A stretch of DNA of 64,000 nucleotides, taken from an uncultured Gaiellaceae bacterium. GTDB lineage: Bacteria > Actinomycetota > Thermoleophilia > Gaiellales > Gaiellaceae. Below the pieces are notes generated by a model that did not search any database, was not told the origin of the DNA, and was given only the letters and a program-made list of their open reading frames with translations. Where the stretch lies: NCBI GenBank assembly GCA_963770715.1, contig CAVYQX010000010.1, positions 19,138 through 83,137 on the forward strand, in the 5' to 3' direction. The first letter of the stretch is position 1. Every line of letters starts with the position of its first letter. Below are positions 1 to 64,000 of the stretch, in pieces. The position numbers and the translations under genes were made by a program.

Positions 1-279
1 GGGCTTCCTGCTCGGCTCCGGCGCGCGATTGGTCGTAGCTCGCGAACGCGAGGAAGACGATGAAGCCGAGCAGCACCGAGAACCCGGTCGCGAGCACTCC
101 GAAGACGCCTGCCGCGCGATCGCCGTCCTCGAAGTAGCCGCCTTCGGGAGCTCGACGGCGCACGAGCAGCAGCGCCGCCACGGCCACTCCGGCCACGGCG
201 GCCGTGATGAGGATCGCCCAGACGATGTTCATGGCCGACGCTGGGCGCTAGAACGCGGCATCGGAGTGCAGGGCCATCG

Positions 280-2332
280 CTACGCGGGCTGCCCGACGGG
301 TTCGGCCACGTCCACCGGTGCCTCCTCGCGCTGCGCAGCCTCGACCCGCCCGTTCTGGAGCTGCTGGCGCCACCCGGCGAGGATTCCGTGCACGCTGGCG
401 GCGCCGAGGATCGGGCCGTCCGGAACCTCGAGGTGCGCCGGGTGGAGGATGAACGGCCGCGTCTGGAGCCCGCCGATGCCACCGTGGAACGAGATCAGCT
501 CCTCGAACGCGCAGCCCTCGTCGAGATCGGGGTCGTAGAAGCTCCCGACCATGATGTCGCCGACGTGCGTGAAGCCGTCGGTGCGGAGCAGGTGCTGCGG
601 CGCGTGGGGCGAGAAGTGCGCGAGCGGGTCCTCGCCTTCGACCCGGCCCTGGGCCAGGTAGTGGGTGCCGTTCGCGCCGAGCGCGACGGCGCCGTGCTCG
701 GACGAGCGAACGAGCAGCCAGCCGACGTGGGGGTGCGAGCGGAGAGCCGGTAGGAGCTGCGGGTGTCGCTCGTCGATCTCCTCCATCGTGAGCCGGCGGC
801 GCTCCTCCATCAGGTAGATGAGTCCGAGGTTGCCCGAGCCCATCACGACGACGTCGCGATCGGACACGTCGTTCTTGGCCTTCTTCGCCTTCTTCCCGGT
901 CGCTTCGCCGACGGCGAGGCCGACCATCGAGCCCTGCTCGTCCCCGCCGGCGATTCCGTCGACGTTGCCGCTGGCGAGCGAGCGCTCGACGAGCTCGTCG
1001 AGGCCGTATCCGTTGCGCTGCTTGAAGGTCGCACCCTGCGTCTGGCCGTGGTCGGAGAGGACGACGATCTCGTACGGCCGAGGCGCGTAGCGGGACGCGA
1101 GCTCGATCTGGCCGAAGTGGTCGTCGAGCTTGCGCAGTGCCTCGAGGGTGTCGGCGCGCTCGAGACCCGAGTGGTGCGCGACCTCGTCGTAGCTCGAGAA
1201 CGTCGCATAGATCGCGGGGCGTCCACGCATGAGGTCGGTGAGCACCCCGGACACGATCAGGTCGCGCACGAAGACGCAGAGCGCTCCTCTCATCAGGGGG
1301 TAGATGCCTCCCCGGTGGCCGCGTGGCTGCACGTCCCGGCGCTTCGCGCGCAGGGCGGCCGTCCACTCGAGGATGACCTCCCAGCCGAAGAGGACGAGCG
1401 TGCGGATCGCGTTGTCGCCGTTCGCGAAGAAGGCTCGATAGCCGGGGTTGGACTTCTTCTCCGCGTCCATGCGGCTGACCGTGAGGATCACGTCCTCCGC
1501 CTCGCCGGAGAGGAGGTTGCCGCGGCTGGCGCCGCCGTCGACGAGCAGGCCGATGCCGGTGCCGAGCCGACGCTCGAGTTCCGCGCAGTCCGGGGGGGCG
1601 GAGCACGTCATCGTCGTCGCGGTCTCCTTCTCCACCCAGCGGAAGGCCGAGATGTCCTCGTTCGAGCCCAGGAGGATGCCCGCCTGGCTGGCACCCGTCT
1701 GCGACGAGAGATCCGTTTCCCACTCGGCGAGCCGGTGCGTCTCGCGCGCCCAGCGCGCCATGTTCGGGCGCATTGCCGTCGCGCATCGCGCGCTGGAGCA
1801 CCGGCTTTGCCAGGCCGTCGATCTCGAGGTAGACGATCCCGGGGACGTCGGTGGTGGCGATGATCCCCTGGCGCTTGGCGATCCGTTGCGCCGTGCGGAT
1901 CGCCCCCATGTTGTCCGAGCCGAGCAGCACCGCGAGCACGAGGCTCACGGCCGCGACGATGAACGCGGCGAGGAGGGCCCAGCCGAAGTTGTCGACGCTG
2001 AACACGCCGTCGGTGATGTTCAGCTCGGCGGCGAGCTGAAGGATGAGCGCGTCCGCGATGAGGACGAGGAGGAACCCGAGGACGAGCGTCAGCGGCAATC
2101 GGATCGCGGCGAGCACCGGCGGGATGACCGCGTTCAGCGCCGCGACGACCGCCGCGACGACGAGCGCACCCCAGAAGGTCCCGATGTCGACGCCGGGAAG
2201 TGCCCACGAGGCCACCATCAAGGCGACGCCCGTCGCGAACCACGACACGAGCAGCGGGAACAACTTGATGCGCGCGCGTTCGGGCTGCCAGTCCGTGGAG
2301 CCCTGGGTCGGTTGAGAATCGCTAGCCGTCAT
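280..2332 (-). pseudogene. Membrane-anchored alkaline-phosphatase/nucleotide-pyrophosphatase family protein with N-terminal holin-IV-like 4-TM domain; frame broken near 1772
   Basis: ORF 248..2368 gives MTASDSQ...LLVSWFATGVALMV...GIVYLEIDGLAKPVLQRAMRDGN (RBS GGAGAGGGAGAAG before ATG 2332). Homology continues in ORF 280..1773 (ARWARETHRLAEWETDLSSQTGASQAGILLG...VVLSDHGQT...FHGGIGG). There is a one-nt frame change between them. Confidence 0.75.
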
Positions 2333-3528
2333 GGTCTTCTCCCTCTCCGACGGCTGATGTCGATGCATCCTCCGCGGCTCCGTTGTCGTGGTGGCGATGG
2401 AACAGTCCTCGCCCGGACTCTTCGCGCTCCGCCTTCTTCTCCGCCTTCTTCTCGGCGTGCGCTTCCTTCTGCTCGGCGACCTTGACCTTCGCGTCCGCGT
2501 ACGACTGCGTGACGAGCTGCTTGCCGCCCTTCCAGCCGAACACCGAGACGACGAGCAGCAGCGCGAAGAGGACGTTCCAGGCCGTGGTGATCAGCTGCTG
2601 CGCCGTCGAGTAGTCGACCGCGGTGTCACGGGCGACGTCGCAGCACGTGTCGAGCGCGAGCGCGTTCGTCGCCTGCGTGATGCCGACGGCGCCGGGCGTG
2701 ACCGAGACGACGTTGGCGAGCGAGCCCGATCCCGTCACCCACATGACCGACTCGAACGTGACCGGGATCGTGAAGGCCGCGAGCATGACCGCGATCACGC
2801 CGAGCTTGCACAGCCAGGAGGCGAACGAGGGGAGAAACGAATGCGTGAAGTACTCCTTCGGGTGGGCGAGGATCGCGCCACCTTGCTTGGCCTTCTCCCA
2901 GAGCTTCTTCAGCTGCTTCCAGAAGACCTTGGCGAGGATCACGATCAGGAGAGACCGCGCCGGCCGCGATGAGGATCGTCCTCAGAGGATCTTCGGAGAC
3001 GTTGCCGAGGCTCTCCGTGAAGGATCCGGGCACGGACAGGAAGAGGTAGAGGTAGACGAACGTCCCGGCGACCGTGAAGAAGATCTTCTGGACGAGGTAG
3101 GCGGCGAGCGCCCCCGGGAACGTGCAGGCCGGGATGATGGCCGTGAACATGACCAGCGTCGCGAACGTGCCGATGTTCGCGGGTAGGAAGTTGTTCATCG
3201 CCACGCCGACCGCGTAGGCGGTCACGATCGGCCAGAACTCGACCTGGCCCGGATAGGCCGCGCGCAGGATGCCGTAGTAGGAGAGCCCGGCAAAGACCGT
3301 CTGGCCGGTCTGCAGCGTGAGCGCCGCGACCAGGTAGCGGGCGGGAATGTCCTTGATCTCGTCCCAGAGGTCCTGGAGCCAGCCGACGACGTCGATCCCG
3401 AGCACGTTCAGCAGCACGACGACGATCGCGATGCCGACGAGCCACCCGCCCACCTTCACCAGGCGCTTGCCGCGCGAAGGCTCGTGGAACGGGTGAACGG
3501 CCGAGGGCTGGACGGCGATCTCGCTCAT
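2322..3528 (-). pseudogene. LPG-synthase-TM / UPF0104 'flippase-like' integral membrane protein; frame broken near 2950
   Basis: ORF 2626..3528 (MSEIAVQ...YYGILRAAYPGQVEFWPIVTAYAVGVAMNNFLPANIGTF...) continues in ORF 2322..2942 (ILAKVFWKQLKKLWEKAKQGGAILAHPKEYF...). The junction reads GCG GTC T CTC CTG. Confidence 0.7.
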
Positions 3529-3564
3529 CGACGCCGATCCTCGTCTCGGGCTAGTGGCGCCGCA

Positions 3565-3581
3565 TCATCCGATCGGGATGA
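3565..3581. promoter_or_regulatory. Dyad motif copy A1: TCATCC GATCG GGATGA (perfect 6-5-6 palindrome)
   Basis: Read directly. It lies ~115 nt upstream of the ATG at 3697. Confidence 0.55.
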
Positions 3582-3610
3582 ATCGTCCCGCTCTCGCTGT
3601 GGCGCTGCGA

Positions 3611-3630
3611 TTCACCCACATCGGACGATG
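3611..3630. promoter_or_regulatory. Dyad motif copy A2 (degenerate): TTCACCCACATCGGACGATG
   Basis: Lies 46 nt after A1. It aligns with copy B2 (GAWTCACCC..TC.GGA.GATGTC). Confidence 0.4.
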
Positions 3631-3696
3631 TCGCTCCGTTGCTGACGCGCGAGCCTCTCCGCACCAACACCGATTCGTTCGAAAGGAGCAATTGCC

Positions 3697-4116
3697 ATGG
3701 CATCACAGGACGCGTGGAGCGGGTGGATCGTCTTCGGCGCCTTCGTGCTCATCATCATCGGGGCGATGGATGCGCTCCAGGGCGTTGTGGCGCTCTTCAG
3801 GGACGAGTACATCGTGGCGACGCCCAAGGGCGTTGCCCTCCTCGACATAACCGCGTGGGGATGGTGGACGCTCCTCTGGGGCGCGTTGCTCTTCTTCACG
3901 GGGCTCGCACTGCTCGGTGGGGCCGGCTGGGCTCGGTGGCTCGCCATCGTCGGCGTGGGCATCAGCGCGATCCAGCAGGTCGCCTTCATGGCGAACTACC
4001 CCCAGGCGTATCCCCTCTGGAACATCCTGATCGTGGCGCTCAGCGTGCTCGTGCTCTACGCACTCACCGCTCGCTGGCAGGGCTTCCAGGGCTCCGTCAG
4101 GGAATCCCAGGCCTGA
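3697..4116 (+). CDS. Small 4-TM membrane protein (DUF7144-like, common in Actinobacteria)
   Basis: ORF 139 aa: MASQDAWSGWIVFGAFVLIIIGAMDALQGVVALFRDEYIV...ITAWGWWTLLWGALLFFTG. RBS AAAGGAG lies 8 nt upstream. Confidence 0.7.
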   Translation: MASQDAWSGWIVFGAFVLIIIGAMDALQGVVALFRDEYIVATPKGVALLDITAWGWWTLLWGALLFFTGLALLGGAGWARWLAIVGVGISAIQQVAFMANYPQAYPLWNILIVALSVLVLYALTARWQGFQGSVRESQA

Positions 4117-4265
4117 CCGGGGACTCTGGACCGGATCGAGGGAGGCGGCGGTCTCAGCACTCCCTCGATCCGGCCCCGGTCCGGGGTGCGGTTGGGCGAC
4201 TGGGGCCGGTCGCTGCCGCTTGAGTCTAGCGGGCCGTCGGCCGAGCTCGCTGACCAGCGGGGCCG

Positions 4266-4946
4266 GGCTCACGGCTTCAGCCGCCGAGAAGAAGTCGAGT
4301 GCCTTGCGGGTCTTCGTCTCCTGCGCGCCGTCGAGATCGACGCCCTGCCCCGTGAGGAACGCCCGCGTCTCCGCGGCTGCCTGGAAGGCCTCGGCGGGGG
4401 CGCACTTGGTCGAGAGCTCGAGAATGCGCGAGCCGTCCGGGTAGAGCCACATCTCCGCGACCAGCCTGCGGTCGAACGCCTCCGGGGCGAACTTCAGCTT
4501 GAGGACGAAGATCGGGCCGAGAACCGAGAGGTCGTCGAGCGCGAGGCCCTCCGGAGCGTGCTCGGCGTAGAAGGCCCGCTGCTCCTTCGAGAAGAGCTTC
4601 TCGTCCGCCCTCCGCCCATGATCGTCTCTCGGACGTCCGCCTTCGGTACCCCCTTCAGCGAGCCCGAGCAGACGTAGCCACCGGGCATCGCGTCCACCTC
4701 GACGCCGAACTCGGGCAATTTGCGGACACCGCTCGGGAGCTGCGTCGGGACGACGGGGCGCAGCTTGACGACGGAGTCGTCGCCCTTCTTCTGCACGCGA
4801 CGGGCGCGAACGACCACGCCCTGCTCGTACAGCGTCAGGTCGGGGGTGTCGAAGAAGAACACCTGACGGATCTGGGCGTCGAGGGGATCGATCCTCAGCG
4901 CCGCGACCGTCGAGCTGTGCTCGGTCTCGGGGATCGTCAGCTTCAA
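4266..4946 (-). pseudogene. CYTH-domain protein; frame broken near 4612, both ends unclear
   Basis: ORF 4494..4946 (KLTIPETEHSSTVAALRIDPLDAQIRQVFFFDTPDLTLYEQGVVVRARR...) continues in the 3703..6648 frame (RADEKLFSKEQRAFYAEHAPEGLALDDLSVLGPIFVLKLKF...TKTRKALDFFSAAE). Homology (DSDSVELKL) extends upstream of 4946 with no start codon. Confidence 0.55.
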
Positions 4947-5029
4947 CTCGACGCTGTCGGAGTCCTTGATCAGTTCCAGTACGCGCGACGTCCTCGTCCG
5001 AGAGACGTGATTCGTGCTCGCGGGTTGCG

Positions 5030-6059
5030 GGCGACAGGTAGATCGCGCCGTAGGTGTACCGCAGCCGCTCGTCGAGCTGGCTGTAGTTCTCGGTCTCCTG
5101 GCTGGGCTTCACGAGGATCACAAACTCCCAGCTGGTGCCCGGAAACGGCGTCGGGTCGGTCGTGCGCTGGGAGACCTCGTACATCACGTTGCGTGCCATC
5201 GCGTCGCCGAGCGCGGCGGCCTCTTCGAGGATGGCCGTCTGCCGTGAGTCAGGCTCGAACGGCTTGCCCTTCTCGATGCCCAGCGGCTTGAGCATCGCCA
5301 TGAAGAAGCGGTCGTGCTCTTGAACGGGGTTGTTGTCGATGACCGTGGCGAGCCGCGCCCAGTACTCGATGCCTCCCGGGGGCGTGGTGTCGATCAGCGC
5401 GCCCGAGATCGAGACGAACTTGTTCGGCGTGGGGTTTCGCGCTCGCTCCACGGGTAGACCCTGCGTTTGCCGGACGCGCTCCACGGCGTCGGACACGTCG
5501 TCTTGTCGACGATGATGCCGCGGACCAGAAGATTGTGGTTGTGCATCGTGGCGTGAAGGACGTAGTAGCCGGACGCAGGAACCTCGCCGTCGTAGTCGGG
5601 CGGCAACAGCAGGAACGTGCCTCCCTTCCCCGCGTCGGGCCCAGGCAGGCCGACATCGGTGACCGAGCGCTGCCAGAAGTCGTCCAGTAGGCCCACGATG
5701 GCTCCGGGTGGGATCTCGATGGCGACCGGCTCGTCGGTCAGGTCGATGTTGACGAAGGCGTAGATCGTCGTGTCGTTCGCGGTCAGCCAGCCAGACTTCG
5801 GGTCGACGAAGTTGTCGGCGATCCCCAAGTCGTTGTAGTCGATGCCCAGGTCCTGCTTGGCCGTGACCCGAATGGACTCGAACGACACGGCGGGATAGCC
5901 CCACAGGTAGGCCTGCACCGCTCGCTGGAAGTCCATCTCGTCGAAGAGCTTCTGCGACGTTTCCGGGGTCGGGAAGCCCAGCTCGTACTGCAACGTGCCG
6001 ACACGTGGCACTTCCACGCTGGCTGCGATCGTGGCGTTTGGGTGTTCTACAACGGTCAC
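5030..6059 (-). pseudogene. DUF1254/DUF1214 family protein, copy 1; frame broken near 5505 and 3'-truncated
   Basis: ORF 5394..6059 (MTVVEHPN...FQRAVQAYLWGYPAVSFESIR...) continues in the 3703..6648 frame (DDVSDAVERVRQTQGLP...HDRFFMAMLKPLGIEKGKPFEPD...YGAIYLSPATR). Compared with copy 2, the last ~130 aa are missing. Confidence 0.65.
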
Positions 6060-6092
6060 TGACGTGCCCTCCCATCTTGTCCAGGTCGGCGA

Positions 6093-7645
6093 CTAGGTGA
6101 CAGGCTCGATCTCGCTCGGCCGCCAGGTCTTGTCGAAGAACGGCTGGAGCGGGTTGTAGAGCCTGAGAATCGTCCACCAACCCTTGCCGGGAACGGTCTG
6201 AAGCCAGTTGTCCTCCTTTCCTTCCGGCGCCTCCGGGCCGAAGTAGATGTCGGTCGAGCCGTCGGGGTTCGTCTCGACCGTCCCGGACTGGCTGCCGAGG
6301 CGCGGCAGGGGTTGATCCGTTTGCAGCATGGAGCGTGTCTGGCGGTCGTAGAGGATCACCGACCAGAAGCGGCTCTCGGGAACGTCGGGCGGAAGCGTGA
6401 GCCGGTAGTCGCGCGCGCCGTCGAGGTACTCGCCCTGGCTGTCGCGCATCGCGTAGATGTACTGCGAGCCGATGCCGGTGAGGCGCATGCACATCGCCGG
6501 TGTGATCCCGGTGGCCATGTAGAAGAAGTTGGTGCGGGAACCGAGCTTGCGGGCACCGTCGCTCGCGGCCGCGACCACGCCGTCCGCGGTGATCTGCGGC
6601 GGCGGATCGAGGAACTCGTAGCCACCGATGAAGAGCGCGCTCTCCCACGCCGAGCCCGGGTAGAAGGCGAAGCCCTCCTCGGGTCGTCCCGCGAAGAGGA
6701 CGGTACGGGCGGTGGCGTTGCCGACCTCGACCGCCTCTTCGAGGATCTTGCGCATTCGCGCGTCGGGCTCGAACGGCTTGCCGTGAACGATCCCGACGGA
6801 GGCAAGCAGGCCGAGCAGGTCCGGATCGCTCGCACCCGGCGGCTCCTGCTGCACGAGCTCGTCCACCAGCTCCCAGAACCCGAAGTCGTTCGGGTACACG
6901 GTGTTGAACGACTTGCCCGTCGCCTCGACGAAACGCGTCTCCGGCACCGGAGCGACCGCCCCCAACGGCGCTTCACCGGCGAGGAACGTGCCGACCGCCG
7001 TCCCTTGTGCACCCGGGACGTAGGGAGAGACACGAAAGCCGGTCCGGATCACTTCGACTGGGACCGTGGGATCGTTGTCGATCATGAACGCCCGGCCGAT
7101 CACGGTCGCGCGCGTCGTGCGAACGTGCGAGACGTGGAAGCCGCTGTCGGGCAGCGCCCCGTCGTAGCCTGGCCCCACCAAGAGATAGCGACCGCCCTGG
7201 CCGCGGTCCGGGCCGGACAGGCCGAAGTCCGTGACCCACCGGAACCACATGTCGTCGATGCGTCCCCAGGACCCCCGACGGCGCCTCGATCGACGGCACG
7301 TCGATCACCATCGGCCCGTCGGACAGGTCGACGAAACCCCAGAAGTAGACCGTGTCGCAGTTCGCGGTCAGGAACACCGACGCCGAACCCATCAGCTCCG
7401 GGAAGAACACGAAGTCGTTGTCCTCCGCCCCTATCGAGGCGTACCCGCGACGGATGGCAGCGAGCGATGCGCCCGGCAGCGCACCCAGGAACGCCTCGAC
7501 CCCGTGGACGAAGTCGAGATGGTCGTAGATCAGCGCGGCCGTCGCCTCCGATGGTGCGCCGTCGTCGAACTCGAGTGTTCCGAGCCGACGTCTCGACCTT
7601 GTCGGGCGTCGTGATCGAAGCCAGCATGTCCGCGGTCGTGCTCAT
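6093..7645 (-). pseudogene. DUF1254/DUF1214 family protein, copy 2; two frame breaks (about 7272 and 7587)
   Basis: AGGAGG RBS plus ATG at 7645 (MSTTADMLASITTPDKVET). Then RLGTLEFDDGAPSEATAALIYDHLDF...FFPELMGSASVFLTANCDTVYFWGF (frame of ORF 6973..7410). Then ORF 6093..7250 (MWFRWVTDFGLSGPDRGQGGRYLL...FWSVILYD...). Confidence 0.7.
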
Positions 7646-7729
7646 CCCCAGCACCTCCTAGGTGCGATTCGTTCCCGCACCTTCCGGGCGGGTCACGAGC
7701 AACGTATGCCTCGGCGGTTCCGACTCGCG

Positions 7730-7746
7730 TCATCCGGATCGGATGA
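7730..7746. promoter_or_regulatory. Dyad motif copy B1: TCATCC GGATC GGATGA (perfect palindrome)
   Basis: Read directly. It lies ~155 nt upstream of the ATG at 7884. Confidence 0.55.
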
Positions 7747-7796
7747 ATCTGGTCAGTCAACGGGTGTCGGTGGCGGCCCACGCCGCGAGACCGGTG

Positions 7797-7817
7797 AATC
7801 ACCCGGTCTGGATGATG
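7797..7817. promoter_or_regulatory. Dyad motif copy B2 (degenerate): AATCACCCGGTCTGGATGATG
   Basis: Lies 67 nt after B1 and aligns with A2. Confidence 0.4.
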
Positions 7818-7883
7818 TCCGACGCTCGCGGACCGGCCACGCTCGTGCCGTGATCGGCTACGGCGAGCTCCGGGGGTAGAGCC

Positions 7884-8985
7884 ATGAACGCGCGTACCCA
7901 AACTCGGAATCTGGTCCTGGAGCTTCGTGGGAGTCGTTGCGGCGACCGTGATCGTCGTGATCGCATTCGGCGCGGTGAGCGAGATCGTGCTTCCCCTGCT
8001 CTTCGCGGCCGTTCTCGCCGTCGATCTTCAAGCCGCTGGTCGGGAATCTCGAGCGCCGCGGGCTGAAGCCTACGCTCGGCGCCGGTCCTGTCGTTCTCGG
8101 CCTGCTCGCGCTGATGGCCCTGGTCGTGGTGGCCACCGTGCGCGGCGTGATCCAGCAGACCGACGGGATCGGTGACTCGGTCGACGCCGCCATGGAACAG
8201 GGCAGCGACGAGCTCGACGTCGACGAGGAAGCGCTGGAGGATGCCCGCGCGGCGGCGGAGGAGACGTCTGCTGCGGTCGCCGAGGGCTTCGTCACGAAGG
8301 TGGTCTCGGGCGTCGACGCGCTGATCGGCCTCGCCAGCGGCCTGATTCTCGGCTCGCTGATCATGTACTACCTGCTCAAGGACGGCACGAGCATCAGGCG
8401 CTCCGTCGTCTCGCAGTTCTCTCCCTCGATCCGGGACGAGGTCGACGCCTTCGTCACCGACGCGTGTCAGATCCTGCGCAGCTACGGGCGGGGCCGCACC
8501 GCGATGTCCGCGATCGTCTCGGTGGTCGTCGGCATCGCCAGCTTCCTGATGGGCCTTCCGCTCGTGTTCACGATCGTCGTCGTGAACTTCATCGGCGGCT
8601 ACATCCCGTACATCGGCGCCTTCCTCGGCGGCGGGCTGGCGGTGATCGTCGCCTACGGCGAAGGCGGGATCGGCCTGGCCGCCCTCATGCTCGTGGTGGT
8701 ACTCGCCGCGAACCTGCTGCTGGAGAACTTCGTCGAGCCGAGGGTGATGGGACGCACGCTCGACATCCACCCGATGCTCGTCATCATCGTCACGGCGCTC
8801 GGCGGGTTCCTGTTCGGCATCGTCGGCCTCCTACTCGCCGTGCCGTTCACCGTGATCGCCGGGAACCTCATCGGCCGCCTTCGCGCCGGAGGCTTCTTCA
8901 CGCTCGTGGCCGAACAAGCCGCAGCCGGCCATGAAGAAGATGCTCGACACACAGGGAAAGGAGAGCGCCTCGTGACCAGCTCTAA
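7884..8985 (+). pseudogene. AI-2E family transporter (PerM/UPF0118-like); frame broken near 8021 (and possibly near 7910); natural stop missing
   Basis: ORF 7927..8175 (GVVAATVIVVIAFGAVSEIVLPLLFAAVLAV) continues as IFKPLVGNLERRGLKPTLG in ORF 8114..9322 (...NFIGGYIPYIGAFLGGGLAV...ENFVEPRVMGRTLDIHPMLVIIV...). Homology ends by ~8940, but the frame stays open to 9322. Confidence 0.65.
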
Positions 8986-9314
8986 CGACCAGCCTTCCAA
9001 TTCATCTCCAACCTTCCCGAATCGATCTCGTCGACGGCCGGACTCGTCACGAGCGGCTGGAAGAAGTCGCGGATTGCGTGGATGTGGATCACGATCGCGC
9101 TCGTCTCTGGAGTCGCCTCGCTCGCCGGTTACGGCCTCTTCCAGAACTCCTCACCGGACACCGTCGCCTTCGTGCTCGCCTTCGCAGCGGGCGCATCCTC
9201 ACCATGCTCGCGGACACCACGATGCCCGAGGCGTTCCAGCACGGAGGCAAATTGGTCGGCGTCATGACGACGCTCGGCTTCGCGGTTGCGTACACCATCC
9301 ACGCGCTCGACTGA
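8986..9314 (+). pseudogene. ZIP-family metal transporter, C-terminal fragment only; frame broken near 9194
   Basis: AFQFISNLPESISSTAGLVTSGWKKSRIAWMWITIALVSGVASLAGYGLF...AFAAGA (ORF 9082..9267) then ILTMLADTTMPEAFQHGGKLVGVMTTLGFAVAYTIHALD (ORF 9078..9314). The N-terminal half of the family is absent, and a stop sits at 8983. Confidence 0.65.
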
Positions 9315-9328
9315 GGAGGTAGCTCGAG

Positions 9329-9775
9329 ATGGTCGGGGAGACACGATTCGAACGGCGACTCGAACGTTGGATCGACCGTGCAACGACACCGCGCGGCGCG
9401 GTCGCAGTGATCGCCACCGCGTCGATCGTCATCACCCTCGCGGCCGGCCTAGTGATGACGCTAGTAGACCGCGACAATTACCCGTCGATCGGAGAAGGGC
9501 TCTGGTGGGCCGTCCAGACGGTCACCACGGTCGGATACGGCGACGCCGTTCCGACGACGGTCTCGGGGCGGTTCGTCGCCGTAGTGGTGATGTTCTTCGG
9601 GATCGGCTTCCTGACCGTCATCACCGCCGCGATCACCAGCACGTTCGTCGAGCGCTCGCGCGTCGAGCAGGAGCAGGCGGAGCCCGCGACGCTGACGGTG
9701 GAGCACTTCCAGCAGCTCGATCGACGGCTCGAACGCATCGAAGCGGCCCTCGCCCGTTCCTCGTCCCTCGAGTAG
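9329..9775 (+). CDS. Two-TM potassium channel (KcsA-like pore)
   Basis: ORF 148 aa with selectivity filter TVGYGD (WWAVQTVTTVGYGDAVP). Confidence 0.85.
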   Translation: MVGETRFERRLERWIDRATTPRGAVAVIATASIVITLAAGLVMTLVDRDNYPSIGEGLWWAVQTVTTVGYGDAVPTTVSGRFVAVVVMFFGIGFLTVITAAITSTFVERSRVEQEQAEPATLTVEHFQQLDRRLERIEAALARSSSLE

Positions 9776-9852
9776 CTCCCAGGCAGCTTGCCCTTCGGTT
9801 CTCGCCGCCGCCGAGGAGCGCTCGAGCAGTCGAGCTGAGACGTGTGGGCGAA

Positions 9853-9875
9853 TTCATCCCGTCGGTATGAGGAAT
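9853..9875 (+). promoter_or_regulatory. Dyad motif copy C: TTCATCCCGTCGGTATGAGGAAT
   Basis: Lies 63 nt upstream of the ATG at 9938. It matches copy E at 21 of 23 positions. Confidence 0.55.
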
Positions 9876-9937
9876 GCGAGCACGTTCGCGCTCAGACTCC
9901 CACGGGACAGCGGGGTCCCACGACGGAAGAAGCGCAG

Positions 9938-10903
9938 ATGAGCGAAGACACTGCAGAGACGGTCGCCGCCACCGAGACCCGAGCGATCGAGCCGGAGGAC
10001 GGCTCTCGTGCGACCGCCCAAGCCCCGGTCAGTGATGGCGCGTCCGACGAGACCAAGAGCACGGCGACGAGTTCCAACGACGCGACCGACAGGCACATCG
10101 CGGTCGCTGTCCCGATCCGGGCAGTGGAGCGAAACAAGCGCGTTGCGGCAAGCGTTCTTGCCGGGGGAGTCGCGTACAAGGTGTTCCTGTGGCTGCTGCC
10201 CTTCGGCCTCATCGTCGGAGGCGCGCTTGGCCTCTCGAACGCAGATGACGCCGAGGACGCGGCCGCGGGCGGCGGGATACCGGGCGCGATCAGCAACGCG
10301 ATCGGGGATGCTGCGCGCTCGGCCGATTCCGAGTCGTGGTGGCTCTTCGCGGTTGGCGTGCCGCTCCTCCTGTGGGCAGGATTCACAGGGGCCAAGGCGG
10401 TTCAGCTCGTCCACGCTCTCGTCTGGGATGAAGCTCCACCGAAACCCAAACCGCTCCAGGCGTCTCTTGCCTTCACTGGCATGGCGTGTGCGGCGATCGC
10501 TGTCGTGGCAGTTGCTGCGCGGCTCGGCGACGAGAGATGGCAGAGCCTCCTCGCCTCCGCGCTGACCATCGCACCGATCGCTGGGCTATGGCTCTGGGCC
10601 TCACTTCACCTTCCCCATCGCGACGCTCCTTGGAAAGCACTGCTACCGGGCGCGCTCCTCGTCGCGATCGGATTCGAAGTGCTTCACGAGGTCGTCGACA
10701 CGTTCCTCGTGTCCCAGCTGGAGGACGCGACCGCGCTGTACGGCGCTCTCGGAGCTGTGACGACGTTCATCTTCTTCATTTACGTCCTCGCGCTGCTCGT
10801 CGTGAGCGCGCCCATTCTCAACAGCTCGATCTACGAGGAGCTACAGGTCAGGCGCGACGACGTTGATGACGCGATGACGACCGAGATCGCCCCAACGGCA
10901 TGA
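9938..10903 (+). CDS. YihY/BrkB family membrane protein
   Basis: ORF 9842..10903; internal start MSEDTAE. It has ERNKRVAASVLAGGVAYKVFLWLLPFGL... and multi-TM C-terminal FFIYVLALLVVSAPILN. Confidence 0.75.
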   Translation: MSEDTAETVAATETRAIEPEDGSRATAQAPVSDGASDETKSTATSSNDATDRHIAVAVPIRAVERNKRVAASVLAGGVAYKVFLWLLPFGLIVGGALGLSNADDAEDAAAGGGIPGAISNAIGDAARSADSESWWLFAVGVPLLLWAGFTGAKAVQLVHALVWDEAPPKPKPLQASLAFTGMACAAIAVVAVAARLGDERWQSLLASALTIAPIAGLWLWASLHLPHRDAPWKALLPGALLVAIGFEVLHEVVDTFLVSQLEDATALYGALGAVTTFIFFIYVLALLVVSAPILNSSIYEELQVRRDDVDDAMTTEIAPTA

Positions 10904-10964
10904 GGCCGGGATCGATCGACATGTGATCGTGCCCAAGTGAACACGACCTACAAAGGAGCCCACA

Positions 10965-13332
10965 TTGAGCCCTGATCGCCATGCCCGCACGATGTTGCCG
11001 ATCCCCGACCGGCCGGCCCCGGGTCTGATCACCTACGACGCGAAGGATCCGGATACGTCGTTTCCACCGATCGAGCCGCTGCTGCCGCCCGAGGGGGCAC
11101 CGAACGTCCTCATCGTGCTCGTCGACGATGTCGGCTTCGGGGCGTCGAGCGCGTTCGGCGGGCCATGCGCAACGCCGAACGCCGAGCGGCTGGCAGCAGG
11201 CGGGCTGCGCTACAACCGCTTTCACACGACGGCGCTGTGCGCGCCCGACTCGGCAGGCGCTGCTGTCCGGGCGCAACCACCACTCGGTCGGTATGGGCTC
11301 TATCACCGAGACGGCGACATCGGCGCCGGGGAACAGCTCGCTTCGTCCGAACACGAAGGCGCCGCTGGCGATGACTCTGAAGTTGAACGGCTACTCGACG
11401 GCTCAGTTCGGCAAGTGCCACGAGGTGCCGGTGTGGCAATCGTCCCCCATGGGACCGTTCGACGCATGGCCCTCGGGCGGTGGCGGCTTCGAGAAGTTCT
11501 ACGGGTTCATCGGCGGCGAGAACAACCAGTGGGATCCGGCGCTGTACGACGGCACGACGCCGATCGAGCCGCCGGCGACCGAGGAGGAGGGATACCACCT
11601 CACGGAGGATCTCGCGGACCACTGTGTCAGTTGGATTCGTCAGCAGAAGGCGCTGATGCCGGACAAGCCGTTCTTCATCTACTTCGCGCCCGGTGCGACG
11701 CACGCGCCGCACCATGTGCCGAAGGAGTGGGCGGACAAGTACCAGGGCCAGTTCGACGACGGCTGGGACGCGCAGCGCGAGCGAACGTTCGCCCGCCAGA
11801 AGGAGCTGGGCGTCATCCCGGAGGACGCCGAGCTGCCCGCCCGGCACGACGTGATCCCGGCCTGGGACGAGATGCCCGACGAGCTGAAGCCGGTGCTCGC
11901 GCGCCAGATGGAGGTCTACGCCGGTTTCCTCGAGCACACCGACCATCACGTCGGCCGCCTGATCGACGCACTCGAGGACCTTGAGATCCTCGACGACACG
12001 ATCGTCTACTACATCATCGGCGACAACGGCGCCTCTGCCGAAGGCACCCTGCAGGGGGCGTTCAACGAGATGGCCAACTTCAACGGCATGGCCGAGCTCG
12101 AGACCCCGGAGTTCATGATCTCCAAGATGGACGAGTTCGGCTCACCGAGCTCGTACAACCACTACGCGGTCGGCTGGTCGTGGGCGATGAACACGCCCTT
12201 TCAGTGGACCAAGCAGGTCGCTTCGCATTGGGGCGGCACCCGCAACGGGACGATCGTGCACTGGCCCAGCGGGATCGAGGAGAAGGGTGGTCTCCGCTCG
12301 CAGTTCTCCCACGTCATCGACGTGGCTCCGACGATCCTGGAGGCCGCCGGGCTCCCCGAGCCCGCGATGGTGAACGGCGTGACGCAGTCGCCGATGGAAG
12401 GCACGAGCATGGTGTACTCGTTCAACGACGCCGAGGCCGACGAGCGCCACGACCTGCAGTACTTCGAGATGTTCGGCAACCGCGGCGTCTACCACAGGGG
12501 CTGGAGCGCCGTCACCAAGCACAAGACGCCCTGGGTCATGGTCGGCGGCAAGATGCCTGCGTTCGACGACGACGTGTGGGAGCTCTACGACGGCAGCAAG
12601 GACTTCAGCCAGGCTCACAATCTCGCGGCCGACGACCCGGAGATGCTCGCCAAGCTACAGCGCCTGTGGCTCATCGAGGCGACGAAGTACAACGTGTTGC
12701 CGCTCGATGACCGCAGCGCGGAGCGCCTGGAGCCGACGACCGCGGGTCGGCCGACGCTCATCCGGGGCAACTCGCAGCTCTTCTTCGCGGGCATGGGACG
12801 CCTGTCGGAGAACAGCGTCGTGAGCATCAAGAACAAGTCGTTCTCGGTCACTGCGGAGGTTGACGTCCCCGACGGTGGTGTGAGCGGCGTGATCATCGCG
12901 CAGGGCGGCCGCTTTGGCGGCTGGACCGTCTACTTCAAGGACGGCACGGCCAAGTTCGTCTACAACACGCTCGGCATCCACACATACGCCACCACTGCGG
13001 ACACCGCGATCCCGAGCGGCGCGCATCAGGTGCGTATGGAGTTCGCGTACGACGGCGGTGGGCCGGCCAAGGGCGGCGACGTCACCCTGTACTACGACGG
13101 CAAGGCGGTCGGAAACGGCCGGGTCGAGCACACGCACCCGATGATCTTCTCCGCCGACGAGACGACCGACATCGGCGAGGAGACCGGCACGACCGTCACC
13201 CCGGACTACACCGCCCGGGACAGTCGATTCACCGGAAAGATCAAGTGGGTGCAATTGGACGCCGGTACCGACGATCACGACCACTTCATCGAGCCCGAGG
13301 AGCGTCTCCGCATCGCGATGGCTAGGCAATAG
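10965..13332 (+). pseudogene. Arylsulfatase (formylglycine-dependent); frame broken at ~11247 inside the C-x-P-x-R active-site motif
   Basis: TTG 10965 with [30 protein letters not shown]...[10 protein letters not shown] (ORF 10965..) then [18 protein letters not shown]... (ORF 11128..13332). The sequence reads TGC GCG CCC GAC TCG; one C fewer would restore CAPTR. Confidence 0.85.
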
Positions 13333-13336
13333 CGCG

Positions 13337-13549
13337 ATGGCGATGGCGGTCGACGTTCAGCGGCTCGAACGGGGGGACGTCGTCCTCGTAGACCTTGACG
13401 ATGGCTCGGGGGAGGTCGAGGCCAAGGTGGTGCGCCCGATCGATCGCACCGAAACGTCCGTGCGCGTCTCGCTCCGAGTAGAGGGGCGCGAGGAGTTCGT
13501 GAAGGAGTGGGACCTCGGCGAGCAGGTGATCGTCGTGCGCGGCCCCTGA
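13337..13549 (+). CDS. Hypothetical small protein (70 aa)
   Basis: ORF only; G/C-rich third positions; no recognisable motif. Confidence 0.35.
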   Translation: MAMAVDVQRLERGDVVLVDLDDGSGEVEAKVVRPIDRTETSVRVSLRVEGREEFVKEWDLGEQVIVVRGP

Positions 13550-13563
13550 GACGGGCGCCTAGT

Positions 13564-14571
13564 TCACTCGGCCTCGGCCTGGTCGCCCGCTCGCTTGGGC
13601 GCTGATGCGCGCACGACGCACCGGAAGCCGAGGTGCGTCGTCGACGAGTCGATGGCCTGTCCCTGTCGCGCGGCCGGTCTATAGCGGAGGCAGTAGCTCG
13701 GTGCGCAGAGGTGTGAGCCGCCCTTGATCACTCGACGCGGGAGCGCCTCACCGGGTATGGCCTCGGGCGACGAGACCCGCGGGTTGCGCGGCACGCAGCA
13801 CGGGCTCTCCACCTCGTCCGGGTGGCGCTGCGTGAACCAGTCCGACGTCCACTCCCAGACGTTTCCGGTCATGTCGTGCAAGCCGTATCCGTTCGGTGGG
13901 AACGTGGCGACCGGCGACGTCCCCGCGTAGCCGTCGAGCTCGAGGTTCTGCCAGGGGAACTCGCCCTGCCACGTGTTGGCCATGGCCCGGCCGTCTGGGA
14001 AGTGCTCGTCACCCCAGGCGAACGCCGCACCTTCGAGGCCGCCGCGTGCCGCGTACTCCCACTCCGCCTCGCTCGGGAGCTCCTTTCCCGCCCAGGCCGC
14101 GTAGGCGTCCGCATCCTCGTAGGCGACGTGCACAACCGGATGGCGGTCGCGGCCGTTGACCGACGTTCCCTTCCCACCCGGCCGCTTCCAGTACGCGCCA
14201 GGGACGTACTCCCACCAGTTGCGGTGGTCGTTCAGGTCGACCGGGCCGGTGGTAGCGCGAAAAATGAGGGAGCCGGGCACGAGCAGCTCGGGATCGGCGT
14301 CGGGATAGAGCGCCCCGTCGAGCGGCCGCTCGGCCAGCGTCACGTACTTCGTCTCACGGACGAACTGGCGGAACTGCGCCGCCGTTACCGGTGTCTCGTC
14401 CATCCAGAGCCCGTCGACCGAGACACGATGGATCGGGCGCTCCTCGGGATAGAAGTCCTCGGAGCCCATCGCGAAGGTGCCCGCCGGGATCCAGCGCATG
14501 CCCGGGGCAGGAGGCGGGCCGATGTCGGGAGTGGGGGTGGCTGCCGAAAGGTCGCGCGGCCTCGCGGACAC
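13564..14571 (-). CDS. Formylglycine-generating enzyme (SUMF1/FGE family sulfatase maturase)
   Basis: ORF 335 aa: MRWIPAGTFAMGSEDFYPEERPIHRVSVDGLWMDETPVT...NVWEWTSDWF...GGSHLCAPSYCLRYRPAARQ. Confidence 0.85.
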   Translation of the reverse strand: MSARPRDLSAATPTPDIGPPPAPGMRWIPAGTFAMGSEDFYPEERPIHRVSVDGLWMDETPVTAAQFRQFVRETKYVTLAERPLDGALYPDADPELLVPGSLIFRATTGPVDLNDHRNWWEYVPGAYWKRPGGKGTSVNGRDRHPVVHVAYEDADAYAAWAGKELPSEAEWEYAARGGLEGAAFAWGDEHFPDGRAMANTWQGEFPWQNLELDGYAGTSPVATFPPNGYGLHDMTGNVWEWTSDWFTQRHPDEVESPCCVPRNPRVSSPEAIPGEALPRRVIKGGSHLCAPSYCLRYRPAARQGQAIDSSTTHLGFRCVVRASAPKRAGDQAEAE

Positions 14572-14784
14572 GGTGCCTCCTAGTCGAGCTGCGGTGTCTC
14601 GCGCGCGACGATACCCCGCAGCAGGCCGACGACGACAGGCGCGATCACGTCTCCGTCACCGAACCGTCACGTACCGGTGCGAGGTCGCGTCGGTGCGGGC
14701 AGATGGGCTCACGCCGGCTCCGGACTCGGGCGCCGTAGTCGTGCCAGCCCGTCGTGGTTTCCGTCGTGGCAATGGACCTCGTCC

Positions 14785-14970
14785 TCAGTACGCCGCGACT
14801 GCGGCGGTCCTGTCCGAGACCATGTACGCGACGATCAGCGCGGCAGGGAAGAAGACCAGGCTGAAGACGAAGTACCAGAAGAAACTGTGTCCCTTTCGGG
14901 CGGCAACGCGAGCCGGCCAGAATGCGATCGCAATCCAGATGATCGCGGCCAGAATCGACCAAAGAACCAT
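14785..14970 (-). CDS. Hypothetical small 2-TM membrane protein (61 aa)
   Basis: ORF MVLWSILAAIIWIAIAFWPARVAARKGHSFFWYFVFSLVFFPAALIVAYMV. Confidence 0.4.
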   Translation of the reverse strand: MVLWSILAAIIWIAIAFWPARVAARKGHSFFWYFVFSLVFFPAALIVAYMVSDRTAAVAAY

Positions 14971-15061
14971 CTCCTACCTCCGATGTAGTGGTGCGTCTCC
15001 GCTCGGTCCGAGCGGTCACGTCAGCCGCCCCTCCGAAGAGGAGCGGCTCCCGTGAGCGCTG

Positions 15062-15400
15062 TTACTGGTTGTCCTGCTCCTCCTGCTCCTCGTACTCCGC
15101 GATCTCGATCGCGACCTCGAGCGCGTCGGCGATCTTGCCCGTGGCGGAGGCGACGCGCGCAGTCCCGACGATTGGTGCAATCGCGGCCAAGACACCGCGC
15201 ACCTGCTCGGCGTCGACGCCGATCTGGCTCGCAGCACCGATGTTCAGCAGGTACGAGACCGCGGGCGCGTCGACCGCGGCGAGCGCCGCGATGCGAACGA
15301 GCATCAGCGTCTCCGCGTCGAGGCTCGATGCCTCGAGGGAGTCCGCGGTCATGCTTGCCAGCAGATCGAGGACCGGTGTATCGGTGGTCGATTCGGACAT
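15062..15400 (-). CDS. Carboxymuconolactone decarboxylase (CMD/AhpD-like) family protein
   Basis: ORF 15062..15547; likely start MSESTTDTP at 15400 (RBS GAAAGGAAGG). It has LMLVRIAALAAVDAPAVSYLLNIGAA...GVLAAIAPIVGTARV. An in-frame ATG at 15481 inside motif D is an alternative start. Confidence 0.65.
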   Translation of the reverse strand: MSESTTDTPVLDLLASMTADSLEASSLDAETLMLVRIAALAAVDAPAVSYLLNIGAASQIGVDAEQVRGVLAAIAPIVGTARVASATGKIADALEVAIEIAEYEEQEEQDNQ

Positions 15401-15472
15401 ATGCCTTCCTTTCGGTCGACGGTCGTTCCAGGTCACACGGAACGGCGCAGTATTGGCGCTCCGCGCATCCGG

Positions 15473-15496
15473 GTTCCTCATACCGATGGCATGAAA
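15473..15496 (-). promoter_or_regulatory. Dyad motif copy D (minus-strand reading TTTCATGCCATCGGTATGAGGAAC) in the divergent CMD/LuxR intergenic region
   Basis: The copy read directly covers 15473-15496. A further half-site GTATGAGGAGGAC on the + strand lies just downstream at 15505-15517, outside these coordinates and ~50 nt before the LuxR ATG. Confidence 0.55.
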
Positions 15497-15568
15497 TGAG
15501 GGGCGTATGAGGAGGACGGGTCGTTTACCCGGTGTCGTTGTGGGCAATTAACTAGGGTCTCTCTTGGC

Positions 15569-17845
15569 ATGGCGACCGTGCAGGCGCCTTTCGACCTCGT
15601 CGAGGTCAAACTCAGTGCGCCGTTCAAACGGGCCGGCACGCTGTCGAAGGCGGACCTGATCGCACGACTACGCCGTGCAAGCGCGCGATTCGTGAGCGTG
15701 GTCGCGCCGGCCGGGTATGGCAAGACAACCTTTCTCGCCCACTGGGCCGAGGCGGATCCGCGCTCGTTTGCGTGGGTGGCGCTCGACGGGCGAGACGACG
15801 ACCCGTTGGTTCTCCTGCGGTACATCGCGGCCGCGATCCATCGGGTCAAGTCCGTGCCATCCACGGTGTTCGATGCGCTGTCGGGTCCCGGGGCTTCCAC
15901 GCGACCGCTGCTCGTCTCGCTCGTCGGAGGCGCACTAGCCGAAGGTGAAGGCTCGACGGTGATCGTGCTCGACGATTTGCACCTGGTTGGCAATCCGTCT
16001 TGTCTGGACGTGCTCGCGGAGCTCTTCGGGTACGTCCCTGCCGGGTCGGCGATCGCGATTGCCAGCAGGGAGGAGCCGCAACTCCCGCTTGCCCGCTGGC
16101 GCGCGCAGGGACTGGTGCACGAGATCGGCGTCGACGAGCTGCGGCTGGACGAGCAGGAGGCCGCGTCGGTGCTGGACGACGTAGGAGTCGAAATCGACGC
16201 AAGCGAGCTCTCCGAGCTGACGGCGCGGACCGAGGGCTGGGCGGCCGGGTTGTATCTCGCGGGACTTGCGCTGCAAGCCGGCGGAACCCGCCCGGCGAGC
16301 GACTCCGTGTTGAGGTTCACGGGCGACGACAGGTTCGTATCCGACTACTTCCGGTACGAGCTCCTGTCACGGTTGCCCGCCGAGGAGAAGCAGTTCCTGA
16401 CGCACACCTCGGTCCTCGATCGCATGTGCGGCGGCCTCTGCGATGCGGTGCTGGAGACGAAGGATTCAACGAAAATGCTTCAGCGGCTCGCGCGGACGAA
16501 CGGCTTCGTCGTGCCCCTCGACCGGCGGAGTGAGTGGTATCGCTATCACCACCTGTTCGGCCAGCTTCTGCGGGACGAGCTCGAGCGGAGCGAGCCGGAT
16601 GTGGTTGGTGCCCTCAACCGCCGTGCCATGGACTGGTGCATCGCAAATGACTCGCTAGAGGAGGCGATCTCGTACGGCCATGTCGCGGGCGAGACGAGCA
16701 CCGTCGCCGGCTTGGTCGACTCACTCGCCCTGGCTGTTCACTACGACGGCCGCATGGAGACCTTGGAGGAGTGGCTGTCGTGGTTCGGCGAAGACGAGCT
16801 CGTCAACTATCCCGCGCTCGCGGTCTACGGAGCGTGGGTGCGCGCACTCACCGGGAGGCCGGTCGACGCTGAGCGGTTGCTGGCACTTGCGGACGGGGCG
16901 CCTTCGGCGATCCCACTCTCGGACGGCAGCCCCACGATCGACCCCTGGGTTGCCACTCTGCGGGCCCACATGATGGCGAATGGGGTCGACAAAGCGTTGG
17001 CAGACGCCAACACTGCGCTCGAGCAACTCCCTCCGGACAGCGTCTGGATCACGACAGCGACGCTTGCGCGCGGCGTTGTGCACGCGCTGCTCGGCGCAAC
17101 GGATCGTGCGACGGACGACCTCACCGCAGTCGTCGCGCTGGCGCAGGCACGTGGCGCGCCCGAGGAGGGCTACCTGGCGCAAGGACAGCTCGCACTTCTC
17201 GCCGCCAGACGAGGCGCCTGGCACGAGGCACGGCAACGCGCCGACGCGGCACAGGCATTCGTCGACGAGTACGGACTCGGCGACGTGTCGTCGAGCGCGC
17301 TCGCGCATGTCGCGACCGCCCGCGTCGCACTCCATGAGGCAAGGCATGCGGATGGTCACGCCTCGCTGGCACGCGTTCATCGTCTGCGCCCTATGCTCGA
17401 TCAGGGCCTTCCGTGGGTGACCATCGAGGTCGGGCTCGAGCTCATACGCGCCCATCTCGCTCTCGGCGAGTCGACCGCCGCACGCACGATTCTCACCGAG
17501 ACCGACCGAGTGCTCTCGCTCCGCCCGGACATGGGCTTCCTCGTAGAGGACGCGCGACTGCTGCGCGAGCAGGTGTCGGCGACCGAAGGACCGGCCGGCG
17601 CGTGGGCAATGAGCTTGACGGGCGCCGAGCTTCGGCTCCTTCCCTACCTCGCGACGCATCTCACGTTCCCGGAGATCGCGACCAGGCTGTTCATCTCGCG
17701 CAATACGGTCAAGACCGAAGCGGTCTCGATCTACCGCAAGCTGACGGCTTCTTCGCGCAGCGAGGCGATCGAGCGTGCCGTCGAAGTGGGGCTCCTGGAG
17801 GGTTCGATCTACCCGCCGCGGGCAAATCTCACCCAGGAAGGATGA
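15569..17845 (+). CDS. Large ATP-binding LuxR-family (LAL/MalT-like) transcriptional regulator
   Basis: Intact 758-aa ORF. N-terminal P-loop region VVAPAGYGKTTFLAHW, a long helical repeat middle, and a C-terminal LuxR HTH LTGAELRLLPYLATHLTFPEIATRLFISRNTVKTEAVSIYRKL. Confidence 0.85.
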   Translation: MATVQAPFDLVEVKLSAPFKRAGTLSKADLIARLRRASARFVSVVAPAGYGKTTFLAHWAEADPRSFAWVALDGRDDDPLVLLRYIAAAIHRVKSVPSTVFDALSGPGASTRPLLVSLVGGALAEGEGSTVIVLDDLHLVGNPSCLDVLAELFGYVPAGSAIAIASREEPQLPLARWRAQGLVHEIGVDELRLDEQEAASVLDDVGVEIDASELSELTARTEGWAAGLYLAGLALQAGGTRPASDSVLRFTGDDRFVSDYFRYELLSRLPAEEKQFLTHTSVLDRMCGGLCDAVLETKDSTKMLQRLARTNGFVVPLDRRSEWYRYHHLFGQLLRDELERSEPDVVGALNRRAMDWCIANDSLEEAISYGHVAGETSTVAGLVDSLALAVHYDGRMETLEEWLSWFGEDELVNYPALAVYGAWVRALTGRPVDAERLLALADGAPSAIPLSDGSPTIDPWVATLRAHMMANGVDKALADANTALEQLPPDSVWITTATLARGVVHALLGATDRATDDLTAVVALAQARGAPEEGYLAQGQLALLAARRGAWHEARQRADAAQAFVDEYGLGDVSSSALAHVATARVALHEARHADGHASLARVHRLRPMLDQGLPWVTIEVGLELIRAHLALGESTAARTILTETDRVLSLRPDMGFLVEDARLLREQVSATEGPAGAWAMSLTGAELRLLPYLATHLTFPEIATRLFISRNTVKTEAVSIYRKLTASSRSEAIERAVEVGLLEGSIYPPRANLTQEG

Positions 17846-17888
17846 GGCGAAAGCTAAGCGGCTTGAGGTCGGATGTGTGCCGACCCCA

Positions 17889-18224
17889 ATGGACGCGTAC
17901 AAGGAGCACCTCCGTCGGCTCGCCGTGCACGACGACGCCTTCGTCAGCCTGCTTCTCGGAGAAGAGGAGAACTCGTCGATTACCTCGGTCCTCGACGCGA
18001 AGACCGCGGCACTCGTGCGCATCGCCGCGACGATTGCGGTCGATGCGGCTCCCTCGTCGTTTCAACACGCGATATCGCACGCCCTCGGCTGCGGGGCAAC
18101 CTGTGGCGAGGTCGTCGCGACCCTCGAGGCAGTTGCACCGGTAACGGGTGCGGCGCGAGTAGTCGGATCCGCGCCGAAAGTCGCACTCGCGCTCGGCTAC
18201 GACGTCGAGGATGCGCTCGAGTGA
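17889..18224 (+). CDS. Carboxymuconolactone decarboxylase (CMD/AhpD-like) family protein, second copy
   Basis: ORF 17775..18224; start MDAYKEHLRRL. It has TAALVRIAATIAVDAAPSSFQHAISHALGCGATCGEVVATLEAVAPVTG. Confidence 0.65.
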   Translation: MDAYKEHLRRLAVHDDAFVSLLLGEEENSSITSVLDAKTAALVRIAATIAVDAAPSSFQHAISHALGCGATCGEVVATLEAVAPVTGAARVVGSAPKVALALGYDVEDALE

Positions 18225-18267
18225 CCAACGGCTCCCGGAGAGCCCACGACCACGACAGGGAGGAACG

Positions 18268-18760
18268 ATGCCGGACGTGCCTGTAAGCCTGTACATCGCG
18301 ACCTATTCCGATCCGAACGCCGCCCAGCAGGACTGGGACGGCATCAAGCAGCTCGCCCGCGACGGTGTGATTCGTGGACGGCCTCGTTCTCGTCAGCCGC
18401 GACGCCGACGGGAAGATCGATGTGAAGGACAACGCCCACGACTTTGGCAGGGGAGCCGCGCTCGGTGCGGTCGGCGGCGCGATCGTCGGCCTCATCTTCC
18501 CGCCGGCCTTCCTTGCGTCGGCCGTCGTCGGCGCTGGCGTCGGAGCGGGCGCAGGGGCAATGCTCGACCGCCACGACAAGAACGAGATCAAGGCCGACGT
18601 CGAAGACGTGCTTCCGCCCGGCAGCTCCGGGATCGTCGCGCTGTTCGAGGAGCAGTGGGTCGCGGACGTCGAGAATGCGTTGGCGAACGCCGACAACTCG
18701 ACCACGCACGAGGTCGACAGCAAGAGCGCCGAGCAGGTCAAAGCGGCCGCGACGGGCTAG
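18268..18760 (+). pseudogene. DUF1269-like membrane protein; frame broken near 18371
   Basis: MPDVPVSLYIATYSDPNAAQQDWDGIKQLARDGVI (ORF 18211..) then VDGLVLVSRDADGKIDVKDNAHDFGRGAALGAVGGAIVGLIFPP... (ORF 18374..18760). Confidence 0.6.
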
Positions 18761-18942
18761 GGCGATTCATCCAGATTCGACGAATGCCTTCGGCTCCGGC
18801 GCGAATGGGGGTCCCTGTCTTGAACCAACGGACAGGAGTCTCCCGAGCCGCGCGTTACGACCGGAAACGGCATGCATGTTTGCGACGCGAACGGGGTAGC
18901 GAAGACATCGACCCCTTTCGCGGAAGGAGGGCGCGAGCCTCC

Positions 18943-19335
18943 GTGCCAGCGACGGTCGATGCGTTCTTGGACCAGTACGTCCGTTGGTACTCGGAGGGAG
19001 ATGTGGAGGGTGCGACCGAAGTCTGTGTTGTGCCCTTTGTCGCGGTCAGGGACGGCGTGGAGATCCACCTGCCGGACCGCGACGCTGTGCGCGACCACGT
19101 GGCAGCGGTGACCGACGCGTTTCGCGCGGACGGTGTCGCAACGTGGACACGAATCGAGACCGAGCTCAACGAACTCGGCGACCACACCATCTTCGCGACC
19201 GTGCGCTGGAACGGACTCGATTCGGAGGGTGAGGTACTCCGCGAGATCAGCACGACCTACCACCTTCTTCGGACACGCGACGGCATGCGCTTCGTGTCGT
19301 ACACGAATCACTTCACGGGGGCACCGGGCCAGTAG
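18943..19335 (+). CDS. SnoaL/NTF2-like fold protein (hypothetical)
   Basis: Tail of ORF 18211..19335: VPATVDAFLDQYVRWYSEGDVEGATEVCVVPFVAV...TIFATVRWNGLDSEGEVLREISTTYHLLR. The GTG start is a guess. Confidence 0.45.
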   Translation: MPATVDAFLDQYVRWYSEGDVEGATEVCVVPFVAVRDGVEIHLPDRDAVRDHVAAVTDAFRADGVATWTRIETELNELGDHTIFATVRWNGLDSEGEVLREISTTYHLLRTRDGMRFVSYTNHFTGAPGQ

Positions 19336-19472
19336 CCCTCGCGGCCACTACTCCCCGCGTCAGCGGAACTCCGTCCGGCCAAGCACCTGTGTCATCAGCG
19401 CGACGTCCCCTCTCGCTTGTTCGAAGCACCATGGCGGCGCAACCGCCTGCCTGCTCGTGCCGATGGCCAATT

Positions 19473-19495
19473 TTCATCCCATCGGTATGAGGAAC
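19473..19495 (+). promoter_or_regulatory. Dyad motif copy E: TTCATCCCATCGGTATGAGGAAC
   Basis: Lies 78 nt upstream of the DedA ATG at 19573. Confidence 0.55.
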
Positions 19496-19572
19496 GGCGG
19501 CGTCTTCCAGCCCAGACTTCTCTGCGTTCCGCGGTGAAGCGAACCCGGGCAGCGACGAAAGGGAGCACGGTC

Positions 19573-20343
19573 ATGGCAGTAGTCGAAAAGAAAAAGCCGT
19601 TCTGGAAGCGCCACGGCACCCTGATCCTCGTTGGCTTGGCTGTCCTCCTGGTCGTCATCATCGCGGGCCAGTTCATCGAGGACGGCGACATCTCCGAATG
19701 GCTCGCCGACGTGCCGGAGCAGTGGGCATACGTCATCACATTCCTATTCATCTGGTTCGATGCCGTCATCCCGATCTTCCCCGGCGAGACGACGCTGAGC
19801 GCCGCGTCGACGCTCGCCGCAGCGGGAGAGCTCAATCTCGGAACCATCATGGTTGCCGGCGCGGCCGGCGCGATCGTCGGCGACTCCTCGCTGTTCTGGA
19901 TCTCCCGCCTGAGCTCCGCCAAGATGCAGCCCCACCTCGATAAGGCGCTGAAGGACGACAAGGTTCGCGTCGCTTGGGACGCGCTAAACCGATCTCCGGG
20001 CCTCCTGATCGTCGCCGGCCGCTATGTCCCCGGGATGCGCTTCGTCGTCAACGTATCGATGGGGCTCTCCGACATCACCTATCGTCGCTTCCTCGGCTGG
20101 TCGGTCGTGAGCGGGATCCTCTGGTCGGTCTACACGTGCGGGTTGGCCTACTACGTTGCGACCACCCTCTCCGGTTATCCAGTCGCGTCGCTCGTCATCT
20201 CCTCGGCCATCACGGCAGGTGCGTTAGCGCTGGTCTTCTTCGTCGCGCGCAACAAGAAGCGCAAAGCAGACGCGGCAGCGGCTTCGACCAACGTGAACGC
20301 GGATACGGCGCTTCCGGACGGAACCGCGGGATCCGACGCGTGA
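19573..20343 (+). CDS. DedA / SNARE-associated family membrane protein
   Basis: ORF 19417..20343; start MAVVEKKKPFW (RBS AAAGGGAG). It has FIWFDAVIPIFPGETTLSAAS...VAGRYVPGMRFVVN. Confidence 0.8.
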   Translation: MAVVEKKKPFWKRHGTLILVGLAVLLVVIIAGQFIEDGDISEWLADVPEQWAYVITFLFIWFDAVIPIFPGETTLSAASTLAAAGELNLGTIMVAGAAGAIVGDSSLFWISRLSSAKMQPHLDKALKDDKVRVAWDALNRSPGLLIVAGRYVPGMRFVVNVSMGLSDITYRRFLGWSVVSGILWSVYTCGLAYYVATTLSGYPVASLVISSAITAGALALVFFVARNKKRKADAAAASTNVNADTALPDGTAGSDA

Positions 20344-20936
20344 GGGCGATAGGGACATCGCCTCGCCGGCGCGTGCGTCGGAGCTTTATCGTCGCGTTCC
20401 TCGTCCTCATCCTCGCCGTTGCCGCAGTGGCATCGGGCTGCGGCGGCAGCGACGACGAGACGACGACCTCTACGGAGACTTCTGCCACCGCTGAGTGGGC
20501 TGACGGCCTGTGCGGTGCGATCAGCACCTGGAAGGGCGAGCTCTCGAGCATCGCGAACCAGTTCACCGACCCGTCCTCGCTCACGGAAGACGGGCTCCAA
20601 AGCGCTGCCGACGATGCGAAGGACGCGACCGACACGTTCCGCGACGACCTCGAAGGGCTCGGCACACCAGATACGGAGTCCGGCGAGGAGATCAAGTCCT
20701 CGGTCGACGAGCTCTCGACGACCGTCGAGACCGAGGTCGACTCCATCGAGACGGCGGTCAGCGACGTTTCCAGTCTTGCGGACGTGCCGACTGCAGTGAC
20801 GGCCGCCACGGCATCGATCGAGACGATGAACACTGCGCTCTCGTCCACGATCACCACGATCAAGGCTGTGGACGTACAGGGCGAGATCAAGGACGCGATC
20901 GACAACTCGCCCGATTGCGCGAGCGTCACGAGCTAG
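20340..20936 (+). CDS. Lipoprotein (signal peptide plus lipobox ASGC), Asp/Ser/Thr-rich helical
   Basis: GTG 20340 overlaps the DedA stop (GTGA). It has SFIVAFLVLILAVAAVASGCGGSDDE.... Confidence 0.6.
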   Translation: MRAIGTSPRRRVRRSFIVAFLVLILAVAAVASGCGGSDDETTTSTETSATAEWADGLCGAISTWKGELSSIANQFTDPSSLTEDGLQSAADDAKDATDTFRDDLEGLGTPDTESGEEIKSSVDELSTTVETEVDSIETAVSDVSSLADVPTAVTAATASIETMNTALSSTITTIKAVDVQGEIKDAIDNSPDCASVTS

Positions 20937-20993
20937 CACATCACGAGCAGGATTTGATACGCGTCAAGCGCGGAGGGAGGGGGCGCTACCCGT

Positions 20994-21257
20994 CTAGCGC
21001 CGCGACAGCTGGGGCCCGAAGAAGCGCTCTGCGCACCACGGGCAATAGACGAAGGTCTCCATGTAGTCCTCGTCCAACTCCTTGCCATGGAGTGCTCGCC
21101 AGCCCCGCGCTCGGTCGTCGGCCTCGCGCCCACACTCTTCGCAGCGGAGCCCTTCGAATGTCCCCCGATCAGGCTCCTCGTGGGAGTGCGTGCTCTCGTG
21201 GCGATGCGCGCTCACTGCGTGCACCATTCGTCGCTGGTGAACCAGAGGTCTCGGCAC
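20994..21257 (-). CDS. Small zinc-ribbon protein (hypothetical)
   Basis: ORF 87 aa with CEECG...CPWC cysteine pairs. Confidence 0.4.
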   Translation of the reverse strand: MPRPLVHQRRMVHAVSAHRHESTHSHEEPDRGTFEGLRCEECGREADDRARGWRALHGKELDEDYMETFVYCPWCAERFFGPQLSRR

Positions 21258-21613
21258 CAGCAGACGTCCATGTGATCTCGATGCATTGGGTTACACGGTG
21301 TCGCGCTGACAGGTAAGCGCCATCCGTAGAAGCCCCGATTCGCGTCTCGGGTAACGCGCACAAGCGCCGACGACATCCGGCGTGACAACTTTCCAACTAG
21401 GCACGTGTCTTTCCTCCGTTTGAACTACGCCGACAAGAGGACGGAGGGAGAGGCATGGCGTGCGTTCCCCCTCCATCCCTAGAGAGCGTGGCCCGACCTC
21501 GCCTTGCGCGATAGGACACGATTGGGTCATTCCGCGTGGCCCCCCCGACGATGCCGACGCTGGGCTGCCGCCTTGCTCGGACGCGCTTTCTGAACCGCGC
21601 TAGGGTCCCGCTT

Positions 21614-22321
21614 GTGTCGGACGAGCCCGAGCACTCGGACGACCAAGACAGCGAGGAGTCGGTAGCCGAGCTCGTCGAGCAACTCGGGCGAGACGCGAGT
21701 CGACTGGCGTTGCGCGAAGCCGCGCTCGGTGCGTCGCGGCGTGTCCCGGAGCCCCGCCGGGTGGCTCTTGCTGCTGCGGCGGTGATCGTCCTCGTGCTGG
21801 CCTTCGCCGCCGCGTTCGCGCTGGCGAACTGGGCTGCCGTGAGCGGTCTCTCCTCCATCCTTCCAACCTGGCTCGCGGCGCTCGTCATGGCGGGGTGCTG
21901 GCTTGCCGTCGGCACCGTGCTCATCGTCGCGCTCGTCCGCAGAATCGGAGATTCCTCGAGCGTCATGTGGTGGCGGATGATCGGCGCAGACCGTCCCGAA
22001 GCTGTGCGCACGATTCAAGAGTCGCGTGACGAGGCGGAGCAGGCGCTACGCGACACGTTCGATCGCCTCTCCGGTGCCGTTGTCCATGCTGCCGCGGGCC
22101 AGGTCGCGGACGCAGTCGAGTCGCTGGGGGACGCCGCGGCTGAGGTGGGCAACGAGCTCCTTGAGGCCTCCGAAGAGATCATCGACGGGATCGAGGAGCA
22201 GTTGCCTGCCGGCGGTGCGGTTCTCAATCAGGTGGTCGACATCGTCCTCTTTCCGGGGCGCCTTGGCCTGAGGATCGCGACCACGGTCTTGAGGGGGGAT
22301 TCGAAGGCGACATCGAGCTAG
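21614..22321 (+). CDS. Holin-X / DUF1469-like membrane protein with C-terminal helical tail
   Basis: ORF 21536..22321; GTG 21614. It has SVAELVEQLGRDASRLALRE followed by two TM helices (VALAAAAVIVLVLAFAAAFALANW; LAALVMAGCWLAVGTVLIVALV). Confidence 0.55.
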   Translation: MSDEPEHSDDQDSEESVAELVEQLGRDASRLALREAALGASRRVPEPRRVALAAAAVIVLVLAFAAAFALANWAAVSGLSSILPTWLAALVMAGCWLAVGTVLIVALVRRIGDSSSVMWWRMIGADRPEAVRTIQESRDEAEQALRDTFDRLSGAVVHAAAGQVADAVESLGDAAAEVGNELLEASEEIIDGIEEQLPAGGAVLNQVVDIVLFPGRLGLRIATTVLRGDSKATSS

Positions 22322-22470
22322 CAACGCGGAGAATCCCTCGGCGACGGACTCATCGAGATCCACCCCTGCGGCGAACTCTGGGAGACGACGGTCAAGCGGA
22401 GACAGATCGTGCGCGAGGGTGCTCAGCTCAAGTTGCCGATGCCCGCGGAGTAGGCGCCCTTCCTGGGTAT

Positions 22471-22590
22471 CACCGGGGTATGCACCGCACGCGACTTCAG
22501 GGCATCCCCGGCACACCTGAACCGCATACCTAAGCCAACTTCGCTCAACAATGCGGCCCCAAAAGGCCCATACGGGGCTTGAACACTCCT
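22471..22590 (+). repeat. REP-X copy 1 (~120 bp); a partial second head follows at 22617-22653 (GTGTGCACGGGGGTGTGCACC)
   Basis: Aligns by eye at roughly 80% with 25131-25256. Shared core ...GAACCGCATASCTAAGC...CCCCARAAGGCCCATACGGGG.... Confidence 0.7.
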
Positions 22591-22780
22591 GGTAATCGCG
22601 ATTTTCTGCGCTCAGGGTGTGCACGGGGGTGTGCACCGTGAGAGCACGTGCGGTCACGTTTTTCCATTCCTCGCCGCCACAACTCACGGAGAGTGGAACC
22701 ATCGCGGAGTCAATCTCGACGCCCTGGATTCGGGTCTGCGGTGCGCTCCTGGGTCGTGGTCGATGTCGAACCACATCGCG

Positions 22781-22945
22781 AACCCGTGGAACCGCGGCGG
22801 GTGGGTTCTGGAGGCGGCAGCCCAACAGAGCCAGCCCGCCGCAGTTGGGGCCACCCTCTCACAAACCCGTGGAGCCGCAGCGGGCGGGTTCCGAGGGTCA
22901 TTCGGGGGACAAAGGACCCCCCGCCCGCCGCAGTAGAGCCACCCT
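22781..22945 (+). repeat. Two tandem ~83-bp units rich in internal dyads
   Basis: Unit 1 is 22781-22858 and unit 2 is 22864-22945. Each runs AACCCGTGGARCCGCRGCGGGYGGGTTC ... CCCGCCGCAGTWGRGCCACCCT. GCGGCGGG/CCCGCCGC can pair within each unit. Confidence 0.7.
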
Positions 22946-22975
22946 TACACATTCGACCTGAGCGCGAGGTGAACG

Positions 22976-23890
22976 ATGGCAACAGTTGAGAAAGACGAGC
23001 TGCGAGGACTCGATGACGGGTCGCTGCGACGGATTGCCAAGCAGGCTCGGGACCGCTTCCGCGCCCTCGCGGACGCTCCCGACCCGGGCGTGCCCGAAGA
23101 GCGCGAGCGCATCCTCGAGGAGATCCAGGAGCAGGGCTCGCTCGCGCAGGCCGCGAGTGGCGAGTTACAGCAGCGCGAAACGAGGCGCTCGATGGACGCC
23201 CACAAGCACGCGCAGGCCGAGCGCTGGGCGTCCTCGGACGAGAACCGCCGCCCCGGCGAGGCCGCGAAGAAGGCGCTCTGGCTCCTTCGGAATACCTTGC
23301 CGCCCCCGCTCACGCGAGAGGACTTCAGGTTCGACCGGCTGAGCGACAAGGAGGGCGGCGAACTGTTGACGCTCACGCGGGAGGTATTCGCCCGGGGCTC
23401 GCTCCCGGGTCGAGGAAGTGGCGGCGCTTCGAGGAGCTGCTCGAGAAGTGCGCGGATCGTCCTGGGGCGATCGAGGCCGCGCGCACCCCCGCCGCCGTGC
23501 CCGCCTTTGCCGGAGATGCTCACGCGGGACGTGGCCCTGCCGAGCTATCTGCTCGCATGGATCGTGGCCGACCCCAGAAAGACCGGGCTGGATTCTCTCC
23601 GTGTCGGCGTTCTCTGGAAGATCGTGGCGGGGCTGGAGAACCGGCAGCCGGTCCTCGTCGGCTCACGCATCGAAGAGGTGGACGGCGAGCCGTACATGGT
23701 CGTCGCGTCGACGGATCGGCTGCGCGTCGATGCCGGCGACGGCAGCCTTGCCCAACCCGAGGCGCTGCGCTACCTCGCTGCCCAGGGGCTCCTCGTGGTG
23801 CAGCGCAAGGAGGGCGAGATCCACGTTGGGCTCGGGCCGAAGCTGCGGAAGTTTCGAGACGCGGAAGGAGGTGACAACGATGGGAACTGA
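22976..23890 (+). pseudogene. Hypothetical phage/plasmid-like protein; probably two internal frame breaks (~23410, ~23500)
   Basis: ORF 304 aa (MATVEKDELRGLDDGSLRRIAKQARDRF...). The middle looks better in another frame (KWRRFEELLEKCADRPGAIEAARTPAA). The C-terminus (LLAWIVADPRKTGLDSLRVGVLWKIV...ALRYLAAQGLLVVQRKEGEIHVGLGPKL) has no motif I recognise. Confidence 0.4.
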
Positions 23891-24071
23891 GACCAAGAAC
23901 CTCCCCGTTACGGAGGCCGAGGCAAGGCTCGCGGCGCAACTCGAGCCGCGCTCGGAAGGCGCGAGCGGCGCTCGGGGTGTCGATCAGAACTACGAGCAGG
24001 CATTCGAGGAGCAGGTCGGGCTGGAGAACGTGTACCAGTCCGGGCACGACGGACCAACCACCAAGAGCTAA
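23880..24071 (+). CDS. Hypothetical small protein (63 aa)
   Basis: ATG 23880 overlaps the previous stop: MGTETKNLPVTEAEARLAAQLEP.... Confidence 0.3.
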   Translation: MGTETKNLPVTEAEARLAAQLEPRSEGASGARGVDQNYEQAFEEQVGLENVYQSGHDGPTTKS

Positions 24072-24086
24072 CGGACACGCGGCGCG

Positions 24087-24338
24087 GTGGCGGTCGCGGA
24101 GGCGAAGACGTGGCAGGAGCCCGTAGAGACGGCAGTCGTTCGCTGTCCCTCGTGTCTCGGGTTGCGCACCCTCGCTCGCAACCGCGACTCCGCCGCCCTC
24201 TGCCCGGACTGCCGCCGAGGCGAGGTCGTGCCCCGCGAGACCTACCACGCCTGGTGGCTCGAACGCTTCAGCGCTGAGGAGTGCGCGGCGATGGCTCGCT
24301 CGATCTGGGGCGCCGGTCAGCATCTCAACCTGCCATAG
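24087..24338 (+). CDS. Small zinc-ribbon protein (hypothetical, phage-like)
   Basis: ORF 83 aa with CPSC...CPDC. Confidence 0.45.
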   Translation: MAVAEAKTWQEPVETAVVRCPSCLGLRTLARNRDSAALCPDCRRGEVVPRETYHAWWLERFSAEECAAMARSIWGAGQHLNLP

Positions 24339-24345
24339 TCGAGTT

Positions 24346-24558
24346 GTGGCCGAGGCGAGGAGCTATCACACCGTGTGGCTCACTTTGAAGGACTCGGATA
24401 CGGTCGACGAGTTCTACAAATACCGCGGCGAGACACTTCCCAAGGCAGGCGAGGTCATCGACGTCGTCCGCTTCCTGCGCGATCGCCCTACTCGTGCTCG
24501 CGTGACCCGCGTCGATGCCCTCCTCCAGCCCCGGATCTCTGCCATCCAGATCGATTAG
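24346..24558 (+). CDS. Hypothetical small protein (70 aa)
   Basis: ORF with G/C-rich third positions. Confidence 0.35.
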   Translation: MAEARSYHTVWLTLKDSDTVDEFYKYRGETLPKAGEVIDVVRFLRDRPTRARVTRVDALLQPRISAIQID

Positions 24559-24683
24559 CTCGGCCGCGGTGGGGAAAGGCGGCTCAGGATGACGGACAAC
24601 CCTTGCGATAGCCACCCCGCGCTCGGCCGAGCGCGGGCCGTACCGCTTGTCGCAGAGGTTCTCGGCGTAGAATCCTGCCAAAC

Positions 24684-24971
24684 GTGACGACGCGAGAGGA
24701 CATTGCCAGTGTCGCCGCGCAGTTGGCCGAGCTCACCCACACGGTCGAGGCGATGGCGAAAGATCTCCAAGCGATGACGACAGATCTCAAGGCGATGACC
24801 GAGCGCGCTGATCGCCAACAAGCGCGCGCTGACAGCCAGCAGGAGCTCGTTGACCACCAACAAGAGCGCGCGCAAACGCAGCAAGAGCGCATCGACCTAG
24901 CTGCACGAGAACTAGCGGACGTCAGTGATCGTCTACAAGCCGCGGCGAACGCGCTTCGAGATTCGATCTGA
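24684..24971 (+). CDS. Coiled-coil protein (hypothetical)
   Basis: ORF 95 aa; heptad-like, Q/E/R-rich (DLQAMTTDLKAMTERADRQQARADSQQELVDHQQERAQTQQERIDL). Confidence 0.45.
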   Translation: MTTREDIASVAAQLAELTHTVEAMAKDLQAMTTDLKAMTERADRQQARADSQQELVDHQQERAQTQQERIDLAARELADVSDRLQAAANALRDSI

Positions 24972-25130
24972 TCGTTCGGGACTTCGGACCGGCAGATGAT
25001 GCACCGCGACCCGCGAACCGGATGCGAGGCAGGGGAGTAGAGGCATGAGGGCGTGGCCCCAGATTCTGTTGGGTCAGGGGCCAGCCGTCATCCACATCCC
25101 CTGAGGCCGTTCGGGACGTGTCCTTTCGAG

Positions 25131-25256
25131 GTGTGCACCGGGGTGTGCACCACACGAGCATTCGGGACACTCCCTGCACACATGAACCGCATAGCTAAGC
25201 GAAATCGGCTTAGCCATACGCCCCCAGAAGGCCCATACGGGGTTCATACCTCCCTG
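25131..25256 (+). repeat. REP-X copy 2; followed by GCGATGGGGGAACCGGTGGGGGGAC at 25276-25301
   Basis: Starts with direct repeat GTGTGCACC GGG GTGTGCACC. It contains the perfect hairpin GCTAAGC gaaatcg GCTTAGC and the AAGGCCCATACGGGG core. Confidence 0.7.
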
Positions 25257-25380
25257 CAAACGGCACATTCTCGCGGGCGATGGGGGAACCGGTGGGGGGA
25301 CAGGGCGCGGGCCCTGCCCCCTTCTGTCAGGCCAGGATGAGTGTGTCATCCGGTCAGACCACGCTTAGGCTCCGTGAGCG

Positions 25381-25965
25381 GTGCGCGACTATCACTTCAC
25401 GCCGGAGAGCTACTTGACGATGATGCGTGAGGCCGTACCCGGTTACGACCGCTTGGAGGACGAGACCTTGACCGCGACGGGTGTCGGTGCCAAGTCGGTT
25501 CTCGAGCTCGGAACCGGGACGGGTGAGACGGCCCGGCGAGTTCTCAACCGTCACCCCGACGCGCAGCTAATCGGCATCGACGCGAGTCCCGGAATGGTCA
25601 AGGTGGCCCGTGCCAGCCTGCCTGCCGATCGAGTCAAGCTGCTCGTAGGGCGACTCGAGGATCCCTTGCCGGAAGGGTCCTTCGACCTCGTCGTATCGGC
25701 TCTTGCAGTTCATCACCTCGAAGGCACAGGCAAGGCTGATCTCTTCCGACGCATCGCCAGCAATCTCGACCCGGCCGGCCGTTTCGTCCTCGCCGACGTG
25801 GTTGAGCCTGTCAATCCCTCGTACGTTGTGACGGCAATTGACCCTGAGGTCGATCACCCCTCCAAGCTCGATGAGCAGCTCGCCTGGCTGGAAGCCGCGG
25901 GTCTGTTCCCGGAGGTCACCTGGACTCACCGAGATCTCGTGGTGATAGTGGGCAGCCCGGGCTAG
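25381..25965 (+). CDS. Class I SAM-dependent methyltransferase
   Basis: ORF 194 aa; motif I VLELGTGTGE, then LIGIDASPGMV, and DLVVSALAVHHL. Confidence 0.8.
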   Translation: MRDYHFTPESYLTMMREAVPGYDRLEDETLTATGVGAKSVLELGTGTGETARRVLNRHPDAQLIGIDASPGMVKVARASLPADRVKLLVGRLEDPLPEGSFDLVVSALAVHHLEGTGKADLFRRIASNLDPAGRFVLADVVEPVNPSYVVTAIDPEVDHPSKLDEQLAWLEAAGLFPEVTWTHRDLVVIVGSPG

Positions 25966-26040
25966 GGCTCAGGCGGAATGACAGCAGGCTGTGCGAGCGT
26001 GCGGGAATGACGCTTGAAGGCGACGCAACGGCTCGTTATC

Positions 26041-26075
26041 GTCGCCGCTAGCTCAGTTGGCAGAACTGCGGACTT
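26041..26075 (+). other. 5' half of a tRNA (Lys-like): acceptor strand, D-arm and start of the anticodon arm only
   Basis: GTCGCCGC TA GCTCAGTTGGCAGAAC TGCGGACTT, then unrelated sequence. No T-arm or 3' acceptor strand follows. Confidence 0.5.
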
Positions 26076-26110
26076 CCCGCGGCCCACTACCCGCCTATCT
26101 GGAGGTCACA

Positions 26111-26659
26111 GTGAGCGATACCGGTAACGGCAAGGTGGTCGTTAACAGGGCGATGTCGCTTGACGGCTTCATCGCCGGTCCCGGCGATTCGATGGATTGG
26201 GGTCCAACCCTCCTGCCGCCGGACGATGTCGCAGCGATTGCGGCGGAAACCGGAGCCATGCTCGTGGGTCGCCGGACCTGGGACGTCGGCGACAAAATGA
26301 AAGCGGAGGATCCCGGCAGTACTGACTACCCCTTCTCCGGGGCGATGTTCCTCCTCAGCCATAGGCCACTGGATCCGCCGGATCCTGGGGTGAGTGTCCT
26401 CAGCGGTGACATCGGTGATGCGGTCGCCACGGCGCTGGACGCCGCGGGCGGCAAGAACTTGGAGATCTTGGGCGCCGTCGTTGCGGCCCAGTGCTTCCAG
26501 CGGGGACTCGTCGACGAGGTCCTGGTCTATGTACTGCCGGTGCTGCTCGGCGACGGCGTTCGCTTCTCTGCTCCGGGCATGACAAGAACAGAGCTGGAAC
26601 CGCTCAGCAGCAGAGGGTCAGGAGACACGACCATCCTCCGGTTCCGCGTCCGCAAGTAG
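26111..26659 (+). CDS. Dihydrofolate-reductase-like (RibD C-terminal domain) family protein
   Basis: ORF 26057..26659; GTG 26111. It has KVVVNRAMSLDGFIAGPGDSMDW...MLVGRRTWD...LVDEVLVYVLPVLLGDGVRF. Confidence 0.75.
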   Translation: MSDTGNGKVVVNRAMSLDGFIAGPGDSMDWGPTLLPPDDVAAIAAETGAMLVGRRTWDVGDKMKAEDPGSTDYPFSGAMFLLSHRPLDPPDPGVSVLSGDIGDAVATALDAAGGKNLEILGAVVAAQCFQRGLVDEVLVYVLPVLLGDGVRFSAPGMTRTELEPLSSRGSGDTTILRFRVRK

Positions 26660-26760
26660 TGATCTGTCCGACCAAGGAAACAGAAATCATCGGTTGGGCC
26701 GGAAACCTCCGCTCGGGTGTGCGAGCGTCCTCTCGCCGGAGAACGGATTCAGTGGACTCT

Positions 26761-27840
26761 TTACGCCACCCTGAGCTGGGCGGCGGGAGTGCGAAGCCGC
26801 TCGGCGATCACGCGCTCGTAGTCGACCTCGCGCTCGTCCATGAGCACGTGCGTGTACGTGTCGGCCAGCACCCTCGCCGAGCGGTTTCCGACGAGCTCGG
26901 CGATCTCGGCCCAGGAGTAGCCCCGCGCGTGGAGGAGCGAGATGCGCCGGTGCTTGAGGTCGTGCGGCGACCAGAGCGGCGTCCCCGTTGCCCGGCAGGC
27001 CTTGTTGATCGCCGTCCGCATCGCGTTCGACTTCACGCCCGGGAACAGGGGCGCGGAGAGGTCGCGGTCGTCGCGCGGAGGCAGGGAACGCTCGATGGCG
27101 TCGGCCAGAGCGGGCGGCACTTCGCGCCAATGCGCCCGCCGCGTCTTCGTCGTTTCGGCCCGGGCTCGCACGCGGCTTCGGGCTGCATCCCAGTCGCCCA
27201 CGGTCACCTTGTCGACTCCGGCCGTCACGCGGTGCGCTGACCAGTCGAGCCAGAGCACGGGAAGCACGTACTTCGCGGGGATGACCCAGAGCGGGGCCTC
27301 GACGTGATCGGCGGTCGGCGGGTCGATCTGCTCGGGCTCCTCGCGGGGGAGCTTGACCTTCGGGCTCCGCGCCGGGTTCGGCTGTACGCCCACGAAGTCG
27401 AGCACCTGGGCGAGCGTGCTCTTGGTCTTGCGGATCGACTCACGGTCGAGCCCCTCGCCGTCGGCGTGGAGCTCGTTGACGAACGCCTGCACGTCCTCGG
27501 TCGTGAGCGCGGCGGTGGGCCTCGTCCCCAGCACCGGCAGGATGCGACCCAGGTTCACCGCGTAGGTCTTGTCCGTCCCCTCGGCCACGTCGATGCGCGA
27601 TGCCCGCCACCGCTCGGCGTCCTCGGTGAGCGTGTTCGCCAGTGTGGGCTCGGGCTCGACCAAGTGCAGGTCGGGGACGCGGAGCGCCGCGAGCTCGCCC
27701 CTGATCCACGCGGCCCTGACGTTCGCGTCGGCCTTGCGCGGGAAGGAGCCGCCATAACGGCCCCGGCCGCCGAGCGTCCACTTGACCCGGTAGCGGGTCT
27801 TCCCCAGCGGGGTCGTGAAGGTTTCGACCCAGGCGCTCAT
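26761..27840 (-). CDS. Tyrosine recombinase / phage-type integrase
   Basis: Intact 359-aa ORF. It has an N-terminal SAM-like region and a catalytic C-terminus ...WSPHDLKHRRISLLHARG...LADTYTHVL (H-x-x-R ... Y). Confidence 0.9.
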   Translation of the reverse strand: MSAWVETFTTPLGKTRYRVKWTLGGRGRYGGSFPRKADANVRAAWIRGELAALRVPDLHLVEPEPTLANTLTEDAERWRASRIDVAEGTDKTYAVNLGRILPVLGTRPTAALTTEDVQAFVNELHADGEGLDRESIRKTKSTLAQVLDFVGVQPNPARSPKVKLPREEPEQIDPPTADHVEAPLWVIPAKYVLPVLWLDWSAHRVTAGVDKVTVGDWDAARSRVRARAETTKTRRAHWREVPPALADAIERSLPPRDDRDLSAPLFPGVKSNAMRTAINKACRATGTPLWSPHDLKHRRISLLHARGYSWAEIAELVGNRSARVLADTYTHVLMDEREVDYERVIAERLRTPAAQLRVA

Positions 27841-28032
27841 CGACGGGCGGTCCCGGGTCGTCGTAGGGTTCTCATGCGGTCAGGCCTCCTTGCAGGTCTG
27901 CTCCGAAGTCCGAGCTGGGGTCGTTGACGCGGCCCCGCTCGGGCGCTCCCTTGAACGCCTGCTGAGTATGACTCACGACCTCCGCCTGTCTCGCTGCGTG
28001 GGCCGAACGCGGTCGCTGCAGCGGTCGCAGTA

Positions 28033-28269
28033 GGGCGAAAGATCGCTTTCCGGAGCACACGAAACGGCAACAGGGATATCTACGTCATGAACGCCGACGG
28101 GAGCGGCAAGCGGAACCTCACACGAAACGCGGCGTGGGACAGCCGCCCGTCGTGGTCACCGGATGGCCGAAAGATCGCGTTCGTCAGCAACCGCGACGGG
28201 CGTCTCGAGGCTCACGTCATGAACGCCGACGGGAGCGGTCAGCGGAGTCTGGCGCTCCAGGAGAGATGA
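28033..28269 (+). pseudogene. Fragment of a TolB-like PD40 beta-propeller repeat protein
   Basis: GRKIAFRSTRNGNRDIYVMNADGSGKRNLTRNAAWDSRPSWSPDGRKIAFVSNRDGRLEAHVMNADGSGQRSL: two repeats only, with no N-terminus. Confidence 0.55.
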
Positions 28270-28553
28270 GGGAGGTCGCTGCGGGAGCGTCCCGTCGCCC
28301 GAGCGGACTAGGGCTCTCGAGCTCGGGCCGACGCCCTCGGACTGCGGCGGCGACGAGGAGGGAGAGCTCCACGACTCGAACCCTACGACGACCGGCTGGC
28401 GACCTTGCTCAGACTGACCGTTGCCATGACGTGAGCGATGTGGGCGACGATCACCTCGGCCGCAGCGAGCTCGTAGGCCGGCGGCTGGTCGTCGTCGCGC
28501 TGCTCGTCGTCGCGGGCAGCGTCCTGGTGGGCGCGACCCGCTGAGGTCTCACC

Positions 28554-29084
28554 TCACGCTCGTTCCGGCGCGTAGCGAAGCAGCACCACACCCGAGTCGT
28601 ATGTCTCCGTCCCGAGCAGCCTCAGCCGGAGCTTCTCCTCCTCCCAGAACGGCCGCTCGCCCTTGCCCCAGACGGCCGGGTGCACCGAGAACCAGAACTC
28701 GTCGACGAGGCCGGCCGCGAGGAGATTCCGCGTGAGCTCGCCGCAGCCGTTCGTGATCAGGTGTCCGTCGCGCTCCGCCTTCAGCTTTGCCACGGCGTCC
28801 TCGAGCTCGCCTTTCAGCAGCGTCGCGTTCCAGGTCAGGGGCTCCTGCAGCGTGCGCGAAGCGACGAACTTCGGCATGGGGTTGAGCAGGTCCGCCCACT
28901 CTCCTTCCGCCGCCATCCAGTAGGCGGCGAGCCCTTCGTAGTTCTTGCGCCCGTACAGCAGCGCCGTGTCGCCCTTGAACAGCCGCAGCGACGCCTCCAT
29001 GTGGTCGCCTTCGGGCACGAACCACTCCTCGACGGTCATGACGCCGTCGACCGTCATGGCCGTCAAGACGATCAGTCTGCTCAT
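28554..29084 (-). CDS. Dihydrofolate-reductase-like (RibD C-terminal domain) family protein, second copy
   Basis: ORF 176 aa: MSRLIVLTAMTVDGVM...LLYGRKNYEGLAAYW...LVDEFWFSVHPAVWGKGERPF. Confidence 0.8.
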   Translation of the reverse strand: MSRLIVLTAMTVDGVMTVEEWFVPEGDHMEASLRLFKGDTALLYGRKNYEGLAAYWMAAEGEWADLLNPMPKFVASRTLQEPLTWNATLLKGELEDAVAKLKAERDGHLITNGCGELTRNLLAAGLVDEFWFSVHPAVWGKGERPFWEEEKLRLRLLGTETYDSGVVLLRYAPERA

Positions 29085-29150
29085 CGCTCCTCCTGGGGGT
29101 GCTCGTCTTTTCGATTAGACACTTCCTTGGACGCCTCGGAAGCCTGGAAT

Positions 29151-29390
29151 TCATCGCCGGCCCTGGCTGGAAGCAGGGCGCCTCGGTCGCGCACTTGAAC
29201 ACGTCGTCCCAGATGTCCGAGCCGGGGTAGCGGAACACCAGGAAGCCGACACGACTGCAAGGAGGTTGAAGCCTTCGAGGGCCTCGGCGTCGAGCGAGCC
29301 CTTCGGGATCGGGTACGCCCGCTCGCGCTTCTCGACCTCCCCCGCCCAGCGTGTCGCGCTCTTCTCGAAACGGTCTGCGGCGTCGTCCAT
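29151..29390 (-). pseudogene. Hypothetical protein, disrupted (frame break near 29255; true 3' end unclear)
   Basis: MDDAADRFEKSATRWAGEVEKRERAYPIPKGSLDAEALEGFN, then a plausible continuation VGFLVFRYPGSDIWDDVFKC in another frame. Confidence 0.25.
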
Positions 29391-29494
29391 CGTCGCGATC
29401 GTAAGCGGGCCTAGATCGGCATGCTCCACTCGGCGGGTATCTGGGTCCCCGCCCGGAGCTCGCAGGCCGTGACGAGGCGGGGGAGAGCGAGAAA

Positions 29495-29620
29495 GCGATG
29501 GGGGAACCGATGGGGGAACACCCCGCCATGCGAGGTCGTTCCCGCGACCCCTGTCTAGCTTACCCAAGCCACTTCCGCTTGCCCCGGAACCCCGAAAAGG
29601 CCCATACGGGATTCGAACCT
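29495..29620 (+). repeat. REP-X copy 3 with tandem GATGGGGGAAC x2 head and a tRNA-3'-end-like core
   Basis: GCGATGGGGGAACCGATGGGGGAACA ... CCCCGAAAAGGCCCATACGGGATTCGAACC. On the minus strand this reads GGTTCGAATCCCGTATGGGCC (canonical T-loop). Confidence 0.65.
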
Positions 29621-29779
29621 AGGGCTCTGTCGGCCGTGCATTCGAAGCAGCGCCGCCACGAAATCGCCTGAAGCGACGTCCTGTAGACGATCAGCCTCTT
29701 CCGTAGTGAGCAGCGCTCGCGTTGGAGCGGATCCCGCGATGTTCCCCACAGAAGCCAGCCTCATCGCGAAGGACACGAA

Positions 29780-30712
29780 GTGCCGCGCGCGAAGCACTTC
29801 ATCCACATGTCGTGGCGACCGGGCGAACTGTGGTTCGACGTAGACGTGCTCTGGTTCCGCGAACGGCCACGAAGTCTCGGGGCGCTCGCAGTCGCTGGCG
29901 GTGCGATCGACCTGCCGCGGTTCGATACAGGGCTCGGGGCGTCCCGACGACGGCGCTTCGCGGCTGAAGCGGCGAGGAAGCGCAGATTCGCCACACGGAC
30001 GATGCCCGCCGCCGCGGTCGTTATCGGATCGAGTGTCGTGCTGCCCCTGTCGGCGCTCAGGCAGCGCGGTGTGACGCAGGACGGCCCGCCCCTATCGGAC
30101 GATCCTCCGAGCCTCACGTTCCGGCTCGAGCATCCGGTTCGGGCACCCACGCCGAGACCGCAGACAGACCCAAGCACTGCAGAGTTGCCTCGCATCGCGT
30201 GGCATACGGCCACATCCATCGGCCTTCCGTACGGCGGCTATCTGCGCGCCGGCACCCAGCTCCCGGTCGAGGGTCCCGATTGGGTCACATGGAACCCGAA
30301 CACCGACTCGCGCCCCAACCTGCCCGGGAGGCTCTACGGCCACGAGCACACGATCCGGACGATCATCAAGGTGCTCGCTCGGTACCGAGAGGCGCACCCG
30401 AAGGCCCCGCTGGTCGTGGTCGGTGACGTCAGCCTTCGGGACGGCGGTGTCATGGATCAGCACGTCTCCCACGAGAACGGGCTCGACGTCGACATCTACT
30501 ACCCACGCCGCGACGGATGGCTGCAGGCACCGACTTCCACCGCGCAGATCGATCGACGTCTCTCCCAGGAGTTGCTCGACGTCTTCGTCGCCGCAGGCGC
30601 GAGCAAGATCTTCGTCGGCTACGCGACCGACCTGCGCGGACCGCGTGACATTGTCACTCCGTATCCGAACCACGAGAACCACATGCACATCCGCTTCCGA
30701 AATCCTGGCTGA
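29780..30712 (+). CDS. Penicillin-insensitive murein endopeptidase-like (MepA / peptidase M74)
   Basis: ORF 310 aa: ...GRLYGHEHTIRTIIKVLARY...VSHENGLDVDIYYPRRDG...YPNHENHMHIRF. The start is uncertain (a later M at ~30002 precedes a signal-like segment). Confidence 0.65.
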   Translation: MPRAKHFIHMSWRPGELWFDVDVLWFRERPRSLGALAVAGGAIDLPRFDTGLGASRRRRFAAEAARKRRFATRTMPAAAVVIGSSVVLPLSALRQRGVTQDGPPLSDDPPSLTFRLEHPVRAPTPRPQTDPSTAELPRIAWHTATSIGLPYGGYLRAGTQLPVEGPDWVTWNPNTDSRPNLPGRLYGHEHTIRTIIKVLARYREAHPKAPLVVVGDVSLRDGGVMDQHVSHENGLDVDIYYPRRDGWLQAPTSTAQIDRRLSQELLDVFVAAGASKIFVGYATDLRGPRDIVTPYPNHENHMHIRFRNPG

Positions 30713-30795
30713 CACTCGACGAGCCGTTAGAGGTCAACTGCGGGACATGCCGCCGATCCGATCGGCCCTCCGAGGCACGTAGTACCTTCGTAGCC

Positions 30796-31404
30796 ATGAG
30801 TTCGGGGCGGCCCGCGACCCGACTGTTTGCACCCGAGGACGACTGGTTCGTCGAGACAGGCGGAGGACGTTCCCCGGCCGCCGACGACGAGACCGAACTC
30901 CGCGAAACGCGTCAGTCCGCGCAGGGCGAGGGCGAGCCGCGTGCCGCCATCCGTGCTCGCGAGGGCGAGCGGAGCCGGAGGCTAATCGTAGGTGCCATCG
31001 TCGGCGCAATGATCCTCATCGTCGCCGGCGCTCTTGCCGGTGCCCTCGTCTCGCGCTCGCTCAACGGCGGCGTCGAGACAACGACCTCTCTGGTGACGAC
31101 GACGGCAACGCTCACCACGACGCTGACCACGTCCACCACCCCGTCGACCACGACCTCGTCGACGCCGACCACCGCCACGCTGCCGGAAGGCGTGGTCCTC
31201 CGCAGAGGGGCCAAGGGCGTGGAGGTGAGGCAGGTACAGGAGGCGCTGGTCGCGCTCGGGTACTCGACAACCATCGACGGGAAGTTCGGGCCGGCGACCG
31301 CGCAGGCCGTCAAGTCTTTCCAGGCGTCCTCAGGCCTCACCGACGACGGCGTCGTCGGGCCGGCGACGCTGTCGGCTCTCTCGGCGGCGGTCAACGGGAC
31401 TTAG
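30796..31404 (+). CDS. Membrane-anchored protein with Thr-rich linker and C-terminal peptidoglycan-binding domain (PG_binding_1)
   Basis: TM RLIVGAIVGAMILIVAGALAGALV; C-terminus GVEVRQVQEALVALGYSTTIDGKFGPATAQAVKSFQASSGLTDDGVVGPATLSAL. Confidence 0.75.
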   Translation: MSSGRPATRLFAPEDDWFVETGGGRSPAADDETELRETRQSAQGEGEPRAAIRAREGERSRRLIVGAIVGAMILIVAGALAGALVSRSLNGGVETTTSLVTTTATLTTTLTTSTTPSTTTSSTPTTATLPEGVVLRRGAKGVEVRQVQEALVALGYSTTIDGKFGPATAQAVKSFQASSGLTDDGVVGPATLSALSAAVNGT

Positions 31405-31544
31405 CCTCGCGCACCCCCGCCCCTCGGCGCGTGCCGCTCGTCAGGCCCCACGTCCTCGGTCGCAGCCGATCCAGGGGGTGGGGCTGGGTTGGCTGGATAC
31501 CTATCCGTGAGCACAAGGCCAGCCGCCTTCACCCGGGCGGCGGG

Positions 31545-31655
31545 AATGTCACGCGGGTTCGATCCCGCCGCCTCCATGCCCGCTCGGTCGAACGAGGAAC
31601 TATGTGAAGGACAACCGCTTGGGCGGCCAGTAGGTGAGCGTCACCGGGACGAAGT
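31545..31655 (+). repeat. att-like block (a): tmRNA/tRNA-like T-arm plus acceptor 3' strand (31553-31576), followed by a duplicate of the last ~17 codons of lepB (minus strand, stop at 31600-31602)
   Basis: GCGGG TTCGATC CCCGC CGCCTCC A, then GAAGGACAACCGCTTGGGCGGCCAGTAGGTGAGCGTCACCGGG. This matches 35329-35371 (lepB 3' end) with 2 mismatches. Confidence 0.7.
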
Positions 31656-31719
31656 CGCATACCTCACACGCGACGTAAGGGCACCCTTACAGATTGGCTA
31701 CCGTAGGTTGGTGGCTGTC

Positions 31720-32655
31720 GTGAGCGCACCACCAAGGGACGAGGAGGCGCGGCGTGCCTTCTGCGCCGGCGTTTCGAGGGCAGCCCAGGAGCCGCTTGTA
31801 GCGACTGCGAGCCGCATCGACCACTGGATCCTGATCGAGTACCGCGGGGCCTGGACGCGGGACGTGCTCGGCGGGAGCTTGCTCTCGCCAGAGCTGAAGG
31901 CGCACTTGCGAGGACAGCTCGCCGCCCTCGAGCACTCACGGCTCCTGTTCGTCAAGAAACCCGAGCGCCGCTCGCAGTCCGGGCGCCGCGTGTTCTTCGG
32001 TAGCTCGAGACCCGGCGACGAGCGGGTCTTCGAGCTCGAGGTCGAGCACCAGGACGACGTTCGCGGACTCGACTTCGCGGCAGCTCTCACCTCCGACGGC
32101 GCTCCGGCGACGCCCGTCGAGGGGCCATTGCTCATCGTCTGCACGCACGGCAAGCGTGACCGGTGCTGTGCGACGCACGGAGGCCCGCTCTACGACGCGC
32201 TGCGACACGAGACCGAGACCGGCGGCGTGTGGCAGTCGACGCACGTTGGCGGCGACCGCTTTGCGGGCAACGTGGTCGCGCTCCCGCACGGCCTGTATTT
32301 CGGACGGGTAGGCCCGGGCGACGCAGGCGAGCTGCTCGCGGCGTATGCCGCCGGGCGCGTCGACCTCGACCGCTACCGCGGGCGCAGCGCCTACTCGTTC
32401 CCGGTGCAGGCTGCGGAGCAGGCGATCCGGGAGTCGGAAGGGCTCCTCGGAATCGGCGATCTCACCTTCCTCGGCTCGAGCTCGCAGGGAGACGAGGCGT
32501 GGCGTGTCCTCTTCCAGGCTCCAGACACAGCGGTCCACGAGGTCGACGTCGTTGCGACGATTGCGGACGAGTCCGTGTACCTCACATGTGATTCAGCCGA
32601 GCCGAAGCGAGCACGTCGCCATTCCGTGACCGCGCACCGCGTGCTCAGCCGGTAA
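31720..32655 (+). CDS. Sucrase/ferredoxin-like (thioredoxin-like [2Fe-2S]) family protein
   Basis: ORF 31489..32655; start near 31708-31720. It has IDHWILIEYRGAWTRDVLG...LLIVCTHGKRDRCCATHGGPLYDAL...VWQSTHVGGDRFAGNVVALPHGLYFGRV. Confidence 0.7.
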   Translation: MSAPPRDEEARRAFCAGVSRAAQEPLVATASRIDHWILIEYRGAWTRDVLGGSLLSPELKAHLRGQLAALEHSRLLFVKKPERRSQSGRRVFFGSSRPGDERVFELEVEHQDDVRGLDFAAALTSDGAPATPVEGPLLIVCTHGKRDRCCATHGGPLYDALRHETETGGVWQSTHVGGDRFAGNVVALPHGLYFGRVGPGDAGELLAAYAAGRVDLDRYRGRSAYSFPVQAAEQAIRESEGLLGIGDLTFLGSSSQGDEAWRVLFQAPDTAVHEVDVVATIADESVYLTCDSAEPKRARRHSVTAHRVLSR

Positions 32656-33916
32656 TCCGCAGGAAGCCTTCCCGCACGAGCCGGCGGACGAGGACGAGCC
32701 GCCCGTCGATGTCGAGGTCCCCGGCCAGGTCGGCGATGCCGAACGGCTCCTCGCTTTCGAAGCACGCCTGAAGCTCGGGTGTCGCGTGCGCGGGGAAGCG
32801 AACCTCCTTCCCCTGGAAGACGAGAGCGAGGCCGCCGGACCATTCCTCGAGGTCGGCGATCACCGTCTCCCTCCGTTCAAGCCGCGCCCGGGTATCCAGC
32901 CGCTTGAGGGCGCTCAGCTGCGAGAGCCCGTCTTCGAGGATCGGCCGGCGCGAGTCGAGGAACCGTCGCCGGCGTCGTTGCTCCACCCGTCCTGGCTCCA
33001 GCTGCTCAGCCAGGAGGTCGACGAGGCCGTCGACTGCACTGTTCCCGACACCGCGCCTGAACGCGATCTTGTCCTCGCACGCCTCGAGGGCGTCCTTCAC
33101 CGCGTCGAGCCACGTGTGTGCCGCGACACCAATCGTCAGGTGGAGTGAGTCGGTCGCGGACGTCTCGGCCTGGTGCAGCCACCCGCGCGGGAGGTAGAGC
33201 GTGTCTCCGGCCCGGAGCACGAGGTCGTCGGTCGGCTGGCCGTGCGCGCCGATCGCCGACGAATAGCGCTGGTGCTTGAGCGGCAGCTCGAGCAGCGGCT
33301 CGTACAGGAGCCACCGCTTCTCGCCCGCAACCTGCAGGACGAGGACGTCGTGCGTGTCGTGATGCACGGCGAACCCTTGCGACCCGCGCGGGGTGTAGTA
33401 GGCGTTCGCTTGCACGCCGAAGCCGAGCGCCTCCTCGAGCAGGCGGCAGAACACGGCGAGCGGGTGCCAGTTGACGTGGAGCGCTTGGAGGACGATCGTC
33501 GCCCCGGCTTCCCACGCGGCCAGGACGCGGGGAACGTCGGCGATGCTCGTGAACGGCGGGCGCCACGAGAAGTCGCTCGTGTACTCGCCAACAGCCAGCT
33601 GTTGGCCTTCGCGCACGAGCCGCAAGGCCGGATACCGGATCGCCGTCGAGCAGACGAGCCGCTCGACGTCGGCTTCCGAGAGCAGATCATCGAAGCGGCC
33701 CGGCTCGTGGCGCGCGACGACGAGCGGACGCCGCTCCCAGTGCTCGGCGGAAAAGGTGCCGGCGTCGAACGGGTCGAGGCAGCGCGCAAGCGCCGCCTCG
33801 GCCGCTCTACGCGGCGTCCGTGCCGTCCGTGTCTGCGTCGTCGGCGTCCGCGTCCGCGTCGGTCGAGTCGGAGTCGGCGTCGTCGGCGTCCGCGTCGGTC
33901 GAGTCGGAGTCGTCAC
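32645..33916 (-). CDS. Cupin-4 / JmjC-domain protein (ribosomal-oxygenase-like 2OG-Fe(II) hydroxylase fold); true start unresolved
   Basis: ...FSAEHWERRPLVVARHEPGRFDDLLS...ANAYYTPRGSQGFAVHHDTHDVLVLQVAGEKRW...GDTLYLPRGWLHQAETS...SLHLTIG. There is no in-frame start between the conserved N-terminus and the upstream acidic ORF. Confidence 0.75.
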   Translation of the reverse strand: MTTPTRPTRTPTTPTPTRPTRTRTPTTQTRTARTPRRAAEAALARCLDPFDAGTFSAEHWERRPLVVARHEPGRFDDLLSEADVERLVCSTAIRYPALRLVREGQQLAVGEYTSDFSWRPPFTSIADVPRVLAAWEAGATIVLQALHVNWHPLAVFCRLLEEALGFGVQANAYYTPRGSQGFAVHHDTHDVLVLQVAGEKRWLLYEPLLELPLKHQRYSSAIGAHGQPTDDLVLRAGDTLYLPRGWLHQAETSATDSLHLTIGVAAHTWLDAVKDALEACEDKIAFRRGVGNSAVDGLVDLLAEQLEPGRVEQRRRRRFLDSRRPILEDGLSQLSALKRLDTRARLERRETVIADLEEWSGGLALVFQGKEVRFPAHATPELQACFESEEPFGIADLAGDLDIDGRLVLVRRLVREGFLRITG

Positions 33917-33989
33917 CGTCGGCGTCCGCCGTCGGCTCGAGCCGTTCGCTCGCGAGGGTCACGATCTCGTCGTCACGCAAGGTGGTCAT
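33807..33989 (-). CDS. Asp-rich 60-aa ORF (possibly the displaced N-terminus of the cupin gene)
   Basis: Strong RBS GAGGAGGAAAC before ATG 33989. MTTLRDDEIVTLASERLEPTADADGDDSDSTDADADDADSDSTDADADADDADTDGTDAA. Third positions are almost all G/C, and it is built on a 33-39-bp tandem DNA repeat. Confidence 0.45.
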   Translation of the reverse strand: MTTLRDDEIVTLASERLEPTADADGDDSDSTDADADDADSDSTDADADADDADTDGTDAA

Positions 33990-34173
33990 CGTTTCCTCCT
34001 CGTCCGGAGTACGGACGCAACGCTACCTGGTCACCCGACCAGCAAGCGAGCAGCGCGACGTTCGATCGTGCACCCTGCTTCTCATGTCCCCTCCGAGGCG
34101 GACTCGCCGAGCTCTCTCGCTCGCTGCGCCGTTGATCGCCGGGAGCGCGACGAAGCTGCCTGGGGAACGAAAC

Positions 34174-34198
34174 GCGGGTTCGATTCCGGCCGCCTCCA
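34174..34198 (+). repeat. att-like block (b): GCGGGTTCGATTCCGGCCGCCTCCA
   Basis: Second copy of the T-arm/acceptor-like string, 24 bp before the IS left end. Confidence 0.65.
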
Positions 34199-34221
34199 TG
34201 CCCCCGGCCGACCGACCGAGG

Positions 34222-35292
34222 ACTAGAGGCTTGATGTGAATAGCGGCCGTCGTAGGCGGCGAGGGCGCGTGCGGGTCGTCCGAAGCGAGGGTGTTCGAGC
34301 AAGATGCCGAGGATGGAGGCGCGAGCAGGCGCTGCGCGATCTGGAGGCCTAGTCGCAGCAGCGTATGTCTTGGCGAGAGTGCCCGGTTCGAGCTCGATGC
34401 GGCCCTTCAGGTCGGAGAAGACGCTCTCGATCGCGAGCGAATGGAGGCGAGGCGCCGCTCGCCTGCTGCGGCGATGGCGAGTCCTCGATCCGTTCCTTCG
34501 GCCGGGGTGATCGAGCTCGGCTGGTACGCGCGCCTGCCGCGAGCCGCTCGCGGTAGCAACGCGGCGCCCACGAGCCTTTGTCGAGCGATCACGATCGGTC
34601 GCTGCGGCGGTCGCCGGCTGAGCAAGTCGGCGAGCGGTTCGTACATCCGTCTCGCCCGCAGGCACGAGCGTGCTACGCCGAGCGGCAGCTACCGCGCGGA
34701 TGCGGTGAGCAGGACGAGTTCGCACGCTCCACACGAAGCGGTGGTGAGACTTCTGAACAGCCGTAGCGGGCGAAGCGCGCGAACTCGTCTTGCTCGACGC
34801 GCAGCCGGGGTAGCTGGCGCACGGCGAGGACGCGTGCCGTGCGGCAGAGGCGGATGTACGCACCGTGTCGACTTGCTCAGCGGGCGAGCCGCTGCAGCGA
34901 CCGACCGCGATCAGCTCGACGAGCGCGCGCAGGCGCCGGTTGCTACCGCGAGCTGGTCGCGGTAGCGTGCGTCGAACCATCGCCCCGGCGAAGGATGCGC
35001 CCCACCAAGCCGAGGAAGCTGGCGATCCGAGCGAACTCGCCTCCATCGCCGCCTGGCAAACGGCGAGGGCGACCAGCTCAGCGTCGAAGTGACCTGATCG
35101 CCGGCTCGACCGGCATCGAGCCAGGGCACCGGCTGGACTCAGCCGCGCAGACATACGCTGCTACGACAAGGGCTTCCAGATCGGCCGTCATCCTCGAGCC
35201 TCCAGCTCGACGGACACGTCCGGAAGACCCGCCTGCGCGCTGGCACGGCGGGTCCCTGCGTCGGAACCCGCGTTTCACATCAAGCCTCTAGT
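34222..35292 (-). mobile_element. IS982-family-like insertion sequence (1071 bp) with a multiply frameshifted transposase
   Basis: Terminal inverted repeats ACTAGAGGCTTGATGTGAA (34222-34240) and its complement (35274-35292), extendable to 23/25. The ends start AC. It is flanked by AGG on both sides. Transposase-like pieces sit in several minus frames (DAELVALAVCQAAME..., RRLRALVELI..., IESVFSDLKGRIELE...). Confidence 0.7.
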
Positions 35293-35319
35293 AGGGGTCA
35301 GACGCGGCGTCTGACCCCT
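35293..35319. terminator. Perfect 12-bp-stem hairpin immediately 3' of lepB (no U-tract)
   Basis: AGGGGTCAGACG CGG CGTCTGACCCCT, 3 nt beyond the lepB stop. Confidence 0.5.
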
Positions 35320-35322
35320 TAC

Positions 35323-35985
35323 TTAGCGGAAGGACAAGCGCTTGGGCGGCCAGTACGTGAGCGTCACCGGGCCGATCAGGTTGTCGCGGGGCACCGTTCC
35401 CCACATGCGGGAGTCGCAGGAACGAAGGCGGTTGTCCCCGAGGACGAAATAGTTACCCGGTGCAACGCGCGGCCAGCTGCCGTACGCGTGCCCTCGCCGA
35501 GACGGAGCGACATAGGGCTCGATGAGGCGCTCGCCGTCGATGTGGATGACCCCCTCGCGCTCCGCCACGACTTCGCCAGGGAGTCCGATGATGCGCTTGA
35601 CGAACGCAGAGCCTCCGTCGCCAAGTCCACATCGGTCGGCCGCCGCGGGTGCGTTGAACATGACGATGTCTCCGCGCTCGGGGTCGCGAAATCTGTAGGC
35701 GAGTCGGTTGGCGATCACGCGGTCGCTGAAGCGTCCCTCGCAGTACTCGACGGGCTTGGCGCAATGGAGCGTTGGCTCCATGGACGGCGACGGGATGCGG
35801 TACGGCTTGGCTACCTCTGCCTGAAACGCCAAGACGAAGGCGACTGCCATGGCGATAGTCACGAGCCAGTCGATGATCGTCCGCCACGGCTGCGGGATCC
35901 GGCTCTCGGTGCGATCGAGGACCCTCATGGTCACATCGACATTGTGCGCCTGAGCTCTGCCGATGTGGGTAGCGGGCATGCTCAC
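35323..35985 (-). CDS. lepB: Signal peptidase I
   Basis: ORF 220 aa: ...YRIPSPSMEPTLHC...GDIVMFNAP...VKRIIGLPGEVV...NYFVLGDNRLRSCDSRMWGTVPRDNLIG. Confidence 0.85.
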   Translation of the reverse strand: MSMPATHIGRAQAHNVDVTMRVLDRTESRIPQPWRTIIDWLVTIAMAVAFVLAFQAEVAKPYRIPSPSMEPTLHCAKPVEYCEGRFSDRVIANRLAYRFRDPERGDIVMFNAPAAADRCGLGDGGSAFVKRIIGLPGEVVAEREGVIHIDGERLIEPYVAPSRRGHAYGSWPRVAPGNYFVLGDNRLRSCDSRMWGTVPRDNLIGPVTLTYWPPKRLSFR

Positions 35986-36073
35986 GGTGACGCCCTCCGC
36001 GCTGCGACAATCGTCGCCTCTGTCGAGCCCATGGGTGGGTCAACCTGTGACCCACCCAAGCGGGCGCGTCCGG

Positions 36074-36526
36074 CTAGGTCTTGCCCGGCGCGATCTTCAC
36101 CGGCGCGAACTTGTGTGTGCGTGCGCCGCCGTACATCGTGAAGGCGTCGAAGACCTCGTACCGCCACATGCCGGCGTCCGGGAACACGACGCGCGCGCGG
36201 TAGACGCCAGCGCGACTTGTCGGCCTGGCCCTGAAAGTCAGCGACGATTTGACTGCCGCGCTCGTGGAGCGGGCCGGCGAGACCCTGCTGATCGTCACGG
36301 TCGGCTTCAGACAGCAGAGCGGTTGGCTGGCCAAGCCATGCTGAAGCACCGTGATGTTGACGACCCACGGCTCGTCCGTGGACATGCCCTTCGGCGACGA
36401 GCTGAGCCGCACGGTTGCCCAGTTCCCCGCGAGCGCTGTAGTTGCACACACGAGCGCCACGGCTCCGGCGACGATGAGTGACCTCCGCACGAGCGACCTC
36501 CTCTTGTTCGGATGCCGCGTATACAC
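36074..36526 (-). CDS. Secreted hypothetical protein
   Basis: ORF 150 aa with signal-like RRSLIVAGAVALVCATTALAGNW. Confidence 0.45.
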   Translation of the reverse strand: MYTRHPNKRRSLVRRSLIVAGAVALVCATTALAGNWATVRLSSSPKGMSTDEPWVVNITVLQHGLASQPLCCLKPTVTISRVSPARSTSAAVKSSLTFRARPTSRAGVYRARVVFPDAGMWRYEVFDAFTMYGGARTHKFAPVKIAPGKT

Positions 36527-36569
36527 CGGTCCCCGACCGCGGGTTCCACGCGGACTCCCGGGGCGAGTC

Positions 36570-37756
36570 CTACTGCGCCTTGCCTATCAGGTGGTGCCAG
36601 GGGCGCCACCAGCGGGTCAGGCCAGCGTGGTCGCTCCCGCCCTCGCGTGCGACGACGATGATGTCACGATGGGTCGGCTGCGCTAGGCGTTGGTGCGTCC
36701 AGACGGCGACGGCATCGTTGCCGTCGAAGTAACAGAAGATTCTTCCACCCGGCTTGTCCGGGCCATGGAGCCACGCGCGCTCGCCACCCCAGGAGAACGC
36801 GTTGCACTTCCCGCTGTCGGACTGGGTTTCCGGGCGCTTGCGAAGCTCCCCGTCGTAGGCACTGGCGAGGGCGTCGCCGTCGGGGTAGGAGGAGATCTCC
36901 CAGCGGTCCGGCATTCCACCGGCAGGCAGGCACACCGCGGTCTGGAGCGCCGTCGGGTTCGCGACCGTCTGGAGCCGGCAGTCCTTCCAGAGTGCCGCCG
37001 GCATGATCGCGTCCAGCCCTGCGTCAGCGGCGAGCACCTCCGGTTCCGTCGTGACGGGGAAGGTGCTTCCTGGCGCTGCTGTCCCAGCGTCCCCCCGTCC
37101 CCGGTCGTGAGGTAGACGACACCTGCGGCTGTGAGAGCCGCCAGGGCCACGACCGCGGCGCCAAGCTTCCACCCGAGCTGCTCGCGGGGCTTCCCGAAGA
37201 ACATCAGCACCGAGTTGCTGGTGCGTGGCGCGTCGAGCTCCGAATAGACCTGGTAGACGTGAACCGGTTCGGGGATGCCCTTCAGACGGACCCGGCCTCG
37301 GTCGCTGTACTGAAGACCACCGAGTCTTCCGGCGATCCGGACTGTCGACGCGCTGACGAGGACGTCTCCGCCGTGGGCACGGCCGCAGAGGCGTGCGGCG
37401 ACGTTGAGCGATGCGCCGCGAAAGCCGTCGGCGACCTCGACCGCTTCGCCTGAGTCGATGCCCATCCCCACCTTGAGCGGTACGTCCGAGTTCGCCCCTG
37501 CTTCGTCGCCGAACCGCGCCTGGAGGTCCACAGCCGCGCGGATCGCCTGCCGAGCCGACGTGAAGACGACGAGCGCTTCGTCTCCTCGCAGCTCGACGAG
37601 CTGACCGTCATGGGCCTGGACGCCGTCCGTGACGAGCTCGGCGAACTCGGCGGCGAGCTCGGCTGCCGCTTCGTCGCCGTACTCCTCCGTGTACCGGGTG
37701 TACCCCCGGATGTCGGCGATCAGAAACGTGCGCAGAGCGGACGGCGTGTCGCTCAC
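36570..37756 (-). pseudogene. Class III adenylate/guanylate cyclase - TM - extracytoplasmic domain protein; frame broken in a G-run near 37090
   Basis: GTG 37756. LRTFLIADIRGYTRYTEEYGDEAAAEL...LVELRGDEALVVF...GIDSGEAVEV...ASLNVAARLC (ORF 36683..38011), TM AAVVALAALTAAGVVYLTT, then GTAAPGSTFPVTTEPEV... (ORF 36570..37172). Confidence 0.75.
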
Positions 37757-37862
37757 GTCAGCAGTATGCCCCTCCCGGTTGTTCTCCCGGAGCTCGGGGA
37801 TCAAATGCGTGCCCGAGCGCGTCACGGCGGCACCTCGTGCCCCGGCCCGACAGGATACGAGG

Positions 37863-39323
37863 ATGGACGAAGGGCTGGTCCTCCTCGTTGTCGGCGCGAT
37901 CCTGGCTGCGAGCGCGTTCGCTGCGCTCGCAGCGGCACGCACCGGCGTCCCGGTGCTGGTCGCGTTCCTGGCGCTCGGAATGTTGCTCGGCTCGGATGGG
38001 CCCGGAGGCATCGACTTCGACGACGCCGAGCTCGCACGTCAAGTTGGCGTCGTCGGCCTCGCGCTCATCCTCTTCGAGGGCGGACTTCAGACGTCGTGGC
38101 GGCGCCTGCGAGCCGTCGCCGCGCCGGCGGCGATGCTCAGCACGGTCGGCGTGGTCGTCACGGCGCTCCTCGTCGGTGTCGCCTCGCAGGCGCTGTTCGA
38201 CCTGTCGTGGCTCGAGTCGATCCTGCTCGGCGCCGTCGTCGCATCGACGGACGCGGCGGCGGTGTTCGCCACCCTCCGCTTCACGCACATTCGGCGACGC
38301 CTTGCGCGCACCCTCGAGGCGGAGTCGGGGGGCAACGACCCGATGGCGATCGCTCTCACCCTGGGCCTGATCGCGTGGATCGAGAGCCCGGACACCTACG
38401 GCTTCGAGAATCTCGTGCTCGTCGTCGTCCGGCAGCTCGGGCTCGGGCTGCTCGTCGGGATCGTGCTGGGTGCGGCCGCAACGTGGGTCTTCGCCCGGCT
38501 CCCGAGCTCGATCGGCCCGTTCGCGCCGGTCGCGACGCTCTCCGCGGTCGGAATCTCGTTCGGTGCGGCCGACGTCATCGGGGGAAGCGGGTTCCTCGCC
38601 GTCTACCTCGTCGGCCTGGCCATCGGGAGCACGCCTTCGCCGTATCGCCGCCAGCTCGTGGGCTTCCACGAAGGGCTCGCGTTCCTCGCACAGGTGGGTC
38701 TGTTCATCGTCCTGGGCCTGCTCGTGTTCCCGCACGAGCTCACACCCGTCGCGCTTTCTGGCCTCGGCCTTGCCCTCCTTCTCGTCTTCGCGATCCGGCC
38801 CGTCGCGGTGTGGGCGTCCACCGTGATGTTCGACTTCACGACGCGCGAGCGTGCGCTCCTCGGCTGGGCGGGCCTCCGCGGCGCGGTCCCGATCGTGCTG
38901 GCGACCTTCGCCCTCTCCTCGGACGACGTCGCGAACGCCGACACGATCTTCAACGCCGTCTTCTTCGTGGTCGTCGTCTCGGTGATCCTGCAGGGGACGA
39001 CGCTCGAACGCGTCGCCCGCCGGCTCGAGGTCGTCGTGCCGTCCCCACAGGCGCACCAGCCTCCTCTGGAGGTCGGCGCGCTGAGCGAGCTCGACGTCGT
39101 CGACTTCGTGGTCGCACCGGATCATGCGATCGCCGGCTCCGCCGTCCGTGAGCTCGGACTGCCGCGCACGGCGATCGTCGCCGTCGTCGTACGCGGCGAC
39201 GACTCGATACCGCCGCGCGGCAGCACCGTCATCGAGCCGGGCGACCGCCTCTACGTCCTTGCGCCCCACTCGGATCAGCCCGCAGTCGAGGACGTCTTCG
39301 CCCGCTGGCGCAGGCGTGTATAG
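37863..39323 (+). CDS. K+/H+ antiporter (CPA1, NhaP2-like) with C-terminal TrkA-C domain
   Basis: ORF 37629..39323; ATG 37863. MDEGLVLLVVGAILAASAFAALAAARTGVPVLVAFLALGMLLGSDGPGGI...ESGGNDPMAIAL...; intact. Confidence 0.85.
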   Translation: MDEGLVLLVVGAILAASAFAALAAARTGVPVLVAFLALGMLLGSDGPGGIDFDDAELARQVGVVGLALILFEGGLQTSWRRLRAVAAPAAMLSTVGVVVTALLVGVASQALFDLSWLESILLGAVVASTDAAAVFATLRFTHIRRRLARTLEAESGGNDPMAIALTLGLIAWIESPDTYGFENLVLVVVRQLGLGLLVGIVLGAAATWVFARLPSSIGPFAPVATLSAVGISFGAADVIGGSGFLAVYLVGLAIGSTPSPYRRQLVGFHEGLAFLAQVGLFIVLGLLVFPHELTPVALSGLGLALLLVFAIRPVAVWASTVMFDFTTRERALLGWAGLRGAVPIVLATFALSSDDVANADTIFNAVFFVVVVSVILQGTTLERVARRLEVVVPSPQAHQPPLEVGALSELDVVDFVVAPDHAIAGSAVRELGLPRTAIVAVVVRGDDSIPPRGSTVIEPGDRLYVLAPHSDQPAVEDVFARWRRRV

Positions 39324-39535
39324 GGAGTCCCAGAGGTTTTGGTAGACACGACCATAACCAGGTGCTATCGTAACAGTCGTAATGACCAATACCAACACCG
39401 CTGAGGCCGACCGCGCCGGCGCTGCGCCGCCGGACTGGGCGCCACCCCACCGGCAGCCGCGTCCGGCGCGACACGCTGGGCCGGGCCCGCGACTAGCTCG
39501 CTCCGCGCGGACCCCGACCCGCTGATCGAAGACGC

Positions 39536-40305
39536 ATGACCGATCGCATGCACGCCATGGACGTGCCGGCGGGCTACGACCCGGCGGAGTTCCCGGCATT
39601 TGCCGTCACCGTCGACATCGTGATCCTGACGATGGCCGACGGCCGGCTGCAGGTGCTGCTCGTGCGCCGCGGCATCGCCCCTTTCGAAGGCATGTGGGCG
39701 ATCCCGGGCGGCTTCAAGCGTCCGAACGAGACGCTCGACGAGGCGGCCACGCGCGAGCTCGCGGAGGAGACCGGCGTGGAGCGCCGCCGCGGTGCTCAAC
39801 CAGTTCGGCGCGTACGGCGATCCTGGCCGCGATCCGCGTATGAACGTCGTCACGGTGGCGTACCTCGCCGTGCTCCGTGACCTGGGAGACGTCGTCGCCG
39901 GGACCGATGCTGCGCACGCCGCGCTCGTTCCGGTTTCCGACGCACTCGACGGGAAGCTCGAGCTCGCATTCGACCACGCGCCGCATCGTGCGAGACGCGG
40001 TCGAGCGGGTCCGCGTCGACCTCGAGCGCCGGGGAATCGCGACCGCGTTCGTCGGCTCGACCTTCACGCTCGCCGAGCTCCGCGCCGTCTACGAGGCCGT
40101 CTGGGGCGTGCACTTGGACGGCGCGAACTTTCGACGCAGCATCCTCGCCGAAGAGGGGTGGGTGATCCCGACCGGGCGGCGCGCACGCCCGGGAGCGACC
40201 GGCGGCAAGCCGGCGGAGCTGTATCGCGCGGGGCGGATGTGGCAGCAGGGCGGCGGCCCGATCCGTTTCCCGCAGCCGAGCGAGAAGAGGAAGGGGAAGA
40301 AGTGA
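39536..40305 (+). pseudogene. Nudix hydrolase fused to a winged-helix domain (NrtR-like); two frame breaks (~39785, ~39975)
   Basis: Nudix box GMWAIPGGFKRPNETLDEAATRELAEETGV (ORF 39536..), then LNQFGAYGDPGRDPRMNVVTVAYLAVL (ORF 39792..), then RIVRDAVERVRVDLERRGIATAFVGSTFTLAELRAVYEAVWG (ORF 39877..40305). Confidence 0.7.
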
Positions 40306-41254
40306 GAGCAGTCGTTCGCGACACCTACGGGCCGCCGGAGGTCCTGCGGATCGAAGACGTCGAGCGTCCGGTACCGAACGACGACGAGATCCTCGTCCGG
40401 GTCCATGCAACGACCGTCAACCGGACGGACTGCGGATGGCGCAGCGGGAGCCCGTTCTTCGCCCGCTACTTCACGGGCGTTCGTCGGCCGAAGTGGCGCA
40501 CGCTCGGGATGGAGTTCGCCGGCGAGGTGGAGGTTGTCGGCTCGGCCGTGACGGAGTTCGACGTCGGCGACCGCGTGTTCGGAGTCAAGGGCCACGGCGC
40601 CAACGCGGAGTTCGTGTCCGTCCGAGCGAGTGGAGCGGTGGCTCACATGCCGACCGGCATGAGCTTCGAGGAGGCCGCCGCCATCTGCGACGGCGCATGC
40701 ATCGCGCTGTCCTGCCTGCGGAACGCCGACCTTCGCGAGGGCCGAACCCTCGTCGTGTACGGCGCCTCCGGCTCGTCGGCACGGCCGCCGTGCAGCTCGC
40801 GCGCCACTTCGGCGCGCACGTCACGGCGGTCTGCACCACGAAGAACGTCGAGCTCGTCCGCTCGCTCGGCGCGGACGAGGTGATCGACTACCTGCGGGAG
40901 GACTTCACGAAGAACGGCAAGACCTACGACGTCGTCTTCGACGCCGTGGGCAAGCACTCGTATCGCCGCTGCCGGCGCTCACTTGCACCCGACGGAAGCT
41001 ACATCGATACGGACCTCGGGTTCATGTGGCACGTCCCGCTGCTCGCGCTCACTACCAAACGGGTCACGCTCGGAATCGCGAAGTACACGAAGGAGGACGT
41101 CGTCTTTCTCAAGGATCTCGTCGAGTCCGGCGAGTACCGCGCGGTGATCGACCGCACCTATCGGCTCGAGGAGGTCGTCGAGGCGACGAAGTACGTCGAG
41201 ACGGAGCAGAAGACCGGCAACGTCGTCCTCACGCTGGACGGCGCGACTCGATGA
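40302..41254 (+). pseudogene. Zn-type/quinone oxidoreductase (MDR superfamily); frame broken near 40773
   Basis: GTG 40302. RAVVRDTYGPPEVLRIEDVERPVPNDDEILVRVHATTVNRTD...VVYGASGS, then VGTAAVQLARHFGAHVTAVCTTKNVELVRSLGADEVIDY (ORF 40436..41254). Confidence 0.75.
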
Positions 41255-42234
41255 AGGCGGTGATCCACGAGCGCTTCGGATCGCCGGAGCGGGCGGTCGA
41301 GGTCCGCGAGCTGGAGAAGCCCGAGCCGGGCCCGGACGAGGTGCTCGTCCGCGTTCGCGCGGCGTCCGTCAACATCGCCGAGTGGTACGCCGTGACCGGG
41401 CGACCGTGGATCGCGCGTTCGACCGTTGGGTTCCGACGGCCACGCGAGACCCGGCTCGGCGCCGACTACGCGGGCGTCGTCGAGGCCGTCGGGAGCGAGG
41501 TCACGCAGTTTCGGCGCGGCGACGAGGTCTTCGGCGCGCGCACCGGCGCGTACGCGGAGTACGTGGCGGTGAAGGCCGACCGTGCGATCGCGCTGAAGCC
41601 CGCGAACGTCACGTTCGAGGAGGCAGCGGCGGTCGGCGTTGCAGCGACCACCGCGCTGCAGGCGCTTCGCGACAAGGGCGGGCTCGAGGGGGGCCAGCGC
41701 GTCCTCGTCCACGGCGCGTCCGGCGGCGTCGGCACGTTCGCGGTTCAGATCGCGAAGGCGCTCGGGGGCGAGGTGACCGCGGCGTGCAGCACGCCGAACG
41801 TCGAAATCGCGCGGTCGCTCGGAGCCGACGTCGTCGTCGACTACACGCAGGAGGACGTGACGCGCGGCGACCGGCGCTTCGACCTCGTGATCGACATCGC
41901 CGGGACGCGACGATTCTCGGAGCTGCGGCGCGTTCTCACTCCGCATGCGACCGTCGTCGTGGTCGGAGGGCCGAGGGCGAATCGCCTGCTCGGCCCGCTG
42001 GGCCACGTGATCGCTTGCCGGCTCGCGGCGCTGTTCGCGAGCCAGAAGGCGACGTTCTTCATCGCGAAGCTCAACGAGACGGACACGGAGACGCTGCGCG
42101 AGCTCCTCGAAGCAGGGAAGCTCCGGTCCGTCGTCGACAGCGTCTATCCGCTCGAGCGAATCGCCGACGCGCTGACACACCAGGGCGATGGGCATCCCCG
42201 CGGCAAGATCGTCGTCACCATCCCCGACGCTTGA
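41251..42234 (+). CDS. NADPH:quinone oxidoreductase-like (MDR superfamily)
   Basis: ATG 41251 overlaps the previous stop (ATGA). MKAVIHERFGSPERAVEVRELEKPEPGPDEVLVRVRAASVN...VLVHGASGGVGTFAVQIAKALG; intact. Confidence 0.85.
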   Translation: MKAVIHERFGSPERAVEVRELEKPEPGPDEVLVRVRAASVNIAEWYAVTGRPWIARSTVGFRRPRETRLGADYAGVVEAVGSEVTQFRRGDEVFGARTGAYAEYVAVKADRAIALKPANVTFEEAAAVGVAATTALQALRDKGGLEGGQRVLVHGASGGVGTFAVQIAKALGGEVTAACSTPNVEIARSLGADVVVDYTQEDVTRGDRRFDLVIDIAGTRRFSELRRVLTPHATVVVVGGPRANRLLGPLGHVIACRLAALFASQKATFFIAKLNETDTETLRELLEAGKLRSVVDSVYPLERIADALTHQGDGHPRGKIVVTIPDA

Positions 42235-42270
42235 CGACACGTCGGTCGGGCGGGCACGCTAGTCGGGCCG

Positions 42271-42911
42271 ATGCTCCGCCTCCTCGCCGTCCCGCTCGCG
42301 CTCGTCGCGCTTCACCAGGTCGAGTCGTCGATCCGACCGCTGCCGCAGTCGCTGAAGTCGAACCTCGAGCACGGTCAGTGGCGGCCCGGCTGCCCGGTCG
42401 CGCTCTCGGACCTGCGGCTCGTGACGGTGCCCTACGTCGACTTCGACGGCCAGACGCGCGAGGGGCAGATCATCGTGCACCGGGACGTCGCGGGGTCCGT
42501 GTCGAAGGTGTTTCGAGAGGCTGTACAAGCTGAAGTTCCCGATCCGGCACATGCGCCTCTCCGACATGTACGGACCGCCGCGCGCGATTCCCGGACGACG
42601 AGGACGTCACCGGCTCGTTCTGGTGCCGGGACTCGGTCCCCTCACCGTGCGTCGGCGGTTCCGCGAGCGGTCACTGGTCGAATCACGCCTACGGGTACGC
42701 GATCGACATCAACCCGATCGAGAACCCGTACATCGGCTGCGGGAAGGTGCACGACCCGCGCATGCGGCCCTACGTCGACAGGTCGCGGCTGAAGAAGGGC
42801 ATGGTGACGCCGGCGGTCGTGCGCGCGTTCCGCTCCATCGGCTGGGGGTGGGGTGGCGACTGGTCGAGCGGGACGAAGGACTACATGCACTTCTCGACCA
42901 ACGGCCACTGA
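42271..42911 (+). pseudogene. M15-family D-Ala-D-Ala carboxypeptidase-like peptidase; at least two frame breaks (~42520, ~42595)
   Basis: MLRLLAVPLALVAL...CPVALSDLRLVTVPYVDFDGQTREGQIIVHRDVAGSVSKVF, then FPIRHMRLSDMYGPP, then HWSNHAYGYAIDINPIENPY...GWGWGGDWSSGTKDYMHFSTNGH with the stop at 42911. Confidence 0.65.
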
Positions 42912-42937
42912 GCCCGCGGCCGGTCGGCCGCGTCGGC

Positions 42938-43280
42938 CTACGAGGGCCAGCGCGGCGGAACCGGGTGCGCTCGCTCGAGAGCCGCCCAGTCGTCGCGCGG
43001 CGGCGAGAAGACGTCGAAGACGACGGCGCCCTCCGGACCGGTGTGCACCTCGTGCGGACGTGTCGGGCGGGATGCGCCACGTCCCTCCAGGCCCGAGCTC
43101 GCGCACCTCGTCGCCGACACGGAACGACACGGTCCCGCTCACGACCATCCCGAGCTGCTCGTTCGGGTGCCGATGCTCCGGTACGACGCTGTTCGGATCG
43201 AGCTCGACGACGCCGAACGAGCATTGCCCGCCGTCGACCGTGCGCGCGAGCACGCCGTCCCAGATGTCGATCGGGCCCAT
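42938..43280 (-). pseudogene. Small cupin-domain protein; frame broken near 43065
   Basis: [73 protein letters not shown], then [24 protein letters not shown] (ORF 42938..43120). Confidence 0.6.
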
Positions 43281-43298
43281 CGCGTGCGAGGTCGTCGA

Positions 43299-43814
43299 AT
43301 GCAGACATACGCACTAGTCTCTCACGCCGTGGAGATCCGTGACCTGCGCCCGGACGAGACGGAGTTCCTGCTGCGAGATGCTGTACACGGCGCTCGCGTG
43401 GCGCCCTGGCGTGGAGCTTCCTCAGCGCGAGTGGGTGCTCGAGCATCCGCAGGTGGCGCCGTTCCACACGGCGTGGGGGAGGGAGGGAGACACGGGCCTC
43501 GTGGCCGAGGAGGACGGCTCGCGCTGCGGGCTCGCGTGGTACCGCTTCTTCACCGAGCGACGAGCACGGCGAGGGATACGTCGACGAGGCGACGCCCGAG
43601 GTCGCCGTGGCGGTCGTGGACGGGCATGCGCGGACGGGGCATCGGCGGCGCGCTCATGGTCGCGATCCACGATCGTGCGCGCAAGCAGGGCGTCGAGCGC
43701 ATCTCGCTGAGCGTCGACCCCGACAACCCCGCGAAGCGCCTCTACGTCCGGCTCGGCTACGTCGACCTCGAGCCCGGGGACGAGAACGGGAGGATGATCC
43801 TCGAGCTGGCGTAG
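43299..43814 (+). pseudogene. GNAT-family N-acetyltransferase; several frame breaks
   Basis: [25 protein letters not shown], then [58 protein letters not shown], then [45 protein letters not shown]. Confidence 0.65.
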
Positions 43815-43824
43815 GGTCTCGCGC

Positions 43825-44565
43825 GTGGACGCCCTCGTCCCCATTCCGCGAGACCGGCAGGACCTTCCGCGTCGCGTACACGTGCGTCTCTCGGACACCG
43901 ACGAGACGGGCCGGCTGCGACTCGACGCGGTCGCTCGCTACCTCCAGGACGCGGCGATCGACGACGTCCAGGAGACGGGCTGGGGTGCTCCCGAGCACCT
44001 CTGGGTCCTGCGCTCGGTGCGGATCGACGTCCTCGCACCGTTCCTCGAGGACCGCGGCGTCGACATCGTGACCTGGGGAAGCAGCTTCTCGGCGCTCGCA
44101 GCCGGTCGACGCTGGTCGCTCAGAGGAGACGCCGGCGGCGCGATCGAGGTCGACAGCGCCTGGATCCACCTCGGCCCCGATGCGCGCCCGGCACGCATCG
44201 GGGAGGGCTTCGACGGCTACGCCGAGGCGGCGCAGGGGCGCGTCACCTCCACGAAACTCAGGCTCGAGGCGCCGCCGATCGGCGGCGAGCGACGGACTTG
44301 GCCGCTCCGCCTCACGGACGTCGACCGCATGGGCCACGTGAACAACGCCGCCTACTGGGCTGCCGTGGAGGAGCGGCTGCCCGCCATCGGCCTCGATCCT
44401 CGCGGCCGGCTCTGCGCGCGTCTCGACTATCGCCACCCGATCGATCTCGGAGAGCGCGTCGAGCTCGTGGAGAGCGTCGAGGACGGTCGCTACGGGTTCG
44501 CGTTCGTCGTCGACGACGCGGTCAGGGCGGTCGGCCACGTCGACCAGATCGCCTCGCCCTCCTAG
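43825..44565 (+). CDS. Acyl-ACP thioesterase-like hotdog-fold protein
   Basis: ORF 246 aa: RVHVRLSDTDETGRLRLDAVARYLQDAAIDD...LRLTDVDRMGHVNNAAYWAAVEE. Confidence 0.7.
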   Translation: MDALVPIPRDRQDLPRRVHVRLSDTDETGRLRLDAVARYLQDAAIDDVQETGWGAPEHLWVLRSVRIDVLAPFLEDRGVDIVTWGSSFSALAAGRRWSLRGDAGGAIEVDSAWIHLGPDARPARIGEGFDGYAEAAQGRVTSTKLRLEAPPIGGERRTWPLRLTDVDRMGHVNNAAYWAAVEERLPAIGLDPRGRLCARLDYRHPIDLGERVELVESVEDGRYGFAFVVDDAVRAVGHVDQIASPS

Positions 44566-44620
44566 AGAATCGCCAGACCGCTCTCAGCGGGCTCTTAGGC
44601 GGTTTCTCTACCTTCTCGTC

Positions 44621-45346
44621 ATGAACGACGACACGGGCGATCGCCACGACTCGCTGAGCCGGCGCAGTGCACTCACGAAGCTCGGCGGCCTGGCCGCCGT
44701 CGCGCTCGGCGGAAGTGCGCTGGGCGCGCGCGAGCTTCTCGACGCCGACGAGGCGGGCGCGGCGGGCGCCGGCCCGGCCGCCGTCGCGTCGGGCTCGTGT
44801 CGTGCGTGCTCGCGCCCGAGCAGACGGAAGGGCCGTACTACGTCGACGACGCGGTCGTCCGCCGAAACGTCACCGAAGGGAAGCCCGGCGTCGCGCTGAC
44901 GCTGCGGCTGACCGTCGTGAACGTCGCCAACTGCAAGCCGATCACGGGTGCCGCCGTCGAGATCTGGCACTGCGACGCGGGAGGCGTCTACTCGGGCGTC
45001 CAGGGCGACACCGGGATGTTCCTCCGCGGCGTCCAGCGGACCGACGCCAAAGGCGTCGCGATCTTCCGCACGATCTACCCCGGCTGGTACCAGGGACGCA
45101 CGGTGCACGTCCACACGATGGTGCATCTCGGCGGCAACGTCGTGCACACGGGCCAGCTCTATTTCCCGGACGCGGTCACCGATGTCGTCTACAAGCGGAG
45201 CCCGTACAACCGGCGTCCGAGCCGGGACCCGAGGAACTCCGGGCGACAGCATCTACCGCAACGGCGGAAAGCGGTCGACGCTCAGGCTCGTCCGTACCGG
45301 CGCGGCTTACGCGGGCTCGATCACCATGGGTGTCCAGCGGTCGTAG
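44621..45346 (+). pseudogene. Intradiol ring-cleavage dioxygenase-like protein with Tat-type signal; two frame breaks (~44795, ~45235)
   Basis: SRRSALTKLGGLAAVALGG (ORF 44621..), then CVLAPEQTEGPYYVDD...IWHCDAGGVYSG...FRTIYPGWYQGRTVHVH (ORF 44797..), then ADSIYRNGGKRSTLRL...MGVQRS (ORF 44948..45346). Confidence 0.7.
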
Positions 45347-45443
45347 CCCAAGGCCGATCAGTGCTTCACTGCCCGCTAATGCGAAACCTCCACCGTGCGT
45401 GCTTACGTATGAGACCTCTGAGCCGCGAGAGAAGGGACGACGA

Positions 45444-46461
45444 ATGACCGAGAACGTGGAGCGGAGCCGCCCTGACGCCGGAGCAGGCGCAGGAGCAGCT
45501 CGAGCAGGCCCTCTTCGAGATCCGTCGGATCATCGCCGGGCAGGACGCGATGCTCGAGCGGGTGCTCGTCTGCCTTCTTGCGCAGGGCCACCTCCTCATC
45601 GAAGGCGTGCCCGGGCTCGCCAAGACCCTGACGATCAAGACCACCGCGGGTGTCCTCGGCGGATCGTTCGCGCGCGTCCAGTTCACGCCGGACCTCGTTC
45701 CCTCCGACCTCGTCGGCACGCGCATCTACCGCCCGCAGGAGGGCACGTTCGACACGGAGCTCGGCCCCGTGTTCTGCAACTTCCTGCTCGCCGACGAGAT
45801 CAACCGTGCTCCGGCGAAGGTGCAGTCCGCGCTCCTCGAGGTGATGCAGGAGCGACAGGTGACGATCGGGCACGAGACCCACCCGGTGCCCTCGCCGTTC
45901 CTCGTGATGGCGACCCAGAACCCGATCGAGTCCGAAGGCACGTACCCGCTGCCGGAGGCTCAGATCGACCGCTTCCTCCTGAAGGTGCTGATCGGCTACC
46001 CGCAGCACGACGAGGAGCTCACCGTCGTCCAGCGCCAGCTCGTCGACCATCCGGAGCTGAAGCAGGTGCTGTCGCTCGAGGAGCTCGCGGCTCTTCAGCG
46101 CGCCGTCTTCGACATCTACGTCGATCCCTCGCTCGTGAGCTATGCGGTCGACATCGCGACCGCCACGCGTGAGCCGGAAGCGCATGGGCTTCCCGACCTC
46201 GCGCAGTACATCTCGTACGGCGCCAGCCCGCGCGGCCCGATCAGCCTCGTCCAGGGCGCCCGAGCGCTCGCGCTGATCCGCGGTCGCGAGTATGCCGTCG
46301 TCGAGGACATCCAGGCACTCGCCCGGGACGCGCTACGGCACCGGCTCGTGCTCTCGTACCAGGCACTCGCGGAGGAGGTAACCCCCGACTCGATCCTCGA
46401 CCAGGTGCTCGCCGTGGTCCCGACGCCGCAAATCGACCTCGCGCGAGCCACCGCCGCATGA
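45444..46461 (+). pseudogene. MoxR-family AAA+ ATPase; frame broken ~20 nt after the start
   Basis: ATG 45444 (MTENVE), then ORF 45550..46461 and its upstream extension (LEQALFEIRRIIAGQDAMLERVLVCLLAQGHLLIEGVPGLAKTL...LLADEINRAPAKVQSALLEVMQE...). Confidence 0.85.
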
Positions 46462-46468
46462 GAATCGC

Positions 46469-47395
46469 GTGAGGAACGCGGGCGCGCTCCTCGCGCGGCC
46501 GACCGCGGCCCGCCCAGGCCCCGGCCCAATGGCCGAGGGGCTGCTTCGCGCGCTCGACATCTCGATCGGCCGCCGCGTCGAGGGCCTCCTCGCCGGGGAC
46601 TTCCGGTCGAACCTCCTCGGCACGGGCACCGAGCTCGCGATGATCCGGCCGTACGTTCCCGGAGACGACGTCCGGCGAATCGACTGGGCGGTGACGGCGA
46701 GAACCGGGGAAACGCACGTGCGCGTCGACCTCGCCGAGCGCGTGCTGGTGACCTGGCTCGTCCTCGACGCATCCGTCTCCATGCATTTCGGCACGGCCGA
46801 TCGCCGGAAGGCCGACGTCGCGGAAGGCGTCGCGGTCGCGATCGGGCACCTCTCGACGAGGCGGGGTAACAGGCTCGGGGTGGTCACCTTCGGTGGGGAG
46901 CAGTCCCACGCGCTCCCACCGCGTCAGGGACGCGTCGGGCTCGTGGGGCTGCTGGCAGCCCTTCGCACGGAGCCACCCGCTGACGGGCCCGGCTCGACGA
47001 CGCTCGGGAGCGCCCTCCGCCACACAGGCGCTCTCGCCCGCCAGCGGTCGCTCGTCGTCGTGGTCTCGGACTTCCGTGGCGGTCAGGAGTGGCGGCGCCC
47101 GCTCCTCCAGCTCGCCGGACAGCACGACGTCGTGGCCGTCGAGGTGCGAGACCCACGCGAGCAGGAGCTTACGAATGTGGGGCTCCTCTACCTCGTCGAT
47201 CCCGAGACCGGACGCCAGCTGCGCGTCGACACGCGGAGCCGGCGCCTGCGCGAGCGCTTCGCCGTCGCGGCTGCCGCGGAGCGCGCGGACCTCTCGCGCT
47301 CGCTCTCGTCGGCCGGGGTCCGCCATGTCGTCCTGACGACGTCGGGCGACTGGCTGCGCCCGCTCGTCATCTTCCTGCGGAGGAGCCGCTCGTGA
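46469..47395 (+). CDS. DUF58-family protein (MoxR-operon partner)
   Basis: ORF 308 aa: ELAMIRPYVPGDDVRRIDWAVTARTGETHVR...VVVVSDF. Confidence 0.85.
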   Translation: MRNAGALLARPTAARPGPGPMAEGLLRALDISIGRRVEGLLAGDFRSNLLGTGTELAMIRPYVPGDDVRRIDWAVTARTGETHVRVDLAERVLVTWLVLDASVSMHFGTADRRKADVAEGVAVAIGHLSTRRGNRLGVVTFGGEQSHALPPRQGRVGLVGLLAALRTEPPADGPGSTTLGSALRHTGALARQRSLVVVVSDFRGGQEWRRPLLQLAGQHDVVAVEVRDPREQELTNVGLLYLVDPETGRQLRVDTRSRRLRERFAVAAAAERADLSRSLSSAGVRHVVLTTSGDWLRPLVIFLRRSRS

Positions 47396-48352
47396 GCTTC
47401 GACTGGCCGATCGCGCTCGCTGCGCTCGCTCTGCTCCCGGTCCTCGTGGCGCTCTACATCGACCGCGATCGCCGACGTGTCGCCTCGCAGGCCGACTTCG
47501 GGAATCCCGACCTGATCCCCAACGTGGTCGACCGCAGTCCCGGCAGGCTGCGTTACCTCCCGCCGATCACCTTGCTCGTCGCGCTCGTCTTCCTCATCGT
47601 CGGCGTTGCGCGGCCGCATGCGACCGTCAGCGTGCCGCGGGAAGAGGCGACGATCGTCCTCGCGATCGACGTCTCCCGCTCGATGAAGGCGAAGGACGTC
47701 GAGCCGACGCGACTCGACGCCGCGCGCGTAGCGGCCAAGACCTTCCTCGACGAGGTGCCGGAGAAGTTCCGCGTCGGCGTCGTCTCGTTCGCGACACGCG
47801 CGGTGGTGGGAGTGGCGCCGACCGAGGATCGGAAGCTCGTCACGACCTCCCTCGACACGCTCAAGCCGGGCGAGGGAACCGCGATCGGCGACGCCGTCGC
47901 ACTGTCGCTGCTCGTCGGTCAACCGAAGGAGGAAGGAGCCGTGGCGCCGCCCCGCGCGGTCGTGGTCATCTCCGACGGCGCGCAGGACGGCGGGCGGATC
48001 CAGCCCGACGAGGCGGCGAGGCAGGCGAAGAAGCTCGGCGTGCCCGTCTACACGGTGCTCGTCGGCACACCGGAGGGCGTGGTCGAAGAAGAGGTGACCG
48101 GAGGGTTCCGAAGGATCATCAGGGTCCCGCCCAACCCGGAGACCCTCCAGCTGGTCGCGAAGGGATCGGGCGGAGAGTTCTTCGCCGCTCCCGACGCAGA
48201 CGGGCTCAAGCGTGTCTACGAGGAGCTCGGCTCGCGCCTCGGCAGCGCACAAGCAGGACCGCGAGATCACCGATCTCTTCGCCGCGCTCGCTGCCGGTCT
48301 CCTGCTCGTCGGCGGCGTGACTTCGGCATTCTTCCTGAGAGGCGTCTGGTGA
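47392..48352 (+). pseudogene. VWA-domain membrane protein (BatA-like); frame broken near 48250
   Basis: GTG 47392 (GTGA overlap). ATIVLAIDVSRSMKAKDVEPTRLDAARVAAKTFLD...VVVISDGAQDGG...; the C-terminal TM DLFAALAAGLLLVGGVTSAFFLRGVW is in another frame. Confidence 0.8.
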
Positions 48353-49055
48353 GGGTCTTGAGAGCGCTCTGGGCGGTCGGGGTGGCGGTTGGCGTACTGG
48401 CCGTCGCATGCCCCCGCGGGCGCCGCGAACGAGTGCGACGGGTTGCATGATCTGCGTCTCCGTCCCCGGACCGTGGGTCGTGGTCCCTGCGTCGACCGGT
48501 GCCGCCCGCACGCCCGTCGAGTACCAGCTCACGTGTCCGCGCGGGCACGTCGTGGGCGGTCTCGACGCCCGGCTGAGCGTCCGTGGCATCGACGTCCAGT
48601 TCCTCGGGAAGCTCGGGAGCCCCGTGAACCCTGGCATCTCGACGACGCGCTCCGCGGTCTTCCGGGCGACGTACGTCGGACAGTCCGATCGCGCGGCGAC
48701 GTTCAAGCCGTTCATCGGCTGCATCCCCGCCGCCGGTGGCGGCACCCGCGTTCCGACGTCCGTCGGGGTGTTCCGGCCGGGGGAGCCCGTGACGCGACGC
48801 GTGCGCACCGTGCGGATCCGGCCCGGCGCGACGACGATCGTTCAACGCTGCACGTCCGGCGAGCGCCTCGTCGGCGGTTCGCACGCCTTCGCCTTCGCAA
48901 CTCGCAACGCGCCGAGCGCGAGCCTCGTCTCGAGCGTGTCCGGCTCGGAGGCGATCGGCAGCGCCGGTGTCGTCGTTCGCGTCCGCGGCGACGCCGAGCT
49001 CGCGGGCGTACGCGCGCTCGTCCAGGTCCACGCGCTCTGCACGAGGTCGAGATGA
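48349..49055 (+). pseudogene. Secreted hypothetical protein inside the Bat-like operon; N-terminal frame breaks
   Basis: Signal-like RVLRALWAVGVAVGVLAVA, then ORF 48408..49055 (CVSVPGPWVVVPASTGAARTPVEYQLTCPRGHVVGGLDARLSV...). Confidence 0.4.
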
Positions 49056-50113
49056 CGTTCAAGAGCCCCTGGCTGCTCCTCGGCCTCGTCGTTCTCGCAC
49101 TCGCGATCGGGCTGTGGCTCCTCGCCGACCGCCGGCGTGCGCGCTACACGGTTCGCTACACGAACCTCGACGTCCTCGCGACCGTCGTCTCAGGACGTTC
49201 CTGGTGGCGGTACGTGCCTTCGGGCCTCGTGGCGCTCGGTCTGGCCGTCCTCCTCGTCGGCCTTGCCCGCCCGGAGGTGAAGCGCACGCTGCTCGGGGAG
49301 CGCGCGACGGTGATCCTCGTCGTCGACACGTCTCGCTCGATGCAGGCGAAGGACGTCGAGCCGACGCGGCTCGGCGCCGCCCAGGAGGCGCTGCAGACGT
49401 TCCTCGACAAGGCGCCGCACGACCTTCGGGTGGGCCTCGTAGTCTTCGCCGGCGAGGCGCAGGTCGCAACGCCGCCGACGAAGGACCACGAGCTCGTCGA
49501 GACTGCGATCACCGACATCGACCAGTTCCTCGTCTACGGCGGAACGGCCATCGGCGACGCCCTCCAGACCGCGGTGCTGCTGGGCCGGCAGGTGACCGAT
49601 CTCGCGCCGACGGACGACGACGGCGTCGCGGCCCCTGCGAGCTCGCCGACCACGCGAACGCTTGCTCAGTCCTCCTCGTGTCCCGAGGAGAAGAGCCCCG
49701 TCTCGATCCTGTTCCTCTCCGACGGTGCACAGACCCGCGGCCTTCTCCAGCCGCTCGAGGGAGCGGCGCTCGCGAAGGAGGCCTGCTTCCCCGTCTTCAC
49801 GATTGCGCTCGGCACGCCGGAGGGCGTCATCGAGCGGGGTCCGTTCGGCGGCATTCCCGGCTCGAGCGACGCCCAGGTGATCCCGGTGCCGCCCGACCCG
49901 GAAACGCTGCGCTCGATCGCGAGGACGACGGGCGGCGAGTTCTCCGAAGCTCGCACGGCCGAGTCCCTCGAGGTTGCCTACCAGAATCTCGGCTCGCGGC
50001 TCGGCCGCGAGACGGGCCAGAGCGAGATCACGTGGCTCTTCGTTGCGATCGCAGCCGCACTGCTGCTCGTCGGGACGGCTGTCGGCGCGTTCGTCTCGCC
50101 GCGCCTCCCCTGA
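49052..50113 (+). CDS. VWA-domain membrane protein (BatB-like)
   Basis: ATG 49052. MTFKSPWLLLGLVVLALAIGLWLL...ATVILVVDTSRSMQAKDVEPTRLGAAQEAL...ILFLSDGAQTRG...; C-terminal TM. Confidence 0.85.
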   Translation: MTFKSPWLLLGLVVLALAIGLWLLADRRRARYTVRYTNLDVLATVVSGRSWWRYVPSGLVALGLAVLLVGLARPEVKRTLLGERATVILVVDTSRSMQAKDVEPTRLGAAQEALQTFLDKAPHDLRVGLVVFAGEAQVATPPTKDHELVETAITDIDQFLVYGGTAIGDALQTAVLLGRQVTDLAPTDDDGVAAPASSPTTRTLAQSSSCPEEKSPVSILFLSDGAQTRGLLQPLEGAALAKEACFPVFTIALGTPEGVIERGPFGGIPGSSDAQVIPVPPDPETLRSIARTTGGEFSEARTAESLEVAYQNLGSRLGRETGQSEITWLFVAIAAALLLVGTAVGAFVSPRLP

Positions 50114-50575
50114 TCAGACCACGACGATCGTGAACGGGAGGTCGACCTTGTCGTCGCGACCAGCCGGGTGCATCACGACCCGAAACACGCCGCCCGGCCC
50201 AGCCTGAACGCTCGCGAGTGCGTCGCCGGTGGCGCTGACGACGGCGCTCGCACCCGAGATCCCGACGAAGCGCACCTCGAAGACTCCGAGCTCTGCGCGC
50301 CGCGCCTGCACGGCCCTCCCGGTGCAGTTGAACTTCCGGCCGAAGAGGTTGCCCGCGGCCGTGAAGCTGTCGGGGAGGTTCGCAATGCCTTGACTCGCGA
50401 CGCCGGTGACGACCGCGACGCCTCGGACCGCGCCGTTCGTGCACCGCTGCTGCGCGACCGAGGCGCTTTGGACGCGCTCGCCGACCGCGAGCGCGGATCC
50501 CCCGAGCGCGAAGAAGAGCGCGATCAGCGCGATCGCGGTTCCTGGCGTGATCGAGACTCGACGAATGCGCCTCAT
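50114..50575 (-). CDS. Secreted hypothetical protein
   Basis: ORF 50114..50674; start MRRIRRVSITPGTAIALIALFFALGGSALA. Confidence 0.45.
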   Translation of the reverse strand: MRRIRRVSITPGTAIALIALFFALGGSALAVGERVQSASVAQQRCTNGAVRGVAVVTGVASQGIANLPDSFTAAGNLFGRKFNCTGRAVQARRAELGVFEVRFVGISGASAVVSATGDALASVQAGPGGVFRVVMHPAGRDDKVDLPFTIVVV

Positions 50576-50624
50576 CGGTGCTCCTTCCCGGTGCGGTTGA
50601 CGGTTGCACGGTAGGTTCCACTCG

Positions 50625-51692
50625 ATGTCGGACGGCACCGCGACGCGCCGCCGGGGGCTGACGAAGAACCACAAGCGGATGCTCGGCGCGGCCGGCTCGA
50701 TCGCGGTCGTCGTCCTCGTCTTCGCCTTCGTCCTCCCGCGGATCGCCGACTATCGCGATGTCTTCGACGTCGTGCGGGGTCTCGGCTGGCAGGACTGGGC
50801 CCTGCTGGCGGGCGCGGTCGTGCTCAATCTCGCGACTTTCCCTCCGCCGTGGATGGCTGCGTTGCCGGGCCTCGGTTATCGCGAAGGCATGGCGATGACG
50901 CAGGCGTCGACGGCTCTCTCGATCGTCTCCCCCGCGGGTGCCGCCGTCGGCATGGCGGCGTCGTACTCGATGCTGCGCGCGTGGAAGTTCCCGCCGGCGG
51001 CCGTCGGCCTCGCCGTCGCGATCACCGGTCTCTGGAATCAGCTCGCCAACCTGGCGTTTCCCGTGGTGGCGCTCGCGCTCCTGACGCTCGAGGACGAGAC
51101 GCACCGGGCGCTGCAGACCGCCGCGCTGATCGGCCTGGCCGTCCTCGTCGTGGCGGTGGCCGGATTGGCGCTCGTTCTCTCGCGGGCCGAGCGGGCGCAG
51201 CGCATCGGCGACCTCGCGGCGCGGCTGGCAAGCCGTGCGCTGCGTGTCGTCCGCAAAGGCCCGGTCGCCTGGGCAGGCGAGTCGTTCGTGCGCTTCCGGT
51301 CGCGGGCGCTCGGCCTGCTCCGGCGCCGGTGGCACGTCATCACGATCTCGACGCTCGTGGGTCATCTGACGGTTTTCGTGCTTCTCGTCGTCTGCCTCCG
51401 TGCCACAGGCGTTTCGAACTCGGAAGTAACGGGTGTCGAGGCATTCGCGGCATGGGCGCTCGTGCGGATTCTCGGTGCCTTGCCCCTGACGCCTGCGGGC
51501 GTCGGGATCGTCGAGGTCGGCCTGACCGGTGCCCTCGTCGCCTTCGGGGCACCCAATGCCGAGGCGGTCGCCGCCACGCTTCTGTACCGCGCATCGACCG
51601 TCTTGCCCACTCTGGCCCTGGGCTTGCTGGCTGCTGCCACTTGGCGCACGCACCACCCGGGGGAGTCGATAGGCTCGCCGAGTGATCCCTGA
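50625..51692 (+). CDS. LPG-synthase-TM / UPF0104 'flippase-like' membrane protein, second copy (intact)
   Basis: ORF 50604..51692; MSDGTATRRRGLTKNHKRMLGAAGSIAVVVLVFAFVLPRI...LPLTPAGVGIVEVGL. Confidence 0.75.
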   Translation: MSDGTATRRRGLTKNHKRMLGAAGSIAVVVLVFAFVLPRIADYRDVFDVVRGLGWQDWALLAGAVVLNLATFPPPWMAALPGLGYREGMAMTQASTALSIVSPAGAAVGMAASYSMLRAWKFPPAAVGLAVAITGLWNQLANLAFPVVALALLTLEDETHRALQTAALIGLAVLVVAVAGLALVLSRAERAQRIGDLAARLASRALRVVRKGPVAWAGESFVRFRSRALGLLRRRWHVITISTLVGHLTVFVLLVVCLRATGVSNSEVTGVEAFAAWALVRILGALPLTPAGVGIVEVGLTGALVAFGAPNAEAVAATLLYRASTVLPTLALGLLAAATWRTHHPGESIGSPSDP

Positions 51693-51766
51693 CGAGGGGC
51701 AGGATCACTGAATCGAGGGACGACACGTCACTCGATTTGGGGAAGGATCCCGGTCGGAGCTGAGGC

Positions 51767-52360
51767 ATGGTGCGAACCGTGACCTCTGTGGCTGCGGCAG
51801 CCCCGGTCCGTCTCGGCGCGACCGCCCTCGCGATCGTGTCCCTGCTCGCCGTTCTCGTCGCCGGACGAGCCGACGGCTCGCCACGTGCCTGGAGTGCGTA
51901 CCTCGCGCCCGACAGCACGTGTTCTTCAGCGAGCGACGCGAATGCTCCGGCAGCCGTGCAGACGCAAGCCATCGTCTGCCTCGTGAACTGGGCCCGCGCG
52001 CAGGATCGCCGCCAGCACCTCGTGCAGCGCCCGAGGCTCGACCTCGCAGCCGAGTTGAAGGGCCAACGGGTCGCTTCCTGTGGCCAGTTCTCACACACGC
52101 CGTGCGGGGCGGCCGTCACGTCGTCCGTGAGGGCGGCGGGCTACCGCTATTCGAGGTTCGCCGAGAATCTCTTCGTCGGGACGTGGGGGCGCTTCTCCGC
52201 CCGGGACGCCGTCAGCGCATGGCTACAGTCGCCGCCCCATCGCGCCAACATGCTGAACGGGCACTTCCGTGACTTCGGCGCTGCGCCCGTGCGTGCGACC
52301 GGCCTGCTCGACGGCGCGGATGCGGTCGTGTGGACGGCGACGTTCGGCTCCCGCCGCTAG
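51767..52360 (+). CDS. CAP/SCP-domain secreted protein
   Basis: ORF 197 aa; signal, then ...VCLVNWARAQ...FSHTPCG...YRYSRFAENLF...AVSAWLQSPPHRANML. Confidence 0.7.
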   Translation: MVRTVTSVAAAAPVRLGATALAIVSLLAVLVAGRADGSPRAWSAYLAPDSTCSSASDANAPAAVQTQAIVCLVNWARAQDRRQHLVQRPRLDLAAELKGQRVASCGQFSHTPCGAAVTSSVRAAGYRYSRFAENLFVGTWGRFSARDAVSAWLQSPPHRANMLNGHFRDFGAAPVRATGLLDGADAVVWTATFGSRR

Positions 52361-52408
52361 CGCTCCTCGCAACGCAGGACTCAGACTCTCCGGCGGGAAG
52401 CTCCGGCC

Positions 52409-52598
52409 ATGCCGGAAGAAAGCCACCTCGACGAGATGCGCGACGCGATCCGTCGCGACTTCGAGCGACTCGCCGAGCGTCGAGGAGAGCAGGGGCTCCT
52501 ACGTGTGAGCCGAGCCCGCGGTAGCGGCTCGCGACGAGCCGGAGCCCGAGGTCGAGCCCGAGCGGCGCTGGTGGTTCGCACGGCTCCTCTCGCCCTGA
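52409..52598 (+). pseudogene. Hypothetical small protein, probably frameshifted
   Basis: MPEESHLDEMRDAIRRDFERLAERRGEQGLLRV, then a plausible continuation AEPAVAARDEPEPEVEPERRWWFARLLSP ending at TGA 52596-52598. Confidence 0.25.
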
Positions 52599-52626
52599 CT
52601 CGGCGCCGGCCAGCTGTAATTCGGTC

Positions 52627-53156
52627 GTGGACAAGGCCGAGCGCGACGCGATCCTGCGCCAGGGAGTCGTCCTTCCCGAGACGCCGCGCCAACGCCGCGA
52701 GCTCGCAGCGCTCGCCGAGGACCTGGAGACGATCCCCCTCACGGGAAAGCCTCTCCCCGTTCGACTCCGCGCGTTCCGCCCCACTGCGGAGGCCTACCTG
52801 GTCGCGACGCGCGGCCCGCTCCCGTACATGCTTCGCTTGCGCGAGATCGAGCAGGGCACACACGAGCTCGAAGCTCGCTGCGCGAGGCATGGGAAGCGCT
52901 CGCAGCAGAGCGCGAGACGGATCCGCATCGCTTCCACCGCGAGTGGACGACTCGGGCGCATGCGCTCCGCTTCGACGACCTCAACGACCTCATCGAGCGC
53001 CACAACCTCTGGTATCCCGTCGAGTCGCGTCTCCCGATGGATCCGCGCACGGGCGACTTCGCGCTCGTGAACGGACGCGACTATCGGCTCGCCCCGCTCG
53101 ACGCACGCTGGGTGCTCGAGCGCTTCCCGGCTGATTTCACCCACGTTGGTCGGTAG
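52627..53156 (+). pseudogene. DUF1992-like (DnaJ-C28-like) hypothetical protein; frame broken near 52880
   Basis: ORF 52627.. (LTGKPLPVRLRAFRPTAEAYLVATRGPLPYMLRLREIEQ), then LREAWEALAAERE...LNDLIERHNLWYPVESRLPMDPRTGDFALVNGRDYRL... with the stop at 53156. Confidence 0.4.
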
Positions 53157-53184
53157 CTGCGACGCGGCCGCGCAGCGGCCGCCT

Positions 53185-53816
53185 TCAGGGGTCTTCGCGC
53201 GATCGGGATTCGCGTGAGCGAGTCCCGAGCTTCCGCGCACGAACGAGCGCGTCGATCGCGTCGCGTTCTTCGCCGTGGACGTCTCTCAGGACGCGCTCGG
53301 CCTTTTCGATCTCGAGATCGGGAAGCTCGCTGGCGATCTCGTCCGGCGTGAAATGGATCGCGGGGTCGCTCGGCCCGCCGACGCCCTCGGTCATGTTCAG
53401 TGTGTCGTGACCGATGAGCAGGAACGTGCCTCCCGGCGCCAGGGCCGCGGCCGCACGCCGGAGAACGCCGCGCCGCTCGTCTGCCGAGATGTGCAGGTAG
53501 AGGATGACGACGAGATCGAACGCGAGCGGCTCCGGCTCGTACGTCACGAGATCGGCGCACACGAACTCGACGTCGGACTCCGTCACGCTCGGCCCGGCGC
53601 GCGCGCCTTCGAGATCGCGACCTCGGAGTAGTCGACTCCGGTGACGTCCCAGCCGAGCGTGGCCAGCCAGATCGCGTTCTGCCCTTCGCCGCACGCGAGG
53701 TCGAGCGCCCGTCCGGGCTGGAGATCGCCCACCTCGGCGACGAGAAACCGGTTCGGCTTCGCCGCCCACAGGTTCTCGACGGCGGCGTACTGCGCGTCCC
53801 AGTCCTCACGCCTCAC
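53185..53816 (-). pseudogene. Class I SAM-dependent methyltransferase; frame broken near 53600
   Basis: ORF 53583..53816 (RALDLACGEGQNAIWLATLGWDVTGVDYSEVAISKA), then ORF 53185..53769 (VEFVCADLVTYEPEPLAFDLVVILYLHI...LAPGGTFLLIGH). Confidence 0.7.
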
Positions 53817-54951
53817 GCGGCCTCAACCTCCCGGCGACGCGGTACGTCGCACCTAGGGTCAGCGCACAGAGCGTCGCGCCGACGAGGTACGGAGCCGCGT
53901 CGCCTGCGGACTCGGCGAGCGCTCCGCCCGCGGTCGGCCCGACGACCTCGCCGAACGCCCACGAGGTGTTCATGACTCCGAAGGCGAGTCCCTGTGCGAG
54001 TCCGGCCGCCTCGGCCCGATGAGACGTCAGCGCGATGCCGGGCGTGTAGAAGCTGCCGAAGGAGAGCGTCGCGACGACGACGAGCACGGCGACGACGGCC
54101 GCACGCGAGCTCGCCGCCAGCGCGACGGCGACGACGGCGGACGCCGCCAGCGCGACCCGGATCGGCAGCAGCCTGCCCGCGCGATCGGTGAAGCGTCCGA
54201 GCAACGGATTGAGGACGACCTCCGTCAGGCTGGCGGCGAAGAAGACGACCGCGATCGCGAGGGTGCTCCAACCCGCTTCGTCGAGCGTGAGCGGCGTGAG
54301 AACGATGAGGACCCCGAAGAGGAGCGCGGGCAGCATGCTCAGCCAGAGGCCGCCGACGAAGCGCGGGTCGCGGAACGCCTTCGCGAGCCCTCCGAGCGCG
54401 AGCGTCTCGCGACGCCCCGATCGTGCGAGCCCTGCGAGCCCTGCAAAGGCGAGCGTGACCACGCCGACGATGCCGAAGGACAGGCCGACGCCGGCGAGCT
54501 CGGCGAGCCCGCCGAAGACAGGGCCGAGAACCGCACCGAAGATGGCGACGCCGAACGTCGTGCCGATCACCTCGCCGCGCCGCTCGCGCGGCGCCTCGAC
54601 CGAGATCCACGCGAGGGCGCCCGCCCAGGTCGCCGTGCTCGCGATGCCCTGGACGAAGCGCGCGGCGCCGAGTGCAACCGCGCTGTCCGCCGAGGCGAAC
54701 GCGAAGCTCGCGACGGCGAGCAGGAGGAGCGCGCCCACGACCCCGCGCTTCGGCCCCCATTTGGATGCCGCGAGGCCGCCGGGAATGCCCCCGAAGAGCG
54801 CGCCGGCGCCGTACGCGCCCACGAGGAGGCCCGCCCCCGTCTTCGAGAGGTCGAACTCCTCTGCGTACGACGGCACGAGAGGCGTCAGCGCCGTGAAGAG
54901 GAGCGCGTCGACGAAGATGATCGCGCTGACGAGTGCGAGGAGGCGGCGCAT
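53806..54951 (-). CDS. MFS transporter
   Basis: ORF 53806..55038; likely start MRRLLALVSAIIFVDALLFTALTPLVPSY at 54951. It has 12-TM-like hydrophobic periodicity and is intact. Confidence 0.8.
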   Translation of the reverse strand: MRRLLALVSAIIFVDALLFTALTPLVPSYAEEFDLSKTGAGLLVGAYGAGALFGGIPGGLAASKWGPKRGVVGALLLLAVASFAFASADSAVALGAARFVQGIASTATWAGALAWISVEAPRERRGEVIGTTFGVAIFGAVLGPVFGGLAELAGVGLSFGIVGVVTLAFAGLAGLARSGRRETLALGGLAKAFRDPRFVGGLWLSMLPALLFGVLIVLTPLTLDEAGWSTLAIAVVFFAASLTEVVLNPLLGRFTDRAGRLLPIRVALAASAVVAVALAASSRAAVVAVLVVVATLSFGSFYTPGIALTSHRAEAAGLAQGLAFGVMNTSWAFGEVVGPTAGGALAESAGDAAPYLVGATLCALTLGATYRVAGRLRPREA

Positions 54952-54980
54952 CTCGACGAGACTAGCCGCGCAAAGAAAAT

Positions 54981-55081
54981 GCACCGAGCCGGTGGCGCCC
55001 TCGTCCGACCTTCCGACTGACCACCGCCGAAGCGACAACCACTCGGAGAGCCATCAACCTCAGACACTCCGTACTCGGTGC
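54981..55081 (-). ncRNA. Structured RNA-like element U1 (101 nt), 29 nt upstream of the MFS start codon
   Basis: Minus-strand reading: P1 GCACCGAG/CUCGGUGC, hairpin CGGAG..CUCCG, CGC-UUCG-GCG tetraloop hairpin, conserved GUCGGAAGGUCGGACGAGGGCGCCACCGG. Confidence 0.5.
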
Positions 55082-55294
55082 ATCGCGGACTCTATGGATC
55101 GGATGGCAACCGGTCAAGCACCACTCGGACGGAATTCGCCGCAATTTGCGATCTCACCCGGGCAGCGGCTTGCACCGCGGTCGCAAAGTGCACGGATCTC
55201 GCCCGGAGCTTCCCGCGCCGGCACCGCGGCTGGACGCTGGTTGACGGGGGAGAGGCGTCGCGTTCCGGAAGCGAGTGCCGGACCACGACGAAAT

Positions 55295-55395
55295 GCACCG
55301 AGCCGGTTGCGCCTTCGTCCGGCTTTCCGACTGACTGCCGCCGAAACGGCCGCCGATCGGAGAGCCATCAACCTCGGACGCTCCGTACTCGGTGC
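55295..55395 (-). ncRNA. Structured RNA-like element U2 (101 nt)
   Basis: Very similar to U1 (about 15 substitutions by eye). It has the same P1 and the GCCG-UUU-CGGC hairpin. Confidence 0.45.
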
Positions 55396-55528
55396 ATCGC
55401 CGACTCTAGGGGCACCCCTTGGGCCGGTCAAGGCTTCGGGATTCACAACTTCGTCGCAAATTGCGCTCTTTTCTTTTCGCAATGGCCTGATTGCGACTCG
55501 AAGAGCCTGCTCTAGGTCGCGAGGGACG

Positions 55529-55556
55529 AAAAAAGGCCGGGCACCAAGGCCCGGCC
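55529..55556 (-). terminator. Rho-independent terminator on the minus strand (GGCCGGGC-loop-GCCCGGCC followed by U6)
   Basis: + strand reads AAAAAA GGCCGGGC ACCAAG GCCCGGCC. On the minus strand the hairpin is followed by TTTTTT. It lies 9 nt after U3. Confidence 0.6.
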
Positions 55557-55565
55557 GCAAGAATT

Positions 55566-55667
55566 CGCCGAGCCGGGAACGCTTTCGTCCACCTTCCCGA
55601 CGAACCTTCCGCTTCCGCGTAGTGCTCCTCGGGGGGCTTCGTCCTACCGGCGCCCCGTGCTCGGCGC
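55566..55667 (-). ncRNA. Structured RNA-like element U3 (102 nt, most diverged)
   Basis: P1 CGCCGAGC/GCUCGGCG, hairpin CGGGG..CCCCG, CGC-GGAA-GCG (GNRA) hairpin, conserved GUCGGGAAGGUGGACGAAAGCGUUCCCGG. Confidence 0.5.
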
Positions 55668-55823
55668 AGGGAGGAATCTAGGAGATCGGACCTGTCCACG
55701 CAAGGGGGTCCGGCGAAGAAATCTCTCGCTATTTGCGATCAGCCGATCCAGCCCTGGCCGCTCCGGTCGGCGCGGCGCCGGTTGCACGACGAGCTTCACG
55801 AGACGCGGTCTAGGCTCCGCCGC

Positions 55824-57059
55824 ATGCGTGAACGCGCACGCGCCGTCGTGATCGGGGGCGGAGTCGGCGGTTGCTCGATCCTCTACTGGCTGACGCGGCT
55901 CGGCTGGGAGGACGTCGTCCTCGTCGAGCGCGCCGAGCTGACGAGCGGTTCGACGTTCCACTCCGCCGGTCTCGTCGGGCAACTGCGGAGCTCGCTGTCC
56001 CTCACGAGGATGATGATGGAGAGCGTCGACCTCTACCGCTCGCTCGAGGCCGAGGTCGGGCTCGAGACGGGCTGGCACGAGGTCGGCTCGCTGCGGCTCG
56101 TGGAGCGGGCCGCAGCCCTCGGCTTCACGCCGATGACGGGCTCCGAGCTCGAGTTCTACCTCCTCCGAGAGACCTACGAGGAGGCCTGGGCTCACCGCTA
56201 CGAGGATCTGACTCCTTCGGTTCCGTACATCCTCGACTACCACATCCTCGCCACGACCTACGACGAGGCCCTCATCCGCCAGATTCGCAACGGCATGCAC
56301 GGCGCCGGCATCAAGGTGGAGACGTCGAAGGGGGAGGCGTGGCCGGGCCAGCACGAGATCAACTTCCGCTTCGCCGACGCGCTGACGATGGCCGACAACC
56401 ACGCGATCTACAAGAACGGCGCCAAGGAGATCGCCAACCTCAACGGCTGCTCGATCACGTTCATGGCCAAGCCGTTCGAGTCGTGGATCGGGAACTCGTG
56501 CCACATCCACGCGTCGCTCTTCCGTGACGGCGAGCCGGCGTTCCGCGATGATCCCGCGCTCTTCGACTGCTTCCTCGCCGGGATGATCGCGTGCTTCAAG
56601 GAGCTGGCGATCTTCCTCGCTCCGACCATCAACTCGTACAAGCGCTACGCCGCCGGGAGCTGGGCGCCGACGACGCTCGCGTGGGGGAACGACAACCGCA
56701 CGTGCGGGTTCCGGCTCGTCGGCCACGGTGCGTCGCGGCGCGTCGAGACGCGGATCCCCGGCGGTGACGTCAACCCGTACCTCGCGTTCGCGGCGATGAT
56801 CGCCGCGGGCCTGCACGGGATCGAGAACGAGCTCGAGCTGCCGCCCGGTCTCGAGGGGAACGCCTACGAGTCGGACGCCGAGCGCTTCCCGGCGTCGCTG
56901 CGCGAGGCGATCCTCGCGCTCGAGCTCGGCACGACGGCACGTGGTGCGTTCGGCGACCAGGTCGTCGACCACTATCTGAACTACGCGCACACGGAGCAGG
57001 CGCTGTTCGACAAGGTCGTCACCGACTGGGAGCGGATGCGGCTCTTCGAGCGCGGCTAG
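55824..57059 (+). CDS. Chimeric ORF: FAD-dependent oxidoreductase (DAO-family) N-terminus (~95 aa) fused in frame to a glutamine-synthetase-family catalytic domain lacking its own N-terminal domain
   Basis: MRERARAVVIGGGVGGCSILYWLTRLGWEDVVLVERAELTSGSTFHSAGLVGQLR...WHEVGSLRL, then AAALGFTPMTGSELEFYLLRE...WPGQHEINFRF...CHIHASL...TINSYKRY...AWGNDNRTCGFR. Confidence 0.7.
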   Translation: MRERARAVVIGGGVGGCSILYWLTRLGWEDVVLVERAELTSGSTFHSAGLVGQLRSSLSLTRMMMESVDLYRSLEAEVGLETGWHEVGSLRLVERAAALGFTPMTGSELEFYLLRETYEEAWAHRYEDLTPSVPYILDYHILATTYDEALIRQIRNGMHGAGIKVETSKGEAWPGQHEINFRFADALTMADNHAIYKNGAKEIANLNGCSITFMAKPFESWIGNSCHIHASLFRDGEPAFRDDPALFDCFLAGMIACFKELAIFLAPTINSYKRYAAGSWAPTTLAWGNDNRTCGFRLVGHGASRRVETRIPGGDVNPYLAFAAMIAAGLHGIENELELPPGLEGNAYESDAERFPASLREAILALELGTTARGAFGDQVVDHYLNYAHTEQALFDKVVTDWERMRLFERG

Positions 57060-57062
57060 GGC

Positions 57063-57878
57063 GTGCGCGTCGTCCTCATCTCGGAGATCGCGCCGGCGGT
57101 CCAGGGTCTGTCGGAGCTCCTTCGCGCCGAGGGCCACGAGCCGGTCGCGCTCCTCTGTGTCCGGCGTGACGCCGAGCGGTACACGGAGATGAGCGAGCTC
57201 CTGGCCGCTGCGCCGCCGGAGATCGACGTGGTGATGCCTGCTGCGCGTAACCGGATCGGGCCGCTGCTTCGACTGTTCGAGCCGGACGTCGCGCTGTGCA
57301 TCGGCTTCCCGTGGAAGATCCCGCCCGACGCGCTCGCGGTGCCTCGGCACGGCATCGTGAACGGCCACCCGTCGCTCCTTCCGCGCTATCGCGGGCCGAG
57401 CCCCGTCTCGTGGGCGATCCGCAGCGGCGACGAGGAGGTCGGCTTCACGTTCCACTACATGGACGCGGAGCTCGACACCGGGAACATCCTCGGTCAGGCG
57501 CGTATCCCGCTCGACGACGAGCACTCCTGGGACGAGCTGACGCCGAAGCTCGCGGAGGCTGTCGGCACGCTGCTTCCCGCTGTGTTGGCGCGCGTGGCGA
57601 GCGACGATCCGGGCGATCCGCAGGACGAGAGCCAGGCGAGCTACCTCGGGCCGTTCGAGCCCGAGTACGTGCAGATCGACTCGTCGAATCCGGCAGCCGA
57701 GATCGAGCGGCAAGTCCGTGCGTGGCGCTTCCACGCGGCGATACCCCGCGGCGGTGCGTTGGCGGAGATCGACGGCGAGCTCGTCCGGGTGCTACGCGTA
57801 ACGCGGGCGCCGGGGGAGGGTCGCGCACTGGCCTGCGCAGACGGCACACTCTGGATCGTGGAGACGGAAGCGCCTTGA
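57063..57878 (+). CDS. Formyltransferase-family protein (Fmt-like)
   Basis: ORF 271 aa: ...GIVNGHPSLLPRYRGPSPVSWAIRSGDEEVGFTFHYMDAELDTGNIL.... Confidence 0.75.
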   Translation: MRVVLISEIAPAVQGLSELLRAEGHEPVALLCVRRDAERYTEMSELLAAAPPEIDVVMPAARNRIGPLLRLFEPDVALCIGFPWKIPPDALAVPRHGIVNGHPSLLPRYRGPSPVSWAIRSGDEEVGFTFHYMDAELDTGNILGQARIPLDDEHSWDELTPKLAEAVGTLLPAVLARVASDDPGDPQDESQASYLGPFEPEYVQIDSSNPAAEIERQVRAWRFHAAIPRGGALAEIDGELVRVLRVTRAPGEGRALACADGTLWIVETEAP

Positions 57879-58588
57879 GGCCGGTCATCGGGATCACGTC
57901 CTACGCCCAGGAGGCGAGCTGGGGGGTCTGGAGACTCCCCGCGGCGCTCGTGCCGCTCGCGTACGTGGATTCGATCGAGCGCGCCGGTGGGCGTGCCGTC
58001 GTCATCCCGCCGGTCGAGGAGGACGTCGAGGAGACGCTCGACGCGCTCGACGGCATCGTCTTCTCGGGAGGTGTGGACGTCGATCCTGCGCACTACGGCG
58101 CGGAGGCGCATCCCGAGACGGACGTACCGCAGACGCGGCGCGACGCGGGTGAGATGGCTCTCCTGCGCGCTGCGCTCGAGCGCGACCTGCCGACGCTCGC
58201 GATCTGCCGTGGGTTCCAGCTCCTGAACGTCGCGCGCGGGGGAGACCTGATCCAGCACCTTCCCGAAAAGGTGGCCAACGACGTGCACAAGCAGGTGCCG
58301 GGCGAGTTCGCCGTGCATCCGGTCGAGGTGAAGGAGGGCTCACGGCTCGGGACGATCGTCGGGTCGACCCGCGACGTCACCTCGCATCACCACCAGGCGC
58401 TCGGTCGCGTCGGCGACGGTCTGGTCGAGTGCGCATGGGCTGCCGACGGCACGCTCGAGGCGGTCGAAGATCCCTCGCGCCGATTCCTCGTCGGCGTCCA
58501 GTGGCACCCGGAGGCCAGCGAGGACGCAGCGCTGTTCGAGGCGCTCGTGGAGCAGGCACGCGAGTATCGGTCGGCTGGGACTCAGTAG
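57875..58588 (+). CDS. Gamma-glutamyl-GABA hydrolase-like class I glutamine amidotransferase (peptidase C26, PuuD-like)
   Basis: TTG 57875. RPVIGITSYAQEASWGVW...GIVFSGGVDVDP...LAICRGFQLLNVARGG...HHQA...GVQWHPE. Confidence 0.8.
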   Translation: MRPVIGITSYAQEASWGVWRLPAALVPLAYVDSIERAGGRAVVIPPVEEDVEETLDALDGIVFSGGVDVDPAHYGAEAHPETDVPQTRRDAGEMALLRAALERDLPTLAICRGFQLLNVARGGDLIQHLPEKVANDVHKQVPGEFAVHPVEVKEGSRLGTIVGSTRDVTSHHHQALGRVGDGLVECAWAADGTLEAVEDPSRRFLVGVQWHPEASEDAALFEALVEQAREYRSAGTQ

Positions 58589-58616
58589 GCTCCTCGCCCC
58601 ACGTGAAAGGGAACCG

Positions 58617-58814
58617 GTGACTTACTACTACGTCGGATTCGGCGTGATCTACCTCGCCCTGTCGGTCGTCTTCATCGCCGACGTGCTTCGCCAGCCCGCG
58701 ACGGCGCTCTCCGGGGCGGGCAAGGCCCTGTGGATCGTCGCTCTGCTCCTGGTTCCGGTATTCGCCTGGGTGATCTACGGCACCTGGCGGATGCGTCAGG
58801 GCCGCGGCCTGTAG
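58617..58814 (+). CDS. PLD-nuclease-N-terminal-domain (PLDc_N) small membrane protein
   Basis: ORF 65 aa: ...FIADVLRQP...KALWIVALLLVPVFAWVIYGTW. Confidence 0.6.
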   Translation: MTYYYVGFGVIYLALSVVFIADVLRQPATALSGAGKALWIVALLLVPVFAWVIYGTWRMRQGRGL

Positions 58815-58839
58815 TCCCGAAGGTGTTTGAATCCGGGCC

Positions 58840-60193
58840 GTGACGCTGACGGTCCTCAATCCTGCGACGGAGGAGCCGATCGCCGAGCTCGAGCAGGCCG
58901 GCGTGGACGAGACGGACGAGGCGGTCGCGCGAGCGAAAGAGGCGTTTCCCGCCTGGCGCGCCGTTGCTCCTGCCGACCGCGCACGACTCCTGCGCCGCGT
59001 CGCGACGCTCGTCGAGGAGAACGTCGAGGAGCTCGCACAGATCGAGTCGCGTAACGTCGGCAAGCCGATCGCGGGCGCGCGCGGCGAGATCGGGATGGTC
59101 GCGCAGGTCTTCCACTTCTACGCCGGCGCGGTCGACAAGCACGGCGGCGCGACGATCCCCGTCGCGGGCGGCGTCGCCGCGACGTTCCGCGAGCCGCTCG
59201 GCGTCGTCGGGCTCATCGTGCCGTGGAACTTCCCGGCCAACATCGCGAGCTGGAAGCTCGGGCCTGCACTGGCCTGCGGGAACACCGTCGTCCTGAAGCC
59301 TGCGGAGCTGACGCCGCTCTCCGCTCTCCGGCTCGGCGAGCTCTGCCTCGAGGCCGGCATCCCGGAGGGCGTGGTGAAGGTGCTCGCCGGCAAGGGCTCG
59401 GTCGTGGGACAGCGACTCATCGAGCACCCCGACGTCGCGAAGATCGCGTTCACCGGGTCGACGGAGGTCGGACGGCTCGTCATGCAGGGAGCAGCCGGGA
59501 CGATCAAGCGCGTCACGCTCGAGCTCGGAGGGAAGTCGGCGAACGTGATCTTCGAGGACGCCGACCTCGAGAAAGCCGCAGCCGCTGCGCCGTACTCCGT
59601 CTTCGACAACGCCGGCCAGGACTGCTGCGCGCGGTCGCGGTCCTCGTGCAGAGGTCGGTGTACGACCGCTTTCCTCGAGCTGCTCGTGGACGCGACGCGC
59701 GGCGTCAACGTCGGCGACCCGACGGATGACGCGACCGAGATGGGTCCGCTCGTTTCGGCGCCGCATCGCGAGACCGTCGCGTCCTTCGTCGAGGGCGAGC
59801 CCACCTTCCGTGGCGACGTGCCTGACGGTGCCTGGCTTCTGGTACCCGTGCACGCTCGTCGAGGCGACGAACGAGGATCGCGTCGCGCGCGAAGAGGTCT
59901 TCGGGCCCGTGGCGGCAGTCATCCCCTTCGAGGACGAGGCCGACGCGATCCGTATCTCCAACGACACGCCGTACGGGCTGTCGGGCTCGATCTGGACGCA
60001 CGACGGCGCTCGGGCGATCCGGGTCGCGCGCGCGACGGACGCGGGTGTGCTGTCGGTGAACGCGAACACCTCGGTGCGCGTGCAGACGCCGTTCGGAGGG
60101 TTCAAGCAGTCGGGGTTCGGCCGCGAGCTCGGGATGCATGCGCTCGAGGGCTACTCCGAGGTCAAGAGCGTCTTCATCTCGACGGAGGGCTAG
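58840..60193 (+). pseudogene. NAD-dependent aldehyde dehydrogenase; about three frame breaks (~59635, ~59665, ~59830)
   Basis: ORF 58840.. (LIVPWNFPANIASWKLGPALACGNTVVLKPAELTP...VTLELGGKSANVIF...DNAGQDCCA), then FLELLVDATRGVNVGDP...; C-terminus in ORF 59726..60193 (EEVFGPVAAVIPFEDEADAIRISNDTPYGLSGSIWT...FGGFKQSGFGRE). Confidence 0.85.
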
Positions 60194-60358
60194 CGCCTCC
60201 TCCCGCACCAGTTAGGGCGATTCTGGCGCGCGATCTGCGGCGCCCCGCGGCGTCCTCGGTCGCGCCCATGTCGTCTGACATGAGCGCTCCCTGCGTCCTT
60301 GCGGATCTTGCATCTGGCACGCCAGAATCGCGAAACCGATACGGGAGGAGGCGCTGCC

Positions 60359-61129
60359 ATGGGAAGACTCGACGGGAAGGTGTGCGTCATCACGGGCGCC
60401 GGTGGCGGCATGGGGCGCGAGGCCGCGATCGTGTTCACGCGAGAGGGAGCGAAGGTCTGCGTCGCGGACCTCGACGAGGAGCTCGCCGACGAGACCGTCG
60501 CAGAGTGCTCTGGGGACGCTTTCGCGCTGCGCGTCAACGTCGCCGACGAGGACGACGTCCGGCATCTCTACGCCGCGACGGCTCAGCGGTACGGCGGCAT
60601 CGACGTCCTCTACAACAACGCGGGCATCTCCCCGGCCGACGACGCATCCGTCCTCGACACGTCGGTCGAGGCGTGGCAACGCGTGCAGGACGTGAACACG
60701 AAGGGCGTGTTCCTCTGCTGCAAGCACGGGATTCCGTACCTGCTCGAGCGGGGCGGTGGCTCCGTCATCAACGTCGCCTCGTTCGTGGCGATCCTCGGGG
60801 CCGCGACGTCGCAGATCTCCTACACCGCGTCCAAGGGCGCGGTGCTCGCGATGTCGAAGGAGCTCGGTGTGCAGTTCGCACGCGACGGAGTCCGCGTGAA
60901 CGCGCTCTGCCCGGGGCCAGTGGAGACGCCGCTCCTGCTCGCGATCTACGGCGACGACCCGGCAGCCTTCAAGCGGCGGCAGGTGCACTGGCCGACCGGA
61001 CGCCTCGGCAAGCCCAGGGAGATCGTCGACGCCGCGCTCTTCCTCGCGAGCGACGAGTCGTCGTTCGTGAACGCGTCCGCGTTCGTCGTCGACGGCGGCC
61101 TGACCGCCGCCTATGTCACGCCGGAATGA
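60359..61129 (+). CDS. Short-chain dehydrogenase/reductase (SDR)
   Basis: ORF 60299..61129; start MGRLDGKVCVITGAGGGMGREAA...YNNAGI...SYTASKGAV... Confidence 0.85.
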   Translation: MGRLDGKVCVITGAGGGMGREAAIVFTREGAKVCVADLDEELADETVAECSGDAFALRVNVADEDDVRHLYAATAQRYGGIDVLYNNAGISPADDASVLDTSVEAWQRVQDVNTKGVFLCCKHGIPYLLERGGGSVINVASFVAILGAATSQISYTASKGAVLAMSKELGVQFARDGVRVNALCPGPVETPLLLAIYGDDPAAFKRRQVHWPTGRLGKPREIVDAALFLASDESSFVNASAFVVDGGLTAAYVTPE

Positions 61130-61162
61130 GGCCGTAGGGGCGAGGCTTGCCTCGCCCTCGAA

Positions 61163-61615
61163 TCACACGCCGACGACCTGGACGAGCCAGCGACGATCGC
61201 GCTCGCGATCGAGCTCGAGGAACAGCACGCGTTGCCACTGCCCGAGGCAGAGCTCGCCTTCGCGCACGGGGATCGACTCGCCCGCGGGGCCGAGGAGCAT
61301 GGACATGCAGTGCGAGTGGCCGTTGCCGACCTCCATGTCCTCCTCGCAGACGTTCTCGGTGCGGCGGTCCCAATCGTCGTGCGCGTAGTAGTGCTCCGTC
61401 GGCACGAGGCGCTTCAGCAGGACCGCGAAGTCTTCGAGAAAGCCGCGCTCCCACTCGTTCACGCGCACCGAGCACGTCGTGTGCGGCGAGTACACGGAGC
61501 AGACCCCGTCGAGGATCCCGCTCTGGCGTACCGCCTCCTGCACGTCCTCCGTGATGTCCGTGACGGTCAAGCCGCCGGCCGTGCGGAGCTGGTGCTCGAG
61601 CTGGAACGTCTTCAC
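61163..61615 (-). CDS. YjbQ/UPF0047 family protein (secondary thiamine-phosphate synthase-like)
   Basis: ORF 150 aa: ...TDITEDVQEAVRQSGILDGVCSVYSPHTTCSVRVNEWE...GHSHCMSMLLGP...LGQWQRVLFLELD. Confidence 0.8.
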   Translation of the reverse strand: MKTFQLEHQLRTAGGLTVTDITEDVQEAVRQSGILDGVCSVYSPHTTCSVRVNEWERGFLEDFAVLLKRLVPTEHYYAHDDWDRRTENVCEEDMEVGNGHSHCMSMLLGPAGESIPVREGELCLGQWQRVLFLELDRERDRRWLVQVVGV

Positions 61616-61682
61616 TACGCGAACATTCTGTCAGTCGCGCGGCAGGCTGCAGCGCGGAACCGTCCGTTACCCTCCGCCGCGC

Positions 61683-61756
61683 GGGCCCGTAGCTCAGCTG
61701 GTCAGAGCAGCCGACTCATAATCGGTTGGTCCCTGGTTCGAGTCCAGGCGGGCCCA
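61683..61756 (+). tRNA. tRNA-Met (anticodon CAT; elongator-type or Ile2-type cannot be distinguished), no encoded CCA
   Basis: GGGCCCG TA GCTC AGCTGGTCA GAGC A GCCGA CTCATAA TCGGT TGGTC CCTGG TTCGAGT CCAGG CGGGCCC A. All four arms pair. Confidence 0.9.
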
Positions 61757-62447
61757 TTTCAAGCCCTGTGGTAGAGCCAAATACGCATGGTTGATGCGGG
61801 ACGGGTGTGTCGGCCAAGTCGGTTTCGGCCGTCGCGTGCCTACCTGGGTGCCTACCTGGCTCGAGGTGCTCGAGCTCGGGGATCGGCCGGGACTGAAAAC
61901 GTTCAATTCGGACCGAAACGTCTGCGATCTCGAGTCTCCTCGAGGAAGCATCTCGATCGTCGCCGACGTAGTGCTCGAGCACCGTCTCGAGACGGTCTTC
62001 GGGACCCTGGAGCCCGAGCTCGCCGGCGGCGAACTCGCCGCTCAGTCTGCGTCCCGCGCCGACAACCAGGACTCGTCGTACAAACCGCGGAGAAGACCAG
62101 CGGGTGACGACTTGTCGCCAGGGAGGCTGACCAGGCCGCCGCCGATGGGCGTCCAGGCTCACGCCGTAGGAGAGCGCGAGCGTGATTATGAGCCGGCCGA
62201 GGTAGGCCAGCTTGTGCCCAGGTTTCAGCGCGGCCACGACCTCGAGCGGCACGGAGAACTCGTCGCCCCAGCGTGCCTCCACTGCCTCCTCGAGCTCCTC
62301 GTCGTACCAATGCAGGTCGTCCCTGGTGGCCTCGAGAAGGAGTCGGAGCGCCACCTCCATGTCGGGGAAGCGGCCGTCCCACTCGCCCCACGGGACCGCT
62401 CCCCGGATCGCCCGGAAGGCGGCCGGCAAGTCCCAGTCCTCCCTCAT
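61716..62447 (-). CDS. Hypothetical protein (only the N-terminal ~110-190 aa look genuine; the listed 3' end runs antisense through tRNA-Met and is not credible)
   Basis: MREDWDLPAAFRAIRGAVPWGEWDGRFPDMEVALRLLLEATRDDLHWYDEELEEAVEARWGDEFSVPLEVV... Confidence 0.3.
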   Translation of the reverse strand: MREDWDLPAAFRAIRGAVPWGEWDGRFPDMEVALRLLLEATRDDLHWYDEELEEAVEARWGDEFSVPLEVVAALKPGHKLAYLGRLIITLALSYGVSLDAHRRRPGQPPWRQVVTRWSSPRFVRRVLVVGAGRRLSGEFAAGELGLQGPEDRLETVLEHYVGDDRDASSRRLEIADVSVRIERFQSRPIPELEHLEPGRHPGRHATAETDLADTPVPHQPCVFGSTTGLEMGPPGLEPGTNRL

Positions 62448-62753
62448 GCTGACTCCCCGTCGTCGTCGATGCGAAGGTCGTATATCCGACGACGGATACG
62501 CGCGGAGCTAGCCTCGCGTGCGAGCCTTCGGGCGCTCGTCCCACTCGTCGCCCCACTCGGCTTGCTGGGCTTGAAGACCAACTTCTGCGTCGTGCTCCAC
62601 TATGGCGCGCGCGAGATCCTCGACGGCCTCAGCCTCCAGGGTCAACCGCTCCGCGGGTTCTCCTCCAGCATGCGGTCGTAGAGGGCTTCAGCCGCGTCAC
62701 GAGAGAGCTCGATACGGGATTCGAATTCGGCCGCCCGTCAGGCGGAACGTCAC

Positions 62754-62778
62754 GCGGGTTCGATTGCCGCCGCCTCCA
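62754..62778 (+). repeat. att-like block (c): GCGGGTTCGATTGCCGCCGCCTCCA preceded by hairpin GCCGCC-cgtca-GGCGG
   Basis: Third copy of the T-arm/acceptor-like string. The upstream ATACGGGATTCGAA..TCGGCCG also matches REP-X copy 3. Confidence 0.6.
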
Positions 62779-63057
62779 CTCAAGTCGCGGCCTGGTTCAG
62801 CTCGGACGCGCGTTCGGGTTGTCGAGGAGAACGATGAGAATTCTGCGGGCCTCGAAGCTGCCGGACCCGCAGAGGATGCCGTCGCCGTGCGTGTCGATCT
62901 CACGAAGCCACGGCAAGAGGCGAGCCGGTTTGCCGATCGCCATCCGGACGAAAGCTGACCTTCCGCGAGAAACGAAGTCAACGGGAAGCGCCTTGGACCG
63001 ACGAGCTGCATCGACGCCGGCGATCTCGGACACGGGCGCACCTCTCGAAGCGCGCTC

Positions 63058-64000
63058 CTAGCCGCGCGGACCCTCGACTCTCGCGATCCAGTAGTCACCC
63101 GACTCCGCGAGGCGGTCACAGATGTAGTCGCACTCCTGGGTGCGCCCGAAGGCGATCGCACCGACCGGCGGGATCCCTCCGTCCGGAAGCCGAACGACAC
63201 GCGACTGATCGATCCCCTGCTCGAGCGCGTACCAGCGCGCGAGCCCGAGCGGCTCGAGGTCGTCGTAGTCGACGTACGCTGTCCCGTCGCTCGCCCAGGC
63301 CAACGTAAGTAGGTCCGGGATGCCTGCCTCGAACCTCCCCGTGCGGAGCGGCCCCTCGGTTCGGTACGTGTCGACGAAGAGCGCGAGCTGAAAGGCGGCG
63401 AGCGCGGCGAGGACGACTGCGAGCACGCGAGCCCAGCGCGCTCTGGTCACGGCATCCCTCAGGGCTGTCAGCGCCGGAATCGCGACGACGACGAGCATGA
63501 TCGCGAACGGCGCGAGCCGGACCGCGTGGTGTCGATCGATCGTCACCGCCGCCGGGATCGGCGACACGAGTAACGCTGCCAGCGCGTAGCGCCAGAAGGG
63601 GTCGTCGCGGTAACCCAGCAGGATGAGCACGAGGCCGGCGACCGAGAGCGCGACCGAGACGCCGAGCAACGCGCTCGTTCCAGGCGTGTGGGCGTACGGC
63701 TTGATGTCGCCCGACACGACGTAATGCCAGAGCTGGAGGTCCTGTAGGTAGTTCACGGTGCCGCGCCAGGCGACCTCCCAGAAGGACATGTCGTCGGTGA
63801 CGAAGGTCGTCGCCTCGTAGCGGCGCGAGAGCGCCCCAGGATGGGCGCGGATGTATAGGAGAAGGGGTACCTGGGTCAGCGCGAATCCGAGCCATACCGT
63901 GACGACCCACTTCCAACGCCGATGCCCGACCACGGCCAGGGCGGCGCCGAGGAGCGGTGCGAGTAGCCGTCCGCCGGCGTACACATAGGTGAGGGCGCCG
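63058..64000 (-). CDS. Glycosyltransferase family 39 / ArnT-like membrane protein, C-terminal part (5' end lies beyond the window)
   Basis: ORF 63058..63984 stays open to the window edge. It has multi-TM LLAPLLGAALAVVGH...WLGFALTQVPLLLYI... plus a soluble C-terminal domain. Confidence 0.5.
   Translation of the reverse strand, partial: GALTYVYAGGRLLAPLLGAALAVVGHRRWKWVVTVWLGFALTQVPLLLYIRAHPGALSRRYEATTFVTDDMSFWEVAWRGTVNYLQDLQLWHYVVSGDIKPYAHTPGTSALLGVSVALSVAGLVLILLGYRDDPFWRYALAALLVSPIPAAVTIDRHHAVRLAPFAIMLVVVAIPALTALRDAVTRARWARVLAVVLAALAAFQLALFVDTYRTEGPLRTGRFEAGIPDLLTLAWASDGTAYVDYDDLEPLGLARWYALEQGIDQSRVVRLPDGGIPPVGAIAFGRTQECDYICDRLAESGDYWIARVEGPRG

Follow-up and report, generated by a model that had tools for sequence, protein, structure and literature searches.

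A recurrent dyad motif in an uncultured Gaiellaceae bacterium is a predicted binding site of a neighbouring MalT-family LAL activator

We analyzed a 64,000-nucleotide stretch of DNA from an uncultured Gaiellaceae bacterium, hereafter the window, in which a dyad of the form TCATCC-N5-GKATGA recurs in front of genes that mostly encode membrane proteins. Judging from sequence, we consider it about 80% probable that the neighbouring MalT-family STAND/LuxR (LAL) activator binds DNA at this dyad, and that the dyad marks a compact regulon composed mostly of membrane-protein genes. Because the motif, its position and part of its targets have already been published for Actinoplanes, these results add a new Thermoleophilia example to a regulon type known since 2020, and not a new kind of element.

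Distribution of the dyad in the window and in other genomes

Exact copies of TCATCC-N5-GKATGA are found at positions 3565, 7730, 9854 and 19474, against none expected from 100 shuffles, and those at 3565 and 7730 are perfect palindromes; copies with one mismatch lie at 7799, 15478 (minus strand) and 17829. The relaxed pattern TCAYSC-N5-GKAYGA identifies nine strong sites and one weak site, all within 3565-19490, and a symmetric weight matrix with a threshold of at least 14 bits gave 10 matches in the window, compared with 0.3 in dinucleotide shuffles. These counts bear out the recurrent motif of the original prediction, including its three near-identical 23-mers at 9853, 15473 (reverse complement) and 19473, whose letters are as described there. 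A matrix built from nine other genomes only retrieved the same nine strong sites and the weak one, and nothing else in the whole 64 kb reached 10 bits, in agreement with the earlier reading by eye that the other 44 kb contain no dyad site. The two half-sites are of the GGATGA type, inverted, with their centres 11 bp apart. The flanks are asymmetric, the distal one reading ATTTCA and the proximal one TGA followed by gga, cga or tgc.

At the loci examined, coding calls cover about 70% of the DNA, yet none of the 69 sites lies inside coding sequence: 60 fall in DNA not called coding, and the other nine occupy the final 17 nt of a gene, the TGA of the site being the stop codon. Two of the window's sites, 10887-10903 and 17829-17845, both absent from the earlier list, overlap gene 3' ends in this way, so the claim that all copies are intergenic is only nearly right.

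The sites are conserved in orthologous regions. Nine Thermoleophilia genomes with an orthologous regulator carry 3 to 9 sites each, against at most 0.13 expected, and in each of the ten Thermoleophilia genomes, the window's own included, the sites gather near the regulator gene. Outside this class, five sites (0.17 expected) lie upstream of AI-2E, DUF7144 and DUF1269 genes at a Nonomuraea locus that carries two LAL genes. No such site was found within 12 kb of the LAL homologues of Deinococcus, a Streptomyces plasmid (34% identity), Chlorohelix and Acaryochloris.

Position of the dyad relative to predicted promoters

In most sites, a -10-like hexamer (nAnnnT) begins 22 nt past the promoter-proximal end of the dyad. 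This spacing emerges from positional counts. Where the flank starts with a base other than A, A occupies +24 in 52% and T occupies +28 in 73% of cases, the background being about 14% each; the same counts on the opposite side of the dyad give no -10 signal. Judged by the hexamer's position, the dyad spans roughly -51 to -35, with its centre predicted near -43, a location that would correspond to class II activator geometry. No conserved -35 hexamer is present at the motif-bearing promoters, and the start codon follows the -10-like hexamer by 6-10 nt in several cases.

This geometry also bears on the suggestion, made in the original prediction, that the sequence could instead form a transcribed RNA hairpin with a 6-bp stem, whether as a leader structure or as a protein-binding RNA. 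Two window sites are indeed perfect palindromes and a 6/6 stem is possible in 13 of 61 distinct sites, but pairing at the variable positions is 0.57, 0.56 and 0.72, against 0.60, 0.58 and 0.75 expected if the arms were independent, and T/C in one arm shows no covariation with A/G in the other (Fisher p 0.74; 61 distinct sites). The sites appear to work in either orientation relative to the plus strand, and Rfam returned no match. Since the -10-like hexamer lies 22 nt downstream, with a start codon soon after in several cases, the motif would fall outside the transcript of these promoters. On the sequence evidence we therefore reject the hairpin, to which we assign next to no probability; by its geometry, the dyad is promoter DNA and not a transcribed leader.

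As a promoter element, the motif or its proximal half might be the -35 of an alternative, ECF-type sigma factor. The fixed distance to the -10 would fit such a role, as would three window flanks of the form GGAAC/T, which resemble an ECF -35. The GGAAY flank, however, is not kept (flanks read gga, cga, tgc or cgc), whereas what is kept is a two-fold symmetric 17-mer extending to about -51, well past any -35. The -10 has the generic nAnnnT form found in actinobacterial housekeeping promoters, and no sigma or anti-sigma gene is kept in the cluster, which leaves this reading highly improbable.

A further alternative concerns the sign of regulation, as the term operator in the original prediction implied repression: a regulator seated over the -35 would block RNA polymerase until released by an inducer. 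A site overlapping the -35 can serve repression too, and the sign is not readable from sequence alone. Rigid -10 spacing combined with the lack of a conserved -35 is nevertheless typical of activator-dependent promoters, and MalT-family STAND proteins are activators (PMC4381067). In Actinoplanes, deletion of the MalT-like LuxR gene lowered transcripts of 42 of 51 genes and overexpression raised 39 (PMC7567727). We thus regard repression as very unlikely; the binding-site sense of the term holds, and the Actinoplanes data, taken by analogy, together with the geometry point to activation.

Predicted target genes

Target genes and transcription starts are predictions placed from the -10-like hexamers. 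Site 1 (3565..3581, minus strand, 27.6 bits) is the first perfect palindrome; its proximal side faces left, towards GAGGAT at 3537-3542, 22 nt away, and a frameshifted gene for an LPG_synthase_TM-like membrane protein (2322-3528, minus strand). The ATG at 3528 comes only 8 nt past this -10, so the transcript would be leaderless or nearly so. Site 2 (3612..3628, plus strand, 18.8 bits), with GAGCCT at 3651-3656, precedes a DUF7144 gene (3697-4116); across loci, DUF7144 genes carry a site in eight cases, and they do so in Nonomuraea as well. The second palindrome, site 3 (7730..7746, minus strand, 24.4 bits), likewise faces left, with TACGTT at 7701-7706 and a frameshifted DUF1254/DUF1214 gene (6093-7645, minus strand) whose homologues in two other loci (L006 and L008) carry a site too. 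Site 4 (7799..7815, plus strand, 24.3 bits; CACGCT at 7838-7843) precedes a frameshifted AI-2E transporter gene (7884-9322) and probably also drives the K+ channel gene at 9329-9775. The second sites reported beside the two palindromes are real, but in each case the palindrome and its neighbour, rather than forming a pair, appear to belong to two divergent promoters with one site each.

Site 5 (9854..9870, plus strand, 27.2 bits), with CAGACT at 9893-9898, is assigned to a BrkB/YihY-family gene (9938-10903), and the TGA of site 6 (10887..10903, plus strand, 17.9 bits) is the stop codon of that same gene. Site 6 has a -10-like hexamer, GATCGT, 21 nt downstream and probably drives a frameshifted sulfatase gene (10965-13332); among the strong sites, it is the one in which we have least confidence. 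The TGA of site 8 (17829..17845, plus strand, 19.9 bits) is the stop codon of the LAL gene, and a site at or just past this stop occurs in eight of the nine orthologous loci. With TCGGAT at 17869-17874, site 8 is assigned to a CMD-like gene (17889-18224) and probably also drives the DUF1269 gene at 18374-18760. Site 10 (19474..19490, plus strand, 28.2 bits; CAGACT at 19513-19518) precedes a DedA/VTT-domain gene (19573-20343).

The copy at 18767..18783, upstream of an NTF2-like gene (18943-19335), had been called weak, and it scores only 14.6 bits, and the independent matrix gives it 11.9. Each flank is of the distal type, and no -10-like hexamer lies at 22 nt, which makes its function doubtful. 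The target set as a whole had been described as membrane and redox genes; the redox part is weakly founded, the CMD match reaching 21.1 bits, under the Pfam cutoff of 23. Several target genes in the window appear frameshifted; should these frameshifts prove genuine, the host's regulon could be in decay.

The neighbouring regulator

The LAL regulator is encoded at 15569..17845 on the plus strand, and its 758 aa comprise a P-loop NOD, an arm, a TPR-like sensor and a C-terminal LuxR/GerE HTH, with Pfam matches to GerE, TPR_MalT, AAA_16 and AAA_22. It matches the E. coli MalT structure PDB 8BOB with an E-value of 1.6e-39 and is 28% identical to E. coli MalT over 524 aa, the similarity being significant across NOD and arm and the Walker A motif PAGYGKTT identical. 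The NCBIfam MalT model scores 283.6 bits, under its equivalog cutoff of 537. By these matches, the regulator is a MalT-family STAND ATPase. Among orthologues the HTH is 84-91% identical, although overall identity is only 51-80%; identity to the Nonomuraea LAL is only 32%. The recognition helix, NTVKTEAVSIYRKL in the regulator and TTIKTHIRNLYQKL in E. coli MalT, differs at several positions.

Site 7 (15478..15494, minus strand, 26.9 bits) lies between the LAL gene and a divergent CMD-like gene (15062-15400, minus strand), and a site at this position is kept in seven of the nine orthologous loci. It is oriented to the CMD-like gene, 22-23 nt from that gene's -10 (AATACT, 15449-15454). Measured to the regulator's own start codon, the distance from this type of site ranges between 46 and 86 nt among orthologues. 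Such geometry lends no support to autoregulation, and the argument that a site sits in the regulator's own promoter loses most of its weight. A half-site described at 15505 exists but is not kept in orthologous loci.

It is conceivable that a different transcription factor, encoded elsewhere, binds the dyad, the LAL protein being a co-located member of the regulon or acting indirectly. Site 7 is placed for the divergent gene and not for the LAL gene, the LuxR-type HTH and E. coli MalT have only generic residues in common, and binding of the dyad by the LAL protein is something we infer from motif and genetics, as was also done for Actinoplanes (PMC7567727). On the other hand, no other regulator gene is kept in the window's cluster or turns up among the targets clustered at the nine loci, and the sites and the LAL subfamily occur together in three actinobacterial orders. 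The half-site equals the MalT box core, which the Actinoplanes study cites as footprinted for E. coli MalT, and in Actinoplanes deletion and overexpression shift motif-bearing genes in opposite ways (PMC7567727). We rate another factor as unlikely. The adjacent LAL/LuxR protein, already the favoured candidate for a dimeric regulator in the original prediction, gains support from its MalT family, the GGATGA core, the Actinoplanes genetics and the clustering.

Under the preferred reading, the LAL regulator would sense an inducer through its sensor domain, exchange ADP for ATP and multimerise, and two LuxR-type HTH domains would bind both half-sites on one helix face. The bound site, at about -51 to -35, would stand in for the -35 hexamer, with the protein recruiting RNA polymerase carrying the housekeeping sigma factor to a weak, -10-only (nAnnnT) promoter by class II activation. 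Each target promoter would have its own site, divergent gene pairs having two, and several transcripts would be leaderless or nearly so.

Comparison with known systems

LAL proteins of Streptomyces antibiotic clusters, such as PikD, MilR and SCO0877/SCO7173 (PMC3282765, PMC5015266), are, like the window's regulator, large ATP-binding LuxR-family activators of adjoining genes. They act on secondary-metabolite clusters, whereas the window contains no biosynthetic genes.

The quorum-sensing activators LuxR and TraR bind lux boxes in a class II arrangement, with the dyad centred near -42.5. Both systems share a dimeric LuxR-type HTH on a dyad lying over the -35 or in its place, binding being predicted in ours. 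The window protein differs in lacking an acyl-homoserine-lactone domain, its input passing through the STAND ATPase module, and the half-site sequence is different.

The MalT boxes of E. coli and Klebsiella read 5'-GGGGA(T/G)GAGG-3' with the core GGA(T/G)GA, so that the half-site core GGATGA is shared with the window's dyad, as is the STAND architecture of the protein. In malPp of E. coli, CAAACT comes 22 nt after GGATGAGGAAG, with spacing and flank as in the window; the proximal box GGATGAGGAA stands 22 nt from the -10-like hexamer, exactly as in the sites at 9854 and 19474. E. coli promoters have dispersed boxes, malPp combining a proximal box with a pair about 30 nt upstream, unlike the compact inverted repeat with a 5-nt spacer found here. 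At 758 aa, the window protein is smaller than E. coli MalT (901 aa) and its sensor is shorter, and the window's targets, unlike those of MalT, are not maltodextrin genes. Activation by MalT requires multimerisation and cooperative binding (PMC4381067).

The closest parallel was described by Droste et al. in 2020 (PMC7567727): the MalT (ACSP50_3915) regulon, or maltose-regulated large genomic region, found in Actinoplanes sp. SE50/110 and in further Micromonosporaceae. The motif there, 5'-TCATCC-5 nt-GGATGA-3', is identical in consensus to the window's; it overlaps the -35 of 17 mapped transcription starts that depend on a MalT-like LuxR activator, its 3' end lying 34.4 +/- 1.0 nt from them. 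The position is the same, since 22 nt, the -10 hexamer and about 7 nt in our sites compare with 34-35 nt there. The Actinoplanes regulon includes two DUF1269 genes, AI-2E, two BrkB/YihY genes (ACSP50_3918 and 3931), diacylglycerol kinase and a DUF2252 homologue, and these five families also stand behind sites in the window and its orthologous loci. In both systems, the MalT-like LuxR gene lies within the cluster of motif-bearing promoters, and most targets are membrane proteins of unclear role, none serving maltose utilisation. By analogy, the Actinoplanes regulator may be the counterpart of the window's.

The two systems also differ. The window's host belongs to another class, Thermoleophilia, represented by uncultured soil MAGs, and its cluster is smaller, without the arginine deiminase operon, peptidases and glucosidase/amylase genes reported for Actinoplanes. 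Actinoplanes and Nonomuraea each have two LAL genes in the cluster, either of which may, by sequence, encode the binding protein, whereas the window has a single one, flanked by two CMD-like paralogues. Its targets include DUF7144, DedA, DUF1254/DUF1214, K+ channel and sulfatase genes. Relative to the parts of the Actinoplanes account considered, our analysis adds the asymmetric flanks, the sites with a TGA that doubles as a stop codon and the predicted leaderless targets.

Dyad sites in the window

Exact matches to TCATCC-N5-GKATGA occur in the window at 3565, 7730, 9854 and 19474, with none in 100 dinucleotide-preserving shuffles; allowing one mismatch adds copies at 7799, 15478 (minus strand) and 17829. 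The sequences and coordinates quoted in the original prediction, which had proposed such dyads as operators, proved correct on re-reading of the window. A symmetric position weight matrix (PWM), derived from 71 regular-expression matches in the window and nine related loci, gave ten window matches of at least 14 bits (3565, 3612, 7730, 7799, 9854, 10887, 15478, 17829, 18767 and 19474), compared with 0.3 in shuffles. To guard against circularity, a second PWM was built from the nine other loci only, with the window excluded; it recovered the same nine strong sites, with 18767 falling to 11.9 bits, and nothing further at or above 10 bits in the 64 kb. Since the window-free matrix yields the same sites, their clustering between 3.5 and 19.5 kb is real, which bears out the earlier claim that the other 44 kb contain none. 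This remainder encodes unrelated housekeeping functions; positions 45550-50113 carry a MoxR AAA+/DUF58/VWA-BatA cluster of the aerotolerance-operon type, likewise unrelated and devoid of dyad sites.

Conservation around regulator orthologues

The presumed binder of the dyad is a MalT-family LuxR-type protein (LAL; 758 aa) encoded at 15569-17845 on the plus strand. Orthologues with 51-80% identity are present in nine Thermoleophilia MAGs (Solirubrobacterales and Thermoleophilaceae; Microflora Danica), and each of the corresponding loci, 18.7-22 kb in length, contains 3-9 sites of at least 14 bits, against at most 0.13 expected. The original prediction had named conservation in orthologous intergenic regions as a check, and an intergenic site indeed lies upstream of the regulator in seven of the nine loci, while eight of the nine carry a site on or just past the regulator stop codon. 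In the window and these loci, all sites fall within about 12 kb of the regulator gene, and the consensus of 69 sites from ten genomes is TCAYSC-N5-GKAYGA; the anatomy of the sites and their conservation are direct observations. One locus (L007) has a second, frameshifted copy of the regulator HTH region at 16452-16676 (minus strand) and near-duplicate sites in inverted order (8676/19878, 9898/18754, 12345/16347); the locus was either duplicated in inverted orientation or misassembled.

Outside this class, a tblastn search of PLSDB identified a LAL of Nonomuraea gerenzanensis (Streptosporangiales) with 32% identity over 93% of the query. Its 42-kb region (NZ_LT559118.1, 8.08-8.13 Mb) contains two tandem LAL genes and five sites of at least 14 bits, against 0.17 expected, mostly of the form TCACCC-N5-GGGTGA; genes for AI-2E, DUF7144 (twice) and DUF1269 each have a site upstream. 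The 11.85-Mb record is filed as a plasmid in PLSDB and is evidently a chromosome. No dyad was found within 12 kb of LAL homologues (30-36% identity) on plasmids of Deinococcus, Streptomyces, Chlorohelix and Acaryochloris, which serve as a useful negative control for these particular proteins rather than as a basis for wider generalisation. For Thermoleophilia, nothing specific on LAL binding sites turned up in the literature searched.

Position relative to coding sequences

Although about 70% of the DNA in the window and the nine loci is annotated as coding, sixty of the 69 sites found there fall in stretches without a coding call. The centres of the remaining nine are exactly 8 nt from a gene 3' end, so that the terminal TGA of the site doubles as the upstream gene's stop codon: in the window, that of the YihY gene (10901-10903) and that of the regulator gene (17843-17845); elsewhere, in L001-L004 and L006 at 12233-12271 and in L002 and L008 at about 7898. 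Where this TGA is the regulator stop, the C-terminal residues of the regulator (LTQEG*, LHPEG*, FHPEV*) are consequently encoded by the site of the next promoter. The observation behind the original prediction is genuine; its list had overlooked the site at the regulator stop (17829-17845).

Promoter geometry

The motif has asymmetric flanks: the first side commonly reads (g)aTTTCAYSC, equivalent to GGATGA followed by aat on the opposite strand, and the other continues from GKATGA into gga, cga, tgc or cgc. On this second, proximal side, position +24 after the motif is A in 52% of sites and position +28 is T in 73%, against a background of about 14% each; no +24/+28 signal is seen across sites on the first (aTTTCA) side. 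These positions define an nAnnnT hexamer beginning 22 nt after the motif (for example CAGACT, CATACT, TAGGCT, TAGGGT or GAGGAT), which by its sequence has the form of an actinobacterial-type -10 element. With starts inferred from these hexamers and assumed to lie about 7 nt beyond them, the motif would span about -51 to -35, centred near -43, so that its last base would fall at about -35 and overlap the -35 region. No -35 hexamer is conserved across the sites. Reading the GGAAY flank as the -35 element of an alternative sigma factor was considered and rejected, since that flank varies from locus to locus. Several promoters have no more than 6-10 nt between the -10 and the start codon (for example 3565, read leftwards: GAGGAT, 8 nt, ATG), which suggests leaderless mRNAs.

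The same geometry bears on two palindromes for which a second site had been described 46-67 bp further on in each case. These second sites exist, and the pairs resolve into divergent promoters: 3565 serves a membrane-protein gene on the minus strand (ending at 3528) and 3612 serves DUF7144, while 7730 serves a minus-strand DUF1254/DUF1214 gene and 7799 the AI-2E transporter. Reading each pair as a single large palindrome or a cooperative double operator was rejected in favour of two divergent promoters, since every site is matched by a separate -10-like hexamer at 22 nt and a separate gene. A different arrangement is seen in L001 at 3137-3153, where a single site is bordered in both directions by proximal-type flanks (tgc) and, 22 nt away, by -10-like hexamers, with genes beginning 67 and 68 nt from its centre; here one dyad may serve two divergent promoters.

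It had further been proposed that the dyad might act as an RNA hairpin with a 6-bp stem. Mirrored variable positions, however, pair at frequencies of 0.72, 0.57 and 0.56, where 0.75, 0.60 and 0.58 are expected under independence; T/C at position 4 shows no covariation with A/G at position 14 (p = 0.74), and perfect stems are formed by only 13 of 61 distinct sites. Moreover, the motif lies upstream of the -10 and is therefore not transcribed from these promoters, and an Rfam search of the whole window at gathering thresholds returned only a tRNA at 61683 and nothing at the motif. The covariation test, the position and the Rfam result together lead us to reject the hairpin in favour of a DNA site.

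Predicted target genes

Targets in the window comprise DUF7144, AI-2E, a K+ channel, YihY, a CMD-like protein, DUF1269, DedA, DUF1254/DUF1214 and a sulfatase. Across the window and the nine loci, the families behind sites include DUF1269, AI-2E, BrkB/YihY, DUF2252 and diacylglycerol kinase, as well as DUF7144, DedA/VTT, CMD-like proteins, DUF1254/DUF1214, PAP2, a K+ channel, a bestrophin-like protein, a glutamate-decarboxylase-like enzyme and others. The sulfatase gene (10965-13332, plus strand), which may be driven by site 10887, lies mid-cluster with a formylglycine-generating enzyme (FGE-sulfatase) gene at 13564-14571 (minus strand).

At least six genes between 2322 and 13332 can be read through only with a frameshift: LPG_synthase_TM-like (2322-3528, minus), CYTH-like (about 4220-4946, minus), a second DUF1254/DUF1214 (about 5000-6059, minus), DUF1254/DUF1214 (6093-7645, minus), AI-2E (7884-9322, plus) and the sulfatase (10965-13332, plus). 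They reflect indel errors of long-read sequencing in the MAG or else genuine gene decay.

The regulator and its own promoter

Pfam assigns to the regulator AAA_16/AAA_22, a MalT-type TPR domain (TPR_MalT) and a GerE/LuxR HTH. Structural comparison matched residues 10-421 to E. coli MalT (8BOB, E 1.6e-39), the PDB entry covering the N-terminal 420 aa only, so that the DNA-binding domains fall outside this match. By BLASTP, identity to MG1655 MalT is 28% over 524 residues (E 1e-42), with the Walker A motif PAGYGKTT in both proteins. The NCBIfam MalT model NF003420 scores 283.6 bits, over model positions 2-569 only, against an equivalog cutoff of 537; this score, well below the cutoff, indicates a MalT-family STAND protein rather than an orthologue of the enterobacterial maltose activator. 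Among homologues, the best 120 of 6,400 (E <= 1e-10) are all at least 69% identical and derive mostly from metagenomes. The HTH, located by tblastn, is 84-91% identical among Thermoleophilia orthologues, compared with 51-80% for the whole protein, as expected if the DNA target is conserved. In a very small sample, motif-associated regulators and E. coli MalT have T-[VI]-K-T/S in the recognition helix, where the remaining proteins of the sample have R or A at those positions; a tie between this signature and the motif is only hinted at by these sequences.

The proposal that a dimeric regulator binds the dyad, with the LAL as candidate, appears right in substance, as the same motif has been published together with a MalT-like LuxR regulator, its putative binder, in Actinoplanes. 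Its main clue, a site in the regulator's own promoter indicating autoregulation, found no support: the intergenic site is positioned for the divergent CMD-like gene, with AATACT 23 nt away on that side, and its distance to the regulator start codon varies from 46 to 86 nt among orthologues. The half-site at 15505, said to face the LuxR gene, was rejected as a LAL promoter element: it is not conserved and lies 42 nt, not 22, from the LAL's -10-like hexamer. This hexamer, TAGGGT, is a good one; it lies 10 nt before the ATG (15553-15571) and implies a very short leader, and orthologues are preceded by similar TAGGAT or TAGGGT hexamers. The dyad thus seems to play no part in the regulator's own promoter. 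For the regulator of L005, co-transcription with a K+ channel gene that is itself motif-driven is a possible alternative.

The regulator is flanked by a pair of paralogues, each about 110 aa long (44% identity, E 4e-13), at 15062-15400 (minus) and 17889-18224 (plus), each with a dyad to itself. They resemble CMD/AhpD-like proteins, with a CMD match below the Pfam cutoff. The arrangement recurs with both copies in L001, and one or the other was detected in L002, L003, L006 and L007.

Proposed mechanism and significance

By analogy with MalT (PMC4381067), an inducer would bind the sensor, the NOD would open and ATP-dependent multimerisation would follow. Pairs of HTH domains might then bind the two inverted half-sites and recruit RNA polymerase to a promoter lacking a -35 element; we infer here the binding, the sign of regulation and the signal.

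A more far-reaching reading, less likely than not at a probability of roughly 35%, combines an ancient vertical regulon, a role in membrane and ion physiology, a signal other than maltodextrin, co-sensing CMD-like proteins and a promoter geometry older than the phyla. Under this reading, a MalT-like LAL and its promoter set are conserved vertically across Actinomycetota and are present in Thermoleophilia, Streptosporangiales and Micromonosporales. The system would serve membrane/ion homeostasis through channels, AI-2E, YihY, DedA, DUF1269, DUF7144 and lipid-modifying enzymes. The two CMD-like paralogues of Thermoleophilia might co-sense with or modulate the regulator, much as MalY, MalK and Aes modulate E. 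coli MalT. On this view, both the recognition of GGATGA and the overlap with the -35 would be older than the divergence of Actinomycetota and Proteobacteria. Nor would the regulon be the horizontally spread Micromonosporaceae island proposed in 2020 by a study that found the motif in four other members of the family (PMC7567727); the motif's occurrence in Thermoleophilia and Streptosporangiales argues against an island restricted to that family.

For an abundant, uncultured soil lineage, the analysis provides a concrete predicted regulon, comprising a regulator, a site model, a promoter anatomy and about ten target operons. It also indicates that the Actinoplanes region is no family-specific curiosity, as three orders of Actinomycetota, belonging to two classes, have the motif, the geometry and the core targets (DUF1269, AI-2E, YihY and DUF7144). 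Recurrence this wide points to a conserved physiological role for these function-unassigned membrane proteins, and argues against one specific to acarbose or maltose metabolism.

Comparison with known systems

E. coli MalT shares with the regulator the STAND architecture (P-loop NOD, arm, repeat sensor and C-terminal LuxR HTH), although the window protein does not reach the equivalog level. The core of its binding site, GGA(T/G)GA, corresponds to the half-sites found here (GGATGA, GTATGA and GGGTGA), a box overlaps the -35 in both systems, and the proximal form in the window, GGTATGAGGAA, compares with GGATGAGGAA in malPp, both 22 nt from a -10-like hexamer. For the malP promoter of MG1655, the proximal box reads gcaGGATGAGGAAGg, and after 22 nt comes CAAACT, by its position presumably the functional malPp -10; in the window, 9854 and 19474 agree with it in spacing and in the GGA(A) flank (GGTATGAGGAAt/c, 17 nt, CAGACT). 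Further boxes in malPp, CTCATCCCC and CTCCTCCC, lie in inverted orientation about 30 nt upstream, a dispersed-box architecture not encountered here; unlike malPp, each actinobacterial promoter has a single compact 6-5-6 inverted repeat with a 5-nt spacer. The targets also differ: they are not genes of maltodextrin uptake or catabolism, and mal genes are absent among those in the window. The match in half-site and -10 distance points to a deeply conserved activator-promoter geometry with a wholly replaced regulon content.

[quoted passage not shown] SE50/110, for which Droste et al. (2020, PMC7567727) report exactly 5'-TCATCC-5 nt-GGATGA-3'. In that region of 51 genes the motif overlaps the -35 of 17 mapped transcription starts, which lie 34.4 +/- 1.0 nt beyond its 3' end. 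Deletion of the MalT-like LuxR gene ACSP50_3915 lowered expression of 42 of the 51 genes and its overexpression raised 39; agreement of the motif with the MalT box of E. coli, GGGGA(T/G)GAGG, core GGA(T/G)GA, is pointed out in the same paper (PMC7567727). Tables S3/S4 include DUF1269 (twice), an AI-2E transporter, BrkB/YihY (twice), diacylglycerol kinase and a DUF2252 homologue (PMC7567727). The window's sulfatase and FGE-sulfatase families do not figure in the list of that regulon. The systems share the motif (four exact and nine strong PWM sites in the window), its position over the -35, placed here by the -10-like hexamer and there by mapped starts, a MalT-like LuxR (LAL) gene inside a cluster of motif-bearing promoters, and DUF1269, AI-2E, BrkB/YihY, DUF2252 and diacylglycerol kinase in both target sets; the two LAL genes of Actinoplanes have a counterpart in the tandem pair of Nonomuraea. 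The additions made here are modest: the system's extension to Thermoleophilia and Streptosporangiales, the asymmetric flanks, the stop-codon sites, the leaderless targets and the CMD-like pair flanking the regulator. As motif, position, regulator type and at least five target families coincide, the sequences point to the same system in another class of Actinomycetota, and we regard the element as a further instance of this published regulator-motif pair.

Follow-up and report, generated by a model that had tools for sequence, protein, structure and literature searches.

The 870-bp gap upstream of the MFS transporter gene in the window, the whole 64,000-nucleotide stretch of uncultured Gaiellaceae DNA analysed here, contains three homologous units of ~105 nt on the minus strand. 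We interpret these units as stand-alone, factor-controlled small RNAs that act in trans, probably by protein binding (probability about 0.6). The components of this reading differ in strength: conserved sequence signals make it very likely that the three units are separate stand-alone RNA genes, an action in trans is probable, and binding of a protein rather than base-pairing is put forward tentatively. An nhmmer profile of the unit and a covariance model placed the units at 55082-54978, 55396-55292 and 55668-55562 on the minus strand, in agreement with the positions given by a sequence-only reading of this DNA. The repeat modules enclosing the units measure 270-315 bp, and the units are spaced by 314 and 270 nt from start to start. 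The same reading had described the module sizes and a shared CGCAAWTTGCG palindrome correctly, and the palindrome copy in the U3 module carries one mismatch. The shared unit pattern gave 3 exact matches, compared with 0.39 expected by chance even with up to 3 mismatches. The features of the array are listed below.

53806-54951, minus strand: MFS transporter gene, 381 aa, with its ATG at 54951; neighbour of the RNA array
54959-54964, minus strand: putative -10 box (TAGTCT) of a promoter belonging to the MFS gene itself, 7 nt ahead of its ATG (orthologous upstream regions)
54972-54980, minus strand: U-rich tract of U1 (AUUUUCUUU), which together with the closing helix gives a terminator-like signal (terminator scan)
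54981-55082, minus strand: U1 RNA, predicted long irregular hairpin whose apical stem carries a UUCG cap (folding, profile, covariance model)
55089-55117, minus strand: predicted U1 promoter, TTGACC, 17-nt spacer, TAGAGT (consensus scan and homologous upstream regions)
55140-55150, no strand assigned: operator-like palindrome of the U1 module (CGCAATTTGCG) (repeat search)
55280-55294, minus strand: U-rich tract of U2 (AUUUCGUCGU), followed by GGUCC (read from the sequence)
55295-55396, minus strand: U2 RNA, predicted long irregular hairpin whose apical stem carries a UUCG cap (folding, profile, covariance model)
55403-55431, minus strand: predicted U2 promoter, TTGACC, 17-nt spacer, TAGAGT (consensus scan and homologous upstream regions)
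55455-55465, no strand assigned: operator-like palindrome of the U2 module (CGCAAATTGCG) (repeat search)
55529-55556, minus strand: predicted intrinsic terminator behind U3, with an all-GC stem of 8 bp and a T6 run (terminator scan)
55562-55668, minus strand: U3 RNA, predicted long irregular hairpin with a GGAA-capped apical stem and the closing helix GCGCCGAG/CUCGGCG (folding, profile, covariance model)
55675-55703, minus strand: predicted U3 promoter, -35 TTGCGT (55703-55698), 17-nt spacer, -10 TAGATT (55680-55675) (sequence and alignment)
55727-55737, no strand assigned: operator-like palindrome of the U3 module (CGCTATTTGCG), deviating from CGCAAWTTGCG at one position (repeat search)

The covariance-model score of U1 was 119.7 bits on the minus strand and 12.8 bits on the plus strand, and that of U2 was 122.9 bits and 29.4 bits, respectively; U3 scored 86.9 bits (E 1.5e-18) on the minus strand. 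Similarly, the predicted folding energy of U1 was -55.3 kcal/mol on the minus strand compared to -34.1 kcal/mol on the plus strand, and U2 reached -62.3 kcal/mol (z -6.4). These strand-asymmetric scores, together with the numerous conserved G-U pairs of the minus-strand reading, point to an RNA on the minus strand. No change in U3 was seen among six relatives (L001-L006) whose MFS proteins share 78-92% identity with that of the window, and in the genomes of this identity range the spacers diverge while the units stay nearly invariant; the RNA is under stronger conservation than the surrounding proteins. The units had been taken as non-coding, and this held: their variable columns numbered 12, 15 and 14 per codon phase, revealing no 3-nt periodicity, and they show indels of 1-2 nt. 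An AUG at the start of U1 meets a stop after 7 codons. The accompanying statement that only short ORFs cross the region was inaccurate, as a 497-aa ORF (54188-55681, plus strand), antisense to the MFS gene, spans the unit region.

Each unit is predicted to form one long irregular hairpin, a model that is supported by covariation. An 8-12-bp closing helix forms the base, followed by a bulged A and then by CGG/CCG and CGC/GCG helices. The middle of the hairpin comprises a conserved asymmetric internal loop (5' ..UAG / 3' GAAA), a 3-bp helix and a GA(R) bulge. At the top stand a covarying upper stem and an apical stem that varies and ends in a UUCG or GNRA tetraloop. In the MAFFT alignment of 76 non-redundant units, 92.9% of the cells were paired, compared to 21-42% when the 3' partners were slid, and both-sided changes occurred at 17 pairs, a number reached in 0 of 500 shuffles. 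Among 105 distinct metagenome members, 86.9% of the cells were paired and both-sided changes were found in 328 cells, compared to 130 in shuffles. Examples of exchanged pairs are 4:161 (AU in 56, GC in 40) and 5:160 (GC in 54, UA in 35, CG in 6). The hairpin was also recovered when divergent members were folded singly, at z-scores of -3.4 to -7.2. Because its construction used the covariance model, alignment A3 is biased towards the long hairpin.

The fold proposed in the sequence-only reading survived in part. Its closing helix and its tetraloop-capped hairpin were retained, whereas its CGGAG/CUCCG hairpin and its single-stranded tail were not. The purine-rich "tail" (GGACGARRGCG..CCGG) is the 3' strand of a covarying helix, and the CGGAG/CUCCG hairpin, with 93% of cells paired in close relatives, reached only 67% in the wider family, where three of its five pairs were unpaired in 43-73 of ~102 sequences. 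A four-arm 'cloverleaf' built on the CGGAG/CUCCG hairpin falls with the poor pairing of that hairpin in the wider family. The compensatory changes described for U3 likewise stood for the closing helix and the tetraloop swap, whereas the change from CGGAG to CGGGG fits the long hairpin at least as well. Inspection by eye gave no fit to a hammerhead core, to a K-turn or to the motif of SRP domain IV, and the Rfam models agree.

The sequences around the units carry the signals of separate genes. Every module follows the same order, namely an A-rich stretch, the palindrome, a predicted sigma-70-type promoter, the predicted RNA start, the ~105-nt RNA and a stop signal. The promoter would consist of a TTGAC-like -35 element, a 17-nt spacer and a TAGNNT -10 element, with the first nucleotide of the closing helix as the predicted transcription start. 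For the TTGACC-17-TAGAGT arrangement ahead of U1 and U2, the consensus scan expected 0.0 sites in shuffles; the U2 promoter matched 9 of 12 consensus positions. A comparison of 288 distinct homologous upstream regions revealed a -10 box (TANNNT) ending 5-6 nt before the closing helix in 285 and a TTG-type -35 at 17-18 nt in 282, with a spacer of varying sequence. The same promoter architecture was found in 73 of 79 metagenome units. The 11-bp CGCAAWTTGCG palindrome stands ~60 nt upstream of each RNA start, and within the 1.54 Mb of DNA that was fetched, 256 of the 264 exact copies lay 40-90 nt upstream of a unit. It would most likely be the binding site of a dedicated transcription factor, which would switch RNA expression; a literature search on the operator sequence found nothing relevant.

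Transcription of U1 and U2 is predicted to stop at the U-rich tract directly after the closing helix, and that of U3 at a separate GC hairpin followed by U6. The latter element had been recognized before and was confirmed at 55556-55529 on the minus strand; its stem varies on both sides among orthologues, for example from GGCCGGGCC to GGCCGAGCC. Among the middle units of arrays, 75 of 79 had five or more T within an 8-nt window immediately behind the closing helix, and a U-rich tract followed this helix in 104 of the 107 last and 66 of the 86 single units. Of 117 first units of arrays, 50 had a later T-run marking a separate terminator, as judged by a crude T5+ criterion. The U tract of U2 is weak, which would allow read-through into U1 and the MFS gene. 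Additionally, a GGUCC/GGACC motif often lies 3' of the U tract and could pair with the invariant GGACGAAA, hinting at an alternative structure. The 'family of sRNAs' that had been offered earlier as an alternative is supported by these stand-alone gene signals.

We scanned 54500-56300 on both strands with cmscan against Rfam 15 (4227 models) at E <= 10, and no family matched the units. Divergent members likewise gave nothing relevant at E <= 1 or the gathering score, ykkC-III included. The U3 terminator gave a weak SorX-like match (21.7 bits, compared to a gathering score of 46.6), and a scan of the whole window returned tRNA-Met only. The units thus appear as an RNA family matching no described family in Rfam 15, in line with the novelty suggested by the sequence-only reading, and searches of the literature on non-coding RNAs of Gaiella/Gaiellales and related Thermoleophilia found nothing relevant. 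Among the matches listed in two database scans, >400 homologues came from Gaiellaceae, Gaiellales and Thermoleophilia genomes and soil metagenomes, and the family shows covariation above that of shuffles. Copies per locus ranged from 1 to 4, beside unrelated genes, among the matches listed. The downstream gene encoded an MFS protein at 99 of the listed loci and a 66-70-aa two-TM protein at 22; further downstream genes in this set were smpB, a sigma factor and acyl-CoA dehydrogenase. At 20 listed loci the unit stood tail-to-tail with a SpoU methylase gene, near rplT and pheS. When the neighbouring genes were clustered, neither a gene for an RNA-binding protein nor one for a regulator recurred near the units. 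A covariance-model match at 6690-6757 of the window was weak, lay inside coding sequence and was attributed to chance.

The sequence-only reading had favoured a tandem riboswitch or leader array. In such an arrangement, ligand binding to each unit would control termination and hence MFS expression. A conserved structured RNA does lie directly ahead of a transporter gene, U1 ending 29 nt before the MFS ATG (54951) as had been described; the closing helix and U tract could act as a ligand-stabilised terminator, and alternative pairing is conceivable (CGG/CCG segments; GGACGAAA with UUUGGUCC). However, a separate conserved promoter precedes every unit in place of a single upstream promoter, each unit has its own stop, the downstream genes are unrelated in function or convergent, no Rfam riboswitch matched at E <= 10, and the fold, a plain long hairpin, lacks a multi-helix junction. 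For the MFS gene itself, all 64 distinct upstream regions of orthologues have a TANNNT box 6-8 nt ahead of the start codon, and 1 of the 64 has a Shine-Dalgarno-like sequence. With its own near-start -10 box and without a Shine-Dalgarno sequence, the MFS mRNA is probably leaderless. We consider a riboswitch very unlikely, and the MFS gene is a neighbour of the array, not its regulated target. The suggested resemblance to guanidine-III was not supported. The units share with guanidine-III the short string CGGACGAGG..GCGCC..CCGG and a transporter gene nearby, but they gave no match to the ykkC-III covariance model (RF01763) even at E <= 10. Guanidine-III is a ~41-nt pseudoknot located in the 5' UTR of guanidine-related genes, whereas in the units this segment forms the 3' strand of the covarying long hairpin, and the units are predicted to lie outside the MFS 5' UTR and occur near unrelated genes. 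As to the guess of a polyamine or other nitrogen-rich cation as ligand, the supposed Puu-like neighbour proved to be a truncated oxidoreductase with a glutamine-synthetase domain fused to it. This context is not conserved: relatives, whose contigs were reached through homologues of the MFS protein, carry an 803-aa DAO/GCV_T gene in its place. A local effect in cis, in which the promoter-terminator modules would tune the leaderless MFS promoter and the RNA product would be secondary, is quite unlikely as well. It could operate through RNA polymerase occlusion (transcriptional interference) or through regulated read-through to a leadered, poorly translated MFS mRNA. The array was always co-directional with the MFS gene, 25-150 nt from its start, in ~100 of the loci among the matches listed, and the linkage was kept in the distant loci L046, L056, L065 and L073, whose MFS proteins are 54-61% identical; this persistence could reflect local function rather than inherited gene order. 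The U tract of U1 in the window overlaps the presumed -35 position of the MFS promoter, and single copies before the two-TM protein gene keep the layout of unit, U tract, -10 box and leaderless ORF. Against a cis device, near-invariant sequence and covarying helices over 105 nt would be needless for it, and elsewhere the units stand tail-to-tail with their neighbour (20 loci) or ahead of unrelated genes.

A mobile repeat of REP or MITE type with dispersed copies, or a palindrome that matters at the DNA level and has no RNA function, is extremely unlikely and largely refuted. Tandem duplication of the module and the differing genomic contexts among lineages would suit it, but only three copies occur in the 64 kb of the window, all in the MFS-upstream gap, and each fetched stretch (up to ~14.5 kb) held one locus. 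The scattered copies that mobility would bring were not seen in these stretches. The strong strand asymmetry and G-U pairs indicate RNA, the internal promoter and terminator are conserved, and the repeat search found no terminal repeats. Outside the group, Streptomyces, Kitasatospora and one viral contig matched the pattern by chance, with no covariance-model match. Trans-acting base-pairing sRNAs would also be stand-alone genes, antisense to mRNAs and possibly to the 5' coding end of leaderless ones such as that of the MFS gene. The stand-alone architecture with an operator in front resembles that of many regulatory small RNAs, and the multi-copy paralogues within arrays differ in their apical parts, as such RNAs might. 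However, no conserved single-stranded stretch of seed length was seen, the conserved bases being mostly paired or in internal loops of 3-6 nt. Conserved positions cluster in the basal two-thirds of the hairpin, both in helices and in internal loops, and the apical UUCG and GNRA tetraloops swap freely. We therefore regard base-pairing as unlikely and favour protein binding, with the conserved non-Watson-Crick internal loops probably serving as a platform, either decoy or scaffold, for the protein.

Two groups of known RNAs come closest to this reading of stand-alone, protein-binding small RNAs. The first consists of factor-controlled multi-copy sRNAs with a conserved palindrome upstream, namely RsmX/Y/Z with the GacA box, Qrr1-5 with LuxO sites, and the tandem PrrF1/PrrF2 and AbcR1/AbcR2. 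The units resemble these as stand-alone genes of ~100-150 nt with an intrinsic terminator, a sigma-70-type promoter and a conserved palindrome at about -60 to -70, and as paralogues, sometimes in tandem, with one operator type before all copies. They differ in showing no sequence or structure similarity (Rfam gave no match) and in their actinobacterial host. Furthermore, they form one long hairpin with conserved internal loops, without the multiple short GGA-loop hairpins or the single-stranded seed of those RNAs. Csr/Rsm-type protein-sequestering RNAs expose several GGA motifs in hairpin loops; here GGA is present in the GGAA tetraloop of U3-type members, and U1 and U2 types carry UUCG there. 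The second group consists of rod-shaped protein-binding RNAs, namely 6S RNA, bacterial Y RNA (YrlA) and 4.5S SRP RNA. In these, as in the units, the 5' and 3' ends pair in a long irregular helix and conservation lies in helices and internal loops; a GNRA cap occurs in many members. However, the units matched none of these models at E <= 10 (region) or E <= 1 (divergent members). At ~105 nt they are too short for 6S RNA, they lack the GGAAGCAGC motif of SRP RNA, no rsr gene is near them, and as many as four of them stand in tandem, controlled by a dedicated operator.

Triplication of the module in Gaiellaceae may raise the RNA dose or diversify the product. The analysis corrects a 'triple riboswitch' annotation and points to a probably leaderless MFS gene next to the array. 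The covariance model, the predicted RNA ends and the operator sequence offer handles for searching metatranscriptomes, for pulling down the partner and for finding the regulator. More speculatively, and with considerable doubt, the units may be the RNA half of a transcription factor-small RNA circuit that is lineage-wide in Gaiellales and related soil Actinobacteria, representing a new class of regulatory RNA, abundant and rod-shaped, with a protein as the partner that it sequesters or scaffolds. If this is true, the units would be a functional analogue of 6S, CsrB or Y RNA with its own operator, present as three or four tandem genes in Gaiellaceae, in a group of abundant and mostly uncultured hosts, the Gaiellales and related soil Actinobacteria/Thermoleophilia.

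The intergenic gap at 54952-55823 separates two divergent genes and contains three homologous units of about 105 nt (U1, U2 and U3), located by repeat search, alignment and an nhmmer profile of the units. The features of the gap and its borders are as follows.

ATG 54951 to stop 53806, minus strand: MFS gene, 381 aa, neighbour on one side of the gap
54964-54959, minus strand: MFS -10 box TAGTCT, from the window sequence
55082-54978, minus strand: U1
55396-55292, minus strand: U2
55668-55562, minus strand: U3
Before U1 and U2, minus strand: promoters TTGACC, 17-nt spacer, TAGAGT (promoter scan and sequence)
Before U3, minus strand: promoter TTGCGT, 17-nt spacer, TAGATT (sequence)
55556-55529, minus strand: strong terminator after U3
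Start 55824, plus strand: ORF, neighbour on the other side of the gap

The units start 314 and 270 nt apart, each has a CGCAAWTTGCG palindrome upstream, and 29 nt separate the end of U1 from the MFS ATG. Because this repeated-unit pattern far exceeds chance expectation, the gap content described in the sequence-only reading was confirmed; a covariance-model scan found no further copy of the unit elsewhere in the 64-kb window. The same reading had called the region non-coding, partly for its short ORFs. Long spurious ORFs in fact cross the gap, but the variable positions of the units lack codon periodicity. At the homologous loci L005 and L006 (3898-4735), ORFs of 92 aa (Pfam CC_Se_fam match on record) and 214 aa called within the RNA array are most likely spurious calls over RNA genes.

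Single-sequence folding of the unit gave one long irregular hairpin, far more stable on the minus than on the plus strand. When 76 non-redundant units were aligned with MAFFT, 92.9% of cells were paired, compared with 21-42% when the 3' partners were slid by 1-3 columns, and both-sided changes occurred at 17 pairs; 0 of 500 shuffles reached the observed pairing and covariation values. An alignment of 105 distinct metagenome members, to be read with the caveat that it was fitted to the covariance model, had 86.9% of cells paired and 328 cells changed on both sides versus 130 in shuffles. Among these 105 members, the closing helix, which pairs the two ends of the unit, varied at pairs 4:161 (AU 56, GC 40) and 5:160 (GC 54, UA 35, CG 6), and the upper stem at pair 36:134 (CG 54, UA 37); upper-stem pairs such as 36:134, 37:133, 40:130 and 46:125 showed three to six pair types each. 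Three divergent members adopted the same hairpin when folded singly. Conservation outside the paired positions falls on a bulged A, an asymmetric internal loop (5' ..UAG / 3' GAAA) and a GA(R) bulge, and the apical UUCG or GNRA tetraloops are freely interchanged. Two elements of the fold first proposed were revised: the CGGAG/CUCCG hairpin is compatible with close relatives, but only 67% of its cells pair in the wide set, with almost no covariation, and the long hairpin takes in the purine-rich "tail" as its 3' strand.

Conserved signals flank the hairpin on both sides. Among the matches listed, a TANNNT box with its end 5-6 nt from the closing helix is present in 285 of 288 distinct homologous upstream regions and a TTG-type -35 box at 17-18 nt in 282 of 288, the spacer between them being unconserved in sequence; a second, more divergent set of 79 listed units shows the same promoter behaviour. 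The palindrome, usually preceded by an A-rich stretch, precedes the RNA start by about 60 nt. The 1.54 Mb of DNA retrieved contained 264 exact copies, of which 256 have a unit 40-90 nt downstream; the element resembles an operator for a dedicated transcription factor. In most listed units the closing helix runs straight into a U-rich tract (middle units of arrays: 75/79; last units: 104/107; single units: 66/86). First units, U3 included, often have a separate GC hairpin and U-run instead (separate U-run in 50/117 of those listed, by a crude T5+ criterion). Covariation and conserved signals suggest that each unit is its own transcription unit, with operator, promoter, structured RNA and stop signal.

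Many units have a GGUCC or GGACC motif immediately 3' of the U tract (28 of 78 metagenome units among the matches listed; window copy 55280-55284, minus strand); a possible pairing partner is the unit's invariant GGACGAAA. Before single units at L013 (about 4990-5020), L018, L074, L075, L096 and L106, tandem TGTGGAAAA repeats lie ~20 nt upstream of the CGCAAATTGCG palindrome; their opposite strand, TTTTCCACA, is DnaA-box-like, and at L221 and L147 this place is taken by sequences like TTATCCACA and TTGTCCACA. Neither dnaA nor dnaN is nearby; the neighbouring genes encode sigma factors, APRT and an FHA protein.

The units had been placed in the MFS leader, a placement that the MFS start region contradicts. 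In each of the 64 distinct orthologous MFS upstream regions among the matches listed, 6-8 nt separate a TANNNT box from the ATG or GTG start codon; a Shine-Dalgarno-like sequence is present in just one of the 64. Leaderless genes are established in actinobacteria, and a -10 box so close to the start with Shine-Dalgarno sequences nearly absent implies a leaderless MFS mRNA with its own promoter. The spacing between last unit and MFS start varies between roughly 25 and 150 nt, and the -10 box keeps with the start codon. Public annotation gives the window MFS protein (P0001) 392 aa from a GTG at 54984 (minus strand), within the U1 closing helix; a start at ATG 54951, giving 381 aa, agrees with both the orthologues and the -10 box.

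Two neighbouring genes are irregular. The ORF at 55824-57059 (plus strand) joins in frame the first ~95 residues of a FAD-dependent oxidoreductase (DAO) and a glutamine synthetase catalytic domain (Gln-synt_C), where relatives have a full 803-aa DAO/FAO_M/GCV_T gene; the fusion reflects either a genuine deletion or rearrangement, or an assembly chimera. At 53185-53816 (minus strand), a SAM-dependent methyltransferase gene, which overlaps the MFS gene end in relatives, is split across two frames (residues 1-72 in 53583-53816; 81-195 in the frame of 53185-53769), a frameshift reflecting either a pseudogene or a sequencing error.

The MFS protein sequence assigns the window to a Gaiellaceae-like metagenome-assembled genome. 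Orthologous loci with MFS proteins 78-92% identical all have the same three units, near-invariant between diverged flanks, with U3 identical throughout. Scanning one genome per species for the pattern gave at least 119 stretches, nearly all from Gaiellaceae, Gaiellales, Thermoleophilia or unclassified Actinomycetota genome bins; in most of those listed, three units in tandem (range 2-4) immediately precede, in the same orientation, an MFS orthologue down to 54% identity, and single units occur elsewhere at about 20 loci or more. The pattern also hit Streptomyces, Kitasatospora and one viral contig, with no covariance-model match, and these hits were rejected as chance. A metagenome scan, confined to closing-helix variants, added at least 120 stretches, whose listed members have other closing-helix sequences and apical regions variable in length. 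The alternative of a small-RNA family, also raised in the sequence-only reading, is the one supported, and the three units are best read as stand-alone RNA genes of a conserved family, on covariation and conserved signals. Across the window and the stretches retrieved, a mobile repeat is essentially excluded.

The downstream neighbour is the MFS gene in at least 99 loci and a 66-70-aa protein in at least 22; listed matches also include smpB, a sigma factor and acyl-CoA dehydrogenase, and in at least 20 loci, next to rplT and pheS, a unit and a SpoU rRNA methylase gene are arranged tail-to-tail. Such diverse and tail-to-tail neighbours mean that a cis-regulatory leader cannot account for the spread. 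A riboswitch is unlikely. The proposed guanidine-III likeness failed on covariance-model match, compact pseudoknot and 5' UTR placement. An effect in cis on the neighbouring MFS promoter, which would fit the array-MFS linkage kept in distant lineages, has a low probability.

The 66-70-aa protein (L013 5243-5443, oriented; L037; at least 20 other loci) has two predicted membrane helices, looks leaderless, with a TAGACT -10 box 7-9 nt ahead of its start, and matches no Pfam or NCBIfam entry. The smpB-linked RNA genes lie directly upstream at L079 (1484-1604, minus strand) and L123 (7368-7476, plus strand); at L079 a tmRNA gene (252-611) lies ~0.9 kb beyond.

The RNAs would act in trans, tentatively as a protein-binding decoy or scaffold (probability about 0.4), a role favoured because conservation lies in helices and short non-Watson-Crick loops rather than in a single-stranded seed; for the same reason antisense pairing by trans-acting RNAs is unlikely. 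Through the shared operator a single factor would control every copy, and having three genes would increase RNA dose.

Against Rfam 15 (E <= 10), the sole match in the gap was SorX-like, on the U3 terminator (21.7 bits vs gathering score 46.6), and the units themselves matched no family there; other family members had no match, and the whole-window scan gave tRNA-Met only. The literature searched contained nothing on Gaiella non-coding RNAs or the operator sequence. The units apparently form an undescribed small-RNA family which, not mechanistically surprising on present evidence, is a testable lead in an understudied branch of the phylum.
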